Origin: a virus
DNA length: 64,000 bases
IMG/VR virus record: IMGVR_UViG_3300031963_000020
Coordinates: 1-64,000 of that record
Direction: 5' to 3' (one strand)
Part shown: positions 1-64,000 of the stretch, piece after piece
How the letters are laid out: the number at the start of each line of letters is the position of its first letter
Position numbering within the stretch: position 1 is the stretch's first letter
Made by a program: the position numbers and the translations under genes
The notes under the pieces: model-generated
What the model saw: only the letters and a program-made list of their open reading frames with translations
The model's database searches: none
Told to the model about the DNA's origin: nothing

Positions 1-2
1 AT

Positions 3-158
3 ATCGTAACTGGTGTTATGGGTATGCCATTAGAAATTCACGAATTTGTGTATAACTCATTTATGATTATTACACTTGGTTCGTTTGGTATTGCTGGATT
101 AGAAAAGTTTTCACCAACCGCAGTCAAACAAGCAAATGCTGGTGAAGGAGAAGGGTAA
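3..158 (+). CDS. 3' part of small membrane protein (holin-like), truncated by window edge
   Basis: Open frame IVTGVMG...FMIITLGSFGIAGLEKF...EG ending TAA 156-158, overlapping next ATG; hydrophobic segment. Confidence 0.55.
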   Translation: MVTGVMGMPLEIHEFVYNSFMIITLGSFGIAGLEKFSPTAVKQANAGEGEG

Positions 159-868
159 TGAAAAAACTATTAGTGTTACTATTAGTTCCAACACTTCTTT
201 CGGCACAAGTTGTTGGGTCAACTAAAACCGAAGAGTATCGTGCATCATTTGAAAAAAAGATCAATATTGATTCATTGCTGGATTACAATGGACCAAAAAT
301 TCCTATTCAATTGTTGAACATTGGTATCAACGAAGAAGTGTTTGCAATGTATCCAGAACTCAAAGACAAGCGTGTTGGTCTTGGGGTTACCAATATCGTT
401 GTAGAATACTTGGAAGAAACTAATCGTTTTACCTTTACCGAAGATAAGACAGAAATTAAAAACAGAATGGTAAAACAATTTCAAGCGTCCCAATCTGGAT
501 TTACTGAAAACAAATTAGATGGTCGTGGTAAAATTAAATTAGCAGAATATTTTGTATATATTGAAGTGTATGATTTTTCAGTAAGTGAAGATGAAACCAT
601 CAATCTCAAAGATGGTGTCAAGAACAAAGTGGTCACTCGTTTAGGTTTACAAGTAAAGTTTGTGGACGCAGAAACTGGTGAATACTTTACTGGTTCTGGT
701 CTTGGTGAAGCAAAAACAATTCGTGAATTGACTCTAATGAACGACGATAACTTTGGTGAAATAAAGTTCAATCAAAGTACTATTGGTACAACCACCAAGA
801 AGGCATTAGAAGATGCATCGGCAAAAATTGTAACCAGAATGGTTCGTAAAGGGTTGTTTAAGAAATAA
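158..868 (+). CDS. CsgG/HfaB-family envelope protein
   Basis: Signal peptide; 'LEETNRFTFTE', 'LQVKFVDAETGE...GSGLG' and C-terminal 'KKALEDA' pattern typical of CsgG-like fold. Confidence 0.7.
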   Translation: MKKLLVLLLVPTLLSAQVVGSTKTEEYRASFEKKINIDSLLDYNGPKIPIQLLNIGINEEVFAMYPELKDKRVGLGVTNIVVEYLEETNRFTFTEDKTEIKNRMVKQFQASQSGFTENKLDGRGKIKLAEYFVYIEVYDFSVSEDETINLKDGVKNKVVTRLGLQVKFVDAETGEYFTGSGLGEAKTIRELTLMNDDNFGEIKFNQSTIGTTTKKALEDASAKIVTRMVRKGLFKK

Positions 869-2292
869 TGCGACACATCAAGAAAGCAGTTATACTATTA
901 TTATTTATAGCATCAAGCTGTGGTAAAGCACAAGTTGTAGTACAAACTTGGGTTGACCCGTGTACGAATACAGTTCAAACGGCAACATTTCCTATTAATG
1001 GGCCTGGTGTACTGATTTCGTATCGTGGTCAATCCAAGATTTTTACTGCGGCACAAGCACAAGCAGGTGAACTATTAACATGGATTAATCAAGTTACTGT
1101 TAATATTCCGTGTCCCGTAGTGAATAATCCAGTTGTGACACAAACAACAACGACAGTAGCAACCCAAGCTGCAACACAGGCGGCGTCCGCTGCGGCAAGT
1201 GCTGCGGCATCAGCAGCCGCAAGTGCCGCAGCTTCTTCAGCGGCATCTTCAGCAGCAGGTAGTGCGGCAAATTCGGCAGCAAATAGTGCAGCAAGTTCTG
1301 CTGCAACGTCAGCGGCGGCGTCTACACCACCCCCAACACCACCACCCGCTCCTGCAGCACCTGCGGCACCAGCTGCACCCGCACCATCTAGTAGTTCGTC
1401 CTCTACTCCTGCTCCTTCTAGTTCATCGTCAGAACCAGCACCCACATCAAGTGGTGGTGGTGGAGAACCCGCGGCAGAATCTAAACCCGCAGAAGCTAAA
1501 GCCGAGGCTAAGTCAGAATCTTCATCGGAATCTAAATCGGAATCAAAGTCAGAAGAAAGTAAATCTGAATCTAAGTCTGAAGAAAAGTCTGAAGAGAAGA
1601 AGGACGAAAAGAAAGAAGAAAAGAAAAAGGGTGGTGAAAATGTTAATCCTTTATTGGTAGCATCCGATTTAACAACCGGTCAAAATCCAGATGGTAGTTT
1701 GACCGCAATGTTGACCACGGGTGTTTCTCAATCTTCATTAGCAGGTGATAAGAGTTATGGGGTCACTGGTATTCTTTGGTTGACATTTGACCAAGGAGCT
1801 ATCAACGCATCCTATTCTAAGATGAAGTTTGATAAAGGTAAATTAAAACATATTATGTCATATGCCAACACCGCAGCATATCTAAAAGGAACGTGGATGA
1901 ATATGACTGGTGTAACGTGGGTCAAACCCGACCCTAAGTGGGGAATTGTTGGTGTAAGTGGAAACGTTATTATCTTGGCAATTCCAGACAAAATGGAAAA
2001 GAAAACAGCAATTAGTTACGCAACGTCATTTGCAGCATTCTGGATGCACAATCCAATTCAGCTAAATGAACGTGCCACACTATCTCCACAGATATTTATT
2101 CTGGGTTCACCAGTATCATATAATGATATGACCAAGTTTACCTTTAGTGATCAGTTAAGTGCTATGGTCGGTAACTCGGTTGATTACAAAATTACCAAAA
2201 GATTTGGTCTAACGGGTGCACATCGTGTAATGGTCCCATCAACAGGCAAGCCGTTACATTTCTTACTTATCGGTTCACGAGTAACACTATAG
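868..2292 (+). CDS. secreted protein with Ala/Ser, Pro and Ser/Glu/Lys low-complexity linker and beta-rich C-terminal domain
   Basis: N-terminal signal; central AS-, P- and SEK-rich tracts; amphipathic strand-like C-terminus; coupled to upstream gene (TAATG). Confidence 0.6.
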   Translation: MRHIKKAVILLLFIASSCGKAQVVVQTWVDPCTNTVQTATFPINGPGVLISYRGQSKIFTAAQAQAGELLTWINQVTVNIPCPVVNNPVVTQTTTTVATQAATQAASAAASAAASAAASAAASSAASSAAGSAANSAANSAASSAATSAAASTPPPTPPPAPAAPAAPAAPAPSSSSSSTPAPSSSSSEPAPTSSGGGGEPAAESKPAEAKAEAKSESSSESKSESKSEESKSESKSEEKSEEKKDEKKEEKKKGGENVNPLLVASDLTTGQNPDGSLTAMLTTGVSQSSLAGDKSYGVTGILWLTFDQGAINASYSKMKFDKGKLKHIMSYANTAAYLKGTWMNMTGVTWVKPDPKWGIVGVSGNVIILAIPDKMEKKTAISYATSFAAFWMHNPIQLNERATLSPQIFILGSPVSYNDMTKFTFSDQLSAMVGNSVDYKITKRFGLTGAHRVMVPSTGKPLHFLLIGSRVTL

Positions 2293-2300
2293 GAGTAGTT

Positions 2301-3074
2301 ATGATTAAGAATTTAAGTTTTGCAGAACAAAGTGCATTATTTGCACGCTTTAGTAATTTAGCATATGAAAAACCAGAAGATGCAAAGAAGTTATTTGTTA
2401 AAGCTGGGTTTGATGGTGTAACGTATTATGGTAATGATGGTAGTAATGCATATGTAGTAGAAAGTAAAGATGATGTAGTAGTCATTTGTCGTGGAACCGA
2501 AGTGAAGGAATGGAATGATATTAAGGCTGACCTCAGTATTGCATTAACACCATCACGCACTGGTATTGGTCGTGTACATCGTGGGTTCCGTACATATACG
2601 GACAAGATATGGGAACCAATTAAAATACATATTAGTCCAATCAAGAACAAAGATATTTGGTTTACTGGACATAGTTTAGGTGCGGCAATGGCAACCTTAA
2701 TGGCTCGTCGTTGTGTATTAGATATTAGTATGAGAGTTCCTACCTTATTTACTTATGGTAGTCCACGTGTTGGTGACCGTGATTACATTGATGAATTCAA
2801 CGGACACATCACACATCATCGTTGGGTCAATGATGGTGATATTGTAACCAAAGTTCCATTTGCTCCACTTTATTATCATTGCGGTACTATGCATCATATT
2901 AGTAAAGATGGTAAGGTAACCGTAGAATACGATAGAAAAATTAGTTGGGCTCGCGTTTTATCATTGCTTCTTCCACACGGTATCTTTAAGCTGATTGCGG
3001 GAGACGCACAGGACCACTCATCAGTAGGATACACAGAAAAATTATTATTTTGGTCAATTAACGATATAAAGTAA
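2301..3074 (+). CDS. class 3 lipase (alpha/beta hydrolase)
   Basis: RGT, VHRGF, GHSLG nucleophile motif, YGSPRVG, D-x-V-x-x-VP, C-terminal His. Confidence 0.9.
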   Translation: MIKNLSFAEQSALFARFSNLAYEKPEDAKKLFVKAGFDGVTYYGNDGSNAYVVESKDDVVVICRGTEVKEWNDIKADLSIALTPSRTGIGRVHRGFRTYTDKIWEPIKIHISPIKNKDIWFTGHSLGAAMATLMARRCVLDISMRVPTLFTYGSPRVGDRDYIDEFNGHITHHRWVNDGDIVTKVPFAPLYYHCGTMHHISKDGKVTVEYDRKISWARVLSLLLPHGIFKLIAGDAQDHSSVGYTEKLLFWSINDIK

Positions 3075-3093
3075 TATTTATTATTAGTTGTTA

Positions 3094-3132
3094 AAGACGG
3101 GGGTTGACTTTTGTTGACCTCCGTTTTACTTT
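3094..3132 (+). promoter_or_regulatory. hairpin with T tract overlapping sigma70-like promoter (TTGACT 3104-N17-TACTTT 3127)
   Basis: Inverted repeat gacgggggt...acctccgtt; consensus-like hexamers with 17-nt spacer. Confidence 0.5.
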
Positions 3133-3149
3133 TGTATAGGAGGGGTAGT

Positions 3150-3662
3150 ATGTTTAAACCTTTTATTATGTTAGTTGCGATGATGTCGTTCCAGCAACTA
3201 AAGATTAATAAGATGCCACTTCCACCACGAGGGATACGAGATAGCACGCAAAACTATATCGTGATACACAATGATGGTACTAATATGACTGCAAGACAAA
3301 CGCACGGTGTATTACGCAGACGTAGATTGTCGTATCATTACTTTGTGGCACGTGACGGAAAGATATATGAATATGTAAATCCAAAGTATATTGCTCGTCA
3401 CGCTGGGATATCGTTGTTCGATGGTATTAAACTCTGGAACAACTTTAGTATTGGTATCTGTTTACAAGGTATGAATGGATTGATGTATAGCGACCAACAA
3501 TATGAAAGTTTGAGTAAGTTAGTACAACAACTTCACAATAGATACCCAGATAGTAAGACACGACCGATACTGACACATGCACAAGTTGCGTTTCCATTTG
3601 GTCGTAAGAAAGACCCTGGTGAAACGTTCGATTTAACAAGAATAAAACTTGATAGTATTTAA
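3150..3662 (+). CDS. N-acetylmuramoyl-L-alanine amidase (Amidase_2/AmpD-like)
   Basis: IVIH, SYHYFV..DG, ARHAG, N..SIGI, H and RKKDPG motifs; SD AGGAGG before ATG 3150. Confidence 0.85.
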   Translation: MFKPFIMLVAMMSFQQLKINKMPLPPRGIRDSTQNYIVIHNDGTNMTARQTHGVLRRRRLSYHYFVARDGKIYEYVNPKYIARHAGISLFDGIKLWNNFSIGICLQGMNGLMYSDQQYESLSKLVQQLHNRYPDSKTRPILTHAQVAFPFGRKKDPGETFDLTRIKLDSI

Positions 3663-3677
3663 ACGAGGATAAAGGTT

Positions 3678-4691
3678 ATGATTAGATACGCTGATGTAAT
3701 TGTAGATTTACAGGCGGGTGATACTGGTAAGGGGAAAGTTGCCCATGCACTCGCTAACAACTATGATTTAATCCTTCGATATAATGGTGGTTCTAACGCA
3801 GGTCACACAGTCTATCACCATGGAAAGAAGGTTGTGACGCATCTTGTTCCTATTGGTGTGTTGTTTGGTATTCCAAGTGTGATTGGATTTGGATGTGTTG
3901 TGAATCTTAAAAAGTTAGAAGAAGAAATTAAAGATTTAAATAAAGCAGGATTCAACACCGATGGGCTAATATTTGTTGATGAACGATGCCACCTGGTATT
4001 AGATAAACATATTGAAGAAGATAGTTCCGATAGTAAAATTGGAACCACTCGACAAGGAATTGGTCCAACCTATCGTGATAAGTATAACCGCACAGGTATG
4101 CGGATGAAGGATTTGGGTATCCAACCTTCTTCACTATTCTCTGTTATTGATACTTATGAGTTATTCCATAACAAGCATAACGACTGGCGTATCTTATGTG
4201 AAGGTGCACAGGGATTTCAAATTGATGTTGATTGGGGTGATTACCCATACGTGACCAGCTCGCATTGCACGATTGGGTCAGCGGTTCTGAATGGAATTCC
4301 TCCACAAAAAATACAGAAGGTTATTGGGACGATGAAAGCGTATGAAACATATTCTGGTTTCAAGACTACATTTCAAGATGAGAACGACCCGATATTACAG
4401 AAGATACAAGAAGTAGGTGGTGAGGTAGGCGCAACCACAGGTCGTAAACGTAAGGTTCGTTGGTTGGATTTAGATGGTGTCATTAAAGCAATCAATATCA
4501 ATGGTGTGACAGACCTCATCATTAACAAAGCTGATATTTTAGAGCAGGTTGGTGTGTTTCGTTATGTGTATGAAGGTGAGTTGCGTGAATGTAATACACT
4601 AAATCAAATGATATCAGAGGTACGGAATATATTGTATGACGTTACCCAAGTAAAAAATATTGTTTGGTCAATGACGCCTAATGGGATCTAA
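3678..4691 (+). CDS. purA: adenylosuccinate synthetase (short form)
   Basis: GDTGKGK, GGSNAGHT, IGTT..GIGP.Y.DK, EGAQG, YPYVTSS, GATTGRKR, NKAD. Confidence 0.93.
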   Translation: MIRYADVIVDLQAGDTGKGKVAHALANNYDLILRYNGGSNAGHTVYHHGKKVVTHLVPIGVLFGIPSVIGFGCVVNLKKLEEEIKDLNKAGFNTDGLIFVDERCHLVLDKHIEEDSSDSKIGTTRQGIGPTYRDKYNRTGMRMKDLGIQPSSLFSVIDTYELFHNKHNDWRILCEGAQGFQIDVDWGDYPYVTSSHCTIGSAVLNGIPPQKIQKVIGTMKAYETYSGFKTTFQDENDPILQKIQEVGGEVGATTGRKRKVRWLDLDGVIKAININGVTDLIINKADILEQVGVFRYVYEGELRECNTLNQMISEVRNILYDVTQVKNIVWSMTPNGI

Positions 4692-4740
4692 CTACTATTT
4701 ACTATAGTAGTACTTGACAAAATTTTAACCGAGAGTTAAG

Positions 4741-4953
4741 ATGAAGAAGTTAGATAAGTTTGTAGTACCTGTAAATGTTATTGTTTATGGGGAAGATGCG
4801 GAGGATGCGGTATCATATGTAGAAGAAGCATTGGATGTTAGCTCGTTTATCACAGAAGATGGTCTAATCGGAGCAGAGATTATGACCGATGATGTCGAAC
4901 TTTTTGACGAGGGTTACGAAGATGATGATGCAGACTATGAGGACGAAGATTAA
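4741..4953 (+). CDS. small acidic hypothetical protein
   Basis: ORF track; D/E-rich; fills gap in operon. Confidence 0.55.
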   Translation: MKKLDKFVVPVNVIVYGEDAEDAVSYVEEALDVSSFITEDGLIGAEIMTDDVELFDEGYEDDDADYEDED

Positions 4954-5161
4954 TTGGTCGAATGTGAAGTTTTGGACGTTGATTGTAGGAATTGCAGCAT
5001 TCACGTTGTGGAATATGAACAACGATATAAAGTCCGCAGAGCAGTATAAAAGTATAGCGTGTCCATCACTATTCAGTATCGCACGTTCTTCTCGTGATAC
5101 CTTGATTGTGATGAAGAATGTAGATGTATGTAATGACTTTATGATGGAAAATCTAAAGTGA
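4937..5161 (+). CDS. small membrane protein
   Basis: One TM helix; internal ATG preferred. Confidence 0.55.
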   Translation: MRTKINWSNVKFWTLIVGIAAFTLWNMNNDIKSAEQYKSIACPSLFSIARSSRDTLIVMKNVDVCNDFMMENLK

Positions 5162-5168
5162 GGTTTTT

Positions 5169-5366
5169 ATGGACGCGATAGATTATGAAAAAACTGGATT
5201 TATCAAAGGTGCTAATGCACGAATGAAAAACTCTGGATATAAAGTTTTATTGGTATCCAACCCAAAAACGGACGAGGTAGATGGAAAAACTCGTGCTTGG
5301 GTTGCTATGGAGTTTGACACGCATGTTAGATATTTAGCTATAATGGATGATTTAGAATTAATTTAA
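5169..5366 (+). CDS. hypothetical protein
   Basis: SD GAGG upstream; operon context. Confidence 0.6.
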   Translation: MDAIDYEKTGFIKGANARMKNSGYKVLLVSNPKTDEVDGKTRAWVAMEFDTHVRYLAIMDDLELI

Positions 5367-5397
5367 TTGGTTATGTCCACTAATAATCAGTTGTAGT

Positions 5398-5601
5398 ATG
5401 AAACATAAAGCAGCAATCAATATAGTAATTACAATTGTGTTTATGTTGGGTGTATTGGTTGGAACACTAATGCACGGACACGTAATGTGGCATGATGTGG
5501 TTGCCGCAATGATTGCTGGTATTATATTCGGTGGTATTTTATTCACCCAATTTAGACTAATTATACGAAAGGTTCTGCAACTATTTACTAAGAAGAAATA
5601 A
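5398..5601 (+). CDS. two-TM membrane protein
   Basis: Two hydrophobic helices, basic C-tail. Confidence 0.6.
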   Translation: MKHKAAINIVITIVFMLGVLVGTLMHGHVMWHDVVAAMIAGIIFGGILFTQFRLIIRKVLQLFTKKK

Positions 5602-5930
5602 TGGCAGATCCAACTATACTTTCACCAGAAGCCACAACCGCAGGTGTAGCAGCGATTGTTGGTGGTGTCGTTCTAAAACTGATAGAAAAACTATGGTTAA
5701 GTAAAACTGTAGTTGATGAACATGCTGTTCTTCGCAAGGAACTTCGTGAAGAGCTTGACGCAGTAAAGGATGAAATTGCGTGTCTCCGTGAAGAGGTTGA
5801 CGAATGGCGTGAGAAGTATTATAGTCAAGTAGAAACAACAAACGAATTATTGTTTGAGGTCAGTGTATTAAAAACTCGTCTACGCAAATATGAATCAGAT
5901 TCAGGCGAGTTTTCTAAAGATGATTTCTAA
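5601..5930 (+). CDS. TM plus coiled-coil protein
   Basis: N-terminal hydrophobic helix then heptad-rich region. Confidence 0.65.
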   Translation: MADPTILSPEATTAGVAAIVGGVVLKLIEKLWLSKTVVDEHAVLRKELREELDAVKDEIACLREEVDEWREKYYSQVETTNELLFEVSVLKTRLRKYESDSGEFSKDDF

Positions 5931-6234
5931 GGTATACACTGTGACTGTGGTTGACCTCCGTAATCTCTTACCTTTAGGGATACGACGAACACCACTTATA
6001 TGTACAGAACTTGAAGATGCAATATACGCAGTAAAAAACAATATGCAGGATTTGGCGGACGGGGCAACATATCAGTATGCAGTTGTCGAACAAACTATAT
6101 TGAATGTAGTTCGTCCTAACATCGAAGGTAGTGGAACCAGACTTTGGTACAAGTATAACTCAGTAATAGATGAGTTTGAACCATGCGATGTACCTATCGC
6201 ACTTCGTAATCAAACTGGGTTCGGTATCGGATAA
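5920..6234 (+). CDS. hypothetical protein
   Basis: ORF overlapping upstream gene end. Confidence 0.6.
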   Translation: MISKVYTVTVVDLRNLLPLGIRRTPLICTELEDAIYAVKNNMQDLADGATYQYAVVEQTILNVVRPNIEGSGTRLWYKYNSVIDEFEPCDVPIALRNQTGFGIG

Positions 6235-6241
6235 CTAAGAG

Positions 6242-6709
6242 GTGTATGTGAGTAATTTTATATTAGGTTTATTGGCAGGTGCGTTTGTAATTGGAACAAC
6301 CACAACAATTATATTGATGGTTAAAGCAGTCGCTATATTAGCAGAGACACTAACCATTATTAAAACCATCTATATAGAAGGGAATAAAACACAGCAGATG
6401 GTTCAAGCTACTATGGAAGCATCAGAGAACTTTGTTGATGCATTGAACTCCGCAACCGTAGAAATGGAAAAGCAGCAGCAACAACAGATGCAACAGCAAG
6501 GATTTTTCCAAGTGTTTAAGACACAAGATGGTAAGCACATAGCACCATCCTTCGAAAAACTAATAGAGAAAATGAAAAACGATCCTGACTATCGTAAGAT
6601 AAGTGAAAAGGATATGGATGAACTTCGTCGTTTATTTGAAGATAATTCAAACGATGAAGAAGATGATAGTGATGAACCACAAGAACCCTGGAAAGGGGAG
6701 GATAAATGA
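6242..6709 (+). CDS. membrane-anchored protein with poly-Q and acidic tail
   Basis: N-terminal TM, Q-run; start uncertain. Confidence 0.6.
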   Translation: MYVSNFILGLLAGAFVIGTTTTIILMVKAVAILAETLTIIKTIYIEGNKTQQMVQATMEASENFVDALNSATVEMEKQQQQQMQQQGFFQVFKTQDGKHIAPSFEKLIEKMKNDPDYRKISEKDMDELRRLFEDNSNDEEDDSDEPQEPWKGEDK

Positions 6710-6876
6710 TACCTTCTGATAAAGAAATCGAAAGGTTGGTCAAGAAATTAAGTGGAAAACATCCACCAAAGCAACAAAAAATAAAGATGGAAAAAGAGGA
6801 ACACGATGAGGAAATTCGTCGTGCATCAGCAGACGATATTTTTCGTGAAATGAAGAAGCTGCCGTTTTCTGGCTGA
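6706..6876 (+). CDS. 56-aa hypothetical protein (not in ORF track)
   Basis: ATGA overlap with upstream stop, SD GGAGG; MIPSDKEIERLVKK...LPFSG. Confidence 0.6.
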   Translation: MIPSDKEIERLVKKLSGKHPPKQQKIKMEKEEHDEEIRRASADDIFREMKKLPFSG

Positions 6877-7033
6877 ACCTCACTACATATAATACACATC
6901 CCGCATGAGCTCGTGTGGGCAATCAAATACAATTTAAAAACTGCATACTAAGTTTTTAGGGGCTTTCTCCTGCCCGCACGTGCATTATAAGAAAGAAAAG
7001 AAAAAGAAGCAAAAAGAAAAGAAAGAAAAAAAT

Positions 7034-7393
7034 ATGAATAAAGAAAAAGCTAAAGAAATAATAAAACCAGGATGGCATAAGCTAATAGATAAAGCTTATG
7101 CTATAACTGATATACTATCATTTGCGCAAATAGTAGATGTTAGTACGAATCATTCTATGCTGCAAATTCATTTCACTTCAGCCCTTGACAAGTCACAGCA
7201 GTACGTGTTAGATTGTATCTCATACAAGATAGAAAGAGAATCGGCAAAGATATGTGAAGAATGTGGACTGAATGGTTTTAGAAGAAAAGATATACCGCAT
7301 TCACCTTGTTTATGTACAGCGTGTTATACTATTCAGTATAATGAAAAGATGGAGTCCGTGTCACCACAGGTGACGAATCAAGAACCTCAATAA
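7034..7393 (+). CDS. zinc-ribbon hypothetical protein
   Basis: PGW, CEECG and CLCTAC motifs. Confidence 0.65.
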   Translation: MNKEKAKEIIKPGWHKLIDKAYAITDILSFAQIVDVSTNHSMLQIHFTSALDKSQQYVLDCISYKIERESAKICEECGLNGFRRKDIPHSPCLCTACYTIQYNEKMESVSPQVTNQEPQ

Positions 7394-7403
7394 CGAGGTA
7401 TAT

Positions 7404-7655
7404 ATGTTCTACACAGCAGAAGATGTACAACCCGCAGTAAACGCAGCAGTTAAGATGTTTGGTCGTCAGGGACGTATGGACACAGGAAAGAATGTTTTCT
7501 ACAATGTGTCTGTATTCACCAGAGAGTACGGCAAGTTGTGGTACGGAGACATCAGTAAAGATGGAATTGAGGAAAAGCTTAAGATGCTTTCAGCCTCCAT
7601 CAATATGAATGTCTCGTTGGTAGATGAACATTTCGAAATCATCTCTACTAACTAA
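7404..7655 (+). CDS. hypothetical protein
   Basis: SD GAGGT; ORF track. Confidence 0.65.
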   Translation: MFYTAEDVQPAVNAAVKMFGRQGRMDTGKNVFYNVSVFTREYGKLWYGDISKDGIEEKLKMLSASINMNVSLVDEHFEIISTN

Positions 7656-7690
7656 AAAATATTTAATATCCAACAATCTTTTCAAGGGTA

Positions 7691-7719
7691 TTGACAACGT
7701 GGTGAAGATGTTGTATGTT
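7691..7719 (+). promoter_or_regulatory. sigma70-like promoter
   Basis: TTGACA-N17-TATGTT in intergenic region. Confidence 0.65.
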
Positions 7720-7823
7720 TAACGTGTACTGAGTGAGACAGTTCCGAAGCCCACGCACTATGGCGATGACGCTCGAACAAATATCGGATATCTTACAAAA
7801 CTTTTTATAAAGAGGTTATTTTT

Positions 7824-8144
7824 ATGGCAAAGCGCAACAGCAAGACCCGTAGCGACTTCTCGATGAACCGCTACTTCAACACGACCGAGTTCGAGGCTAC
7901 CGCTCGTCGGATGACTTCGTACCTCCGCTCACTTTCGAACCGCCGTTCGTCGGGTATCGTCACCGCTGACGATGTGAACGCCTACCTCACCCGTGAGGGT
8001 GTCCACCAGAAGCAGGTTCGTACCCGCCTTTCGTTCATCAACGCTGTCCTCGCTGGCAGTGGTGAGTTCGAGCAGAACGGCACGGTCGCTTCGGCCCGTC
8101 CCGCTGCTAAGGGTCGCACCATCACGGCTTGGACCGCTGCGTAA
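7824..8144 (+). CDS. basic 106-aa protein with strongly C/U-ending codon bias (putative early gene)
   Basis: SD GAGGT; codons CGC/ACC/TTC/AAC/GAG unlike neighbours; own promoter and terminator. Confidence 0.75.
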   Translation: MAKRNSKTRSDFSMNRYFNTTEFEATARRMTSYLRSLSNRRSSGIVTADDVNAYLTREGVHQKQVRTRLSFINAVLAGSGEFEQNGTVASARPAAKGRTITAWTAA

Positions 8145-8167
8145 TCTACGCTAAATCCAAAAAACTT

Positions 8168-8203
8168 AAACGGAAGGGCTAACGCTCTTCCGTTTTTGTT
8201 TTA
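8168..8203 (+). terminator. intrinsic terminator
   Basis: aaacggaaggg-ctaacg-ctcttccgttt followed by T tract. Confidence 0.8.
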
Positions 8204-8249
8204 TTGCTTGATATTTATATTAGTAAGGTTATTCACAAGGAGTTAGGTT

Positions 8250-8396
8250 ATGGCATCACAATTTCATGGTAATGAAGTATTTCTACGCTCGTTGACCACT
8301 GAACAACTAGAGCAAATTAAACAAGAAGCTGCGACCTTATCTAAAGGACACGAAGCAGCCATCAAAGAACAATTAGAACGTTTAAATATTAAGTAA
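8250..8396 (+). CDS. 48-aa hypothetical protein (not in ORF track)
   Basis: SD AGGAG; MASQFHGNEVFLRSL...LNIK. Confidence 0.6.
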   Translation: MASQFHGNEVFLRSLTTEQLEQIKQEAATLSKGHEAAIKEQLERLNIK

Positions 8397-8398
8397 TT

Positions 8399-9535
8399 AT
8401 GCGATTACATCTACTAGGTATTCCGCATACTCAAACTACTTACGAGTTCAGCCATTGTGCGTTTACTGGTAAGGTAAAACGGTTTGCCCCAATGATGCAA
8501 TCGGTAGGATATGACGTTATTCATTACGGGGTAGAGGGAGCACATAGTGGGGCAACCTATGATGTGAATCTAATGTCGTTTGATGAATGGGCGGGAATTA
8601 GAACAAAATTATTTAATGAAATATACGGTAATCGTGATGCCATGCCATCCGACTTTATCGGTGATTTAGCGAATACTGGTAATGAATTGTATCAAACGTT
8701 CAATGCACGCTTAAAGATACAATTAGGAAGAAATCTTGACACACACGATATTATTTGTTTACCCTTCGGATTTGCCCACGATACGGCTATTAAAGATTTT
8801 CCAAATCCAAAAGTAGAAACTGGTATCGGTTACCCAAACTCATACCAAGACTTCAGAATATTTGAAAGTAATGCGTGGTATCATTACGAGATAGGTCGTG
8901 AAGGTAGAAGTGGTCACGATTATCATTGGGTCATTCCAAACTACTTTAAGGTTGACGATTGGGACTTCAATCCAAACCCAGAAGGATATGTCGCATACTT
9001 TGGTAGATTATCAAATATTAAGGGAGTGCATTTTATATCAGAAATAGCCAAAGTTCGTCCTGATTTAAAGTTTAAAATTTGTGGACAAGGTGACCCAACT
9101 CCATATTTAACTTCACCAAATATTGAGTATGTTCCACCTATTCACGGACGAGAGCGTTCAAAGTTTTTGGGTAACGCAATGGCAGTTATAATGCCAACAC
9201 GTTATGTAGAACCATTTGGTGGAGTTACCGTAGAAGCAGAACTCTGCGGAACACCAGTATTGGGTTCTTCATACGGAAGTTTTACAGAAACGGTTGAACA
9301 CGGAAAAACTGGATATCAATGTAGAACACTTGGTGATTTCTTAGCAGGATTAGAGCAAATTGAAAATGGTGCAATCGACAGAGCATATGTCCGTAATTTT
9401 GCAGTAGAACATTTTGATATGTACAAGTTGGCTCACAAATATGATGGTGCATTTAGACAAATTAATGATATATCAACTGATAAGGGATGGTATAGTAGAC
9501 GTTCAATGATTGGACCAATCACGAGGGTCGTATGA
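8399..9535 (+). CDS. glycosyltransferase, GT-B fold (GT4-like)
   Basis: YFGRL...KG, EPFGGVTVEA..CGTPV. Confidence 0.88.
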   Translation: MRLHLLGIPHTQTTYEFSHCAFTGKVKRFAPMMQSVGYDVIHYGVEGAHSGATYDVNLMSFDEWAGIRTKLFNEIYGNRDAMPSDFIGDLANTGNELYQTFNARLKIQLGRNLDTHDIICLPFGFAHDTAIKDFPNPKVETGIGYPNSYQDFRIFESNAWYHYEIGREGRSGHDYHWVIPNYFKVDDWDFNPNPEGYVAYFGRLSNIKGVHFISEIAKVRPDLKFKICGQGDPTPYLTSPNIEYVPPIHGRERSKFLGNAMAVIMPTRYVEPFGGVTVEAELCGTPVLGSSYGSFTETVEHGKTGYQCRTLGDFLAGLEQIENGAIDRAYVRNFAVEHFDMYKLAHKYDGAFRQINDISTDKGWYSRRSMIGPITRVV

Positions 9536-10377
9536 ATAAAATTGGTGTAGTAGGATTGGGTTATGTGGGAACAGCGGTGCAGAAAGGTTTTGAATCTACA
9601 CACACCGTCCTAACATACGATATCGCAAAAGAATGCACAGAAGATTCTGTTTCTAGTTTAGCAAACAAAGTTGGTATTATTTTTATATGTGTCCCGACAC
9701 CAATGAATCTAGATGGAACATGTAATACGGATATAGTAGAATCTGTGTTAAAAGAAATATCAACACGTAACGAATCCGAAAGTTCGGCACCAATATGTGT
9801 TCTTAAATCTACAGTCACACCAGGAACAACAAACAGACTAGCAGAAAAATTTATTAATTTGACTATCTGCTTCAACCCAGAATTCCTAACCGAAAAAAAC
9901 TATATCAACGATTTTGTATCTCAGGTTGATATTATTTTAGGATATACTCACAATAGTAGACAAGTAAAAATGGTTGATGATGCATATTGGCAACGGTTCC
10001 CAAATTCCAGTATTCGTCACACAACGGCAAAAGAAGCAGAGATGATTAAGTATGTGGCAAATACTATGCTGTCTGCAAAGGTTGCATATCTCAACGAAAT
10101 ATATCAGATATGTCAAAAGGTTGGTATAGAGTATAGTAACATCGCAAAAACTTTAAAGTGTGATACACGACTAGGAACATCACACTGGGAAGTTCCAGGA
10201 CCAGATGGGCACTTTGGATTCGGTGGAACGTGTTTTCCAAAAGATATAAATGCTTTGATTCAATTTGCAAAGGAAAATAGTCAAGACGTTCCTTTACTAG
10301 AAGCTGTCTGGAATAAAAATCTTGAAGTACGACCTGAAAAAGATTGGGAACTTGATAAAGGTAGAGCAGTAGTATAA
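9532..10377 (+). CDS. ugd: UDP-glucose/GDP-mannose dehydrogenase family (no C-terminal domain)
   Basis: GLGYVG, CVPTP, KSTV.PGTT, NPEFL, AE..KY..N, GFGGTCFPKD. Confidence 0.85.
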   Translation: MNKIGVVGLGYVGTAVQKGFESTHTVLTYDIAKECTEDSVSSLANKVGIIFICVPTPMNLDGTCNTDIVESVLKEISTRNESESSAPICVLKSTVTPGTTNRLAEKFINLTICFNPEFLTEKNYINDFVSQVDIILGYTHNSRQVKMVDDAYWQRFPNSSIRHTTAKEAEMIKYVANTMLSAKVAYLNEIYQICQKVGIEYSNIAKTLKCDTRLGTSHWEVPGPDGHFGFGGTCFPKDINALIQFAKENSQDVPLLEAVWNKNLEVRPEKDWELDKGRAVV

Positions 10378-10400
10378 AATATTATTGAATACTATATATT

Positions 10401-10438
10401 AAGACCGACTTGACAAATGAGTTCGGTCTTTTTATATT
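10401..10438 (+). promoter_or_regulatory. terminator hairpin containing the -35 box of a sigma70 promoter upstream of tmRNA
   Basis: aagaccga...tcggtctt+T tract; TTGACA 10410-N17-TATATT 10433. Confidence 0.65.
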
Positions 10439-10466
10439 TAAGTGTAGATATTTATAGTAGTTAGAA

Positions 10467-10818
10467 GGGCCTGTCATGGTTTCGACGGGATGTAGATGAC
10501 TAAGCTTTGTATCCAGTTTGGTAATACTGGTGAAACAGACCACAAATTTCAACTGGCAACTCATACAGCCAACCTCTCGCCCTCGCTGCGTAAGCAGTAG
10601 AGCCGAAGGACCGATGACCTGACCCATATAAGGGTAATCGGACTTATCATATGGTGTAGTGTTAGTAACGGGTAGTAGCTAACATCAAACACAACTACCC
10701 TACGTCCGACTTATGTTTGTTCCTTGTCAAGAGGCGGATGAAACTAAACAAGGAACTATGTGCATAAACGCTTAGTAGGAAGCAGTCTCGGACGAGGGTT
10801 CGACTCCCTCCAGGTCCA
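10467..10818 (+). ncRNA. ssrA: tmRNA, tag (A)GNSYSQPLALAA at 10555-10593
   Basis: Acceptor GGGCCTG/CAGGTCC-A with G3.U70, ggtttcgac 5' motif, T-arm gagggTTCGACTccctc, tag ORF ending ALAA-TAA. Confidence 0.95.
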
Positions 10819-10859
10819 TTAAAATTGACGGTTGTGTTAATAATTTGAAGGAGGTAGAG

Positions 10860-11144
10860 ATGTATGTGTTCAAAATTATTCAACGCATCTTCAATCAAAT
10901 ATTTCCTCCTATGTCAGTAGAAACTACAACCTTGTTGTTAGAAGAAGCAGACATAATAATGAAGGAAATAAAAGAAGCAAGAAAGTTGGCAGATTTACTA
11001 AGAATTAAAGAAATTTTAAGAAAGTTTCGTGGTGCAGTAGAACTAGCAGGATCACCAAGAGAAGTAAAACAAAAATTGGTTTTTTTAGAAGCACAGTGGA
11101 ACAGGCAATTTAGACTGTGGAAAGCAAATGGTAATCGGTTCTAA
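10860..11144 (+). CDS. hypothetical protein
   Basis: SD GGAGGT before ATG 10860. Confidence 0.65.
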   Translation: MYVFKIIQRIFNQIFPPMSVETTTLLLEEADIIMKEIKEARKLADLLRIKEILRKFRGAVELAGSPREVKQKLVFLEAQWNRQFRLWKANGNRF

Positions 11145-11763
11145 AGTTTCTAGTAAAAGATATATCTGGTTACGAGTTCCAAGAACGGCAACAGTAGCAT
11201 ACGGAAAGATATTTTTTCCAGACGGAAATTACGAACATACTCATAGTAACTACTTTTATGAAAGAGATAGATACGGTGAACTACCAGCGTTTTCTGTTGT
11301 AAGAAATCCGTATGATAGGTTTGTATCCTCAGTAAAGCACATATATAAACAGCAGTTGGTAAATGGTACATCTGGGAAATACAAGTTCACAATACCATTT
11401 ACCGATACAAAAACACTGTATACCTTTTTTGAAACTAATTTGAAAGTACTACGAGATATAGACAACAACGTAGAACACAAAAGAATTTTTCAAACAGAGG
11501 ATTTAAGTTTTGTAAAGATGTTTTTTAGGTTACAAAAAAATTTTGTAGGGTATTCACAAGTAAAAGTGTTCAAGTACGAAGAGCTAGAGGAATTCAATTA
11601 CTGGATACAAACTGAGTTGGGATTAGACACAGGTAAAGTGAGCATACTTAACAGCTCATCTGAAGAGTTGTCTCATATTAACTTCTCATCGGATGAATTC
11701 AAAGAACTTACATATAAGTTATTTGAAGAAGATTATAAATTTTTTGGTTACGTTCAACATTAA
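11128..11763 (+). CDS. sulfotransferase (Sulfotransfer_2-like)
   Basis: VPRTAT 5'-PSB loop, VRNPYDRFVS 3'-PB motif, KYEEL, D...FGY tail. Confidence 0.8.
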   Translation: MVIGSKVSSKRYIWLRVPRTATVAYGKIFFPDGNYEHTHSNYFYERDRYGELPAFSVVRNPYDRFVSSVKHIYKQQLVNGTSGKYKFTIPFTDTKTLYTFFETNLKVLRDIDNNVEHKRIFQTEDLSFVKMFFRLQKNFVGYSQVKVFKYEELEEFNYWIQTELGLDTGKVSILNSSSEELSHINFSSDEFKELTYKLFEEDYKFFGYVQH

Positions 11764-11775
11764 CTAGGAGGCACT

Positions 11776-11958
11776 ATGGACGAAAATAATATCCCCACGG
11801 GTGAGTTCGTCAGTGAAGGCACTCCCGCAAGACCAGGTGAAGAACACTTACCGGCAGAGTTGAGAACCTATGGTATTATGGACTCTAACGGATATAAGAT
11901 TCTTACAAATATGGGTATTCACGGCGGTGGTGGTATCACTTCAGAAGGCTTCGACTGA
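11776..11958 (+). CDS. hypothetical protein
   Basis: SD GGAGG. Confidence 0.6.
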   Translation: MDENNIPTGEFVSEGTPARPGEEHLPAELRTYGIMDSNGYKILTNMGIHGGGGITSEGFD

Positions 11959-11961
11959 CCC

Positions 11962-12402
11962 ATGTTACGTAATTGGGTAGTCCAGTTTGGACACGCCCCA
12001 GGTGACAGAGCAGGAGATGAACGTGTATCTCCTGAAGATAGAGGAAAGTATATTTCACAAGTAGGCTACTATTTTGGATGGCAACCTCCTCCCGGAATGA
12101 GTTGGATTGTTGAAGTTACCAAAGATTTACACGGTAAGCATCCTGGTAGATACATAGCTTGTTTTATGAGATATATGACAGATGGTGAAGCAGAAAAGAT
12201 GCTTGGAACTAACTACGAAAAGTATCAAGCACCAGTAGTAAAACCAGCGGCAACGCACGAAGAATTCTTACGTGGACAACTAGAAGCAATTCAAAAACAA
12301 CTCACTCAATATGAGCAACAAACTCAAACCACAGAAGTTTCAGAGAATTGTGAAGTATGTCCAATAGAAGAAACAACTAACGAAACACAACCAGAAACGT
12401 AA
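11962..12402 (+). CDS. hypothetical protein
   Basis: ORF track, operon context. Confidence 0.6.
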   Translation: MLRNWVVQFGHAPGDRAGDERVSPEDRGKYISQVGYYFGWQPPPGMSWIVEVTKDLHGKHPGRYIACFMRYMTDGEAEKMLGTNYEKYQAPVVKPAATHEEFLRGQLEAIQKQLTQYEQQTQTTEVSENCEVCPIEETTNETQPET

Positions 12403-12411
12403 GAGGTATGT

Positions 12412-12756
12412 ATGTTAAAGAAAAAGGTTACGAAGTTTACTGGTAGTAAGTTAAATGTGATGGAACGTAAGGCACTTGTTTGTCAAGAGTGCAATATTGT
12501 CACGGTTACGGTAGCAAACGATATCGCTGCCGTAACCTGTGCATATTGCGTACAAAAGTCTATTGAACCACCAAAGTTTTATACACCGAAACCAGAGGGT
12601 GAAAAGTTTCCTCGTGGGTGGCATTTTAAACAACGATATGTGCATACAGATGGTCGTGTGTTCTGTAAAGGTGTAGAAACTGGTGAGACTGATACACCAG
12701 AAGTACCAAAGAAGAAAAAGGTAGTTAAGAAAAAGACACCTAAAAAGAGGAAGTAA
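12412..12756 (+). CDS. zinc-finger protein with Lys-rich tail
   Basis: CQEC...CAYC, PRGWHF motif. Confidence 0.65.
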   Translation: MLKKKVTKFTGSKLNVMERKALVCQECNIVTVTVANDIAAVTCAYCVQKSIEPPKFYTPKPEGEKFPRGWHFKQRYVHTDGRVFCKGVETGETDTPEVPKKKKVVKKKTPKKRK

Positions 12757-13092
12757 ATGTTAAATCTACCATCGAAACCATTTCCAGTAATACAAAAGTT
12801 TTTGCATGAAAACAAACTTGTAGTTTACAAATATTTGGTAAAACAAGTACGAAAGGGTATTCGTGAAGATTTAGATAAAGTAGAACTATTTCAGATTACG
12901 CCGATGCACTCACACCAAAAACACACAGCAGTAGTGAAAAAAGAAGATTATGAAAATGTTTTACAAGATGCGATGAAACAAGCGATTAAAGAAGAAGATT
13001 ATGAAACAGCAGCAAAAGTAAGAGATACAATACAGTTCTACAAAGAAAAAAGTATTACTAAACTCTTAAACGATACAAAACCAGAGGAATAA
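12757..13092 (+). CDS. protein with C-terminal UVR (UvrB/UvrC) motif
   Basis: MKQAIKEEDYETAAKVRD. Confidence 0.65.
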   Translation: MLNLPSKPFPVIQKFLHENKLVVYKYLVKQVRKGIREDLDKVELFQITPMHSHQKHTAVVKKEDYENVLQDAMKQAIKEEDYETAAKVRDTIQFYKEKSITKLLNDTKPEE

Positions 13093-13095
13093 AAT

Positions 13096-13629
13096 ATGGC
13101 TATGGCGTTGGATTCAACTAAATGTGTTGTCCTAAATGCCACGTATGAGCCCATAACAGTTGTGACTTCGAAGCGAGCACTATTGTTATTTTTGGAAGGA
13201 AAAGCTATCATAGTCGAGGAACATCCAGAGTTGGTGGTGCGGTCACCAAGACAGACATTCCCTGTACCATTGATGATTGCGTTAGTACGCTATATCAAGG
13301 GCCGCCGTGTATTTAAGACACCAGCTTTACTCACACAGAAAAACCTATTCGTTCGTGATGCATACACTTGCCAATATTGTAATCGGCATAAGAGTGCGTT
13401 CCGTCCTAGTGAATTTTTGACTCGTGACCACGTACATCCTGTTGCAAAGGGTGGTCAAGACAAGTGGGAAAATGTGGTGACGAGTTGTAGTACCTGTAAC
13501 AATAAGAAAGCAGACAAGTTGTTAGAAATGACTACGATGAAACTGGCAAAACAACCTGTCACACCTACAATTTTTGAGCTGTGGACAAAACAACAGGCAC
13601 GAACTAACCGAGCAATAATGGTTGCATAA
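13096..13629 (+). CDS. HNH endonuclease (McrA-like)
   Basis: VLNATYEP, RDAYTCQYC, TRDHVHP..KGG..WEN.V.SC..CN..K. Confidence 0.9.
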   Translation: MAMALDSTKCVVLNATYEPITVVTSKRALLLFLEGKAIIVEEHPELVVRSPRQTFPVPLMIALVRYIKGRRVFKTPALLTQKNLFVRDAYTCQYCNRHKSAFRPSEFLTRDHVHPVAKGGQDKWENVVTSCSTCNNKKADKLLEMTTMKLAKQPVTPTIFELWTKQQARTNRAIMVA

Positions 13630-13631
13630 CT

Positions 13632-14327
13632 ATGCTGATAACATCTAAAATTGATGATACAAAATGGTTATGGGTCAACGTTCCCAAGACTGCTTCTACG
13701 GCAGTAATGAGAACGTTTTTCCCATTAAAGGAAATAAACGAGCAAGAACATCAAACGTATAATCATTTGATAGACATTCACGGAAGTTTTGATGCTTTCA
13801 CTACTGTTAGAAATCCCATTACACGCTTTAAGTCCGCTCTCAATCACACATTGAATGTTTGTGTATGTGGAAAATGTAAAATATCGGACAGACCTGTTGA
13901 TAAAATAGATATTATACATTTCGTAAGTGATATGCTAAAACTAAAAAGTCAGAAAACAGATTTTTTTAGAGCCGTTTATATGAACGGAGAAAGTGATTAT
14001 CAAATGAATGTCGCTAGAAGTATGGAAAACAGGTTTAGTAAGTATCTTATACCAAGTGGAGTAAATTGTTTACGAATTCCAGCATATGTTTCACAAACAT
14101 TTATATTGAATGGTCCGCAAAATAAATTGCATATATTTAAGTATGAAAACCTACAAGAATTGTCGGAATTCATACAAAATAAATTGGGATATACATTTAA
14201 TAATATTATTTATCGAAAATACACCGATAAATTGGGGGTTGACTTTTTAGACCCTACCCTGTTAGATTTACTCCACGAGCTGTATCGTGAAGATTATGAT
14301 AACTTTAACTACGGGAAACGGTTATGA
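13632..14327 (+). CDS. sulfotransferase (Sulfotransfer_2-like)
   Basis: VPKTAST, VRNPITRFKS, KYENL, Y.ED...FNY. Confidence 0.8.
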   Translation: MLITSKIDDTKWLWVNVPKTASTAVMRTFFPLKEINEQEHQTYNHLIDIHGSFDAFTTVRNPITRFKSALNHTLNVCVCGKCKISDRPVDKIDIIHFVSDMLKLKSQKTDFFRAVYMNGESDYQMNVARSMENRFSKYLIPSGVNCLRIPAYVSQTFILNGPQNKLHIFKYENLQELSEFIQNKLGYTFNNIIYRKYTDKLGVDFLDPTLLDLLHELYREDYDNFNYGKRL

Positions 14328-14947
14328 TGGATTACGAAGAGAAGGCTAAGAAAAACTTGGAAAAGTTCAACGCATTTCTTGCTGACGATCCTCGTGTTGA
14401 AAAGTTGAATGAAATGTACGAAGTTTTCGGTGAACAACTACTTTCCGCACCCGCATCTGGTAAGATTCACTACCACAATGCATTTCCTGGGGGGTATCTC
14501 GATCACGTAGTTCATGTCGCGGAGACTTCTATGAAGGTGGCTACCGCGTATAAGGCTATTGGTGGCGAAATTGACTTCACCAAGCAAGAAATGATTTTTG
14601 CAGCACTTCATCACGACCTTGGAAAGCTCGGTAATGAGACAGGTCCATATTACCTTGACCAAGATAGTGATTGGCATCGTAAGCGCGGTGAAATGTATAC
14701 GTACAATGATAATATTCAGTTTATGACAGTCACAGATAGAGCATTGTATCTTTTACAGAAGTTTGAAGTTCCTATCACAGAAAAGGAATGGTTAGCAATC
14801 AAGATGTCCGATGGTTTGTATGATGATGGAAATAAGCCATACTATAAGCCGTATCAAAAGTATGCGATGAAAACAAATCTTCCGTATGTCATCCATTGGT
14901 CTGACCACATGGCTTGTACGGCAGAACGTGACGCAGGAATGTTTTAA
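14324..14947 (+). CDS. HD-domain phosphohydrolase (YhaM-like HD domain)
   Basis: APAS...YHNAFPGGY.DH, HHDLGK, final D. Confidence 0.8.
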   Translation: MMDYEEKAKKNLEKFNAFLADDPRVEKLNEMYEVFGEQLLSAPASGKIHYHNAFPGGYLDHVVHVAETSMKVATAYKAIGGEIDFTKQEMIFAALHHDLGKLGNETGPYYLDQDSDWHRKRGEMYTYNDNIQFMTVTDRALYLLQKFEVPITEKEWLAIKMSDGLYDDGNKPYYKPYQKYAMKTNLPYVIHWSDHMACTAERDAGMF

Positions 14948-14955
14948 TAGTTGAT

Positions 14956-15037
14956 GCACTTGTGGCGGAATTGGGAGACGCACCAGCCTTAGGAGCTGGC
15001 GCCGTGAGGCGTGTGGGTTCGACCCCCACCGAGTGCA
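14956..15037 (+). tRNA. tRNA-Leu(UAG)
   Basis: GCACTTG/CGAGTGC-A; ccagc-ctTAGga-gctgg; long variable arm. Confidence 0.93.
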
Positions 15038-15042
15038 TTTGT

Positions 15043-15116
15043 GGTGATTGTAGCTCAGCTGGCAGAGCAGCGGATTGTGGTTCCGCGGGTCGCGGGTTCG
15101 AGCCCCGTCAGTCACC
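15043..15116 (+). tRNA. tRNA-His(GUG) with encoded G-1
   Basis: gcgga-ttGTGgt-tccgc; G-1:C73. Confidence 0.93.
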
Positions 15117-15137
15117 CGTACAAAAAGGAGAATTGTT

Positions 15138-15323
15138 ATGGCAAAACAAAAAATAAATGAAAATTGGAATGTCCAGTATTATTCACGTGATTCTCAATCA
15201 AACGAAGATATTTTAAATTTAAATATGTCGTGGGAAAATCGTGATATTGATGGAGTGAAGAAAAATTTAAATATCTGGTTGTCTGCAATAGGCATACCAC
15301 TCCAAGTGACAGATAAAAAGTAA
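15138..15323 (+). CDS. hypothetical protein
   Basis: SD AGGAG; start moved downstream of tRNA-His. Confidence 0.65.
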   Translation: MAKQKINENWNVQYYSRDSQSNEDILNLNMSWENRDIDGVKKNLNIWLSAIGIPLQVTDKK

Positions 15324-15325
15324 TC

Positions 15326-15398
15326 GCTGACATAGCTCAGTTGGTAGAGCACCACTTTGGTAAAGTGGAGGTCACCAGTTCAATCCTGGTTGTCAGCT
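15326..15398 (+). tRNA. tRNA-Thr(GGU)
   Basis: GCTGACA/TGTCAGC; ccact-ttGGTaa-agtgg. Confidence 0.93.
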
Positions 15399-15400
15399 CT

Positions 15401-15474
15401 GCCTCAATAGCTCAACTGGATAGAGCACCTGACTTCGGATCAGGGGGTTGTGGGTTCGAATCCTTCTTGGGGCG
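15401..15474 (+). tRNA. tRNA-Arg(UCG)
   Basis: cctga-ctTCGga-tcagg; one T-stem mismatch. Confidence 0.9.
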
Positions 15475-15478
15475 TTAT

Positions 15479-15552
15479 ACCCGCGTAGCTCAGTTGGATA
15501 GAGCAACAGCCTTCTAAGCTGTGGGTCAGAGGTTCGAATCCTCTCGCGGGTG
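15479..15552 (+). tRNA. tRNA-Arg(UCU)
   Basis: ACCCGCG/CGCGGGT; acagc-ctTCTaa-gctgt. Confidence 0.93.
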
Positions 15553-15570
15553 CTAATCTATGGAGGTTGT

Positions 15571-16176
15571 ATGTCGTATCCGTTGACAACAAGAGTACAT
15601 AGTATAAAAAAGGACATGCTTCCTTACACATTTATTGATGATGTATTTACAAACGAAGAATTAAACCAAGTAATAAATTATTGTAATACTTTAAGTTTGG
15701 GTGATGCAACGGTAGGTGAAGGACGAATTGCACCAAACTATAGAAAGTCTAAAGTAAACCAGTTTAAGGTAAATAATCAAAATAATTGGATATTTGATAG
15801 ATTACAAACAGCGGCAACTTATGTAAATAACGAATTTTTTAGATTTGACTTGATTGGATTTGACAAAATTCAATACACAGAGTACAGAGATCAAAATGAT
15901 TTATATGATTTTCACGTAGATTGTTGGATGGGCGAGAATACACCAGCTGACCATATGTTTCCGAGAAAGTTATCGTGCAGTCTCATACTGTCAGATTCAA
16001 ACGAATATGAAGGTGGTCAGTTTGAAGTTATGTACACCAAACAACCAGAAGAAGTAAAACAAATAAAAAATAGACTAATTACATTTCCGTCATACATGCT
16101 ACATAGAGTAAAACCAGTAGTAAAAGGAACACGTAAATCATTAGTATTTTGGGTCATTGGCCCTAAATTTAAATAA
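15571..16176 (+). CDS. 2OG-Fe(II) oxygenase (PKHD/prolyl-hydroxylase-like)
   Basis: HVD...RKLS...YEGG...FPS...HRVKPV..G.R.SLV.W. Confidence 0.9.
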   Translation: MSYPLTTRVHSIKKDMLPYTFIDDVFTNEELNQVINYCNTLSLGDATVGEGRIAPNYRKSKVNQFKVNNQNNWIFDRLQTAATYVNNEFFRFDLIGFDKIQYTEYRDQNDLYDFHVDCWMGENTPADHMFPRKLSCSLILSDSNEYEGGQFEVMYTKQPEEVKQIKNRLITFPSYMLHRVKPVVKGTRKSLVFWVIGPKFK

Positions 16177-16262
16177 GGTGCGATGGCCGAGAGGCTGAAG
16201 GCACGGGTCTGCAAAACCCTTGGACTAAACATCCCGCGTCAGTTCGAATCTGACTCGCACCT
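16177..16262 (+). tRNA. tRNA-Cys(GCA) with 17-nt variable region
   Basis: GGTGCGA/TCGCACC-U73; gggt-ctGCAaa-accc; variable region tggactaaacatcccgc. Confidence 0.85.
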
Positions 16263-16278
16263 CTTTTCAGGAGAAACT

Positions 16279-16443
16279 ATGACAAGACTAACACCAGAAA
16301 TTGTAAAGAATACAATTGTTACGGTTATTTGTGTTCTCACCATAGTTATGTTAGCCACCGCACTGATAGTTGGTGAAGTTAACAAACCAGAAGTGCTACA
16401 AGGTGGTGATATTCAACACGCTATGGAGACAGGACAATTTTAA
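16279..16443 (+). CDS. small membrane protein
   Basis: SD AGGAG; one TM. Confidence 0.6.
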   Translation: MTRLTPEIVKNTIVTVICVLTIVMLATALIVGEVNKPEVLQGGDIQHAMETGQF

Positions 16444-16724
16444 TGAAGAAACTTTTATTTACGAAACCGATTACATTGTCGGACACCGCAGAACATAGAA
16501 TTCATACTCGTAAGTGGTGGGCGATACTGATTTTGGTTGTAGGTGGTTTATTGTTAGCAGGACGAGTACCCGTCCCGATGTCGTTAAGTTATACTTTACT
16601 GTTCTTCGGTCATGCTGGAATGTTGCATAGTTTCTGGGAGAAACGAGATTATCCTATGGTTATCGTCAACCTTGTTTGGCTTGGTGTTGATGCCTTAGGA
16701 TTCATACGATGGTGGAATATGTAA
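16443..16724 (+). CDS. multi-TM membrane protein
   Basis: Three hydrophobic helices. Confidence 0.65.
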   Translation: MKKLLFTKPITLSDTAEHRIHTRKWWAILILVVGGLLLAGRVPVPMSLSYTLLFFGHAGMLHSFWEKRDYPMVIVNLVWLGVDALGFIRWWNM

Positions 16725-16727
16725 CAA

Positions 16728-17153
16728 ATGACAAGACAATGTGGAAGTTGTACCAAATGTTGTGATGGTTGGTTAACCGCCGATGTATACGGACACAAAA
16801 TGGAACCAGGCAAACCCTGTCCATTTGTTGGTGACCATAAATGTACAATATACAATAAGCGACCACAATTATGTAGTGATTTTAAGTGTGGGTGGTTAAA
16901 AGATGATGGAACCTTGTTTGATGAATGGCTGCGTCCTAACAATACTAATGTTATATTCGTTCATTTCAAAATTGATGATATCGTGTGGTATCGTTTGGCC
17001 GAAGCAGGTGCAAAAGTAAACACAATACTGTTAAGTTATATAATTCAAATATTTACAAAAAATAATGTAAATTTAGAATATTGGATAAACGGAGCGCAGT
17101 TTCTTATAGGTACGCAAAAGTTCAAAGACTTGGTTAAAACACACCACAACTAA
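16728..17153 (+). CDS. CxxCxxCC (YkgJ-like) metal-binding protein
   Basis: CGSCTKCC, CPF, C.IY..RP..C..F.C. Confidence 0.8.
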   Translation: MTRQCGSCTKCCDGWLTADVYGHKMEPGKPCPFVGDHKCTIYNKRPQLCSDFKCGWLKDDGTLFDEWLRPNNTNVIFVHFKIDDIVWYRLAEAGAKVNTILLSYIIQIFTKNNVNLEYWINGAQFLIGTQKFKDLVKTHHN

Positions 17154-17162
17154 TTTGTAAAC

Positions 17163-17236
17163 GGCAGGGTAGCTCAGTTGGTGAGAGCGCACGACTCATA
17201 ATCGTGAGGTCGAGGGTTCGAATCCCTCCCCCGCTA
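17163..17236 (+). tRNA. tRNA-Met(CAU), elongator type (Ile2 not excluded)
   Basis: cacga-ctCATaa-tcgtg; no C1:A72 mismatch or 3 G-C anticodon pairs. Confidence 0.85.
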
Positions 17237-17251
17237 TAACACGGAGAATGT

Positions 17252-17428
17252 ATGTTTATTATTAAGTTCAACGATATTGAAACACCAACACAGTATGCAA
17301 CACGTGAAGATGCGGTACGAGAATTAATAGGTATGTTTGGTGATATTGAATTGGATGAAATGAATATTGCGTTCTGGCCTAGTGTATCGGCACGAGGATA
17401 CACAAAGATAGAGATAGTAGAACAATAA
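17252..17428 (+). CDS. 58-aa hypothetical protein (not in ORF track)
   Basis: SD GGAG; stop abuts tRNA-Tyr. Confidence 0.6.
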   Translation: MFIIKFNDIETPTQYATREDAVRELIGMFGDIELDEMNIAFWPSVSARGYTKIEIVEQ

Positions 17429-17512
17429 GGGAGTGCCGCAGAGTTGGAGGACTGCAACAGACTGTAAATCTGTCGCCAATAGGCCTAGTAGGTTCGAATC
17501 CTTCCACTCCCA
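17429..17512 (+). tRNA. tRNA-Tyr(GUA)
   Basis: GGGAGTG/CACTCCC-A; acaga-ctGTAaa-tctgt; long variable arm; C at position 8. Confidence 0.88.
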
Positions 17513-17515
17513 TAT

Positions 17516-17589
17516 AGGCGCGTAGCTCAGGTGGTTAGAGCACTGACCTGATAAGTCAGGGGTCGCTGGTTCAACTCCAGCCGTGCCTA
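17516..17589 (+). tRNA. tRNA-Ile(GAU)
   Basis: ctgac-ctGATaa-gtcag. Confidence 0.93.
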
Positions 17590-17593
17590 CTTT

Positions 17594-17666
17594 GCACCGT
17601 TAGCTCAACTGGTAGAGCATTCGCCTCTTAAGCGACAGGTTGTAGGATCGTCCCCTACACGGTGCA
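17594..17666 (+). tRNA. tRNA-Lys(CUU)
   Basis: GCACCGT/ACGGTGC; tcgc-ctCTTaa-gcga; atypical T-loop ATCGTCC. Confidence 0.82.
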
Positions 17667-17669
17667 TAC

Positions 17670-17742
17670 GCCAAGATAGCTCAGTTGGTAGAGCGCCAGC
17701 CTGAAGAGCTGGGCGTCGGGGGTTCGACTCCCTCTCTTGGCA
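17670..17742 (+). tRNA. tRNA-Phe(GAA)
   Basis: ccagc-ctGAAga-gctgg. Confidence 0.93.
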
Positions 17743-17759
17743 TTACATAGGAGAACGTT

Positions 17760-17873
17760 ATGTTTAATGCAGCATTATTATTTTTTATTGTATTCGTCGC
17801 ATACCGATGGGTAAAAGGTATAGAAAATATGAAAAATCTTCACCCAGACTACAAAGGTGAGGACTTCCCGTGA
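17760..17873 (+). CDS. 37-aa membrane peptide (not in ORF track)
   Basis: SD AGGAG; MFNAALLFFIVFVAYRWVKG...HPDYKGEDFP. Confidence 0.6.
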   Translation: MFNAALLFFIVFVAYRWVKGIENMKNLHPDYKGEDFP

Positions 17874-17965
17874 TATACGCTATTATTACATTTTTAATAA
17901 TAGCTATTACTATAAGCTTGACAACGGCTTGGATAGCAGTTATATTAGAAAAGGACGAGTTTTAG
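17870..17965 (+). CDS. 31-aa membrane peptide whose stop overlaps tRNA-Trp
   Basis: GTGA overlap with upstream stop, SD GAGGA, hydrophobic helix. Confidence 0.4.
   Translation: MIYAIITFLIIAITISLTTAWIAVILEKDEF
17918..17946 (+). promoter_or_regulatory. sigma70-like promoter
   Basis: TTGACA-N17-TATATT upstream of tRNA-Trp. Confidence 0.7.
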
Positions 17966-18036
17966 GGTCTATGGTGTAATTGGCAGCACAATGCTCTCCA
18001 AAAGCATTAGTCAAGGTTCGAGTCCTTGTGGGCCTG
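17965..18036 (+). tRNA. tRNA-Trp(CCA)
   Basis: atgct-ctCCAaa-agcat; G73. Confidence 0.9.
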
Positions 18037-18042
18037 TTTCAT

Positions 18043-18116
18043 TCCCAGTTAGCTCAGTTGGTTAGAGCATCTGACTGTTAATCAGAGGGTCGGGGGTTCA
18101 AGTCCCTCACTGGGAG
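18043..18116 (+). tRNA. tRNA-Asn(GUU)
   Basis: TCCCAGT/ACTGGGA-G; tctga-ctGTTaa-tcaga. Confidence 0.93.
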
Positions 18117-18142
18117 CTTTACAAAACAACAATGAGGTTATT

Positions 18143-18400
18143 ATGAATTTGACACCGAATGATAAGTTGAAGTTAGAAGCAGCATTAAAAGATATGGCAA
18201 CGTCTATGACCCGTGTTGCCGCAGAACGTGACTTGCAAAAGAATGTGATTGGAGACATCTGTGAAGAACTCCAACTCAACAAGAAGGTATTCCGTAAGTT
18301 AGCACGTGTATATTACAAGCAGAACTTTGATGATGAAGTTGCAACGCACCAAGAGTTTGAAACCCTTTACGAGACGGTAACGCAAACCACTAAGCCCTAA
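18143..18400 (+). CDS. T4 DsbA-like dsDNA-binding protein
   Basis: Size and 'FRKLARVYYKQNFDDE...FE.LYE' pattern. Confidence 0.65.
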   Translation: MNLTPNDKLKLEAALKDMATSMTRVAAERDLQKNVIGDICEELQLNKKVFRKLARVYYKQNFDDEVATHQEFETLYETVTQTTKP

Positions 18401-18410
18401 GAGGTGACGT

Positions 18411-18860
18411 ATGAATCGGTTATGGATGTTGTTGTTCGTTCTAGTAGGATGTTCATCACCAACGCAACCGCAAGTTGTACAAAATTATGAACTTAACTTT
18501 GTAAAAGATATAGATACTATTTTTGTAGATGTATCTGGTGGACAAGTAGTTAAACATCTAGGTGCGTTTACCAATGTTCGTAGTCGCAGAATGGTTTTAA
18601 TCAGTAGTAATATTTTTGTTCAAGCAACGGCAGGTTTTGGTCAGATTGATACCGTGTCTACTGTGAATGGTATATCACATACTAACAATGGATATGTTGG
18701 AACTGCATTTGGCGCATTTCCAAATATGATTGGTATGACCGCAACGATTATAGCTAAAGTAGTTGACGATAGTAAAACACCAGAGGAGTTTAGATATCCA
18801 CATTTACGAAAAGTTTTAGCAGTGGATACTATGCGAGTATTGATACTTCCTCGAAAATAG
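18411..18860 (+). CDS. lipoprotein
   Basis: Lipobox LVGC after hydrophobic signal. Confidence 0.65.
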   Translation: MNRLWMLLFVLVGCSSPTQPQVVQNYELNFVKDIDTIFVDVSGGQVVKHLGAFTNVRSRRMVLISSNIFVQATAGFGQIDTVSTVNGISHTNNGYVGTAFGAFPNMIGMTATIIAKVVDDSKTPEEFRYPHLRKVLAVDTMRVLILPRK

Positions 18861-18866
18861 TAGGTT

Positions 18867-18940
18867 GGGGTGGTAGCTCAATCGGTTAGAGCACTGCACT
18901 GTCACTGCAGAGGTTGCGGGTTCGATTCCCGTCCATCCCG
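18867..18940 (+). tRNA. tRNA-Asp(GUC)
   Basis: ctgca-ctGTCac-tgcag; G73. Confidence 0.93.
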
Positions 18941-18964
18941 TGTCACACCACAAAGGAGTGTATT

Positions 18965-19162
18965 ATGAAACGTATATATTTGAGTAGTAAAGAAAACAAA
19001 ATCGCTGGAGTCTGTGGTGGGTTTGCGGAGTCATTAAATATTGACCCAACCCTCATCAGACTTTTGTTTATTGCGGCATTTCTTTCACCACTCCCGGCAG
19101 TCATTTTTTATCTTCTATGCTGGATAGCAATTCCAAAAGACCCAGGATACGAGAAGGAGTAA
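18965..19162 (+). CDS. PspC-domain protein
   Basis: KIAGVCGG.A..L.IDPTLIRL...Y...WI.IP; SD AGGAG. Confidence 0.85.
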   Translation: MKRIYLSSKENKIAGVCGGFAESLNIDPTLIRLLFIAAFLSPLPAVIFYLLCWIAIPKDPGYEKE

Positions 19163-19165
19163 GTT

Positions 19166-20287
19166 GTGAAGCTATTATTTTTATCCGCATGTGGAAAAAC
19201 AAAAGAAGCAGAAGATAATGGATATATCAATTTGTATCTTGCATCACTGAAACAATATATCGTTCCACATTTCGATGTGAAAGTTATTTTGTTTAACAAC
19301 GCACTTAATCAAAACTCCAGCGAAAGTCAAACATTTCAACGAGTAAAAGAGTTTGGGTTGGAACATATAGTAGAAGTAAAGAATATGTACGAAATGGGAC
19401 TACCACAGGAATCTGTAAACTTTCTTGATAATTTGCATTGGTTTGGTAAAATTGGTATCAATATGAATATGTTATTCGATTATGCCAAGATGAATAATTT
19501 TTTTGATGCGGATTGGGTTTTCCACTTCGATACAGATTTAGAGTTTTTACCAAACTTTAAAGATGTGTTAATGAGTATTGATGAAGTTAGAAAAGTAAAT
19601 AATGAAGTTATGATAACAGCTGGTGGTGACACCTACCCATACAATATACGATACAAGGATACAGAATTTATTTTCGATGAACCATCACGAATAAATATTT
19701 ATGATGCATCCACTCTTAGCCATCACTTTAATTTACGCAAGCTGAAGGTTAATAAACGCAATGAGGGATCAGACACATCCGCCTATATGAACAACGAAAG
19801 GTTGGTATTCAACCTACAGCAACAAAAAATACGTAATGATTTTGTTGGGTACTCCAAAGACGCTGCAAGGTCTAATTTATTTAATTGGATTGGTTGTCAC
19901 TATTCAAGTAACTTTGAGGCTCTCGGACATTTGAAAGACGATGAAGAAGCAAAGTATTTACAACAACTGTGGGAAGAAAAGGGAAGTCCAAATCTTCAAC
20001 TTACAATAAGTCACGATAAGGGTTCGTTACCACAATTTTTCTTACAAGGATCAAGTCATAACGTAATAAAAATACAAGTTCGTGGATATTCGGATATGGC
20101 TAAACATTTTAGTTCCGGGTATTATGAGGAAACACCATACAGAAAATATTCAGAACAACGATTGAAAGAACATTACACCGACACACAACACATCTGGGAA
20201 AAAGATTATTTGACAAAAGAAGAAATAGAATCTAGAATTTTTAATTTACAAAACGAAATCCAACGATTACAACAAATGTTAAATTAG
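19166..20287 (+). CDS. putative GT-A-like glycosyltransferase / hypothetical
   Basis: 'L.SL' and hydrophobic strand followed by DxD (HFDTD). Confidence 0.45.
   Translation: MKLLFLSACGKTKEAEDNGYINLYLASLKQYIVPHFDVKVILFNNALNQNSSESQTFQRVKEFGLEHIVEVKNMYEMGLPQESVNFLDNLHWFGKIGINMNMLFDYAKMNNFFDADWVFHFDTDLEFLPNFKDVLMSIDEVRKVNNEVMITAGGDTYPYNIRYKDTEFIFDEPSRINIYDASTLSHHFNLRKLKVNKRNEGSDTSAYMNNERLVFNLQQQKIRNDFVGYSKDAARSNLFNWIGCHYSSNFEALGHLKDDEEAKYLQQLWEEKGSPNLQLTISHDKGSLPQFFLQGSSHNVIKIQVRGYSDMAKHFSSGYYEETPYRKYSEQRLKEHYTDTQHIWEKDYLTKEEIESRIFNLQNEIQRLQQMLN
20210..20238 (+). promoter_or_regulatory. sigma70-like promoter within 3' end of CDS
   Basis: TTGACA-N17-TAGAAT upstream of tRNA-Ser(ACU). Confidence 0.6.
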
Positions 20288-20293
20288 CAGTAG

Positions 20294-20378
20294 GGACAGT
20301 TGGCTGAGTGGTCTAAAGCAGGAGATTACTAATCTCTCGTACCGAAAGGTACCGTGGGTTCGAATCCTACACTGTCCG
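20294..20378 (+). tRNA. tRNA-Ser(ACU)
   Basis: GGACAGT/ACTGTCC-G73; ggaga-ttACTaa-tctct; long variable arm gtacc-gaaa-ggtac. Confidence 0.88.
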
Positions 20379-20396
20379 TTTTAAATGGAGTATACA

Positions 20397-20507
20397 ATGG
20401 CTACACATAAAAGAAAAGGACATACTAGAAAACCAAGAAAATCTTGGCAAGCTAGTATAAAAGTAAAATCAACAACTGTTAAAAATCCGCGTAGAAAACG
20501 TAAATAA
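20397..20507 (+). CDS. 36-aa highly basic peptide (not in ORF track)
   Basis: SD GGAG; MATHKRKGHTRKPRKSWQASIKVKSTTVKNPRRKRK. Confidence 0.55.
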   Translation: MATHKRKGHTRKPRKSWQASIKVKSTTVKNPRRKRK

Positions 20508-20529
20508 TTAGTATTTATTTAGATGGGGG

Positions 20530-20558
20530 TTGACAATTAGCAGTCCCCTAGTTATATT
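20530..20558 (+). promoter_or_regulatory. sigma70-like promoter
   Basis: TTGACA-N17-TATATT upstream of tRNA-Lys(UUU). Confidence 0.7.
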
Positions 20559-20575
20559 ACTGGTGTAGGGTAAAC

Positions 20576-20649
20576 GCCTCCATAACTCAATTGGTCAGAG
20601 TAGCTGGCTTTTAACCAGTAAGTTCTAGGTTCGAGTCCTAGTGGGGGCA
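20576..20649 (+). tRNA. tRNA-Lys(UUU)
   Basis: gctgg-ctTTTaa-ccagt. Confidence 0.92.
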
Positions 20650-20669
20650 CTGTTGATTAAAAATTGAAA

Positions 20670-20868
20670 GTTAGTTGTAGAGCTTATCCGCGGTAGGAAA
20701 ACCCCGCGCTACACGATTTAAGCGACCCTTACGTGAGACACCACTACAACGGTGCAGGGGAAGTTTCCGTAAGTAGTAGTCCTCGTATGTAGACAAACGT
20801 TCGGTGAGGATGGCACCAACGATGATAGATAAGTTCTTCTCTATAAAATGAGAGGATACTATAACAAC
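20670..20868 (+). ncRNA. candidate structured ncRNA, family unassigned
   Basis: GC-elevated non-coding gap between tRNAs with nested helices gttgtag/ctataac, gagcttatc/gataagttc, cttacg/cgtaag, tcctc/gagga. Confidence 0.55.
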
Positions 20869-20878
20869 TCATCCATAC

Positions 20879-20961
20879 GCCCTGGTGGTGGAATGGTATA
20901 CACAGCAGACTTAAAATCTGCCGGCCTCACGGTCTTGCGAGTTCGAGTCTCGCCCTGGGCA
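20879..20961 (+). tRNA. tRNA-Leu(UAA)
   Basis: gcaga-ctTAAaa-tctgc; long variable arm. Confidence 0.92.
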
Positions 20962-20980
20962 TTAGTCTGTAGGAGAATGT

Positions 20981-21145
20981 ATGATTAAGTATTTAGTAAA
21001 GATATATTTTGAAGGTGGTGTAACATCCTTCACATATTACGCAGCAGAAGCAACCGAGGCTATTACACAGTTTCGTAATGACCCAGATGCACAAAAGTTG
21101 TTAGAAGGAAAAGTATTGACGCATTATGAAGTAGGACCTGTTTGA
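20981..21145 (+). CDS. 54-aa hypothetical protein (not in ORF track)
   Basis: SD AGGAG; MIKYLVKIYFEGG... Confidence 0.6.
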   Translation: MIKYLVKIYFEGGVTSFTYYAAEATEAITQFRNDPDAQKLLEGKVLTHYEVGPV

Positions 21146-21150
21146 TAGTT

Positions 21151-21222
21151 GCGGGTGTAGCTCAGTGGTAGAGTCCGTGCTTGCCAAGCACGTTGTCGTG
21201 GGTTCGAATCCCATCGCCCGCT
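21151..21222 (+). tRNA. tRNA-Gly(GCC)
   Basis: cgtgc-ttGCCaa-gcacg; U73. Confidence 0.92.
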
Positions 21223-21234
21223 CTTGGAGAATTT

Positions 21235-21804
21235 ATGTTTGATATGTTTAATAGAGTAATCTCACAACGAGGTTACACAAGATACCTAGAAATCGGTGTT
21301 AGTAATGGTGGAACATTCTACAACATAGAATGTCAAGTAAAGCATGGTGTGGATCCTAATAATAAGGATATGCTTTACCCCATTACATCCGATGAGTTTT
21401 TTGAAAACTGTAATCAAACATATGATATAGTTTTTATTGATGGTGACCACGAGTGTAATCAAGTCTTACGAGACATTGATAATAGTATTAAACACTTGTC
21501 ACCAAATGGTATTATCTTTATTCACGATACAAAGCCGCACACGGAGTTGATGCAACAATCACCGATGCCCAACAATCTTTGTGAAAGAGGATTGTGGACT
21601 GGTGATGTGTGGAAAGCTATCGCAAAGTTTAGAAACACAAGAAAAGATTTTACAGTTAGAACATTTGACATAGAACTTGGATTGACTATATTAGAACGTG
21701 GTGAGGGAACGCTGATAGAAATACCAGATGAACTCACTTATGATTGGTACTTGACAAATCAAGATTATGTGTTAAATTTAATTCCGTACAATACGGGCCT
21801 GTAG
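21235..21804 (+). CDS. class I SAM-dependent methyltransferase (Methyltransf_24-like)
   Basis: YLEIGV..G, GVDP, YDIVFIDGDH, L.PNG.I..HD. Confidence 0.85.
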   Translation: MFDMFNRVISQRGYTRYLEIGVSNGGTFYNIECQVKHGVDPNNKDMLYPITSDEFFENCNQTYDIVFIDGDHECNQVLRDIDNSIKHLSPNGIIFIHDTKPHTELMQQSPMPNNLCERGLWTGDVWKAIAKFRNTRKDFTVRTFDIELGLTILERGEGTLIEIPDELTYDWYLTNQDYVLNLIPYNTGL

Positions 21805-21867
21805 CTCAGCTGGGAGAGCGCCTGATTTGCATTCAGGAGGTCATCGGTTCGATCCCGTTCAGGTCCA
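21795..21867 (+). tRNA. tRNA-Ala(UGC)
   Basis: G3.U70; cctga-ttTGCat-tcagg. Confidence 0.94.
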
Positions 21868-21872
21868 TAGTT

Positions 21873-21946
21873 GGGTGGTTAGCTCAGTTGGTTAGAGCAT
21901 CTCGTTTACACCGAGAGGGTCGGGGGTTCGAGTCCCTCACTACCCA
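21873..21946 (+). tRNA. tRNA-Val(UAC)
   Basis: tctcg-ttTACac-cgaga. Confidence 0.93.
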
Positions 21947-21966
21947 TTTACCATAAGGAGGTTATT

Positions 21967-22191
21967 ATGAAAGCACGTGTAGTTGAAATGTTACGAACAC
22001 AAGCGGAAGCAGAACGCCAGAAGGCGTTACTTTCACTCGAATTGTTGATGGATTATTCCGCTGGTATTGGTGACCATTCCACCGGCGATTTTTATAAGAA
22101 CGCAGAAGAAGCATTACAAATGCTTGTTGATGCAGACGATAAGTTAGAAGCTCTTGACCGTTACTTTGGTGGTGACGTAATCGCAGAATAA
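21967..22191 (+). CDS. hypothetical helical phage protein
   Basis: SD AGGAGG; GIGDH motif. Confidence 0.7.
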   Translation: MKARVVEMLRTQAEAERQKALLSLELLMDYSAGIGDHSTGDFYKNAEEALQMLVDADDKLEALDRYFGGDVIAE

Positions 22192-22199
22192 AAGTAGTC

Positions 22200-22271
22200 G
22201 CGGGTGTCGTATAACGGCTATTACCCCAGCCTTCCAAGCTGGTGACGAGGGTTCGACTCCCTCTACCCGCT
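22200..22271 (+). tRNA. tRNA-Gly(UCC)
   Basis: ccagc-ctTCCaa-gctgg; U73. Confidence 0.93.
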
Positions 22272-22275
22272 CTTT

Positions 22276-22359
22276 GCTCTTGTGACGGAACCGGCAGACG
22301 TAGCGGACTCAAAATCCGCCGCCCTCAAAGGCGTGTGGGTTCGACTCCCACCGAGAGCA
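22276..22359 (+). tRNA. tRNA-Leu(CAA)
   Basis: gcgga-ctCAAaa-tccgc; long variable arm. Confidence 0.93.
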
Positions 22360-22362
22360 TAA

Positions 22363-22435
22363 CGGGGAGTAGCTCAGTTGGTAGAGTGCACGCTTTGGGA
22401 GCGTGATGTCGCAGGTTCGAGTCCTGTCTCCCCGA
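22363..22435 (+). tRNA. tRNA-Pro(UGG)
   Basis: C1:G72; cacgc-ttTGGga-gcgtg. Confidence 0.93.
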
Positions 22436-22451
22436 CTAACAAGGAGAATAT

Positions 22452-22772
22452 ATGAAAGTGGTAGAAGAATATTTTGATGCATTCGTCAATAAAGATTTAA
22501 TAAGACTATCAGAACTTTATAGTGATGATATTGTCTTATCTGAATGGGATGAAAATGTTTTCGCTGGTAAAGAAGCCGTATTACAAGCCAACGCAGATTT
22601 ATTCAATAAGTTTGAGAAAATTGGTATACTTGTAAAAGCACGTGGAGAAAGTGGAAATATTTCATTAAACGAAATAATCGTAAATCTAGACGATGTATCA
22701 GTAAAAGTGGTTGATAGCATAACTGTTGTAGATGAAAAAATAGTTTATATAATGGCATATCGTGGATTCTAA
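22452..22772 (+). CDS. SnoaL/NTF2-like protein
   Basis: YFDAF..KD...L..LYSDD...GKEAV pattern. Confidence 0.75.
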   Translation: MKVVEEYFDAFVNKDLIRLSELYSDDIVLSEWDENVFAGKEAVLQANADLFNKFEKIGILVKARGESGNISLNEIIVNLDDVSVKVVDSITVVDEKIVYIMAYRGF

Positions 22773-22831
22773 TACCAAAAAGATATTTATATTGTAATAC
22801 GGTTCTGTAAATTTACACAAGAGAAAAATAT

Positions 22832-23524
22832 ATGAAATATGCAGTTTTTTCAACTTACAGAACAGCTAGTACTCTTATGCATGAAATAATAAGAAATCAT
22901 TTCAGCATAACAGATTTGGGTGAGTTAACAGGTCATATTCCTGCCGATAAGAGAAGTGATGAAACACTTCGTCACGGATGGTTAGCTGAACAACTAGCTT
23001 TAGAAGATTACGTTGTAAAATTATTTTCATATGATTTTACAATCTCTGGATATTATTTTAATAGATCAACTTTTGATTGGTCTATATTTGATAAAATAGT
23101 ACTTAGTACAAGAGCAAATGTAACTGACCAAATGTGCAGTGTCTATTATATGAAACCATGGTTACCACCGTCTGACCAAACACATCCGTTTCCAGCAGAC
23201 CCTACACCAGAAGCTATAGATTTTACAAATGCGGGTTGGAATGCTCAACTTGAAAGACAAAGAAATGGACTACTCAGATTTCACGAAATAAAAACTGAAT
23301 TGTTAAATAATTTTCCAACAAAAGTCTGTATTGTCCCATCAGAAATATTTAGTGATCCACAAGAAACTTACTTACCAATATTAAATTCATTGACTGGTAT
23401 AGAATTTATTGCATCTGACTTTTCACCTATATCACCAAACACAACTGGATTAAATTATAGAGAAAAGTATACAAACTATGATGACTTAAAGTACATCACA
23501 GATTCTTGGGGATTGCCAACATAA
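22832..23524 (+). CDS. P-loop sulfotransferase-like protein
   Basis: FSTYRTAST loop, R.N..DQ..S motif; paralog of next gene. Confidence 0.55.
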   Translation: MKYAVFSTYRTASTLMHEIIRNHFSITDLGELTGHIPADKRSDETLRHGWLAEQLALEDYVVKLFSYDFTISGYYFNRSTFDWSIFDKIVLSTRANVTDQMCSVYYMKPWLPPSDQTHPFPADPTPEAIDFTNAGWNAQLERQRNGLLRFHEIKTELLNNFPTKVCIVPSEIFSDPQETYLPILNSLTGIEFIASDFSPISPNTTGLNYREKYTNYDDLKYITDSWGLPT

Positions 23525-23543
23525 GTTAGTGTGAAGATTACGT

Positions 23544-24179
23544 ATGAGAGTAGCAGTATTTTCTACACCAAGAACTTGTAGTAGTTTGATGTGTTATATA
23601 ACATCACGAAGATTTGAAATACACAATCATCGTGAAGATGTGTATACACATTTTACACAAGGAATGCAAGAAGAAAAACTTGAATTCTTAAAAACAACAG
23701 ATGGTTATGTTGTTAAATTATTTTCTAGATATTTTCATAATGATAGAAATATAAGACTGAACGATATGAACTGGAATATGTTTGACTACGTTTTTATTAC
23801 TGAACGAGTCAATTTGGTAGACCAGATGGCTAGTTTGTATCGTAGAATTTATGAAAACACAACATATATAAATTTACAAAGTAGTGAAGTATTAGAATTT
23901 TATTTACAACATAAAGAATATCTCAAACTGTTCTACAATATAAAGACGGATATACTATCTTTACATAAGAATGCATATGTAGTAACATATGAAGGGTTAC
24001 AAAATAATCCAATAAAATATTTAAATTCTGTAACAAATTTAAATTTTATAGATAGTAATATTCCACTACCAAAAGTATTTCCTGCTGTTACTCAAACCTT
24101 AATAGATTATAAACAATATTTTACAAATTATAATGAGTTAAAATTATTTGTAGAGTCTTGGAATTTAATAAAAGATTAA
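23544..24179 (+). CDS. P-loop sulfotransferase-like protein
   Basis: FSTPRTCSS loop, R.N..DQ..S, YE.L; shares YVVKLFS and TNY..LK...SW with previous gene. Confidence 0.55.
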   Translation: MRVAVFSTPRTCSSLMCYITSRRFEIHNHREDVYTHFTQGMQEEKLEFLKTTDGYVVKLFSRYFHNDRNIRLNDMNWNMFDYVFITERVNLVDQMASLYRRIYENTTYINLQSSEVLEFYLQHKEYLKLFYNIKTDILSLHKNAYVVTYEGLQNNPIKYLNSVTNLNFIDSNIPLPKVFPAVTQTLIDYKQYFTNYNELKLFVESWNLIKD

Positions 24180-24188
24180 TGTTGGGGC

Positions 24189-24217
24189 TTGACAAACTCA
24201 ACTACCGATGTTAGATT
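24189..24217 (+). promoter_or_regulatory. sigma70-like promoter
   Basis: TTGACA-N17-TAGATT upstream of tRNA-Glu. Confidence 0.7.
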
Positions 24218-24234
24218 ACTAGTATAATGGTTAC

Positions 24235-24306
24235 GCCGCGTTCGTCTATCGGTTAGGACATAGCCCTTTCAAGGCTAGAAGGCGGGTTCGATTCCCGCAC
24301 GCGGTA
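24235..24306 (+). tRNA. tRNA-Glu(UUC)
   Basis: tagcc-ctTTCaa-ggcta. Confidence 0.92.
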
Positions 24307-24323
24307 TGAGTCAAAGGTATTAC

Positions 24324-24397
24324 CCGCGAGTAGCTAAATGGTGAAGGCAGCGGTCTTATATACCGAAGATATGGGGGTTCAAGTCCCTCCTCGCGGA
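24324..24397 (+). tRNA. tRNA-Ile(UAU)
   Basis: CCGCGAG/CTCGCGG-A; cggt-ctTATat-accg; T-arm gggggTTCAAGTccctc. Confidence 0.8.
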
Positions 24398-24418
24398 CTG
24401 CTTAATTAGGAGATTTAA

Positions 24419-24511
24419 ATGCCACATCCAAAAAAGTGCGGAAAGGGTCGTCGTAAGATTGGCTCAAAGAAACGCAACAATCGTTGGAAAAATAGAAAGC
24501 GTAAACATTAG
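24419..24511 (+). CDS. 30-aa basic peptide, bS22/mS38 (COX24-domain)-like (not in ORF track)
   Basis: SD AGGAG; MPHPKKCGKGRRKIGSKKRNNRWKNRKRKH. Confidence 0.5.
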   Translation: MPHPKKCGKGRRKIGSKKRNNRWKNRKRKH

Positions 24512-24740
24512 TACTATCCGAGGCCTTTTCCCTACCTTTCACCTCGTTAACAGCCTTCGGGCGAATGGAAAGACATAATAAAATTTGATAGGGCGGGTTC
24601 TAGGGTCGTGAGGCCTAGAGACTTTTTGGCTCGTTTAGTTTTGATAAACAAGCAGGCGGTTCGGGGAAGTTCGACGGAATGATGTGTCCGCCTATATAAT
24701 GTTGACAAGAAAGCTGATATCTTTCAACACATCCCCCGTA
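24512..24740 (+). ncRNA. candidate structured ncRNA, family unassigned
   Basis: Non-coding; hairpins cgagg/cctcg, gcc-UUCG-ggc, tctagg/cctaga, gttta/taaac, aggcgg/ccgcct, tgttga/tcaaca. Confidence 0.5.
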
Positions 24741-24741
24741 T

Positions 24742-24812
24742 TGCCCTCTCGTTCAATGGCAGGACATCAGACTTTGGATCTGATTATCGTGGTTCGAATC
24801 CACGGGGGGCAA
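24742..24812 (+). tRNA. tRNA-Gln(UUG)
   Basis: U1:A72; tcaga-ctTTGga-tctga. Confidence 0.92.
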
Positions 24813-24852
24813 CTTGGTTATGTTAAACTTTAATCCATTATGGAGCGTACAA

Positions 24853-25047
24853 ATGTACAAGTTCATTCTCGCAGTAGCAGTAATCGGTCTTTCGGCATGT
24901 GCAGCAAAGGAAGAAGTTCAAGGTGAAGTTGCAGCAGATTCAACCGCAGTAGTAGCACCAGTTGTTGCAGATTCAACCAAGATTGATACTGATTCAATCA
25001 AGTCACCAGAAGTAAAGCCAGTAGTAGAAGGTGAAGCAGCAAAGTAA
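24853..25047 (+). CDS. small lipoprotein
   Basis: Lipobox LSAC; repeated ADST motif. Confidence 0.7.
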   Translation: MYKFILAVAVIGLSACAAKEEVQGEVAADSTAVVAPVVADSTKIDTDSIKSPEVKPVVEGEAAK

Positions 25048-25055
25048 TAATATAC

Positions 25056-25128
25056 GCGGTCTTAGTGTAACGTCAGCACGGTAAGCTTCCAGCTTACAAG
25101 AGCAGTTCAACTCTGTCAGACCGCTCCA
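25056..25128 (+). tRNA. atypical second tRNA-Gly(UCC)-like gene with encoded CCA
   Basis: GCGGTCT/AGACCGC-U-CCA; no D-loop GG; gtaagct-TCC-agcttac; weak T-stem. Confidence 0.7.
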
Positions 25129-25131
25129 CTT

Positions 25132-25220
25132 TGTAAGAACAATCCCGTGCGAGGTGTGGCGCACTCGTTGTGGTGGCGGGAAGAGTAGTATTAACTACTT
25201 GAAAGGGATCTGTTCTTACA
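25132..25220 (+). ncRNA. candidate 89-nt structured ncRNA
   Basis: Perfect 10-bp terminal helix tgtaagaaca/tgttcttaca plus atccc/gggat; internal hairpins gtgcg/cgcac and agtagt/actact. Confidence 0.55.
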
Positions 25221-25231
25221 TTTATTTTTCT

Positions 25232-25316
25232 GGACAGGTGGCAGAGTGGTCTATTGCAACGGTCTTGAAAACCGTCGAGCTGAGAGGCTCCGAGAGTTCG
25301 AATCCCTCCCTGTCCG
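25232..25316 (+). tRNA. tRNA-Ser(UGA)
   Basis: acggt-ctTGAaa-accgt; long variable arm; G73. Confidence 0.92.
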
Positions 25317-25331
25317 CTTAATGAGGTTATT

Positions 25332-25532
25332 ATGATACACGAATTTAAAACACCGTTCGATGTAAAAACTCCGCATGGAGATGGCCGAGCAATCTTATTG
25401 ATTGATTATGGTATTGATGTAAATACTGTTTGGGTCGTTAAACTTGACGGTGGAATCGTGAAGCATTACTATTCGGATGATATTCGTATTTACGACAACC
25501 CTATGAATGGTAAGGGTTGGAACGTAGAATAA
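25332..25532 (+). CDS. hypothetical protein
   Basis: SD GAGGT; TP.G.G.A...IDYG motif. Confidence 0.7.
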   Translation: MIHEFKTPFDVKTPHGDGRAILLIDYGIDVNTVWVVKLDGGIVKHYYSDDIRIYDNPMNGKGWNVE

Positions 25533-25541
25533 TAAATATCT

Positions 25542-25613
25542 GCCACAATAGCTCAGCGGTAGAGCACTCGATTTGTAATCGAGCGGTCGTCGGTTCAATC
25601 CCGACTTGTGGCT
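25542..25613 (+). tRNA. tRNA-Thr(UGU)
   Basis: ctcga-ttTGTaa-tcgag. Confidence 0.93.
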
Positions 25614-25720
25614 CTTAAAACAACATAATCTAGATATTTATATAGGACTCGCACCGCAGTGGTGGAGTCCTTTTCACCGTATCGCTCATTATGAGGATAC
25701 ACAATATAGGAGGTCATTTT

Positions 25721-26200
25721 ATGACTCATTTAGTATTTCGCCCATTTGGGTCAACGGTTTTGAACAATCGGGACAATTTCATCAGTACATTTGATAAAAT
25801 GTTTGATGAATTCGCCAGAAAAGATTTCCCTGAGTTTTTTCAACACTTTGGGGCAGAACCTTTTGGAAAGGCAGCATATCCAAAGGTTAATGTGATTACA
25901 AATGACGAGACTGTAGTTATTGAAGCAGAACTCGCTGGTTATAAGAAGGATGAAATTGATATTGAGGTCAAGGAAGGTGTCTTGACCATTTCAGGCGGTG
26001 CGTCACAATTGAACGAGCAAACTGATAAAGTAGTTTATCTTCTACGAGAACTGAAGCGTAGCTCATTCTCTCGATCCTTTAAGCTCGGTGACCAATTGGA
26101 TGCTTCCGAAGTAGATGCAAAGTTTGATAATGGGTTACTTACAATCACAATCCAAAAATTACAAAAGGAGCCAGAGTCGAAAAAGGTTACGATTAAGTAA
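25721..26200 (+). CDS. small heat-shock protein (Hsp20/alpha-crystallin)
   Basis: YPKVNV, ELAG..K..I.I, LTISG, F.RSF.L, A.F.NGLLTI; SD GGAGG. Confidence 0.92.
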   Translation: MTHLVFRPFGSTVLNNRDNFISTFDKMFDEFARKDFPEFFQHFGAEPFGKAAYPKVNVITNDETVVIEAELAGYKKDEIDIEVKEGVLTISGGASQLNEQTDKVVYLLRELKRSSFSRSFKLGDQLDASEVDAKFDNGLLTITIQKLQKEPESKKVTIK

Positions 26201-26223
26201 TAACACTCAACGCAGGAGAGTAT

Positions 26224-26304
26224 ATGTGCAGTTGTAATAGTGGTGTCTGTACGTGTGGCACCGGATGTACTTGCAGTTGTTGCTTAACCCATATAACCGA
26301 TTAA
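26224..26304 (+). CDS. 26-aa Cys-rich metallothionein-like peptide (not in ORF track)
   Basis: SD AGGAG; MCSCNSGVCTCGTGCTCSCCLTHITD, 8 Cys in CxC clusters. Confidence 0.6.
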   Translation: MCSCNSGVCTCGTGCTCSCCLTHITD

Positions 26305-26363
26305 CTAGGAGGTGATCCTTATCGGTTATGTTTGACTCAAAAACCTAAAGCAATGGAGATAAC

Positions 26364-26402
26364 AAAACGGGTCGGGCTCACAAGGTTCGACCCGTTTTCT
26401 TT
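26364..26402 (+). terminator. intrinsic terminator
   Basis: aaaacgggtcgggc-tcacaag-gttcgacccgtttt followed by T-rich tract. Confidence 0.8.
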
Positions 26403-26411
26403 GGAGATAGT

Positions 26412-27491
26412 ATGAGTAGATTTTTTAATTTCAAAACACTGGTTTCATTTTCCGCATTAGCAATAGCAGGATGCGCAGCACTCTTTTCGGTCACGGGTAT
26501 CGGTACCCTATTCGCTGGAGCAGCTGTATCTGCGATGGTAATGGCTAGTGCTTTGGAATTAGGTAAGTTGGTGGGTATTTCGTTCTTATATCGTTATTGG
26601 AGTGAAATACCAAAAGTACTAAAAAGTTATATGTTGGTCGCAAGTATGGTACTAATTGGTATTACATCAGCAGGAATTTACGGGTATCTCTCATCAGCAT
26701 ATGCTAAGGTAGCGGCAGACCCACTAAAGATGAATGCAGAAGTGCAAATATTAAATTCACAAGCACAAACACTTGATGAAGAAATACAACGAAAGACTCA
26801 ACGATTAGACCAAATTATTTCACTCCGTGGTCAGCAAGAAAATCGTATTGATAATCTTATTAGTAAAAGTACCACGGGTTCAAATACAACTATTCGTTCA
26901 GCACAAAATAGTTTAAACGAACTGAACAGAACAGCAAATACATTACAACGAGAAATCAATCAAGCATCTGCACAACGTGATAGTTTGAAAGCAAAGAGTT
27001 TGACCACAGATGTTGCAATCACAACAAATTCGGATATTGGAACGTTCGTCTATATTTCCCGTGCAATCGGTGTTCCATTAGATACCGTAGTTAAATGGTT
27101 TATATTGGTCATCGTATTAGTATTTGACCCATTATCCATTTGTTTAGTATTAGCTTATAACTTCTTACAAAAACGTGGTGAAGTTGTAGAAGAACCCAAA
27201 AAATTAACTATTTTTAATGAATCCCCACCACAACCTACCCCAGAGGTGGTGGAGGAAACAATAGTCGTTCCTGAACCAATCGTGCAAGAGGAAACGATGA
27301 TAAAACGCGAAGAAATGGAACCAGTCCAGCCAGTTGAACCAGAAGAACCAGTTGAAGAAGAACGTAGAGTAATACCATTTAATAATGGTGATTTCAACGA
27401 AGATGACCCATTCCCACAATATATGACAAAGGCCGAAACAGAAGAAGTTTTAGAAAATTGGTGGGCAAAAAGAAATGGTCTTAAAAAATAA
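26412..27491 (+). CDS. multi-TM coiled-coil membrane protein with Pro/Glu tail
   Basis: 3 N-terminal TMs (LELGK, ITSAGIYGYLS), coiled coil, TM with VFDPL. Confidence 0.75.
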   Translation: MSRFFNFKTLVSFSALAIAGCAALFSVTGIGTLFAGAAVSAMVMASALELGKLVGISFLYRYWSEIPKVLKSYMLVASMVLIGITSAGIYGYLSSAYAKVAADPLKMNAEVQILNSQAQTLDEEIQRKTQRLDQIISLRGQQENRIDNLISKSTTGSNTTIRSAQNSLNELNRTANTLQREINQASAQRDSLKAKSLTTDVAITTNSDIGTFVYISRAIGVPLDTVVKWFILVIVLVFDPLSICLVLAYNFLQKRGEVVEEPKKLTIFNESPPQPTPEVVEETIVVPEPIVQEETMIKREEMEPVQPVEPEEPVEEERRVIPFNNGDFNEDDPFPQYMTKAETEEVLENWWAKRNGLKK

Positions 27492-27506
27492 TATTTAATA
27501 AGGGAC

Positions 27507-27535
27507 TTGACAAATATAGGAATTAGTGTTATTAT
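27507..27535 (+). promoter_or_regulatory. sigma70-like promoter
   Basis: TTGACA-N17-TATTAT. Confidence 0.7.
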
Positions 27536-27560
27536 TATACATCTCTAACAAGGATGTAAT

Positions 27561-28457
27561 ATGCCGCATCAAGTCGGTTATTGCTGTATCAATCTCACAC
27601 TACAAAAGACCCGCAAGATTACTACTAATCGCGGTATGATACAGCGTACCTTTCTGGAGCGTGGTGTCAAGTATGCGTCTGAACTCGCACTACAGAACGC
27701 CAAAGACTTAGTGGAAATTGTCAAGTGGAACGCACAGAATGGTGTCAAGGTGTTCCGACTATCCTCGGATTTATTTCCGTGGAACTCCAAATACAAACTT
27801 GTTGACCTTCCAGATTACGATAAGATTAGTCAATATCTTCTTGCTGCTGGTGCGATGGCGTATAATACTGGTCAACGTATCACCGCACATCCAGACCACT
27901 TTGTTAAGCTGGGTTCACTTAAGCCCGATGTTGTTGACAACGCTATTCACGACCTTGAACACCATTCAGAAGTCTTTGACTTGATGGGATTGGAGGTGTC
28001 GCACTATAACTGCCTCAATATCCACGTAGGTATGAACTACGACAACGATACCATCGACCGATGGGTTCGTGCGTTTGATAGACTTTCTGACAACTGCAAG
28101 AAGCGATTGGTGGTCGAGAATGACGATAAGGAAAACGCATTCTCTATTAAACAGCTCCATCGTGAGATTACTTCTCGCACTGGTGTCCCCTTGACATTTG
28201 ATTACTTTCACCATACATTTCATACAGATGGAATGTCCTCTACAGATGCTGCACATCTTGCTGCATCTACGTGGGACACCAAACCACTATTTCATTACAG
28301 CGAGTCCAAGAACCTGAACGAGAGTGTTTCGGGTAATCCACGGGCACACGCTGATTATGTATTCCGTAGTATTGATGACTACGGACTTGATATTGATATT
28401 GACTTAGAAGCTAAAGCTAAAGAACTTGCATTACTCAAATATCGGGAGTTGCTATGA
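27561..28457 (+). CDS. uvsE: UV damage endonuclease
   Basis: GYCCIN, FRLSSDLFP, R.T.HP, NIHVG, LVVENDD, FDYFHH, HYSES, HAD, EAKAKE. Confidence 0.93.
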   Translation: MPHQVGYCCINLTLQKTRKITTNRGMIQRTFLERGVKYASELALQNAKDLVEIVKWNAQNGVKVFRLSSDLFPWNSKYKLVDLPDYDKISQYLLAAGAMAYNTGQRITAHPDHFVKLGSLKPDVVDNAIHDLEHHSEVFDLMGLEVSHYNCLNIHVGMNYDNDTIDRWVRAFDRLSDNCKKRLVVENDDKENAFSIKQLHREITSRTGVPLTFDYFHHTFHTDGMSSTDAAHLAASTWDTKPLFHYSESKNLNESVSGNPRAHADYVFRSIDDYGLDIDIDLEAKAKELALLKYRELL

Positions 28458-29080
28458 TAAGTTTCGCAATCACAACACATAATGAAGGTCAATATATTCA
28501 AGAATTACTTGACCAGCTTGTTCCCCATTGCGAAAAGACAGGGGACGAGATTGTTGTGGTTGATGACCATTCTACGGATTCATTTACCTCGCAGATATTG
28601 TATGGGTATGAAGAACAGGACAAAATCAAATTATATAATCATGCACTTAACAATGATTTTGCTACACATAAGAATTATCTCAATTCTGTGTGTGATGGGG
28701 ACTATATTTTCCAAGTTGATGCGGACGAAAAATTTCACGATAACCTCTTGACTTATCTTGATGATATTGTGTATAATAATACGAACGTAGATTTGTTTTT
28801 AATTCCACGAGTAAATGTGGTTGCTGGTTTGACTGACGATGATGTTCGTAGATGGGGTTGGGTCATAAATGAAAAAGGTTGGGTAATGTTCCCAGACTAT
28901 CAAACCAGACTATACAGAAATCGTGAAGATATTAGGTGGGAAGGAAAAGTGCATGAACGTATTGTGGGATATAAGACACACGCACCACTTCCCGCAGAAG
29001 AAGAGTGGGCATTGTATCACATTAAGGACATTATGAGACAACGAGAGCAAAATGAATATTATGACACCATTACACGGTAA
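28454..29080 (+). CDS. glycosyltransferase family 2
   Basis: THNE, VVDD.STD, DADE, PDYQ.R, W.GKVHE. Confidence 0.88.
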   Translation: MISFAITTHNEGQYIQELLDQLVPHCEKTGDEIVVVDDHSTDSFTSQILYGYEEQDKIKLYNHALNNDFATHKNYLNSVCDGDYIFQVDADEKFHDNLLTYLDDIVYNNTNVDLFLIPRVNVVAGLTDDDVRRWGWVINEKGWVMFPDYQTRLYRNREDIRWEGKVHERIVGYKTHAPLPAEEEWALYHIKDIMRQREQNEYYDTITR

Positions 29081-30101
29081 GCAAGCACTCACCTACGACG
29101 ATATCCAGTTAATCCCTGCATATTCTTATATCGAATCACGTAGCACTATTGACCTATCTGCACAATTAACGACTAATTATAGGATCAAGGTTCCTCTTAT
29201 CGCATCCCCGATGGATACGGTGTGTGATAGTGAAATGGCAATTGCAATAATGGAACTTGGTGGAGTTGGTATTATTCACCGATTTATGAATATAGAAGAA
29301 CAAGCCAATGAAGTTAAATGTGTAGTCAGTTCTGCAATCCCAGAAAAAGTTTGGGGGGATACAAAAGTTCCTGTCTCAGCGGCAATTGGTGCAAACGGTG
29401 ATTATTTAGAACGAGCACAAGAGTTGGTTAAAGCAGGCGCAAATATTATTTTGATTGATGTTGCACACGGGTATCATAAATTTGTGATTGACGCAATTCA
29501 TAACTTAAAGAATACTCTTCCATCTCACGTAGATATTATTGCAGGAAATGTCGCAACAGGAGGAGCTGCTCTCAGGTTACAAGATGCAGGGGCAGATGCA
29601 ATTCGTGTCGGTATCGGCGGTGGGTCACTTTGCACCACCCGTATCAAGACTGGTTTCGGTGTTCCCAATGTGACCTCACTACAAGATTGTGCGAAAACGG
29701 TTAGTGTTCCTGTTATCGCATGTGGTGGTATCCGTAGTAGTGGTGATATTGCAAAGGCGTTGGGAGTTGGTGCAAACTCAGTAATCCTTGGCTCACTCTT
29801 GGCAGGAACAAAAGAAGCACCTGGTGCAATCATTGAGAAGCAGAATGGTTTGTATAAGCGGTATCGTGGAGCCGCATCGTTGGAAACAAAGAGTGTCCAC
29901 GGTCAAGCAAAGAGAAATGTGGAAGGTGAATCCACAGTCGTTCCGTTTAAAGGTGGTGTAAAGTTCATTGTAGATGGTTTGTTAGATGGTCTGCGGTCAG
30001 CATTGTCTTACGCAGGAGCAAACAATCTTACGGAATATTTCCCTGAATATGTCGTTGTGACCCAAGCTGGAGTAAATGAGGCACGACCGCATCTTCTCTA
30101 A
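29061..30101 (+). CDS. IMP dehydrogenase/GMP reductase family enzyme without CBS domains; flap resembles GMP reductase
   Basis: SPMDTV, IDVAHG, AGNVAT, GIGGGSLCTTR, YRGAAS...RNVEG; no Arg-Tyr flap dyad. Confidence 0.85.
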   Translation: MTPLHGKQALTYDDIQLIPAYSYIESRSTIDLSAQLTTNYRIKVPLIASPMDTVCDSEMAIAIMELGGVGIIHRFMNIEEQANEVKCVVSSAIPEKVWGDTKVPVSAAIGANGDYLERAQELVKAGANIILIDVAHGYHKFVIDAIHNLKNTLPSHVDIIAGNVATGGAALRLQDAGADAIRVGIGGGSLCTTRIKTGFGVPNVTSLQDCAKTVSVPVIACGGIRSSGDIAKALGVGANSVILGSLLAGTKEAPGAIIEKQNGLYKRYRGAASLETKSVHGQAKRNVEGESTVVPFKGGVKFIVDGLLDGLRSALSYAGANNLTEYFPEYVVVTQAGVNEARPHLL

Positions 30102-30114
30102 ACAGGAGGATAGT

Positions 30115-30639
30115 ATGAAAAACTTAATAACTGTTTTCGCTATAATAACAGTTTTGGTGTTGTTAAAAGTAAATGAAAGTTATATACCGAACCGTATTGT
30201 TCGGTCACAACCAACAGAGTTAGAAAAGTTTCTTACACATATGGCATATCGGGAAAGTGATAACACTCCCCACGCCGTTAATCGGTTCGGTATGTTAGGA
30301 AAGTATCAGTTCTCACCAAGCACAATCCGTGTATTGGGGTATCGTGTAAATAAAAACCAGTTCTTAACTAATCCAGAACTTCAGGACTCTGTAATGGTTG
30401 CATACCTACGAGCAAACAATAAAGAACTAAACTCATTAATCTCTAAATACGAAAATAAAGTAGTAAAGGGAGTAAAAGTTACACGGTCTGGTGTATTGGC
30501 AGCGGCACATTTAGCAGGTTCTACAAATGTGAAGCTCTTTTTCCAAAACGCAGATTGGAATGGTCGAACAGATGCAAACGGTACGAGTATTCGTGAGTAT
30601 ATGCAGACATTCTCAATCTACAACCTAAAGAAGATATGA
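30115..30639 (+). CDS. lysozyme-like peptidoglycan hydrolase with N-terminal TM
   Basis: RES..., N..G.LGKYQF, AAAHLAG motifs; SD AGGAGG. Confidence 0.7.
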   Translation: MKNLITVFAIITVLVLLKVNESYIPNRIVRSQPTELEKFLTHMAYRESDNTPHAVNRFGMLGKYQFSPSTIRVLGYRVNKNQFLTNPELQDSVMVAYLRANNKELNSLISKYENKVVKGVKVTRSGVLAAAHLAGSTNVKLFFQNADWNGRTDANGTSIREYMQTFSIYNLKKI

Positions 30640-30923
30640 TAGTATTACTCATAATCAGTATTTTAGTAAATGGAGCACTCGGTTACGCCTGTTGGAATAT
30701 GTTGCGTAAGAATGAGATGATGGAAGATGCCATAAATAACTTTTACACTCGCTTAGATAGAACATTAAAAACTATGCGGGCAATTGACACACGAGAAATG
30801 TTTGAGAAGGACGACGAAGTAGGGTCGGTTTTCGGTCAAATAGTGGATACAGTCAATGATTTACGCCCGCTTCTATACGGGAGTGATATAGAAGATGGGG
30901 AGAAAGAAAACGAAGCTCGGTAA
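30636..30923 (+). CDS. membrane-anchored hypothetical protein
   Basis: N-terminal TM; FE.DDEVG..F motif. Confidence 0.65.
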   Translation: MIVLLIISILVNGALGYACWNMLRKNEMMEDAINNFYTRLDRTLKTMRAIDTREMFEKDDEVGSVFGQIVDTVNDLRPLLYGSDIEDGEKENEAR

Positions 30924-31632
30924 AGTCTATTTTACCCAAGAAACAGAAGATGCAATCATCAAGTATAACCAAAGTGACGATATGGAAGAACGGGAAAACC
31001 TATATCGTGAGTATATTTGGGCACCATTCGATAAATTAGCAGAAAACGTAATCAACAGATTTAAGTTTCCTTATATGGAAGGCTCTTTTGACGATGTGAA
31101 GTCAGAGGTGGTTTCCTTTTTGGTTATCAACTTACACAAATACGCTGCAGGAAAAGGTAAAGCATTCTCATACTTCAGCGTTATTGCAAAAAACTATCTT
31201 ATATTACACAATAACAACGCATACAAGGAAGAAAAGCGGTCAGTATATCTCGCAGATAAGACTGACGAAACGTTTGCCCTCGAAGAAATCCTTGTATCGG
31301 AACCAGAAGAACAAGAAATAAAGAGTGACATGCGTGATTTTACCCAACTTTTGGTCCAATACTGGGATTTTAACACCACCAAGATTTTTAAGAAGAAGCG
31401 GGATATAGAAATCGCTAACGCCGTGGTCGAACTTCTCCGTAGAGTTGATAACATCGACAATTTTAATAAAAAAGCTCTCTATCTTATGATTAGAGAGATG
31501 ACGAACCACAAAACATCCCATATCACCAAGGTCATCAATAAGATGCGGGTGCATGTTTTGGAGCAAATGAACGAATTTAGACGAACAGGACATATTTCCG
31601 ACCCATCCGCCTATTTTACGTATAAAAAATAG
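30895..31632 (+). CDS. phage sigma factor (T4 gp55-like, late transcription)
   Basis: YF...E.AI..Y, region-2-like AFSYFSVIAKN; sits immediately before structural module. Confidence 0.65.
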   Translation: MGRKKTKLGKVYFTQETEDAIIKYNQSDDMEERENLYREYIWAPFDKLAENVINRFKFPYMEGSFDDVKSEVVSFLVINLHKYAAGKGKAFSYFSVIAKNYLILHNNNAYKEEKRSVYLADKTDETFALEEILVSEPEEQEIKSDMRDFTQLLVQYWDFNTTKIFKKKRDIEIANAVVELLRRVDNIDNFNKKALYLMIREMTNHKTSHITKVINKMRVHVLEQMNEFRRTGHISDPSAYFTYKK

Positions 31633-31640
31633 CCTCTAAC

Positions 31641-31648
31641 TATTTATA
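31641..31648 (+). promoter_or_regulatory. putative late promoter motif TATTTATA (also 8212, 10449, 22784, 25635, 50516, 58298)
   Basis: Same octamer recurs in intergenic gaps ahead of gene blocks. Confidence 0.55.
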
Positions 31649-31670
31649 TGGTAGTAACTTGGAGGTTATT

Positions 31671-32066
31671 ATGAGTTTAGACAAGGAAATATTTGACGGA
31701 AAGACACTTTCCGACCTCTTTTCAGAAATTTACAAGAATACCGACTCTAAGAGACAACAAATTAATACGTTTGTCTCTAAGTTGGTTATGCTTATCCGCA
31801 CCCCAGAAGATGCAGCGGTTATTGGACCTGTTATCAAGGACTTTATTGAAGTGAACGTCAAGAATGACGAACATTTAGTCCGTGTAGCACAGATTGCACA
31901 ACGTCTTGTGGGGGCAGTTTCTAAGGGTGACTCCATTGATGGATTATTAAGTGAAGCCGAGAAGCAAGCTTTACTTGGTGACTTAAAGATGGAAGTAGAA
32001 AAGTTAGAAGATGAAGGAAAAGATATCGAAGAAGATATCTTTGCAATCTCAAAGAGAGTTAAGTAA
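31671..32066 (+). CDS. conserved hypothetical phage protein
   Basis: SD GGAGGT; helical. Confidence 0.7.
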   Translation: MSLDKEIFDGKTLSDLFSEIYKNTDSKRQQINTFVSKLVMLIRTPEDAAVIGPVIKDFIEVNVKNDEHLVRVAQIAQRLVGAVSKGDSIDGLLSEAEKQALLGDLKMEVEKLEDEGKDIEEDIFAISKRVK

Positions 32067-33589
32067 TGGCTACTGGCATTGGTGCTAGAATACAAACAAG
32101 AACAAATGGTGTAAAAACCATACTTCCTGGTGCGCCAGGTTCTCAACCAATGCAAGCAATTATGGACAGTTTCATTTATGAAGCTGCACAAGTTGAGGAC
32201 ATTGTAATTAATGAAGCGGATGATAGATCTGGTAAAACTGGTAGCTCCGCTAACGTAGGAAGAGTAAAGATTAGATTTGTAAATACAGAAAAAGGTGCAA
32301 AAGGAGAAGATTTACCCTGGGCAGATCCTTTATTCCCATATCAGTCAACATATCCCTTGATTGGTGAGTATGTATTAGTATTCAAAGCTATATCAACATA
32401 TTTTTACATAGGTCCAGTAAATATAAAAAGAAAAATTACTGAAAATGCTGCACCACTTATTGGTAAACTACAAGCCAGACAAGACAATAGTGTAAAAAAT
32501 CAACGTGCACAAGCTGCTGGTGTACTTACACAACCCAAAGAAAATGTAAATCAAATAGGAACGAATTTCAAATCATTAAAAGTAAATCCATTAAAAACAT
32601 TTGAAGGTGATGTATTATTCCAAGGACGATATGGTAATTCAATTCGTCTTGGAAGTAGTCAAATGATACGTTCTGCATTGGGTGAACAAAACCCGAACAT
32701 TATTATGCGTGTTGGTCAAGGACCAGCGACATCTTTGACTAACGAAGATCGTAGTCCACAATCACTAACGAATGAATCCATAAACACTGATGCTAGTTCT
32801 ATATGGATGGTATCAAAACAGATATTGGGACTAGTACCAGCTACCTTTAATACAAATGTGTTTCTGGCGTCGTTGTTTGAAAAACCTACAGTATTTGGTG
32901 GAGCATCTATACTATTAAACTCAGATAGAGTTATTTTAAATTCAAAAGATACATCAATTTTCTTATTTGCTAAAAAAGGTATACATTTAAATTCTCTAGA
33001 AGATGGTATTTCACTAGATACATCTGGGCAAGTTTCATTAACTACTCCAAATAATATAACGCTTTCGTCGGGTAAAACAGTAAGTTTGACCAGTACCAAA
33101 GAAGATATAATTATTAGTACTAAACGTGATGTGACCATTTCAGGTGATAGAAACATTGTAGTTCACGGAAATGAAATATTCTTAGGTGGTAGAAGTGTAC
33201 AAGCATCACCAATTGTAATGGCAAGACCACTAAAGTTGTTTATGTATGAACTTTTACGAACTTTAATGTCAACTTCACCACTGACACTCGGACCAAGTGG
33301 TATAGTAAACCCAGCGTTGATAGCTAGAATGTTGATAGTATTTTCAAAATACATGGTATTACCCGATCCATTTAATCCATTATGGGCATCAAATGATAAC
33401 TTTGTAATGAAAACCAATACCAGAACTACTGCATCAGACTTACCACCAAGCCAAAACTTTAAACAACTTACTGGTCTTGGAACCAGAGGTAGTCAAGATG
33501 CATTTACCACAGTCAGTCAAGTAGCAGATAATGCTGGGGTAAAAAATCTACGTAAGTTGTATGGTGAAGAACTTATTTCTAAGTTATAA
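32066..33589 (+). CDS. baseplate hub/central spike-like protein (gp5/gpV-like)
   Basis: GRVKIR...WA.P...P.IGE.V OB-fold pattern; beta-helix-like C-terminal repeats; upstream of gp25. Confidence 0.55.
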   Translation: MATGIGARIQTRTNGVKTILPGAPGSQPMQAIMDSFIYEAAQVEDIVINEADDRSGKTGSSANVGRVKIRFVNTEKGAKGEDLPWADPLFPYQSTYPLIGEYVLVFKAISTYFYIGPVNIKRKITENAAPLIGKLQARQDNSVKNQRAQAAGVLTQPKENVNQIGTNFKSLKVNPLKTFEGDVLFQGRYGNSIRLGSSQMIRSALGEQNPNIIMRVGQGPATSLTNEDRSPQSLTNESINTDASSIWMVSKQILGLVPATFNTNVFLASLFEKPTVFGGASILLNSDRVILNSKDTSIFLFAKKGIHLNSLEDGISLDTSGQVSLTTPNNITLSSGKTVSLTSTKEDIIISTKRDVTISGDRNIVVHGNEIFLGGRSVQASPIVMARPLKLFMYELLRTLMSTSPLTLGPSGIVNPALIARMLIVFSKYMVLPDPFNPLWASNDNFVMKTNTRTTASDLPPSQNFKQLTGLGTRGSQDAFTTVSQVADNAGVKNLRKLYGEELISKL

Positions 33590-33592
33590 TTT

Positions 33593-36499
33593 ATGACATT
33601 TTTACAAGACCTCAGAAGTGCAACAAGAAGTGCGCAAACAAACCCATACTTTGCGTCATATATACAAAATGCTACCAATGATGTATCGAAAATAGCATCA
33701 GTTTCTCGTGTGCCATCGGATGTACCGTTAGAAACATTGGTGGCATTATCTACATTCCGTCCAATCACTGCACCAGGAACAGTAACACAGACATCTCCGC
33801 AAAATATACAAGGTGTACAAGACGCAATACGAGCTAGATTACAAGCGTCAAATGTAAACATAACAAATTTATCAAACTTTGTACCATCTATTGCAGGAAA
33901 TGCAATACAAACACGGGGTAATCCAACAGCAAATGACAGAAGAGTAAATGGTGTTCTTCGTGGATTGAATGCAAGACAACGAGTACTGGCTGGACTAGAC
34001 CCAAAAACTAGAAAACTAGTTGAAGATTTGCAAGATTTAAAGAGATTACGAGAACTACAAGCAAAACTTGAAGCACTCGCAGCTAGACTGGAACAAGAAA
34101 TTATAAAATACACAGGTATATTTAATGCAATCGTGAACGGACCAGATGCAATTGCATCTGCATTTTTGACTAGTGTAATTAATAAAATAGAATTGTTAGA
34201 ACGTTCATACACTTCTGCAAAGAACTTGATATTATTGGTCAAGAAAACAATAGAAAACACAGTAAGAGCGATAACAAAAGCTTTATTCAAAGATATTCCA
34301 CAAAGTATAGCTAGAATTAGAACTGGATTTGACGCATTAACAAAAATATTGAAGCTACCTGAAATATCTTTACGATTACGGTTCCCAAAACGTCCTAAGT
34401 TCCCACGGATGAATTGGACGATTGGGGATTTCTATCAAAAGTATAGAAAAGCCTTTGAAACTCTAAAACAAAAAAACAGTCAATTCTATCAAAAAGCTTT
34501 AGACACAGCTATACAGCAATCTGGTGTAGAAATTATTGACCCAAACAAAGATAAAATTCAACAAGGATTAACCAAAGCAAGAAATGCTCTTAAAGAAGCA
34601 CGAGCACAATTACAAGCAAGACAAGCTGTACGTAATGAAGCAATTAACAGAGCAAGAACACAACTTATTGATAATATTAGAAAGACAACTCAGGTCACAG
34701 AACGTGAACGTGAACGTATTGCACGTGGTGATACTGGATTACAAAGAAACGCAAAGAATGCAATTGCTAGAGCACAAGCTAGATTGGCAGATATCGCGGG
34801 TAGAAGATTATATCTTACACCAGAAGAACAACGTATTATACAACCATCTAGTAGAGTTGCTGGTAGTACAACAAATGCATTTGGAGATTTGTCATATTCT
34901 GTAAACGATCGTATTGTTGTAACTCCTGATGGTAGAACTGTATATAAGGATAGACGAACAGATAAATTGTATGTAATACAATCACCACAAGACCGTGTTC
35001 GTGAGTTAACGGCCACCTCAGTAAATCGCTTGCAAGCAAATGCTCAAGAATTTACCGCAGGTATAGGTACTATCAATACGGCAATAGCGACAGCAGCAGA
35101 AGTTCAAGCTACGATGAATAGTAAAGTATTAAAAGCAGAATTTGGTATTAATTTATTACAAGAAGCGCAAAATGTAAATAATATAACACGAGAAGCCAGA
35201 CAAAGTACAAATGAAGTTACTCAACAGCAAAATCCTGTATTAGCTGACGAATTTACAATAGATGCAGAAACACGAACAGTAACAACCATTACACGAAGAT
35301 TATCTGCATCAGAAGCTACTAACCAAGCAACTGCTTATAATAGAAGAACTGCTGAATTTAATGGATATACAACACCGTTAACTATCAGACCAAGTGGACC
35401 AAAACTATTGAATGTAAGTGGTCAAAACGTGTATGAATTAGTATTGGCAATAACATATAAAAATTTTAATAACTTAAATCAAGCTAGACTTGAACAATTA
35501 GGACAACAGCAGTCGGCTGTAGCATTCGATAGGAGTACGGCTACTGTGGGAACTCCGATAACCTCAGTTCCAGCATCAGCACCAATTTCAGTTTCACCAC
35601 AAGTAGAAGTACCAACTTCACAATTTGTTGCGGCTAGTGCAACTCCAAGAACATCCACTCCTGCACCTACACCACCAATTGCAACACCAGGATTTGATAT
35701 AGACCAATCACAATCAATATTTGGAACACCACGTAAGTTGTCCGTGTTTGAAATAGAAGCATTAAATAATAGATTAGCTAGTCCGCTTATCTCCGATGAA
35801 GAAAAAGTAAGAATACGACAAATACTAGGAGTTGCAAACCAACTTCCAACGGATTTGCAACTACCAAAAGATGCTGAATTAGAATTTTCACAAGAGGTTA
35901 CTAGACCAAACTTAAATGTAAACCTTAGTGGTAACACTGCAACACTATCATTTAATGCAAGATCAAATAGCGATCCAAGAGTAAATGTAGAATATAGTTT
36001 AGATAATGGAAATACGTGGACTGCAGCAAACCCACCAAGAGTTTCAGGTGACATTGTAATACCTAATCTAGATACTGGTATTTACGCTGCTAGAATTCGT
36101 GGTATACGAGCAGACGGGACAACCAGTATTTCTTCTCAACCAAAACCAATCGTAATCAATATAAGTAAACCTGTTATATTTGCGATAAGACCACGTACAT
36201 CTACTAGTGCAAAAATATTATTTGATGATACAGTATCTACAGTACAGATACAAGTGTATCAAGTCAAAGCAACAACTGGAAACCAGCCTAGTGCATGGTA
36301 CGATGCACTTCCTGACGATGGGCAAAGTGATCGTAAAGCTATAAGATCTCCTATAGTGGTATATGGTTTGGAAACAGATAAACCATATACAATTGCAATA
36401 CGAGCTAGATACGCAGACGGTACATTTGGAAACCCATCGAATGCAATAACGTATACACCATTTAAAATGGCATCTGAAGGTGGTGGAGTTATTGCCTAA
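33593..36499 (+). CDS. large virion-associated protein, helical N-half and two FN3-like domains
   Basis: EYSLDNG.TW, L..G.Y..RIR, GL....Y.IAIRA...G..SN motifs. Confidence 0.6.
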   Translation: MTFLQDLRSATRSAQTNPYFASYIQNATNDVSKIASVSRVPSDVPLETLVALSTFRPITAPGTVTQTSPQNIQGVQDAIRARLQASNVNITNLSNFVPSIAGNAIQTRGNPTANDRRVNGVLRGLNARQRVLAGLDPKTRKLVEDLQDLKRLRELQAKLEALAARLEQEIIKYTGIFNAIVNGPDAIASAFLTSVINKIELLERSYTSAKNLILLVKKTIENTVRAITKALFKDIPQSIARIRTGFDALTKILKLPEISLRLRFPKRPKFPRMNWTIGDFYQKYRKAFETLKQKNSQFYQKALDTAIQQSGVEIIDPNKDKIQQGLTKARNALKEARAQLQARQAVRNEAINRARTQLIDNIRKTTQVTERERERIARGDTGLQRNAKNAIARAQARLADIAGRRLYLTPEEQRIIQPSSRVAGSTTNAFGDLSYSVNDRIVVTPDGRTVYKDRRTDKLYVIQSPQDRVRELTATSVNRLQANAQEFTAGIGTINTAIATAAEVQATMNSKVLKAEFGINLLQEAQNVNNITREARQSTNEVTQQQNPVLADEFTIDAETRTVTTITRRLSASEATNQATAYNRRTAEFNGYTTPLTIRPSGPKLLNVSGQNVYELVLAITYKNFNNLNQARLEQLGQQQSAVAFDRSTATVGTPITSVPASAPISVSPQVEVPTSQFVAASATPRTSTPAPTPPIATPGFDIDQSQSIFGTPRKLSVFEIEALNNRLASPLISDEEKVRIRQILGVANQLPTDLQLPKDAELEFSQEVTRPNLNVNLSGNTATLSFNARSNSDPRVNVEYSLDNGNTWTAANPPRVSGDIVIPNLDTGIYAARIRGIRADGTTSISSQPKPIVINISKPVIFAIRPRTSTSAKILFDDTVSTVQIQVYQVKATTGNQPSAWYDALPDDGQSDRKAIRSPIVVYGLETDKPYTIAIRARYADGTFGNPSNAITYTPFKMASEGGGVIA

Positions 36500-36582
36500 A
36501 AACGGTCTAAATCGTTCTAAATCATATATTTTTGATATTTAAATAGAGGGGCTAAATCGGTTATTTTTATCAGGAGAGACAA

Positions 36583-36930
36583 ATGGACAAAACATTACTA
36601 AAAGCATACATCAGAACAATAGTCGAAGAAGAAGTCAATAGAATTCTTCCTGACATTTTGGGTGAAGCTGTGGCACAAATCAAGGGTACACAACAAGTTA
36701 ACGAAACTGTTGCGCCCCCAAGTAAGCCAAAGTTTGACCGTTCAAAGTTGGCTGCGATGATGGGATTGGAACGTCACGGTGACACCATTTCGGCAACAAC
36801 CAGTAATATAAGATTACCAGAAAATATTCCACAGGGTTTAGACTTAAACAACCCATCAGTGCAACCAGCGGTAGAGGCCATTACCAAAGACTACAGCGCT
36901 TTGATGAAAAAGATGGGATTGAGTAAGTAG
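36583..36930 (+). CDS. hypothetical protein
   Basis: SD AGGAG; C-terminal TKDYSALMKKM. Confidence 0.7.
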   Translation: MDKTLLKAYIRTIVEEEVNRILPDILGEAVAQIKGTQQVNETVAPPSKPKFDRSKLAAMMGLERHGDTISATTSNIRLPENIPQGLDLNNPSVQPAVEAITKDYSALMKKMGLSK

Positions 36931-36931
36931 T

Positions 36932-37447
36932 ATGGCAAAAACCGTCTATCTAGGACAAACACTTCCGTTACAAAGAACCAATCGTGGATATTTTCAATCT
37001 ACTACGGACCCTTTAGAAAATGAAAAGTCAAAGTTTATTAACCTAATTTTGACAAAAAAAGGTGAACGTGTATCCAATCCAACGTTTGGGTGTGACCTGT
37101 GGAGATTATTGTTTGAGCAAAAAAACGGTGACACGCAAGATTTAGCAAAACAATATGTTCTAGATGCGGTAAATAGATTTATGCCATACCTAGTACTCCA
37201 AGAAATTCAAGTCACAAACACAGAAACTTTTTTAAATGACAATTATATTATATTGTACGTCAGATATGGATTTACTAACAACCCATTGGCATCCGATTCG
37301 GTAGAACTAACACTTGGAACTAGTGTTTCTGGTCAATTAGTTACTTCTGGTAGAACTGTGAGTTCTAATATTTTTGACACACAAACCGACCCAAACGTTT
37401 TAAGTTCTTTGGGAAGAAGAACTACCTCAAACGGGCAAACTATTTAA
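36932..37447 (+). CDS. baseplate wedge protein (gp25/GPW family)
   Basis: NLILTKKGER...P.FGC.L..LLFE. Confidence 0.88.
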   Translation: MAKTVYLGQTLPLQRTNRGYFQSTTDPLENEKSKFINLILTKKGERVSNPTFGCDLWRLLFEQKNGDTQDLAKQYVLDAVNRFMPYLVLQEIQVTNTETFLNDNYIILYVRYGFTNNPLASDSVELTLGTSVSGQLVTSGRTVSSNIFDTQTDPNVLSSLGRRTTSNGQTI

Positions 37448-37461
37448 TTTTGAGATAGAAA

Positions 37462-39384
37462 ATGGCTACAACCAACCACGTATTAAATAAACTATCAGTA
37501 GCACCCAAAGAGGTAAGTTACCTCAACAAGTCATTTACTGACTTTAAGGGTGATCTAATTACGTTTGTAAAAAATTATTATCCTACAACGTGGACAGATT
37601 TTAACGAAGCCAATCCAGGCATGATTATGTTGGAATTGGCAGCATATGTTGGTGATGTGTTATCGTTTTATGTGGATAATTCATTTAAAGAAAATTTATT
37701 AGCATACGCTGAAGAAGAAGGAAACGTAATTACAATAGCACAAGCTTTAGGATATAAACCAAAAACAATAGTACCGGCTACAGCAGAAGTTTTAATTTCT
37801 CAAGTAGTACCAGCATTAGGTGCATCGGAAGGTTATATTCCTGACGCAACATATTTTTTAAAAATAGATAGGAATTCAACAGTTTTCACGCAGGCACCAA
37901 ATGTTGTGTCATTTAGAACAACAGAACTTGTGGATTTTGCAGATCCTACAGGCAGGTCTATAATTCCTAGACAATTAGATTCTACAACATTATTACCAGT
38001 AACGTATCTAGTAACTAAAAAAGTTAAAGTTATTGCGGGTGATGTTCGTCAAGAAACATTTACGTTTGGTGATCCAGAAAAATTTTCTGCAATTACCATA
38101 GGTGATGTTAATGTAACAGCTATTAGTGATGTAGTTGATGCAGACGGATATAAATTTTATGAAGTAGATTATTTAGCACAAGATACAATAATTGATGACA
38201 AAGAAGTAAGCTATGTTTCAAGTGTTAGTGAATCGGTAGCACCTACATACGCTATAAAATACAGAACAGTTCCACGTAGATTTGTCACACGACTAACACC
38301 AGATAAAAGAACACAGGTAATATTTGGTTCTGGTCGAGGAAACGCATCAGAAGATATCGTATATCTAGATTCACAACAGGTAGCAAATAGTGAATACGGT
38401 ACACAATTAGCAAGTGTTTCACTTAGTAATACAGATTTGTTGAACACAGATAACTTTGGTATAGCACCAGCAAATACAACACTTACGGTTACATATTTTT
38501 CTGGTGGTGGAGTAGCAAGTAATGTTGCATCAGGAACAATAGTAAACGTTGGTGAATTAAATATTTTAAATAGAACAACAGAATTCAATCAAACCGAAAC
38601 TGATTTATTTAATGACATAGTAAAAACGGTAACAGTATATAATGAAATGCCAGCAACAGGTGGTCAAGATGGTGAAACTGTTGAAGAAATTCGTCAACGA
38701 GCACTCGCAATATACAGTTCACAAAATCGTGTAGTTACCAGAAGAGATTACGAAGCACGTGTGTTATCTATGCCTTCAAAATACGGAGCAGTAGCAAAAG
38801 TACTAGCAGTCACAGATGCCTCACAGACAACTATACAATCGCAGCAAACATCAACACAACAAGAAATAAATACTCCAAAACCAAACGCAATTAATCTTTA
38901 TGTGCTTGGATATAATCAAAATAAAAAGATTACAACCTTAAACAGTTTGGTAAAGTCAAATTTACAACAATATCTATCGCAATATAGAATGTTAACGGAC
39001 CAAGTAAACATTCTTGACGCATTTATTGTTAACATTGGTGTAAATTTTGATATAACTGTATATAAAAACTATAATATACAAGATGTATTAGCAGTGTGTT
39101 TGGGTGCAATTAAAGAGTATTTCGATAGTACCAAATGGAACATCAATCAACCAATTAGACTAGGTGATTTAGCACTATTAATACAAGCACAAGATGGAGT
39201 GCAGAGTGTAAATTTTGTAGAAATAGTAAATAAGTATTTCTTTAAAGATGGTAGAGATTATCAACCATATCGTTATGACATCACAGACGCGACCGTTGAT
39301 GGAATAGTATATCCATCACTTGACCCATGCATCTTTGAAGTTAGATACCCAGAAGATGATATCGTAGGAAGTGCAAGACAATGA
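37462..39384 (+). CDS. baseplate wedge protein (T4 gp6/gpJ-like)
   Basis: WTDFNE..PG...LEL.AYVGDVLSFY.D, FG.G, GG.D.E..EEIR, RVVT..DY. Confidence 0.88.
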   Translation: MATTNHVLNKLSVAPKEVSYLNKSFTDFKGDLITFVKNYYPTTWTDFNEANPGMIMLELAAYVGDVLSFYVDNSFKENLLAYAEEEGNVITIAQALGYKPKTIVPATAEVLISQVVPALGASEGYIPDATYFLKIDRNSTVFTQAPNVVSFRTTELVDFADPTGRSIIPRQLDSTTLLPVTYLVTKKVKVIAGDVRQETFTFGDPEKFSAITIGDVNVTAISDVVDADGYKFYEVDYLAQDTIIDDKEVSYVSSVSESVAPTYAIKYRTVPRRFVTRLTPDKRTQVIFGSGRGNASEDIVYLDSQQVANSEYGTQLASVSLSNTDLLNTDNFGIAPANTTLTVTYFSGGGVASNVASGTIVNVGELNILNRTTEFNQTETDLFNDIVKTVTVYNEMPATGGQDGETVEEIRQRALAIYSSQNRVVTRRDYEARVLSMPSKYGAVAKVLAVTDASQTTIQSQQTSTQQEINTPKPNAINLYVLGYNQNKKITTLNSLVKSNLQQYLSQYRMLTDQVNILDAFIVNIGVNFDITVYKNYNIQDVLAVCLGAIKEYFDSTKWNINQPIRLGDLALLIQAQDGVQSVNFVEIVNKYFFKDGRDYQPYRYDITDATVDGIVYPSLDPCIFEVRYPEDDIVGSARQ

Positions 39385-40418
39385 GATTAATATTAACCGC
39401 ATCCGCAGATACCACTATCTATAAAAGATATCCACTAAACAACGCTGGACTGGATGAAATTATAGAGGTAGGTAAAGTAGCAAAACCAGAAGATTTAGAT
39501 ATAGCATATAGCGCCAGTGCCGCACGTACATTGGTAAATTTTGCATTACCAACAAGTGGATCAATTCCAGATACGGCATCATTTTATCTTAACTTGAAGA
39601 TTGCAAATGCAGAAAAAATGCCATATTCGCAACAACTAGAAATATACGAAATTTCTGGTTCGTGGATAGAAGGTAGTGGATACTTCGTTCAACAAAATGT
39701 AAATCCTCGTGATGGTGCAACGTGGAGTGGTAGTAATGCATCAGCGGGTGTGTCGTGGAGTATTTTGGGTGGTGATTATTACGCATCACCATCAACCAGT
39801 GTTATATTAAATGAATATCCAATGCAAGATTTACGTGTTGATGTATCGAACATAATGCAAGACGTGTTGGTTAATAATAGAGATTTTAAAGGATTTATAG
39901 TTAAATTTTCATCTGCATCAGAAGCAGATTACGTAAATGAAGGAAATATCAAATTCTTCTCAAAACAAACACACACCATCCACGCACCAGTTTTGGAAGC
40001 TGCGTGGGACACATCAACATTTTCAACTGGTTCGTTAAAAGTAATACCAAATACAACAGATATCGAAGTTGTTCCCAAGAATGCAAAAGAAACGTATATT
40101 CGTAATACAAAAGAAAAAATTCGTTTTGTAGTACGTGATAAGTATCCACGTAAAAATTTTGATTCAACATTACGATACACGAGTAGATATTATTTACCAA
40201 CATCGTCATACTTTAGTGTAGTTGATAGACAAGCAGGTACAACAATATATCCAGCAGATAGTTTTGCAAAGTTGAGTTGTGATGCAACTGGGTCATATTT
40301 TGTATTGGATACATCACCACTTTACAAAAACAGATACTACGCTGTAAATTTAGAAATAAATAACGGAAGTGAGGATACCACCACCATTCCAGAAATATTT
40401 ACTTTCTTGGTGAAGTAA
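39381..40418 (+). CDS. virion structural protein (DNRLRE-like beta domain)
   Basis: AD.TI, W.EG, GATW, W...GGD, P.L..AW pattern; module context. Confidence 0.55.
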   Translation: MRLILTASADTTIYKRYPLNNAGLDEIIEVGKVAKPEDLDIAYSASAARTLVNFALPTSGSIPDTASFYLNLKIANAEKMPYSQQLEIYEISGSWIEGSGYFVQQNVNPRDGATWSGSNASAGVSWSILGGDYYASPSTSVILNEYPMQDLRVDVSNIMQDVLVNNRDFKGFIVKFSSASEADYVNEGNIKFFSKQTHTIHAPVLEAAWDTSTFSTGSLKVIPNTTDIEVVPKNAKETYIRNTKEKIRFVVRDKYPRKNFDSTLRYTSRYYLPTSSYFSVVDRQAGTTIYPADSFAKLSCDATGSYFVLDTSPLYKNRYYAVNLEINNGSEDTTTIPEIFTFLVK

Positions 40419-41143
40419 TGTCGTTCGATGATTTGATTAAAACGTTTAAGGTGCAACCAGACTTGAATAGAGAGTTCTGGACATCTAATAACAAGCTTAA
40501 TCCAACTATTCGTGCAGCGTTGATGAAGATTGCAAAGGAGTTCTACGATAGTATTGACCTCGAAAATAAACCAAAGGTCAAAGACATTGTATTTACTGGT
40601 AGTTTAGCAAACTATAACTACTCACAATACTCCGATGTTGACCTTCATTTGTTATTTGATTTTGGTAAAGACAAGGAAATATTATCACAATTTTTCTTGT
40701 TAGCAAAGTCAAAATGGAATGATAAGCACGACATCACAATCAAGGGATATGATGTCGAAGTTTATGCAGAAGATGCAAGCTCACCTCACGTTGCAACGGG
40801 TTTGTATAGTGTATTGAAAAACAAATGGATTAAGGAACCAAAAAAAGAAACACCAGTATACGATGAACAAGACGTAATGACTAAGGTAAAACACATAGTT
40901 GGTATATTTGACCAACTAGTGAATCAATATAAGTCTGGTCAACTTACTGGATTAGATAAAAAAATTGAAAAATTTAGAGACAAGTTGGGTAAGTTTAGAC
41001 AATCTGGATTAGATACAGGTGGAGAATTCTCGACAGAAAATCTCACATTTAAGTTATTACGTCGAGCAGGATATATGGAAAAGTTAGCAAATCTACAAAA
41101 TATGACAACGGACAGACAACTTTCGGTCAAGGAAGTAAACTGA
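40418..41143 (+). CDS. Pol-beta-superfamily nucleotidyltransferase
   Basis: hGS...SD.D.h (TGSLANYNYSQYSDVDLH) and downstream VEVY. Confidence 0.75.
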   Translation: MSFDDLIKTFKVQPDLNREFWTSNNKLNPTIRAALMKIAKEFYDSIDLENKPKVKDIVFTGSLANYNYSQYSDVDLHLLFDFGKDKEILSQFFLLAKSKWNDKHDITIKGYDVEVYAEDASSPHVATGLYSVLKNKWIKEPKKETPVYDEQDVMTKVKHIVGIFDQLVNQYKSGQLTGLDKKIEKFRDKLGKFRQSGLDTGGEFSTENLTFKLLRRAGYMEKLANLQNMTTDRQLSVKEVN

Positions 41144-41144
41144 T

Positions 41145-42431
41145 ATGGCACAACTGATAGCAATAAACAAAACAACAGTAGAAGCAACAGATTTTACTAC
41201 AGGGTCATCAGACTTAGTATTACGTATACCACTAACGTCCGGCGAAGTTGTACAGTTTACCGCTGAAACACAATTTTTTACTCCAAGACAAATCGCAACA
41301 AGTAAATCAGATGTATTGGGATTGCCAAGTCAAAGTGTTGTAGAATACACAGCAAATAGTATTCCAGTAGTAAAATTACCATTGGGTGACGCCGAAATAC
41401 CTGCTACACAATATTATCCTATTTCCGTTGTAAGTGATGTATATATTGACGCACCAATTGATAACTTTTTTAGAGAGTTAGTGGATGATTTAGAACTACC
41501 AGAAGATCCTACACTTACTCAACTTCGTGACCAACGAGCAGCAGCAATGCAAGCAGCAATGGCACTAGAAGATTTATCCGCCGCAGCACAAGTAGCAGAC
41601 CCAGAATTGTTTGCCGAAGCTGATGATGCAATTACAGAAGGATTAGCAGAAGCAGTTCCAGCTGAACAACCAGACCCAACAGCAATCTTAACTCCGGAAG
41701 AAGCAGATGAATTAGCTGCTCTCGACCTAGTGGGTATTACGGACGCATCGGGTGTCACCGATGGTGCAGACGATATTATCGACCCAACCCCAGAAGTATT
41801 ATACGACGATTTAATCCAGAAACTTCCAAGAGTTCCTGGAAACGATAAAATTGAAGGTATTGATACAATCAACAAAGCAATTGATTTACTTAATGAAGGT
41901 ATTCAAGCAGTTGAAGAATCGACAAAAACTGGTGTTGACGAAGATGGTAAATGTAAGTTTATTACCGTTGCAAAGGGTAAAAAAGGATTCCGTGGTATTG
42001 GTAAAAAGAAAGAACGTAAGGTGTCTCGTGCAGATACAGAAGCTAAGTTAAAGTTGGTCAAAGAAGATATCGCTGCACAAGAAGCAAGCACTACAATATT
42101 AAAAAATCCACAAAGTGGTGTCAAACCACTTGTAAAAATTAGTAGATTGGCAGCATTTGGATCGGCAGTTGCAGGGTTTGCAAAAGGTGCAGGATTTCTT
42201 GGAGCGGTAGTTGGTGCGGTTGCAACAGTAGCTACAGGAGGATTGGCTGGTGGATTAATCGCAGCAGCAGGAACCACAGCAGCAGGTATTGTTGGGGGTG
42301 TAGCAACTAGTGCTGCAGGTGCTTTGGTCATTCCTCGTGGATACACATTGATGAGAAAAAATGATTATCTAAAAGTACTTAGAAAAACATCAGAACAATT
42401 AGAAAAAATATTGAATAAGGATTGTGACTAA
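41145..42431 (+). CDS. acidic protein with C-terminal Gly/Ala-rich hydrophobic hairpin
   Basis: About 60-aa GA-rich segment; structural module. Confidence 0.6.
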   Translation: MAQLIAINKTTVEATDFTTGSSDLVLRIPLTSGEVVQFTAETQFFTPRQIATSKSDVLGLPSQSVVEYTANSIPVVKLPLGDAEIPATQYYPISVVSDVYIDAPIDNFFRELVDDLELPEDPTLTQLRDQRAAAMQAAMALEDLSAAAQVADPELFAEADDAITEGLAEAVPAEQPDPTAILTPEEADELAALDLVGITDASGVTDGADDIIDPTPEVLYDDLIQKLPRVPGNDKIEGIDTINKAIDLLNEGIQAVEESTKTGVDEDGKCKFITVAKGKKGFRGIGKKKERKVSRADTEAKLKLVKEDIAAQEASTTILKNPQSGVKPLVKISRLAAFGSAVAGFAKGAGFLGAVVGAVATVATGGLAGGLIAAAGTTAAGIVGGVATSAAGALVIPRGYTLMRKNDYLKVLRKTSEQLEKILNKDCD

Positions 42432-43381
42432 TGCCCAATCAAAATAATTTCGTTCAGGTTATTCCTAATAACCCACGATCATTTCCAGTATCACGTATTG
42501 CTGAATCGGATGCCGACCAAGATATTTTGGAGGGTAGACTTCCTGGACAATTTGGGTTTGATGCAGACGATACAATTGAAATGCATTTCTATGATACAGC
42601 AAATAGTCTAGTAGGGTCGGTAGTCATACCAGTAAGTACAGGAATAATATCGGCAAAAACTATTGCACTACCAGACGGAACTACTGATGAAAAAGTTATT
42701 ATAGATATGACCAGAGTTCAACAAGAACTTGGTTTACTAGTACCTCCGGGAAACTATAATGTATCTATAAACTTTTTTTCAGATGAAATTGGATCATACA
42801 CCGACCCAAAAATGATTGTTGAAGAAGTATCACCATCAAGAACAGAATTACGATTGGGATTTACTAACAATACGGTTACAACCACAGAACAAAGTGAATT
42901 ATTTGAATTTGTCCAACAATCAGTTCCTCGGGTAATTGCAGCAGGATTAGTTGCAGATACACTTGGGGTTAATCAACAAGGTACTGGTGTAGAAATAAAT
43001 CCAGAAATAGAAACATTAATTGATACATCAAGAACTGCAATTCAGGGATTTATAGATACTGTTGTAGAACAACTTATCGCAGAAAATCCAGACATTATAG
43101 GACAACTAGCAGATTTACAACCAGATGCTCCAGAAAACTTAAATTTTACTATAGAATTTTTAGTTGGTTCTATTTATGATGAGATGGTTGCCTTGTTGTC
43201 AACAACAAAGAATTCTAAGCAATTTGATAGATTACAAGAAGATGAGATGACAGTATTATTAACGCAGGCAATAGATAATGTCCTTAAAAATACTAATTTA
43301 AATTTATATACGCAAGACACAGTACGATACGAAACTAATTTGGTTGCAGACACATTTGCAACATCATTGGCATTGGGGTAA
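42431..43381 (+). CDS. putative structural protein
   Basis: E.SPSRTELRL motif; module context. Confidence 0.6.
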   Translation: MPNQNNFVQVIPNNPRSFPVSRIAESDADQDILEGRLPGQFGFDADDTIEMHFYDTANSLVGSVVIPVSTGIISAKTIALPDGTTDEKVIIDMTRVQQELGLLVPPGNYNVSINFFSDEIGSYTDPKMIVEEVSPSRTELRLGFTNNTVTTTEQSELFEFVQQSVPRVIAAGLVADTLGVNQQGTGVEINPEIETLIDTSRTAIQGFIDTVVEQLIAENPDIIGQLADLQPDAPENLNFTIEFLVGSIYDEMVALLSTTKNSKQFDRLQEDEMTVLLTQAIDNVLKNTNLNLYTQDTVRYETNLVADTFATSLALG

Positions 43382-43384
43382 TAT

Positions 43385-44983
43385 ATGGCTAACGCGGCAG
43401 ATTATTTAATACTAGATACAACACAGTTGATAAATACTTACAAGTTGAGAACTCGTAGTATACAATCTCGTACATTTGTAGCTAGAAATTCGGCACCAAA
43501 TTATATTCTATCGGCGGTTATAACATCAAATTTGGACGGGGTAGTAGTAACCCCAGGTGCATTTAAGCTGCAACCAGATGAAAGTATTACCGTATCAGTA
43601 GAATACGATACAAATCAATTAGAAGTGTACCCAGCGGGAACACTTGAAGGTTCACTTGACATCGCTGTTTCTGCAAATCCTGTGGTAATACCACAAATAC
43701 CAGTAGCACCTCCAGCTCCAGAACTACCAGAGGCTCCAAGACAAATTATTTCTCGTATACAAATTTTACCAACAAACTTTACTTTGTCCGAAGTTGGCGA
43801 AACAACACAGTTTAGTGCAGTGTTGTATGTTGACGATGTACCGGAACCCGCTACATTCCGGTGGAGTTTAGAAAATAATAGAGCGGGTGCATTTATAATA
43901 AACGAAAATACTGGTATTGTCAAAGCGTTAACTCCTGGAGTTACAAAAGCAAACGTAAAAGCTGTATTGTTAACCCCAACCAAATATTTGGGTACCGAAG
44001 GATTATCAATTGTTGCATCAAATATCGCAGTTGTAGTTCCTGTTGGAGGAGCACCAGTACCAACAACAGGTAACTTAACAGTTATTGTTAATGGTATGAC
44101 GAGAAATATAGGAGCAAGTGTAACAATATCTGGTATAAACCAATCAATAACTCAAACAACGACATTTAACAACATTCCAGCAGGTAATTACACAATTACA
44201 CCAAATGTTGTAACGGCTGGAGGAGTAAATTATAATCCAGTTGGTGGTGGTGAAATTTACGTAGCACCAGGACAAAATGCAGAGGTTACAATTCAGTACA
44301 CCAAACAACTACCACCTGATGTAAACTCAATTCAAATAGTAACGGTGTCTGACTCCGCAGGTAATGTATTACAACCAGGACAAAGAGTTAAGACTGGTGA
44401 AAGAATAGTTGTTGTAGCAAATACATACAGAAACGGTATTGTAGCAAATATTGGTGATGTACAGTTTACTGCAAACAACACACAAGAAGGTGTACAAACA
44501 GTACAATCTAGATCAGACGGTACATATAAAGTACTATTTACTGTTACGCAACCAGGTGAAATAAACATAACAGCGTTTAATCAATCAGCGGGTTCTGTAA
44601 CTGGTCAATTATCCGCAACACGTGCAACAGAATATAGTATTAGATTGGTAGCACCATCAACCTTAATTCTAGGACAATCTTCACCGTTAACTGCGGTAGT
44701 ACTACAAGATGGAGTAGAAACAAATATTCCTGTAGAAATTGAAATAGCAAGTGGTACAGGAACAATATCTAGTAAACGACCGGCAGAACTAAGGACGCAA
44801 CCACCAGTAACACCACCACAAGAACAACCAACTTTCGTAGCAGCGACCGAAGCAGCACAAACTGGAACGGCAACTGGTGGTACAATAGTAGACACTAGTG
44901 CAGCAGGAACATCTGGTGGAGTATCTACGGGTGGTGAATTTGACCAAATAGCATTTATAAATCAGGGACAAAACGCAATTTAA
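43385..44983 (+). CDS. Ig-like domain virion protein
   Basis: Big_2-like GETTQFSA...W...G.V.AL..G; T/V-rich beta domains. Confidence 0.6.
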   Translation: MANAADYLILDTTQLINTYKLRTRSIQSRTFVARNSAPNYILSAVITSNLDGVVVTPGAFKLQPDESITVSVEYDTNQLEVYPAGTLEGSLDIAVSANPVVIPQIPVAPPAPELPEAPRQIISRIQILPTNFTLSEVGETTQFSAVLYVDDVPEPATFRWSLENNRAGAFIINENTGIVKALTPGVTKANVKAVLLTPTKYLGTEGLSIVASNIAVVVPVGGAPVPTTGNLTVIVNGMTRNIGASVTISGINQSITQTTTFNNIPAGNYTITPNVVTAGGVNYNPVGGGEIYVAPGQNAEVTIQYTKQLPPDVNSIQIVTVSDSAGNVLQPGQRVKTGERIVVVANTYRNGIVANIGDVQFTANNTQEGVQTVQSRSDGTYKVLFTVTQPGEINITAFNQSAGSVTGQLSATRATEYSIRLVAPSTLILGQSSPLTAVVLQDGVETNIPVEIEIASGTGTISSKRPAELRTQPPVTPPQEQPTFVAATEAAQTGTATGGTIVDTSAAGTSGGVSTGGEFDQIAFINQGQNAI

Positions 44984-45001
44984 TATAGAAGGATTTTATT
45001 T

Positions 45002-45862
45002 ATGACAACTACAAGATACGTAACTGGTGATGGAATAGGTGCATTAACTCTCGTTGCTAGAGCAGTCGATCCTAACGGAAATTCAATCGTACAACAAACA
45101 ACAATTACAGTAAATCCGTCACCTTCTGTACCAAAATGCTATAGTGCAGTTTTAACACTTAGTACAGTACAAAGTAGTATTGAAACAGCATGTGCTCAAT
45201 TTGGAGCACTTGGTACATACTATTTGGGTTCACCAACTGCTACGGTATATAGCACCGATAGCTGTTCAGAAGTAGCGGTAGATGGATTTTACAAAACAGA
45301 AGATGGTAATTGGATTAATATTAATGCCGGTACAATAAGTCAACGTGGATCGTGTGTAACATTAACAGCACCAAGAGCAGTAGAAAGACGCCCACAAGAA
45401 TTTAATATCGGTGGTGTAACAAATACAGTATTTTTAACTCCACCAATAGCAGCTAGAATACCTGGAACACCAGATAGAGGTGAAGATTTTGTAAGAAAAC
45501 CATCGTTTACAAATCCGGCACCAAGCACAATTCCTGTAAAAGAACAATTTGTTAATGTACGTCAATCCGAAACAGTACCCCAACGCCTACCAGAACAATT
45601 GGTAGCTCGTATAAAAGAATTAGCTCCTACGAATGTTGATGAATTAATTTCACGTGCAAGGTCTTTGGGATTGAGTGTATCTCAAGATACTGCTACAACT
45701 ATTACTAGTGTTAGAGGTGGGCCGAAAAAACAAGCATTGTTTGTACGATTACGTCAACAGGTACAGGCAGCTATTGATAAAGCAGAAAGACAATCGGTTA
45801 ACGGTGGAGTAGTTGTATCAGAAACAAATCAAACAATATCCGACACCAACACAGAATTATAA
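45002..45862 (+). CDS. putative structural protein
   Basis: Cys-containing DGFY module; context. Confidence 0.55.
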   Translation: MTTTRYVTGDGIGALTLVARAVDPNGNSIVQQTTITVNPSPSVPKCYSAVLTLSTVQSSIETACAQFGALGTYYLGSPTATVYSTDSCSEVAVDGFYKTEDGNWININAGTISQRGSCVTLTAPRAVERRPQEFNIGGVTNTVFLTPPIAARIPGTPDRGEDFVRKPSFTNPAPSTIPVKEQFVNVRQSETVPQRLPEQLVARIKELAPTNVDELISRARSLGLSVSQDTATTITSVRGGPKKQALFVRLRQQVQAAIDKAERQSVNGGVVVSETNQTISDTNTEL

Positions 45863-45868
45863 TAAAAT

Positions 45869-48800
45869 ATGGCACTTGCATCTGGTATTAAATCATTAAA
45901 AACTGTAGTAGCAGTTTACGAAGCAGATATAGATCAATCACAGAAGTCAGTATCACTTCAAACTAATTTACAACAGTACGAACCTGTTGTAGTTGATTTG
46001 CGATCTGCTTTGGTAAAGGCACTTACCAGTCAAGTTAATTCTAAAATACGTGCGTATAATGACAAAGAACGTTTTCTAAAAACATTATTGAATTTTGGTG
46101 ATGATACGCAACGTATTATTACTAATTGGAAGTTGGACCCAAACGATTCCACAAAACTTTTAGTCAAACTATTAACACCACTTGATTTTAATTTGGATGT
46201 TGGTAATAGAGTATTTTTAAGTCGTGAAGTAGTAAATACAGTTGTAGATACAATCAAACTAGACGCACCACCACAACCAGATACTACATCGGTAGTATTA
46301 CGAACTAAAAATACAGATTTAACAAACATTGGTAGCTCTGATATTGAATTACTAAACGTTCAAAATCGTAGAGTTGCAAATCAGACGTTATCAAGCATTG
46401 GAATAGACATAACAGGATCAGAAGATCAATATGGTGGATTTACATTCCAAGACAATTTACTACGTAAATGGTATACCGACGATTATCGTTCCGCAGAACT
46501 TAATATAGATTATACAGACTACGCAAATTTCGTCACATATAGTTCTGCAAAATTACGATTGGATGCATTTAAACAAAAAATTACAAAAATACGTGAACTG
46601 GAAACAAAATCTAGATTCTACGCCACAGGAACTACAGGATCAATATTTGGATTTTCTGAAACCGTTATTGATACACCAACTATTTTTTATGAAGATACAA
46701 CATTAGCAAGTCCAGTATTAATTGATGAATCAGGTTCGGCAACAGTATCTTCTGGGTCTACTTTAACAATATACGCAGTGGATGCACTACCTTCTGCTGC
46801 GGTATATCTTGTAGAGGGTGCTAAAGTTGCTGCACTTGAAATAGAAAATATTATCCGTAGTTTTGATGGATATGAACGATACCTATTCAACCAATCAGGT
46901 AGTGCATATAGTGCAAGTGTGTACTGGCAATTAAGCGGAACAGAGTATAATGTCGATGGCACTTGGCCAAAGAAAAATTCAAATGGAGACTTGTACCCAC
47001 CATCTAGCGTACAAGTAGCTGATTGGTACGAAATACAATCTAATATTGCAAGAAGATATGATGAAAATAATGTAAACTTATTATCAAATGCAATACCGCA
47101 ATATCTAGTAGACGATGTAAACTCACAAGAATTTATTAAGTTTACACAAATGATTGGGCACTTATTTGATAACATTAAATCATATATTGATCAATTACCA
47201 AATATTTACGACAGAAAAGTAAATGCTACGGAAGGATTATCGCAAGATTTAGTATGGGAAGTTGCAAAGTCGTTCGGGTTATCATTGACCAATCCTGATT
47301 CAGCAGCATCGTTATATAGTTTTACCACAGATACATCATTAACAAAGAAACGTGAACAAGTTACAGAACTTTGGAAGCGTTTCTTACATAATGCTCCATA
47401 TCTCAATAAAACACGTGGTACTGTAAATTCACTTAAAGCGTTACTTAGTATTTTTGGATTAAATGAACAAGTTGTTGGCATTCGTGAAACAGATACAACG
47501 AGTACTGGTAGCTATGAGATATTTGACGAAGTAACTAACGCATTAAATTTTAATACCAGTTCATATCTAGTATTACCTATGAGTGGTGCTTCTCAACGTG
47601 AAACATACACGTTGCAATTTAGATTTAATAATCCTACACAAGTAAACACCACGTTGGGTGTTGGAGATACAGGAACACCTTCAGGTTCGTGGACAGTAGA
47701 ATTACAAACATATCCATCAGCATCGTCACCATATGGACGAGTAGTTGTTAAAGACACAATAGGTGAAGTGTTACTCAGTAGTAGTTATGCAGATATGTTT
47801 GATAGTGAAGATTACTATGATGTAATGCTTCGTTATAATGTAAATTCTGTAGATTTATTAGTAGCACACTCTGATGGTGAAGAAATTTTATACTCATCAA
47901 GTATGAGTACCACTGGTTCATACTTACGTGACGCATGGAAAGCTACCCAAAATTTCTTCCTTGGTGGATCTGGTTCATTAAGTTTAAACAACTTTAACGG
48001 ATTTGTTGACGAAGTTCGTGTGTGGGGAGAACGCATCACAAATCAACGATTCTATGAACAAGTATTAGACCCAGGAAGTTTTGTCGGTAATACTTATACG
48101 TCACCTGTTGAAAACTTATGGGTAAGATTATCGTTCCACACACCAAAAAATCTTTCTTCGGGAAGTATCGCAAACGAATCACCGTACAGAAATAAAGACG
48201 GTGCTTCCGACCCACTATTACCATTGTTACCAAACTTAACAAATGTTGTGGCGGTTGGGTTTGTAAGTCAGACATCATATCCGTATAGTATGGCTCGTGT
48301 AAGTAGAAAAGTTAAACAATATACAACAAACGCTGGGGCATACTCATACGGTAGTAATAATATATTGATAGCTCCACCACCTGTATTTACAGAAGTATCT
48401 ACCGACGGTGGACTGGTTCTTCACAGAACAAAAAGTATCGTTGATAACGAAACTCGTAGACAACAACAGCAAACAAAAAAATATCTTGGATTTTTTGTAT
48501 CACCGACAGATGCAGTCAACAATCTATTAATTCGTTCACTAGGTAATATTGATGTACGTGGACTTGTAGGTATTAATCCACGATACAAATCAAAATACGA
48601 AGGTATTGAAGCAATACAAAATTATTACAAACAATACTATAATGCAACAGTAAATATTGCACAATTTGTTCGCTTTTTTGACCAACTTGCACCAACACTT
48701 TTTGAACAAGCAAATCAATTAATACCAGCAAGAACAGTACTAGGTTCCGGTGTTGTCATTGAACCAAATATTCTTGAACATAAAAAAGTTACATTTGAAA

Positions 48801-50500
48801 AACCAGTAAAATTAAGTGGTGCAAATACAAGAAGAAATAGCACGTTTGCAAACACAGAAAAAACTTATGTACGTGATTTTGATATAACCGTATCAACAGA
48901 AACTACAATTAATATTAGAGCACGTGAAAGTCAAAGTGCATTCTTTACGGATTATAATACAGCTCTTAATATGAACGATGAAATGGTATTACGTGGGGAT
49001 TCAAACAACACGTTTACCACAGAATTAACAAGTTCATTAATTGTTCCGTCTGGTGATTATCATAACACGTATAATGCACAACCATTGTTTATGACCTCAT
49101 CAATGCCACAAGGAGAAATACTTACTGGATTATTAGATGGTGTTACGATTGAAAACGCTGGTGGAGTAATGTTAGGTGACTACAGCTATTATGAAGGGCC
49201 AGCATTCCATCCATATACATCACGTTCTATTGAATCACAATACGATGTATTTGATTCTGATATTGACAAATTAAGTTATATTAATTACTTGCAAACTTAC
49301 GCAGGTATGACACCAACTGAAGCAAGACAAGCTGCGGTAAAGTACAAACCAGGAAACATTATTGATATCAATGATATTATTGGTACTAATGATAATCTTA
49401 CTTATGCAAGTTTAATTAATGTCATTCCACCAACTGCGGATTTTGATGATTTGGGAGTTACTAGTTATTTTATTAGAGATAGTGGTATTTACTCATTTGA
49501 AACTGTGTATAAAGAAATTATAGGACAAAACCAACTAAATTTCTTAACTGGTGCGGCAGCAACGTGGTCGTTTGGAACACAGTATGGTAGAAACGATGTA
49601 GTAGTTCAACTCGGAGCTACAGGATCAGCTAAAACGTCAAATGGTAAACTATTTAGATATATTGCCCAAGACGCACCATCGGTATCATATAATTTCCCAT
49701 CACAAGACAAAAATAGATGGGCACCTGTATTTTACCGTGGGAAAGCAGTTAATACACCATATCGTCTTATTTTTGATATTAATAAGGCACAAGGTGATGA
49801 ATCGGTATTTACACTACCAATAACACGAGTATTGGTAAGTAGACCAATTGTTACACCTGGTAGATATTCTAAAAAGTTAAGTTTCGGTTCATTCTCTGCA
49901 AACACTAGAGAAACAGGTCTTATTCGTTTACAGGCGATTGCGTCATTATTTTCTGTAAATGTTGGTGTTGGTGATTCACCAGCACCAAATATACGAGTTA
50001 GATTGTATGATAGATCTGACAAACGTGATGCAGATTTAAACAGAGTATTTGGTATAGAACCAACTGGTGACCACGGTGTTCTATTCGATATGAAGTTTGA
50101 GTCTGGGTCGGTTAGTAAAAATGTTGGATTGTACCCACCCGTAACTCTAGTAAACAATGATACTGGTCTGGCATCAAGCCCTATTATTTATTATACAGTT
50201 GACGAGTTGGGTGGTAATACCTACGGTAATGGATTTATCGTAACATTTAATTACTTCGCTATTGAAGCACCTATCGAACTTCCAATTGGATATCTACCAA
50301 GACATTATAAGTTTTATAGAGACACACTTTTAGCCACAAAACGTAGAAATTATGTGGGATGTCTACAAACACAAGACACAACAACAGATGGACGTTCACC
50401 AGTTGAGGTCACATTCACCGCAGGTACCACGATTACGGTATCTCCAAACATCCTCCAAGAAGAAGATAATTTGGGTGGAATTAACCTAAATGTGAACTAA
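45869..50500 (+). CDS. large baseplate/tail protein with LamG-like domain
   Basis: KTRGT..SL..LL..FG wedge-like motif; FNGFVDEVRVW LamG signature. Confidence 0.7.
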   Translation: MALASGIKSLKTVVAVYEADIDQSQKSVSLQTNLQQYEPVVVDLRSALVKALTSQVNSKIRAYNDKERFLKTLLNFGDDTQRIITNWKLDPNDSTKLLVKLLTPLDFNLDVGNRVFLSREVVNTVVDTIKLDAPPQPDTTSVVLRTKNTDLTNIGSSDIELLNVQNRRVANQTLSSIGIDITGSEDQYGGFTFQDNLLRKWYTDDYRSAELNIDYTDYANFVTYSSAKLRLDAFKQKITKIRELETKSRFYATGTTGSIFGFSETVIDTPTIFYEDTTLASPVLIDESGSATVSSGSTLTIYAVDALPSAAVYLVEGAKVAALEIENIIRSFDGYERYLFNQSGSAYSASVYWQLSGTEYNVDGTWPKKNSNGDLYPPSSVQVADWYEIQSNIARRYDENNVNLLSNAIPQYLVDDVNSQEFIKFTQMIGHLFDNIKSYIDQLPNIYDRKVNATEGLSQDLVWEVAKSFGLSLTNPDSAASLYSFTTDTSLTKKREQVTELWKRFLHNAPYLNKTRGTVNSLKALLSIFGLNEQVVGIRETDTTSTGSYEIFDEVTNALNFNTSSYLVLPMSGASQRETYTLQFRFNNPTQVNTTLGVGDTGTPSGSWTVELQTYPSASSPYGRVVVKDTIGEVLLSSSYADMFDSEDYYDVMLRYNVNSVDLLVAHSDGEEILYSSSMSTTGSYLRDAWKATQNFFLGGSGSLSLNNFNGFVDEVRVWGERITNQRFYEQVLDPGSFVGNTYTSPVENLWVRLSFHTPKNLSSGSIANESPYRNKDGASDPLLPLLPNLTNVVAVGFVSQTSYPYSMARVSRKVKQYTTNAGAYSYGSNNILIAPPPVFTEVSTDGGLVLHRTKSIVDNETRRQQQQTKKYLGFFVSPTDAVNNLLIRSLGNIDVRGLVGINPRYKSKYEGIEAIQNYYKQYYNATVNIAQFVRFFDQLAPTLFEQANQLIPARTVLGSGVVIEPNILEHKKVTFEKPVKLSGANTRRNSTFANTEKTYVRDFDITVSTETTINIRARESQSAFFTDYNTALNMNDEMVLRGDSNNTFTTELTSSLIVPSGDYHNTYNAQPLFMTSSMPQGEILTGLLDGVTIENAGGVMLGDYSYYEGPAFHPYTSRSIESQYDVFDSDIDKLSYINYLQTYAGMTPTEARQAAVKYKPGNIIDINDIIGTNDNLTYASLINVIPPTADFDDLGVTSYFIRDSGIYSFETVYKEIIGQNQLNFLTGAAATWSFGTQYGRNDVVVQLGATGSAKTSNGKLFRYIAQDAPSVSYNFPSQDKNRWAPVFYRGKAVNTPYRLIFDINKAQGDESVFTLPITRVLVSRPIVTPGRYSKKLSFGSFSANTRETGLIRLQAIASLFSVNVGVGDSPAPNIRVRLYDRSDKRDADLNRVFGIEPTGDHGVLFDMKFESGSVSKNVGLYPPVTLVNNDTGLASSPIIYYTVDELGGNTYGNGFIVTFNYFAIEAPIELPIGYLPRHYKFYRDTLLATKRRNYVGCLQTQDTTTDGRSPVEVTFTAGTTITVSPNILQEEDNLGGINLNVN

Positions 50501-50555
50501 AACCAAACTATAACATATTTATATTAGACAATTTACGTCAGGAGAGGTACAAATT

Positions 50556-51182
50556 ATGGGATATCTAAACAAATCAACAATCACAGTTGATGCGGTGTTA
50601 ACGAAAAAGGGTAGAGAACTTCTATCCAAGGGAAGAAGTGAATTCGAAATCACTCAGTTTGCAGTGGCTGATGACGAAGTAGATTACACATTATATACTA
50701 CTTCTCACCCACTTGGTTCTGCATACTATGGTTCAATCATTGAAAGTATGCCAGTTCTTGAAGCTTCTCCTGATGAAACACAAGCAATGCGTTATAAGCT
50801 TGTTTCATTAGACAGAGGTACCAAGGAAATTCCAGTTATTTCATTGGGTGTTTCTGCATACTCACTTAATTACAACGACTCGGTTGTAGTAAGTCCAACC
50901 ACAACCGCAGAACTTGCAACCGCTGGTTACACAGCAATTCTTTATGATGGAAACGTAGCAACGTTGACCACCAACCAACCATTGGCAGCTGGAACAACAG
51001 TTCCATTCTTCCAAGTCAACCAAGCAACATCTGCTAACGCAGTTGTTGTCCAAGGATTTAGTTTCAACTTAACATCCAAGGAATTAACAGTTGACCGCAC
51101 AACACAATTAACAATTGTAAACAATCTTACTGGTGCAACCAAGACGGTCACCGTTTCTGTGGCTGCTAAGCCAACAGTATAA
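50556..51182 (+). CDS. tail/baseplate protein
   Basis: LTKKGRELL...ITQFA..D.E.DY, resembling tail-fibre-collar N-termini. Confidence 0.6.
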   Translation: MGYLNKSTITVDAVLTKKGRELLSKGRSEFEITQFAVADDEVDYTLYTTSHPLGSAYYGSIIESMPVLEASPDETQAMRYKLVSLDRGTKEIPVISLGVSAYSLNYNDSVVVSPTTTAELATAGYTAILYDGNVATLTTNQPLAAGTTVPFFQVNQATSANAVVVQGFSFNLTSKELTVDRTTQLTIVNNLTGATKTVTVSVAAKPTV

Positions 51183-51196
51183 TAGGGGTTTAACAT

Positions 51197-52327
51197 ATGG
51201 CAATTAGAACTTTCGTCCCATTTAACATTGATGAAGATGTAGTACCAGCGAACCAAACCACGGTAACAACTGGTTTGTGGTCTGGTGACACAGGTAGTTT
51301 GACTACACTCTTCACATCAACCACACAGATTTCTGCTAGTGGTGAATATTATTTTGATGCATATGATAAGAACCCAGCAACCGATACCACAGCAGAAGTT
51401 CAATTTGCTGTAGCATACGGTCATATTTCTGGTGGTGGTTCTCCAACATTAGCACAAGATGACTTGGCAGTATTAGCAACTAAAGCAACATATCTACAAT
51501 ATAAGAACATTTTGTTAGACCCATCGGATGACTTATTTACATTTGGTAACACAAACGCAGACCACATTTATGTTATTAATGTTCAACGCGCAAGACTACG
51601 TGAACAACTTGACCCAGGCAATTGGCTCTTGACATTATCTGGATCGTTAGGTAAATATACATTTATTGACGATAGTGGTCAAACATTAAGTGCAAAGTCA
51701 AAAACCAGTAAGTCTGGTCGTGTATTTAACGTAGCATCGGGATCATTAACAGGTCCAAGTGGTAGTACAGTACTAACCAGTCAATCAGCAGCAGGTAAGG
51801 GATTTGGTCTTGTATATCCAGATTTGGGTATCATCGTATTAAATCCAGATGCAATCATTCCAACCGTTGGTTTTGAATCCGCATCAGCTGGATTTGGTTG
51901 TGGTAACGCTGGTGCACAAGATTTCACATATGATACTACTAACACTGTAGTTCCATTTGCACCATTTACAGGTTCATTAACAACTAACAGTGGTGCTGGT
52001 CGTGAACAACGTGCACACGATGGATTACTTCGTTCAATCAAGTTGGGTGCAGATTTCCAAGCACGTTCAGCAGAAACAATTTCGTCAACACATTATTTCG
52101 TTCGTTTAAGAAATAAAGACTTTAACTATACAAATAATCCAACATTCTACAACAATACAAATGGTCAAATCTTGAACGATGACTTCGTACAAGACCCACG
52201 AGTATACGCAACAAGTATTGGATTATATAATGGTAAGAATGAATTATTAGCAGTTGCAAAACTCAGTCGTCCATTAGAAAAGTCATTTGACAAGGAAGCA
52301 TTAATCCGCGTTCGTCTTGACTTCTAA
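51197..52327 (+). CDS. tail/baseplate protein
   Basis: C-terminal IGLYN..NELLAVAKL..P collar-like motif. Confidence 0.6.
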   Translation: MAIRTFVPFNIDEDVVPANQTTVTTGLWSGDTGSLTTLFTSTTQISASGEYYFDAYDKNPATDTTAEVQFAVAYGHISGGGSPTLAQDDLAVLATKATYLQYKNILLDPSDDLFTFGNTNADHIYVINVQRARLREQLDPGNWLLTLSGSLGKYTFIDDSGQTLSAKSKTSKSGRVFNVASGSLTGPSGSTVLTSQSAAGKGFGLVYPDLGIIVLNPDAIIPTVGFESASAGFGCGNAGAQDFTYDTTNTVVPFAPFTGSLTTNSGAGREQRAHDGLLRSIKLGADFQARSAETISSTHYFVRLRNKDFNYTNNPTFYNNTNGQILNDDFVQDPRVYATSIGLYNGKNELLAVAKLSRPLEKSFDKEALIRVRLDF

Positions 52328-52345
52328 TGAACAAAGGGAGGTTCT

Positions 52346-53317
52346 ATGAGAGCAGTAAAACCTCTCGACACGGATGGATATACTAAAAATGATTATGTAG
52401 CGTATGTGTCCCAGAGTTATACAATTACCTCTGGGTCATTTACGAATACAGAATATGTAACAATTGATTTTGCTGACCAACCTTCCGATGATTGGAAGTA
52501 TCAACAAACCAGTGATTTTGATTTAGGTTATCTCAATTCTAGTAGCGGTATATATTCTTATCCGTTGTACAGTTTATTAAATCGTGCATTTTATTCTTCA
52601 CAATCAATTGTGGAATATGGTACATCGTCTATAGCTGTAAATAAATTTACACCAAGTCAATCGCTGTATGTCTTTAATATAGCAAACCAATCGGTGGGGG
52701 ACGGAATAAAACCAGGTAGTTTTAGTATTAGAGTATCTGGGTCGTCTCCAATTCTTGATGATGGTTATGGTCGATTATATGTAAATAATACTGGTAGTGT
52801 GGTGGGTAATGTTTTTTACAAGCATGGTATCGCAACTGTAAAAAATAATAAAACATCACCTTCACAATCTATTTCTACAAATGGATTAAAGTTAGCACCA
52901 TTCTTACCAGTAGACGTAAACTACACATCGTCATATACAATTACAGAACACACTGTAGTGTGTAAAATTCGACCAACAGAATTTAACGCATCTGTATTTA
53001 ATCACACAATAGGTTACTATAAAGTAGTTACTGGTTCGTATGTATCGGCTTCACAAACTGTTATATACACAAATTATGAACCGAATGTATCTTCGTCGGC
53101 AGTTGCACAAAATTATGTAGAAGTTAACGGAACGGGAAGTTTAGTAGTAGGACAAGCACTATCAGAACTATTTGATTCCGGAAGTTTAACACCATATGTT
53201 ACAACGATTGGATTATACGACAAAAATTACAATTTGGTTGCTATGGCAAAGTTAGCAAATCCAGTACCAAGAACGAAAAACGTAGACCAAACTTTTATTG
53301 TAAAGTTTGATACCTAA
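52346..53317 (+). CDS. tail/baseplate protein, paralog of previous gene
   Basis: DDG.G, G.V.Y..GI, PYVTTIGLYD...LVAMAKL..P shared with 51197-52327. Confidence 0.6.
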   Translation: MRAVKPLDTDGYTKNDYVAYVSQSYTITSGSFTNTEYVTIDFADQPSDDWKYQQTSDFDLGYLNSSSGIYSYPLYSLLNRAFYSSQSIVEYGTSSIAVNKFTPSQSLYVFNIANQSVGDGIKPGSFSIRVSGSSPILDDGYGRLYVNNTGSVVGNVFYKHGIATVKNNKTSPSQSISTNGLKLAPFLPVDVNYTSSYTITEHTVVCKIRPTEFNASVFNHTIGYYKVVTGSYVSASQTVIYTNYEPNVSSSAVAQNYVEVNGTGSLVVGQALSELFDSGSLTPYVTTIGLYDKNYNLVAMAKLANPVPRTKNVDQTFIVKFDT

Positions 53318-53332
53318 TGTGGAGAACATAGT

Positions 53333-53788
53333 ATGTCAAAGTTAGTAGAACTATTAGAAAATAGACAAAAGTACGATAGATTAAATAAATTAAGTGCACA
53401 CTCACCAAATACAGCAAATCCAAAAGAGTTCAGTGCTCGTAATCAATCTGATTTAACGCAAGGTAGAGAAGAAATTATTCAATCTAACTCGGTTGATTTT
53501 TTTGGTAATACTTATCAAACTGGGTTTGATGCATTTAGACCAACCTTGAGTGTAACAGGATTTAGAAAATCAGACGGTGCACAAAATTCAAAATTTACAG
53601 GAAACCCAGCTGGGGCAGCTACAACTGAAGATAATGCATTTGATTCGTACAATAGATTTGCAAACGATTCGGTTCGTAAAAATTACGACTCAAAATTAGT
53701 TCACAGATATCTAGCAACAAATAACGAACAACAATATAAGACACAACAAGCAGCAGCACCAGGATTAATATTAACATATAACGTCTAA
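53333..53788 (+). CDS. hypothetical protein
   Basis: SD GGAG; N-terminal KLVELLE. Confidence 0.65.
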   Translation: MSKLVELLENRQKYDRLNKLSAHSPNTANPKEFSARNQSDLTQGREEIIQSNSVDFFGNTYQTGFDAFRPTLSVTGFRKSDGAQNSKFTGNPAGAATTEDNAFDSYNRFANDSVRKNYDSKLVHRYLATNNEQQYKTQQAAAPGLILTYNV

Positions 53789-53804
53789 TATAGACGAGGT
53801 TACG

Positions 53805-54155
53805 ATGAAACCCAGAAGTGCAAAGAACAAGGGTAAACGGTTACAAAATGCAATACGAGATTTAATATTAGAACACTTTCCACAGCTCGAACCTGACGAT
53901 GTAGTATCTACATTGATGGGTGATTCGGGGACAGACATCAAGCTGTCCCCAGCTGCTCGGAAAGTGTTTCCGTATTCTCCTGAATGTAAAAACCAAGAAA
54001 AGGTGAATATTTGGGCCGCCCTTGAACAAGCAGAAGATAATACCAAAGAAAATACCTATCCAGTCGTATTCTTTAAACGAAACAATACGAAAACATATGC
54101 GATTATACCCGCAGACCATTTCTTTGAGTTGACTAAACCAAAAAATACAAATTAA
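53805..54155 (+). CDS. PD-(D/E)xK nuclease, Holliday-junction-resolvase-like
   Basis: S.K.KG..., G.DI, ECKNQE. Confidence 0.7.
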   Translation: MKPRSAKNKGKRLQNAIRDLILEHFPQLEPDDVVSTLMGDSGTDIKLSPAARKVFPYSPECKNQEKVNIWAALEQAEDNTKENTYPVVFFKRNNTKTYAIIPADHFFELTKPKNTN

Positions 54156-54166
54156 TAAATCAACAC

Positions 54167-54195
54167 TTGATTTTTTGATAAAGAGATGTTAGTTT
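54167..54195 (+). promoter_or_regulatory. sigma70-like promoter of primase operon
   Basis: TTGATT-N17-TAGTTT just ahead of ATG 54203 (near-leaderless transcript). Confidence 0.4.
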
Positions 54196-54202
54196 TCATC
54201 GT

Positions 54203-55117
54203 ATGAACCTAATATCTCTGTTATCGCAAATACTCGGTGATTACAAGCAAATGGGCAAGGGGGAGCACTACTTCTCCTGTCCATTCTGCCATCATCACAA
54301 TAAGAAGTTTGCGGTGAATGTTGTTAAGAACAAATGGAAGTGTTGGGTCTGTGGAGCACGTGGTCGGCATTTGATTGGATTGTTCAAGAAGTTGGATGTC
54401 TCACCAGCACAAATCAAAGAGTTAAAGAAGTGTCTCAACGAAGATGATGTTAAGAGTTATGTAGATACTGACCCAGATGAAGTCGTAGAGCTTCACCTTC
54501 CGTATGAGTTCAAACCTCTTTGGAAACCAATCAATACTTTTGAATACAAGCACGCAATCAATTATTTAAAAAAGCGTGGTATTACGGGGTATGACATCAT
54601 CAGGTATCGTATGGGATATTGTGAAACAGGCACCTATGGTGGTCGTATCATTGTCCCGTCCTATGATGTATATGGGAAACTCAACTACTTTATTGCCCGC
54701 GCATATCACGACTCGGGTATGAAATATAAGAACCCACCAGTCTCGAAGAATGTGGTAGTATTCGAGGAACAAATCAACTGGAACGAACCTGTTGTGTTGG
54801 TGGAAGGAGTGTTTGATGCACTGGCGGTTCGTCGTAATGCAATCCCGATGTTGGGGAAGTTTATACCGAAGAAGTTGGAAGTCAAACTACTTGAAAATCG
54901 TGTCAAGAGAGTATATATTCTTCTTGATGATGATGCAAAGACGGAAGCAATACAGCTGGAACGCAAGTTGTCGGCATACGGAATACAAGTATCACAGGTG
55001 TCGGTGAGTGGTGGTGACGCCGCTGACCTTGGGTTCCAAAAGACCTGGGAGTTTATCAATGACTCGAAGGCAACTACCTTTAAGGACTTTATACAAAATA
55101 GGTTATCAAACGCATGA
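54203..55117 (+). CDS. DNA primase (Zn finger + TOPRIM)
   Basis: CPFC...CWVC, YL..RGI, VEG.FD, LD.DA, D..D. Confidence 0.88.
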   Translation: MNLISLLSQILGDYKQMGKGEHYFSCPFCHHHNKKFAVNVVKNKWKCWVCGARGRHLIGLFKKLDVSPAQIKELKKCLNEDDVKSYVDTDPDEVVELHLPYEFKPLWKPINTFEYKHAINYLKKRGITGYDIIRYRMGYCETGTYGGRIIVPSYDVYGKLNYFIARAYHDSGMKYKNPPVSKNVVVFEEQINWNEPVVLVEGVFDALAVRRNAIPMLGKFIPKKLEVKLLENRVKRVYILLDDDAKTEAIQLERKLSAYGIQVSQVSVSGGDAADLGFQKTWEFINDSKATTFKDFIQNRLSNA

Positions 55118-58100
55118 ATATAAGTGTCCCATTTAATAAACTAAAGAAAATAGTCCACCTCGCAGATATTCATATTCGATTATTTAAGCGACACGACGAA
55201 TACAACGAATGTTTCCAGACCCTCTATAACCAGTTGCGTCAAGAAGATTTGACCGACTCGGTTATTGTTGTTGCTGGTGACATCGTGCATGCTAAGACGG
55301 ATATGAGTCCTGAGATGGTGGTGATGGCTACGCAGTTCTTAAAGACGTTAGCTGACATGGCACCGACCATTATTATCGCAGGTAATCACGACCTCAACTT
55401 ATCCAATATGAACCGATTGGATAGTTTGACCCCTATCGTCGATAGTATCAATCACAAAGACCTGCATTACTTTAAGCACTCTGATGTTTACACGATTGCA
55501 GACACCGACTTTGCCGTATACTCCATTCTTGATGACAAGGAGAAGTGGCCGTCCCACAAGGATTGTCATTCTCGTCGTAAGGTGGCTCTCTATCACGGAC
55601 CTGTTCACGGCGCAACTACGGATGCACGATATACCATTACGAACCGACATGTCGAAGTCTCGGCATTCAACGGGTTCGATATGGTCTTACTTGGAGACAT
55701 TCATAGACATCAAGTATTGCAAGAACGAGACACAGAAAGCAAGAAACCTATCGTCGTATACGCATCGTCACTTATCCAACAGAACCACGGGGAAAGTGTC
55801 GATAATCACGGATGGTGCATGTGGGATGTGAATAGTTGTTCGTTCGAGTTCCGTCCACTTCCAAACAACTATGGCTACTACACAATAGAGGTGAAGGGTG
55901 GAAAGGTACCTGTATTGAATGATGTCCCGAAGAATGTTCGTATGCGCATATTCACGGGGAACCTTGATACTTCTGCGGTCAAGAAGTTGACGGCGGTATT
56001 ACGAAAGCAATACAACATTATTGAGTTAAGTATCAACAAGTCCAGATACGACAATACCAATCAAGAAAAGATGAAGAGTGGGATTGAGATTGTAGATGTC
56101 CAGAACATCAACAACCAGAACCAACTTATCCAAGATTGGTTAGAACGACAATATGACGATACGATTGACAAGCCGTTAATGGACAAAATCTTGGATGTCA
56201 ACAAGAACCTTAATGCTCAAATCAATCACGATGACCATTCCCGTAATGTGAACTGGCGCCCTCTTCAACTGAAGTTCTCGAATATGTTCTCGTATGGTGA
56301 GGACAATATCATCAACTTTGGCAAGATGAAGGGTATATATGGTATCTTTGCCAATAACGCATCGGGTAAGAGTTCCGCAATGGATGCCCTCATCTTTACC
56401 CTTTACGATAAGACTCCACGTGCGTTCCGTGGTGACCATATAATGAATAATCGTAAGGATACCTTTACCTGCCAGTTAAAGTTTGAAATCAACAATGAAA
56501 TCTTCTATATCCGTAGAACAGGTACCCGTAAAAAGACGGGTGATGTCAAGGTTGATGTCTCATTCTGGCGGGAAAACGAGGATGGAACCCACGAGTCGTT
56601 AAATGGTGAGGACCGCCGTGATACCAATGCCAATATCCGTAACTATGTCGGCACCTATGAAGATTTCGTCCTAACGGCACTCAGTAGTCAGAATAGTAAT
56701 GCGTTATTCATTGACAAGTCCCACTCTGAACGTAAAGACCTACTTATCCAGTTTATGGGATTAAGTATCTTTGACAAGTTATGTGACACCGCCAACGACG
56801 AGATGAAGGAAATCTCTGGGGCACTCCGTAAGTTTAAGAAGGTCGATTTCTCTCAGACATTATCCGATACCCAGAGTAAGTTGGATGCCACCCGTGAGGA
56901 ACACGAACGGGTAGAAGGGTTGTTCTCTAACATTAAACAGGAACAGGAAACCCTCTACGAGAAGTTAAAGGGATTACAGGAACAAAAACGACCTGTTCCG
57001 AATATTGAGTTGGATATTGATACCCTCTTATCTACGAAGGATAAGGTGGTTGACCTTGCGGCATCCTACGAAGAAGATAAGGGTGAAGCAGAAGGACGAT
57101 TACAATATATTCACGATACAATCGCAGAGAAAACAAAGGAAGTAGTAGATGCAAATATTCCAGAACTTCGGAACTCTGTTGAAGAATATAATAGATTATC
57201 TGACCTCTTTAATAAGGGTAGTAATGCCTTGAAGTTAACCACCTCGAAGATTGGGGAAAAGGTAAAGTTCCAAATCAAACTTGATAGTTACAAATACAAT
57301 CCAGATTGTGATGTTTGTGTTGACAACAATAAAACAATCATTTCTGATAAACAACAAGTAGCACAAGAGTTGTTGGAGTTGGAAGAGGTGCGAATCAAGC
57401 AAACAGCTGCTATCGAAGAAATCAAACAGCAGATGGAACCACTGGTCGAAAAGGTTAATCTCTGTGCATACTACGAGAAGATACAGAGTGAAGTCCAACA
57501 ACTCCAGAAAAAGGCAAGTGGGATTGAACTTGACATCCAAAAGATATTGACCAACATCGAAAAGTGTGACCGCAAGCGTGAGCAAGTGGAAAAGGACATT
57601 GAACTCCATCGGTCAAACAAAGAAAATATAGAATATAATATTGAGATAGATGAACGTATTGACCATATCCAATACGACATCACTACATCTAAAAAGAAGG
57701 CCGACCACATGGAAAAGGTTGTCCGTGACTTGCATGGTGAGATTAAAGTATTAGAAGCCACCAAGACAGACATTATGAACCAGATTAAGGAAGCTGAGGA
57801 GTTAGAAGCAACCTACGAGGCGTACAAGTATTATATGGAAGCGGTGGGTCGTGATGGTATTCCATATGACTTGATGAGTAAGGCAATCCCGAACATCGAA
57901 GCTGAAATAAATAATATTTTAAGTCAGATTGTGGACTTCACTATCTCACTCGAAGTGGATGGAAAGAACATCGTCGGTAAGTTAAACTACGATTATGACC
58001 GCGTATGGCCGCTGGAAAACTCATCTGGGATGGAACGCTTCATTAGTAGTCTGGCAATCCGTGTAGCCTTGATGAACGCTTCGAACCTTCCAAAGTCCAA

Positions 58101-58293
58101 CTTCTTGATTATTGATGAAGGATTGGGGACATTAGACGCCGAGAATATGACTTCGATGCATACCCTATTCGGTATCTTAAAGGCTCAATTTGATTTCCTT
58201 ATCGTCATCAGTCATTTGGATGTGGTCAGAGATATGGTAGACAACTTAATTGAGATAAAAAGAGAGGACGGATTCTCCTATATTCAGTCGTGA
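55114..58293 (+). CDS. fused Mre11/SbcD nuclease and Rad50/SbcC ATPase
   Basis: DIH, GD, GNHD, LGDIH; Walker A NASGKSS; CDVC zinc hook; SGME signature; IIDEG Walker B; ISH. Confidence 0.92.
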   Translation: MNISVPFNKLKKIVHLADIHIRLFKRHDEYNECFQTLYNQLRQEDLTDSVIVVAGDIVHAKTDMSPEMVVMATQFLKTLADMAPTIIIAGNHDLNLSNMNRLDSLTPIVDSINHKDLHYFKHSDVYTIADTDFAVYSILDDKEKWPSHKDCHSRRKVALYHGPVHGATTDARYTITNRHVEVSAFNGFDMVLLGDIHRHQVLQERDTESKKPIVVYASSLIQQNHGESVDNHGWCMWDVNSCSFEFRPLPNNYGYYTIEVKGGKVPVLNDVPKNVRMRIFTGNLDTSAVKKLTAVLRKQYNIIELSINKSRYDNTNQEKMKSGIEIVDVQNINNQNQLIQDWLERQYDDTIDKPLMDKILDVNKNLNAQINHDDHSRNVNWRPLQLKFSNMFSYGEDNIINFGKMKGIYGIFANNASGKSSAMDALIFTLYDKTPRAFRGDHIMNNRKDTFTCQLKFEINNEIFYIRRTGTRKKTGDVKVDVSFWRENEDGTHESLNGEDRRDTNANIRNYVGTYEDFVLTALSSQNSNALFIDKSHSERKDLLIQFMGLSIFDKLCDTANDEMKEISGALRKFKKVDFSQTLSDTQSKLDATREEHERVEGLFSNIKQEQETLYEKLKGLQEQKRPVPNIELDIDTLLSTKDKVVDLAASYEEDKGEAEGRLQYIHDTIAEKTKEVVDANIPELRNSVEEYNRLSDLFNKGSNALKLTTSKIGEKVKFQIKLDSYKYNPDCDVCVDNNKTIISDKQQVAQELLELEEVRIKQTAAIEEIKQQMEPLVEKVNLCAYYEKIQSEVQQLQKKASGIELDIQKILTNIEKCDRKREQVEKDIELHRSNKENIEYNIEIDERIDHIQYDITTSKKKADHMEKVVRDLHGEIKVLEATKTDIMNQIKEAEELEATYEAYKYYMEAVGRDGIPYDLMSKAIPNIEAEINNILSQIVDFTISLEVDGKNIVGKLNYDYDRVWPLENSSGMERFISSLAIRVALMNASNLPKSNFLIIDEGLGTLDAENMTSMHTLFGILKAQFDFLIVISHLDVVRDMVDNLIEIKREDGFSYIQS

Positions 58294-58331
58294 TAACTAT
58301 TTATATTGAGTAGTTATTACGGTGAGAAACT

Positions 58332-60149
58332 ATGGCACGAACTAGAAAAGCATTAGGAAAGCAATTTTTAAACCAGGTACCTGTCTTGATTGAAGATTCA
58401 AGTCAGGAATCTGTGTATTTTAATATAAAAAAATTAGATAGTTATTTCACTGGTGGTAAGAACGCTTTTCTTGTTACTGGAACAGGATTACTGGAACCAA
58501 ACACCACCATTCAAATTGAAATATTAGACGTTGATGGAAACAGTATTTATGTAGAAGCTATACGTAATTTTTCTGAAGCAGGGTCACGTGTGGTGGTAGT
58601 TGAAATATACGAAAACACACCACGAGGACCAGCTATTCTCACGATATTAGGAACTGCTAGACGTTTAGCAAACGGACAATCTATACCTGATATTTGGCAA
58701 GGTCGTGTTAATTTACGTTGGCAAAAGAAACTCATTGTAGAACCAAAAGCAAGAAACAACACACCAATACGAATTAAAAGACAACCTGAAATTATTACAA
58801 GTGAATTACTATTGACAGGTTCATTACTCAGTCAATCTCGTATCAATAATCCTATAGGTCAAATTACATTAACACCAAAAAATGTATTAAATAAACAACG
58901 TGGTTATATAGTAACTCTTAATAGTGGTAGTGCGTTCAAAGGATTTCATTTAACACCAAAAATAACAGGAAGTTTTAGTTTACAAGAACGTAAATATACG
59001 GGGACAATACCAGCAACAACTGAATCAATACAGATACTTTCAAACCACACAGCATCCGTAGATTTACCACTTTCTCATTTAAATGCATCACGGTCATTTA
59101 CCGATGTAAATATTACTAGCTCGACAGATAATAATATACTTAATTTTACACCAGTAAGAAATGGACAATACGAAATAGGTGAAACATTATATACAGCGTC
59201 ATCTACCACGTATATTAGAACTGCAAAATCAATCACATCCTCACTTAACTACAGTTTTATAAGTGAAAGTTCTACATTGATAACCAGTAGTATATTATCG
59301 TTTGCGAAACTTCGTATCATAAATCTAGATACAGTTAGTGGTGAAATCTTTAGAATTAAGGCGTCGGGTAAGCAAGCAGGTGCACAAACAGATTTCGGTT
59401 TCATAGCAGATACACCAACTACAGTAGGTGAACTATTAATAACCAGTTCTACAGACCAAGATGATAGAGAACAACCAATTGGTATATTTAACACTCATGC
59501 GATATTAACTGCAAGTTGGTATGCACATAATGTTACGGGGTCTGGTATACCTGATACCTCATATGGTGATGATACGTTAAATGCATCTACGCATATTAGT
59601 TTAAGTCTTGATGATAGTAATATCTTGGATGCAGGATATGCGGTCACTGCTACAAGTAGCTACTTTATAGGAACACGAGAAGAATTTGCTTTATTTCCAA
59701 CATCTGAGTATACACTAAAATTTGATAGTTATGTATATACTACATCTGGAGCATTCGCATACACAGCAAGTGCCTATAATACAGACGTATATATAACTGG
59801 TTCCGCTATCGCTGGTAATAATCTATTTGGTCAAAAAATAGGTTCAATCACCACTACGGGCAAAGCAGGATATTTCCCAAATAAACAGTTTAATTTTACA
59901 GTTCCACGTAGTGGTAGTGCTGGATTACGATTTGTAGTAAATAATGGGTTCTGGCAATTTGCAAATATTTCATTAAAGGTTGCGGAAGAGTATGCATTTA
60001 GCCCCGACGAAGTTATCGTTACGATTCCAAACGATGCGGCAAATACGTCAAGTTTGATATTTAAAACAGATTTGTTTGATATTAACAATAATGCATTAGA
60101 TTTAAATATTCAGTCAGTTCCAACTATCTTTACAGGTTCAAGACGATGA
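58332..60149 (+). CDS. putative virion structural protein (S/T-rich)
   Basis: Preceded by TATTTATA; beta-rich composition like tail module. Confidence 0.6.
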   Translation: MARTRKALGKQFLNQVPVLIEDSSQESVYFNIKKLDSYFTGGKNAFLVTGTGLLEPNTTIQIEILDVDGNSIYVEAIRNFSEAGSRVVVVEIYENTPRGPAILTILGTARRLANGQSIPDIWQGRVNLRWQKKLIVEPKARNNTPIRIKRQPEIITSELLLTGSLLSQSRINNPIGQITLTPKNVLNKQRGYIVTLNSGSAFKGFHLTPKITGSFSLQERKYTGTIPATTESIQILSNHTASVDLPLSHLNASRSFTDVNITSSTDNNILNFTPVRNGQYEIGETLYTASSTTYIRTAKSITSSLNYSFISESSTLITSSILSFAKLRIINLDTVSGEIFRIKASGKQAGAQTDFGFIADTPTTVGELLITSSTDQDDREQPIGIFNTHAILTASWYAHNVTGSGIPDTSYGDDTLNASTHISLSLDDSNILDAGYAVTATSSYFIGTREEFALFPTSEYTLKFDSYVYTTSGAFAYTASAYNTDVYITGSAIAGNNLFGQKIGSITTTGKAGYFPNKQFNFTVPRSGSAGLRFVVNNGFWQFANISLKVAEEYAFSPDEVIVTIPNDAANTSSLIFKTDLFDINNNALDLNIQSVPTIFTGSRR

Positions 60150-62959
60150 ACATAAACAAATTATTTGAACAAATAGTAGCACTTGACGATTATGTTGAGC
60201 AACACAATTTCTTGGTAGAGACACTTGCACCACAACTTGTGGAAGAATTAGCTATTACAACGACTGATACATTGGAAGAAGCAAAAAAGAAGCGTAAGAA
60301 GGCAAAAGAAAAGATTAAACGATATGGATTTTTCTATCCATTATATCCTCGTGTAATTAAAACTGGTGAACAACCAAAAGAAGAACCAACAACACCACCA
60401 ACGGAACCAACCGATAGTGGTGATGCTGGAGCTGGTGATACTGGTGGTGTGGATGAAATTAAGCCACAAAATGTAGATAACGCATTTGCATTTCCTTATT
60501 CACTTGGTCCGGAGCAAGATGATGAATTCTTACAAAAAGAAGCACTATCAAGTACGGAACGGATGCGTAGGTACAACAAGCGTCACCCCGAAAAAGTTCG
60601 TCAGTACCTTAAAAAGACTCAGGATGACCGCGTTGCCCGTAACCGCGACCGTAAAAAAGCAGTAAAGAAATACGGCAAAACAAAGATGAAGAACCATGAC
60701 GTACATCATCCAAACGGACCACATAATGGTGGTGCTCGCTTGGTACGTAAAGATCATGGACGAGATAAGAAAAACGAAAATATTGAGTACGTATATCTCT
60801 CCGAGTTATTAGAAGGTAATGTACCAAATGGTCCGTGGATATTGTTATCAGAGGGTGGAGCAGCAGGACATTTAGCGCATCCATACGAAGATGATAGTTT
60901 GACGTTTAAAGATTTAAAAGAAATGGCAAAACGTGGTTTGGTCGGTGGATTAGATGCAGAAGGTCCAGTCACCGAAAAACTTGACGGACAGAACATCACC
61001 TTTAGTGTACGTGATGGTCGTGTGGTATTTGCTCGTAATAAAGGTCAAGTCAAAAATCGTGGACAGAACGCATTACCAGCAGCAGACTTACGACAAATGT
61101 TTGCTGGTCGTGGTGATATAGAAAAAGCATTTGGAAACTCAGCAGATGACTTACAAGCAGCAGTAGACGCATTACCACAAGAACAACGAGACGCGATGTT
61201 CGGTGATGGTCGTAAGTTTATGAATGTAGAAATTATATTCCCAGATACAAAAAATGTTATTCCATACGGTAAACCAGTGTTGGTATTTCATGGAACTATT
61301 GAATATGATGATGCAGGGGAAGAGATTGGTCGTAATGTAGATGATGCAAAAATTTTGGACCAACAACTTCAAGCAGTTAGTGCACAAAAACAACGCACAT
61401 TTGGCATATCAGGTCCACAACCTATTACATTTAATGATGCCGACACAGTACGCAATAAAGAACGATTACAACAATACGGTGCAGAAATTGCACGTATTCA
61501 AGAAGAATATGACCTTGATGATAATTCTACATTAGAAGATTACAAGGTGGCATGGTGGAATAGAGAAATTGATAATATGGGTATCGATTGGACTCCACAA
61601 GAACGTGAAGGTCTTATTCGTCGTTGGGCAATGGGTGAAAAGAAGTTTGGGGTCAAAGATATTGAAGATCCTGAAAAGAAAAAGGCATTTAGACAATTTG
61701 AAGTAAACGAACTTAAAGATAAACAAAAGGCTGCTACTCGTCCAATAGAACGTATTTTTTTACGTATTGGTGCAGATACGTTACTACGCGTCACTAATAC
61801 TCTTGGAGCTAATAATCCAGAGATGGCAGCACAATTAAAACAAGAAGTTAGAGATGCTATAGAAAAGATTAAAGACGCTGGTGATGAAAATCAATTGGCA
61901 ATGTTACAGCAACAAATAGAACGGTTAGATGACCTTGGTATTGAACGTGTGGTTCCAAGCGAAGGGTTGGTCTTTATCTATAATGGTAAACCATATAAAT
62001 TTACTGGAGCATTTGCACCAGTCAATCAAATCCTTGGTATGATGAAGTTTCAACGAGGTAAAGCTAAAGTTGTTGATGAACCAGAAAAGAAACCAGCAGA
62101 AGAACCACAAGTAACCACACAAACAACAACTACACCAACTGGTGAAAAACGAACCATTGCTATTTTTCCTGGTCGTTTTCAACCATTCCACGCAGGACAT
62201 TACAGTATCTATCGTGCTTTGGTCGAAAAGTTTGGTAAAGAAAATGTTTATATCGCAACCAGTGATAAGACCGACCCAACCAAATCACCATTTGGGTTTG
62301 TTGAAAAGAAAGACATTATCACAAGAATGTTTGATATTCCGGAAGATATGGTGGTACAAGTAAAAAATCCATACGCACCAGTTGAAATCACCGGTAATAT
62401 GCCAGACAATACAGTTGTGGTAACTGCAGTCAGTGAAAAAGACTCAGAACGATTAACGGGTGGTAAATACTTTACACCGTATGATGGTGAAACAGCGACA
62501 CAAGGATTTAAAGATAAAGGATATTTCATAGTTGCACCAGAAATGCAACTACAACTTCAAGGCAAAAACATTAGTGGAACTCAAGTTAGAGCATTGTTAG
62601 GTAATCCAAATATTACTGACGAAGCAAAAGAAGAAATATTCACAATGATATATGGTAAGTTCGACCCAGACATATTTAAAAAGATTGTTAAAACTACTAC
62701 GGACTCAGAAAAAGCATTGGCACTTACACAACAGCATGGTGGTAAAAAAGCTGCAAAACCACGAGTAAAAAAGAAAGCGGGAGAACCACAAAAAGGTGTG
62801 AGAAAAAAAGCAGTAAAACCAGAACCAAAAGATCCATCATTTTACAAACCTGGTGAATCGTGGGAAACTGAAACTGGAAACTTTGGTGGCAAGAATAAAA
62901 AGAATCAAGTAAGATATTTTGGTACAAAGGACCGAGCAGACAAATTCGCTAAATCATAA
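60146..62959 (+). CDS. multidomain protein: HNH-like segment, ligase-superfamily domain, HxGH nucleotidyltransferase
   Basis: DVHH.NG; TEKLDG...EGLVF...YK; PGRFQPFHAGH...NPF-like...ISGT.VR. Confidence 0.7.
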   Translation: MNINKLFEQIVALDDYVEQHNFLVETLAPQLVEELAITTTDTLEEAKKKRKKAKEKIKRYGFFYPLYPRVIKTGEQPKEEPTTPPTEPTDSGDAGAGDTGGVDEIKPQNVDNAFAFPYSLGPEQDDEFLQKEALSSTERMRRYNKRHPEKVRQYLKKTQDDRVARNRDRKKAVKKYGKTKMKNHDVHHPNGPHNGGARLVRKDHGRDKKNENIEYVYLSELLEGNVPNGPWILLSEGGAAGHLAHPYEDDSLTFKDLKEMAKRGLVGGLDAEGPVTEKLDGQNITFSVRDGRVVFARNKGQVKNRGQNALPAADLRQMFAGRGDIEKAFGNSADDLQAAVDALPQEQRDAMFGDGRKFMNVEIIFPDTKNVIPYGKPVLVFHGTIEYDDAGEEIGRNVDDAKILDQQLQAVSAQKQRTFGISGPQPITFNDADTVRNKERLQQYGAEIARIQEEYDLDDNSTLEDYKVAWWNREIDNMGIDWTPQEREGLIRRWAMGEKKFGVKDIEDPEKKKAFRQFEVNELKDKQKAATRPIERIFLRIGADTLLRVTNTLGANNPEMAAQLKQEVRDAIEKIKDAGDENQLAMLQQQIERLDDLGIERVVPSEGLVFIYNGKPYKFTGAFAPVNQILGMMKFQRGKAKVVDEPEKKPAEEPQVTTQTTTTPTGEKRTIAIFPGRFQPFHAGHYSIYRALVEKFGKENVYIATSDKTDPTKSPFGFVEKKDIITRMFDIPEDMVVQVKNPYAPVEITGNMPDNTVVVTAVSEKDSERLTGGKYFTPYDGETATQGFKDKGYFIVAPEMQLQLQGKNISGTQVRALLGNPNITDEAKEEIFTMIYGKFDPDIFKKIVKTTTDSEKALALTQQHGGKKAAKPRVKKKAGEPQKGVRKKAVKPEPKDPSFYKPGESWETETGNFGGKNKKNQVRYFGTKDRADKFAKS

Positions 62960-62968
62960 GAGGTTACT

Positions 62969-63583
62969 ATGGCACGCATGGATGAAAAAGCAGTAGCAGA
63001 TGTAAGAAAAAGAATTGGTGAAGTAATGAACAAACAAGAACAAAAACTTGTATTTGGATGGCGTCCGCAACAAGTAGAGCGACAAGAAGGTGAAGTGTGG
63101 GAAGATCATGATGGTAAAAAATGGACAAAGAAGAATGGTCTTGTTCAAACCGTTACAAAACTTGATGGATTTAAAACTCCGTGGTGGTGTCCAAAATGTA
63201 ATACTCCACTAAACGGTATTCATCTTAAAGCATACAAAAAAGCAGGGCATTGCCACGAATGTATGTTAAAAGAAGAAATGGAATTAAAAAAGTCTGGTAA
63301 ATGGCATGACGTAATAATTGAAAAAGGTCGTCAAAATCATATGGCGATAATACGAGACAAGATACAAGAATTACAAAGCTATCACGATAATCTCTCACAA
63401 CCAGAATTTATTCACGCAGACAATGAAAAAATATTGATGATTGAAAAGTGGGATATGGATATCAATACGGTCAAAAAAGATTTGATGGAAGAAATTACCA
63501 AGCTGCAAAAGCATTTAGAAATGGTTGAGTCTGGAATGAGTGAAGAAGAAATCAGACAATACTACGAAACACAGGAACAATAA
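62969..63583 (+). CDS. zinc-finger hypothetical protein
   Basis: GEVW...GKKW..KNG, CPKC...CHEC. Confidence 0.7.
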   Translation: MARMDEKAVADVRKRIGEVMNKQEQKLVFGWRPQQVERQEGEVWEDHDGKKWTKKNGLVQTVTKLDGFKTPWWCPKCNTPLNGIHLKAYKKAGHCHECMLKEEMELKKSGKWHDVIIEKGRQNHMAIIRDKIQELQSYHDNLSQPEFIHADNEKILMIEKWDMDINTVKKDLMEEITKLQKHLEMVESGMSEEEIRQYYETQEQ

Positions 63584-63584
63584 T

Positions 63585-64000
63585 ATGTCAAGAATAACAA
63601 ATAATATTACTACATTCGTTGTAAATCTTTGTATTTTTTTCGGTTTAGCACTAGCTATATTTTTCTTCGTCAGTAATTCAAAGCAAGACGAAGTGGACAA
63701 GTATATTGCGGAATACAAAGTATTTCAAGCTAAGGCAGATTCAGTCACCGAGTTAGCCGATAGTTTAAAAGCAGAAATTGTAGTTGCTGATAACGAGTCA
63801 CGAGCAGCAGAAAGTCGAGCAAAGGTATTGAGTCGTCAAGTTAATACTTTACGAGATGAAACGTTGAGTATGGAAGAACGTGCAGAAGTAATGAAAGAAA
63901 CACTTTTAGACACTCTTGTTTTAGCTCGTCAATTATTACCACTCAAAGATTCAATTATTGCAAAGCAAAAGGAAACAATTGATGTGCAGGGTGGTCAAGT
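63585..64000 (+). CDS. TM plus coiled-coil protein (spanin-like), truncated by window edge
   Basis: Open frame to window end; N-terminal TM then heptads. Confidence 0.55.
   Translation, partial: MSRITNNITTFVVNLCIFFGLALAIFFFVSNSKQDEVDKYIAEYKVFQAKADSVTELADSLKAEIVVADNESRAAESRAKVLSRQVNTLRDETLSMEERAEVMKETLLDTLVLARQLLPLKDSIIAKQKETIDVQGGQ

Follow-up and report, generated by a model that had tools for sequence, protein, structure and literature searches.

Conserved structured non-coding RNAs within the tRNA and tmRNA island of an uncultured myovirus from freshwater

The DNA analysed here (the window, 64,000 nucleotides) comes from the 148-kb record, about 72% complete, of an uncultured myovirus that is widespread in freshwater, and the stretch under study is its tRNA/tmRNA island. 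This island holds a tmRNA, 29 tRNAs, an Hsp20 gene, a weak HD-domain protein, two K/R-rich micro-ORFs and three non-coding gaps, with genes for an HNH endonuclease, sulfotransferase-like proteins and a 2OG-Fe(II) oxygenase scattered through it. Its features are as follows.

10410-10438, + strand: promoter of the tmRNA, TTGACA-17-TATATT, 5' of the tmRNA
10467-10821, + strand: tmRNA (Rfam RF00023, 122.7 bits)
10555-10593, + strand: tag reading frame of the tmRNA, translating to GNSYSQPLALAA and a stop
14324-14947, + strand: HD-domain-like phosphohydrolase, 207 aa, just 5' of the first tRNA (PHROG, Pfam)
14955-25614, + strand: array of 29 tRNA genes with small ORFs and three RNAs interspersed, order kept in relatives
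20397-20507, + strand: accessory K/R-rich ORF of 36 aa (conserved ATG)
20530-20558, + strand: sigma-70-type promoter, TTGACA-17-TATATT, for tRNA-Lys(UUU), G1 and tRNA-Leu(UAA)
20674-20878, + strand: G1 RNA, about 200 nt, multi-helix (covariation, model R2, RNA contigs)
24419-24511, + strand: basic ORF of 30 aa (MPHPKKCGKGRRKIGSKKRNNRWKNRKRKH) with an AGGAG Shine-Dalgarno (codon comparison)
24512-24741, + strand: G2 RNA (conservation, covariation, RNA contigs)
25056-25128, + strand: atypical second tRNA-Gly(UCC) with encoded CCA (41.7 bits)
25129-25231, + strand: G3 RNA, cloverleaf-like four-way junction (z = -3.86, covariation, model R1)
25691-26200, + strand: Hsp20/alpha-crystallin protein (Pfam PF00011, 9.8e-21)

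Most of the inventory that the original prediction had drawn from the letters held up: the tmRNA matches RF00023 over its full length (model positions 1-374, cut-off 47 bits), all 29 tRNAs were recovered, the three gaps (20651-20878, 24512-24741 and 25129-25231) are free of ORFs, both K/R-rich peptide ORFs are conserved in relatives, and Pfam confirmed the Hsp20 gene, which is a neighbour of the RNAs with no shown link to them. What had been called a YhaM-like HD protein kept its HD part as a weak signal (PHROG metal-dependent phosphohydrolase, 1.2e-9; Pfam HD, E = 0.01, below the cut-off), and the likeness to YhaM found no backing.

Evaluating the tmRNA further, its tag ends in the hydrophobic ...LAA degradation signal and is identical to the tag that ARAGORN gives for the relative L032, the tags among relatives being GNYTLALAA, GNTQLALAA and GNSYSQPLALAA. 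For the window's own tmRNA the ARAGORN tag peptide was a mis-call that the frame at 10555-10593 replaces. Metatranscriptomes carry the tmRNA in RNA contigs at depth 15-134. A search of the 148-kb record (72% complete) with PF01668 found no SmpB, so the phage must depend on the SmpB of its host; a phage-encoded SmpB is no defining feature of a tmRNA itself. The 29 tRNAs all lie on the + strand, cover all 20 amino acids and are mostly spaced by 1-10 nt. The one copy of tRNA-Met(CAU) has an anticodon stem without GGG/CCC, so that no initiator tRNA is evident in the array and this copy would be elongator-like by textbook criteria.

Comparison with relatives revealed that each of the three gaps encodes a structured RNA that is conserved and shows compensatory base-pair changes. 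Single-sequence folding gave z-scores of -1.78 for G1, +0.33 for G2 (no better than shuffles) and -3.86 for G3, so fold energy alone backs only G3, and the case beyond chance is carried by conservation and covariation in relatives. Compensatory changes were seen in 14 of 56 pairs of G1 (0-3 in slid controls; 13 of 44 against 1-3 once a divergent member was added), 9 of 47 pairs of G2 and 6 of 29 pairs of G3 (none in slid controls), with few independent events underlying these counts and all relatives belonging to one phage lineage. The Rfam 15 scan matched no family to any of the three even at E <= 10, and both 20651-20878 and 25129-25223 are without any match at that threshold. An RT-3 match inside G2 is at chance level (15.9 bits against 40.5, E = 5.8), and an sX4 row (E = 0.0033) is no match for G3, of which it clips only 25224-25231, sitting on tRNA-Ser. 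In every copy of the gap RNAs among relatives a tRNA 5' end lies directly at the 3' side, which makes release by tRNA processing plausible, and we think it probable that they are freed as stable RNAs in this way. At the transcript level the evidence consists of assembled metatranscriptome contigs from four lake and river runs (X15-X18), which carry neither ends nor strand, and in these G2, and more weakly G1, accumulates. The original prediction had named a known family, a lack of conserved structure or a lack of stable transcripts as findings that would speak against it, and we encountered none of them.

All 18 distinct copies of G1 stand directly 5' of tRNA-Leu(UAA), the RNA ending where that tRNA begins. 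One RNA contig joins the two, and G1 contigs reach a depth of about 27-30 in X17. The RNA contains a pseudoknot (PK1) in which 20674-20680 pairs with the hairpin loop 20744-20750 (GUUAUGG:CCAUAAC), 100% paired and with two double changes, and possibly a second one between the loop 20808-20812 (GGAUG) and the tail 20870-20874 (CAUCC). Its mean column identity is 84-86%, beside a neighbouring 373-aa protein that is 54-57% identical, and its joining regions and loops are invariant. A nested fold that includes a pseudoknot and leaves joining regions and loops unchanged would suit a catalytic RNA, for example a self-cleaving ribozyme that generates its 5' end by its own cut, or an RNA that aids the maturation of tRNA-Leu. 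The nucleotide before the first paired G is A, G, C or U and the next seven are fixed, a variable-then-fixed pattern seen at the cleavage sites of 5'-cleaving ribozymes, and in the relative L042, where an equivalent promoter lies directly 5' of G1, G1 comes first in the transcript. Catalysis is nevertheless highly improbable given that G1 shows no match to RNase P, HDV-like, hatchet, pistol or twister RNAs at E <= 10, that at about 200 nt it is far larger than known small self-cleavers, and that no catalytic motif was identified. The 36-aa ORF near G1 has a conserved ATG at 20397 (a 40-aa form starts at 20385), a divergent homologue at the equivalent position in L042 and a single database match, 90% identical, and roughly half of the relatives with G1 lack it.

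G2 always lies 3' of the 30-aa basic ORF, beginning directly after its stop codon, and 5' of tRNA-Gln. The ORF has K or R at 16 of its 30 residues and keeps 27-30 of the 30 across clades, and its codon differences (13-14 synonymous against 2-3 non-synonymous) indicate strong purifying selection, making the peptide a real, strongly constrained gene. Neither peptide has a match in Pfam, NCBIfam, PDB chains or 1.8 billion representatives. The 5' domain of G2, about 75 nt with possible pseudoknots, shows about three variable positions in seven sequences when the A/U spacer just ahead of its closing strand, which varies by indels, is excepted, unlike the synonymous sites of the adjoining ORF, which vary. 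Covarying hairpins follow, and the last 40 nt or so overlap a conserved TTGACG-18-TATAAT-like promoter and leader for tRNA-Gln, so that part of G2 may be cis-acting, given this promoter-like site. G2 contigs over 24525-24698 reach a depth of about 400-470 in X15 and X17 and 65 in X18, whereas ORF and mRNA contigs of the phage in those runs have depth 2-5, and no G2 contig was found in X16, one of the four runs, though the phage is present there. In the L008/L009/L012 clade the 30-aa ORF is kept with other sequence in place of G2 (the 5' domain is swapped), which weakens the idea of an obligatory pair of peptide and G2.

These observations bear on whether the gaps act purely in cis, as 5' leaders or spacers by which RNase P/E processing is directed or timed, as stabilisers in the 3'-UTR of the peptide mRNA or as terminator and promoter hairpins, and have no function once freed. 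The tRNA 5' end adjoining each element, the position of G2 straight after an ORF stop with a hairpin and then a U-run (24594-24622 region) and the promoter-like site, the U-rich tail behind the G3 helix and the exchangeable 5' domain of G2 would all be in keeping with this. A plain spacer, however, has no need of a fold of about 200 nt whose pseudoknot covaries and whose loops do not vary, and the usual 1-10 nt between tRNAs of the array show that no spacer is required. G2 moreover stands about 100-fold above neighbouring mRNA contigs, and the X18 contig begins 3' of the 30-aa ORF. We therefore regard a purely cis-acting role as unlikely.

G3 consists of a 13-bp closing helix (25132-25220) that encloses three hairpins, one of them resembling a D arm (4 bp, 8 nt), with a U-rich tail after the helix and its 3' end at tRNA-Ser(UGA). 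It was seen in RNA data in low-depth contigs only, which include the flanking tRNAs. The atypical tRNA-Gly(UCC) has CCA encoded in its gene, is degenerate in the relative L003 and always lies 5' of G3. That constant partner, the cloverleaf-like junction with its "D-like" arm and the tRNA-type T arm of T4 rnaC would fit a decayed or repurposed tRNA duplicate, the pair serving as a mimic that a tRNA-binding enzyme or anticodon nuclease would take as decoy or substrate. Yet G3 has no T-loop motif, no 7-nt anticodon loop and no match to ARAGORN or the Rfam tRNA family (RF00005), its closing helix of 13 bp does not resemble an acceptor stem, and model R1 does not match T4 rnaC, which leaves such an origin very improbable.

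The original prediction had gone further and joined the tmRNA, tRNAs, three RNAs, basic peptides, HD protein and Hsp20 into one system, processed together, that would rebuild or protect translation. In such a system the peptides might, for example, mimic ribosomal proteins such as bS22, with the RNAs acting as ribosome-binding factors. All elements do lie within 16 kb on one strand, the 30-aa peptide matches bS22 in size and charge, its protein-atlas neighbours (0.86-0.88) include the eL41 and COX24_C/mS38 clusters, and G2 contains UCACCUCGUUA, which we take to match the usual 16S 3' end at 10 of 11 positions. The atlas scores are nonetheless below the tool's evidence level, the peptides have no similarity to ribosomal proteins in Pfam, NCBIfam or PDB chains (a set expected to cover the solved ribosomes), and about one such 16S-like 11-mer would arise in the window by chance alone, with the L008 clade lacking it. 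The cassettes are also distributed independently: the relative G001 has the G1 and G2 cassettes with no G3 match within its 40-kb fragment, while the L008/L009/L012 clade has G1, G3 and the 30-aa ORF. Ro60/TROVE and a CCA-adding enzyme, like SmpB, were not found in the record, and unrelated genes are interspersed. The different combinations in relatives and the missing SmpB, Ro60 and CCA-adding enzyme thus leave the one-system reading unsupported, and nothing ties the RNAs or peptides to the ribosome. We judge a single system to be quite unlikely, so that of the original claim of an undescribed system what stands is that of genuine structured non-coding RNAs from undescribed families.

The gap RNAs are very probably real structured RNA genes in independent cassettes, and our best reading, held with modest confidence, is that they are independent small stable RNAs cut from tRNA operons. 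Each of the three cassettes would be transcribed with its tRNA operon from sigma-70-type promoters and excised by host tRNA-maturation enzymes. The exact abutment suggests that the 3' end would arise where RNase P cuts at the start of the following tRNA. The 5' end could come from tRNA 3' processing, from an RNase E-type cleavage within the A/U-rich linker or from the start of the transcript. G1 would be a compact pseudoknotted RNA of about 200 nt bound to tRNA-Leu(UAA), G2 a mobile cassette with the arginine/lysine-rich peptide gene and tRNA-Gln that accumulates to very high levels, and G3 a tRNA-shaped four-way junction partnered with the atypical tRNA-Gly. Action in trans through binding to proteins, as opposed to pairing with mRNA, is a tentative and rather doubtful extension. 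Were it so, the 30-aa peptide would be the likeliest partner of G2, and we can only conjecture a host RNA-handling, translation or anti-phage factor as the likely target.

Among known RNAs, 6S RNA resembles G2 in size (about 190-230 nt) and in being highly abundant, but is a long rod with a central bubble, whereas the G2 consensus strings hairpins together and may include pseudoknots. With no rod carrying an open-promoter-like bubble, and no match to a 6S family in Rfam at E <= 10, we rejected G2 as a 6S RNA. The large ornate phage-borne RNAs GOLLD, ROOL and Drum (presumably RF01998, RF03087 and RF02958), reportedly described by Weinberg and colleagues in 2017 as having complex conserved folds and no known function, are said to lie often beside tRNA genes, but they span 400-800 nt as against 100-230 nt for G1-G3, and no Rfam family matches G1-G3 at E <= 10. 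For the peptide, the closest likeness is bS22 of Flavobacterium johnsoniae, with 30 aa and a pI of 12.7 (PMC7797042). The product of the 30-aa ORF equals it in length and in its extreme basic charge. A bS22 would bind the 30S subunit between h44 and h45, and for the phage peptide ribosome binding is only a candidate role, with no match to bS22 or mS38 among PDB chains at E <= 10, in Pfam, in NCBIfam or among the 1.8 billion representatives, and the atlas COX24_C cluster reached only at 0.86. The arrangement itself is closest to phage T4, whose RNAC (species 1, 139 nt) and RNAD (species 2, 119 nt) are, like G1-G3, structured non-tRNA RNAs on the same strand within a tRNA cluster, annotated as rnaC and rnaD beside tRNA-Arg; both are co-transcribed with the tRNAs and have no known role (PMC3014915). 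Folds differ, as T4 rnaC holds a tRNA-type T arm and G1 is a larger pseudoknotted RNA, and model R1 has no match in the T4 tRNA region. Here G2 is also coupled to a conserved 30-aa basic ORF, and the array comprises 29 tRNAs and a tmRNA. G1-G3 and the copies in all relatives share the T4-type placement of a non-tRNA RNA adjoining tRNAs on the same strand, and the arrangement known from RNAC and RNAD here carries three folded RNAs that match no catalogued family.

ARAGORN, Rfam and comparative data confirmed the observation behind the original prediction, namely a tmRNA, a tRNA array, structured gaps between tRNAs and basic peptides, with ARAGORN and Rfam concordant on a full-length tmRNA (122.7 bits) and on 29 tRNA genes covering all 20 amino acids. 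The features concerned are these:

10410-10438, 17918-17946, 20210-20238, 20530-20558 and 21665-21692, + strand: five near-consensus sigma-70 promoters (11/12 consensus matches), all ahead of the tmRNA or of tRNA groups
10467-10821: tmRNA
14324-14947: weak HD-domain protein
14955-25614, + strand throughout: the 29 tRNA genes
20397-20507: K/R-rich 36-aa ORF (40-aa form starting at 20385)
20651-20878: G1, non-coding gap between tRNAs
24419-24511: K/R-rich 30-aa ORF
24512-24741: G2, non-coding gap between tRNAs
25129-25231: G3, non-coding gap between tRNAs
25691-26200: Hsp20

Further genes of the island encode an HNH endonuclease, two sulfotransferase-like proteins and a 2OG-Fe(II) oxygenase, and baseplate and SbcCD-type genes lie in the window too, which makes up the opening 64 kb of a 148,340-bp IMG/VR record judged 72% complete. 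Against 50,697 deposited phages, Megablast with the entire 16 kb returned no close relative, only single-tRNA matches, and the nearest cultured phages, Microcystis phage Mel-JY01 and Flavobacterium phage immuto, are only 38-40% identical in the baseplate wedge protein. Related contigs were fetched with the 373-aa neighbour protein (19166-20287; 10 IMG/VR contigs) and with DNA patterns of G3 (1 contig), G2 (2 contigs) and G1 (12 metagenome contigs), and their tRNA arrays proved mostly colinear with that of the window. At least 14 freshwater metagenome runs, spread over 10 or more studies, contained 93-96% of the words sampled from 19000-26400, and several strain variants were visible in metatranscriptomes; because the lineage is nearly intact in those runs, G1-G3 are ecologically common. 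The promoters, together with strong AGGAG ribosome-binding sites, argue for a host that would use E. coli-type promoters and Shine-Dalgarno sequences.

Comparison among these relatives showed the gaps to be three new families of conserved, structured RNA whose predicted folds are supported by covariation. No credible ORF was found in G1, G2 or G3, none of the three matched an Rfam 15 family even at E ≤ 10, and a distant-mode BLASTN search with each gap found no match among 50,697 phage records. The sole Rfam row within a gap was RT-3 in G2, at chance level (15.9 bits vs a 40.5 cut-off), and an sX4 row overlapped just the final 8 bases of G3. Neither the G1 pattern nor the G2 5'-domain pattern matched in 185,579 prokaryote genomes, and there is therefore no sign of host capture. 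Because single-sequence folding energy was significant in G3 alone (z of -3.86, with -1.78 for G1 and +0.33 for G2), the case for the gaps is a comparative one, and compensatory changes were found in all three: at 14/56 pairs of G1 vs 0-3 with slid partners (8 sequences, 96% of cells pairing), at 9/47 pairs in the downstream hairpins of G2, and at 6/29 pairs of G3 vs 0 in slid controls, the G3 alignment being fitted to its model. Each gap strictly abuts a specific tRNA on its 3' side, with promoters upstream. A 9-mer common to G1 and G2, GGGGAAGTT, was discarded as not conserved in relatives.

G1 is present once per genome and is represented by 18 distinct copies, 17 in alignment A10 and a divergent one in the related record G001 (95.6 bits with the G1 model R2); the same model did not find it in Mel-JY01 or immuto. 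Its 3' end is exactly the 5' end of tRNA-Leu(UAA) in every copy, and tRNA-Lys(UUU) lies upstream in most. Mean column identity reaches 84-86% in relatives with a flanking protein only 54-57% identical, and with the divergent copy added compensatory changes fell at 13/44 pairs vs 1-3 with slid partners. The 5' strand GUUGUAG (20674-20680) has two possible partners, the CUACAAC of an internal hairpin loop (20744-20750) or a 3' copy of that heptamer. The 3' copy is absent in 4/18 copies of G1, while the loop copy covaries, its pairing being kept in 5/5 diverged sequences tested and changed on both sides in G001 (GUUAUGG:CCAUAAC); the pseudoknot with the loop is therefore the conserved pairing, and as a predicted structure it is verified by comparison across copies. 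A candidate second loop-tail contact joins GGAUG (20808-20812) to CAUCC (20870-20874), both invariant in 17/17 aligned copies. The G001 lineage has a perfect TTGACA-17-TATATT promoter (L042, 1622-1650) directly before G1, with no intervening tRNA-Lys.

Evaluating G2 together with the ORF before it, we found that the 30-aa ORF has an AGGAG Shine-Dalgarno and keeps 27-30 of its 30 residues in all relatives covering the site, and that its codon differences from the distant clade are 13-14 synonymous and only 2-3 non-synonymous, a pattern that marks the predicted ORF as a genuine gene, strongly constrained by purifying selection. Searches of Pfam, NCBIfam, PDB and a representative library gave no match for the 30-aa or the 36-/40-aa peptide other than one for the 40-aa form, a 90%-identical hypothetical protein, and a protein atlas held only compositional neighbours of the 30-aa product; as it has no family, structure or representative match, its likeness to bS22 is one of size and charge alone. 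The two peptides were also considered as paralogues and show no detectable relationship. Across seven G2 sequences, the first ~75 nt past the stop codon vary at ~3 positions (a count that excludes the indel-variable A/U spacer ahead of the closing strand), and synonymous sites of the ORF do vary. The cassette of ORF, ~230 nt and tRNA-Gln is present too in two contigs of different tRNA order, and one clade (L008, L009 and L012) keeps the ORF with the 5' domain of G2 swapped for other hairpins. Because the 3' part of G2 overlaps a TTGACG-18-TATAAT-like site, its final ~40 nt may be part of the tRNA-Gln leader. The invariant 5' domain includes a GAGG:CCUC helix and the stretch UCACCUCGUUA (24539-24549), which pairs with an SD-like CGAGG and matches the usual 3' end of 16S rRNA at 10/11 positions. 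Chance alone would yield about one such match in the window, and it is missing in the clade with the replaced domain; the 16S likeness is a weak lead only.

Expression was assessed in four metatranscriptomes of freshwater or riverine origin, each from its own study (X15-X18), by mapping their contigs on 10000-27500; being assembled contigs, these show neither ends nor strand and do not prove processing.

Contig depth over the island in the metatranscriptomes
Phage ORF regions: 2-5, as sparse contigs of 150-470 nt
tmRNA: 15-134
G1: ~27-30 in X17 and 5-10 in X18, with one contig reading from G1 into tRNA-Leu
G2 (24525-24698 and beyond): ~400-470 in X15 and X17, and 65 in X18, with several strain variants
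G3: 3-5, in contigs that also cover its neighbours

G2 RNA is highly abundant, its contig depth widely exceeding that of phage mRNAs and, in one run, that of the tmRNA, and the G2 contig of X18 begins 14 nt past the ORF stop. The phage is present in X16 with no G2 contig, which, like other stretches without RNA contigs, is not evidence of absence, and tRNA depths are confounded by other organisms.

All 8 distinct copies of G3 that were recovered lie between an atypical tRNA-Gly(UCC) and tRNA-Ser(UGA). Its predicted fold, an interrupted 13-bp closing helix enclosing three hairpins, is cloverleaf-shaped, yet has no T-loop or anticodon loop. The G3 model (R1) found no counterpart in the T4 tRNA region, and a local likeness between a G3 hairpin (GAGUAG...AACUACUU) and a hairpin of T4 rnaC was judged coincidental. 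The atypical tRNA-Gly(UCC), the second in the array (25056-25128), scores low (41.7 bits), encodes its own CCA and has an unusual D-loop; ARAGORN no longer calls its counterpart in L003 (~15580-15654), where position 33 is G and the T-loop reads UGCAACU. This tRNA-Gly has the look of a tRNA that does not decode, and it always accompanies G3.

Elsewhere in the island, the tmRNA tag peptide given by ARAGORN was a mis-call; the true frame (10555-10593) reads GNSYSQPLALAA and a stop, the same as the ARAGORN tag in one relative, and tags among relatives are GNYTLALAA, GNTQLALAA or GNNQLALAA. The sole tRNA-Met(CAU) (17163-17236) does not have the three G-C pairs of the initiator anticodon stem, so no initiator tRNA is apparent. 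This tRNA is elongator-like with an acceptor-stem mismatch (A4-C69), and the distant clade (L009) has it with 100% identity; relatives have 2-3 CAU tRNAs vs one in this array. The tRNA-Ser at 20294-20378 has ACU (A34) rather than GCU as its anticodon, kept in all relatives examined including the divergent G001 lineage, and tRNA-Cys(GCA) (16177-16263) has a long variable arm and a total length of 87 nt, kept at 83-88 nt in most relatives. The gap between tRNA-His and tRNA-Thr (15118-15325) was rejected as an RNA and holds a small protein ORF of ~56 aa with an AAGGAG Shine-Dalgarno. Some relatives have an unrelated small ORF instead (L002, 5553-5772; L023, 794-1014) and in L001 it is absent, variation that represents cassette-like micro-gene exchange within the tRNA array.

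The original prediction had made the gap RNAs and the peptides co-processed parts of a system that rebuilds or protects translation; the undescribed structured RNAs, the constrained 30-aa gene and the abundance of G2 bear out part of it, and the single system is not supported, given the separability of its cassettes. G001 carries G1 and the G2 cassette with no G3 match within its 40 kb, and the 36-aa ORF is missing in roughly half of the relatives that carry G1. No SmpB, Ro60/TROVE or CCA-adding enzyme was found in the 72%-complete record. Because the elements are separable and these proteins are lacking, the supposed translation-autonomy system is an RNA-only supplement, dependent on the host's factors and accompanied by independent passenger cassettes. 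The phage depends on host SmpB and CCA-adding enzyme, and probably on further host factors. The divergent 36-aa homologue of the G001 lineage (MTIRKSHSRK...KKKRK; L042, 1729-1839, - strand, after tRNA-Ser(ACU)) holds the same place as in the window, ahead of the G1 promoter.

Our results correct an attractive yet unsupported idea of a translation-autonomy module, and they provide three new, well-defined RNA families, with G2 tightly linked to the gene for a constrained 30-aa basic peptide. As handles on the roles of non-tRNA passengers in tRNA arrays, G1-G3 bring counter-defence, RNA-processing control and ribosome action into view as candidate roles. They may act in trans through protein binding, and the 30-aa peptide may be the partner of G2. 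In a fuller picture, to which we give very little chance of being right, G2 and the peptide would form a very abundant phage RNP that mimics the ribosomal Shine-Dalgarno/anti-Shine-Dalgarno region and diverts a host factor from ribosomes (e.g., a defence ribonuclease, or a ribosome-maturation or hibernation protein); G1, in this picture, would stand apart as a pseudoknotted RNA that binds protein or is catalytic. That phage tRNA clusters contain small RNAs has been known since RNAC and RNAD of T4, and their roles are still unexplained (PMC3014915). G1-G3 are new members of this known but unexplained kind, and by their likeness to the T4 RNAs they would likewise be excised by RNase P and tRNA 3' processing.
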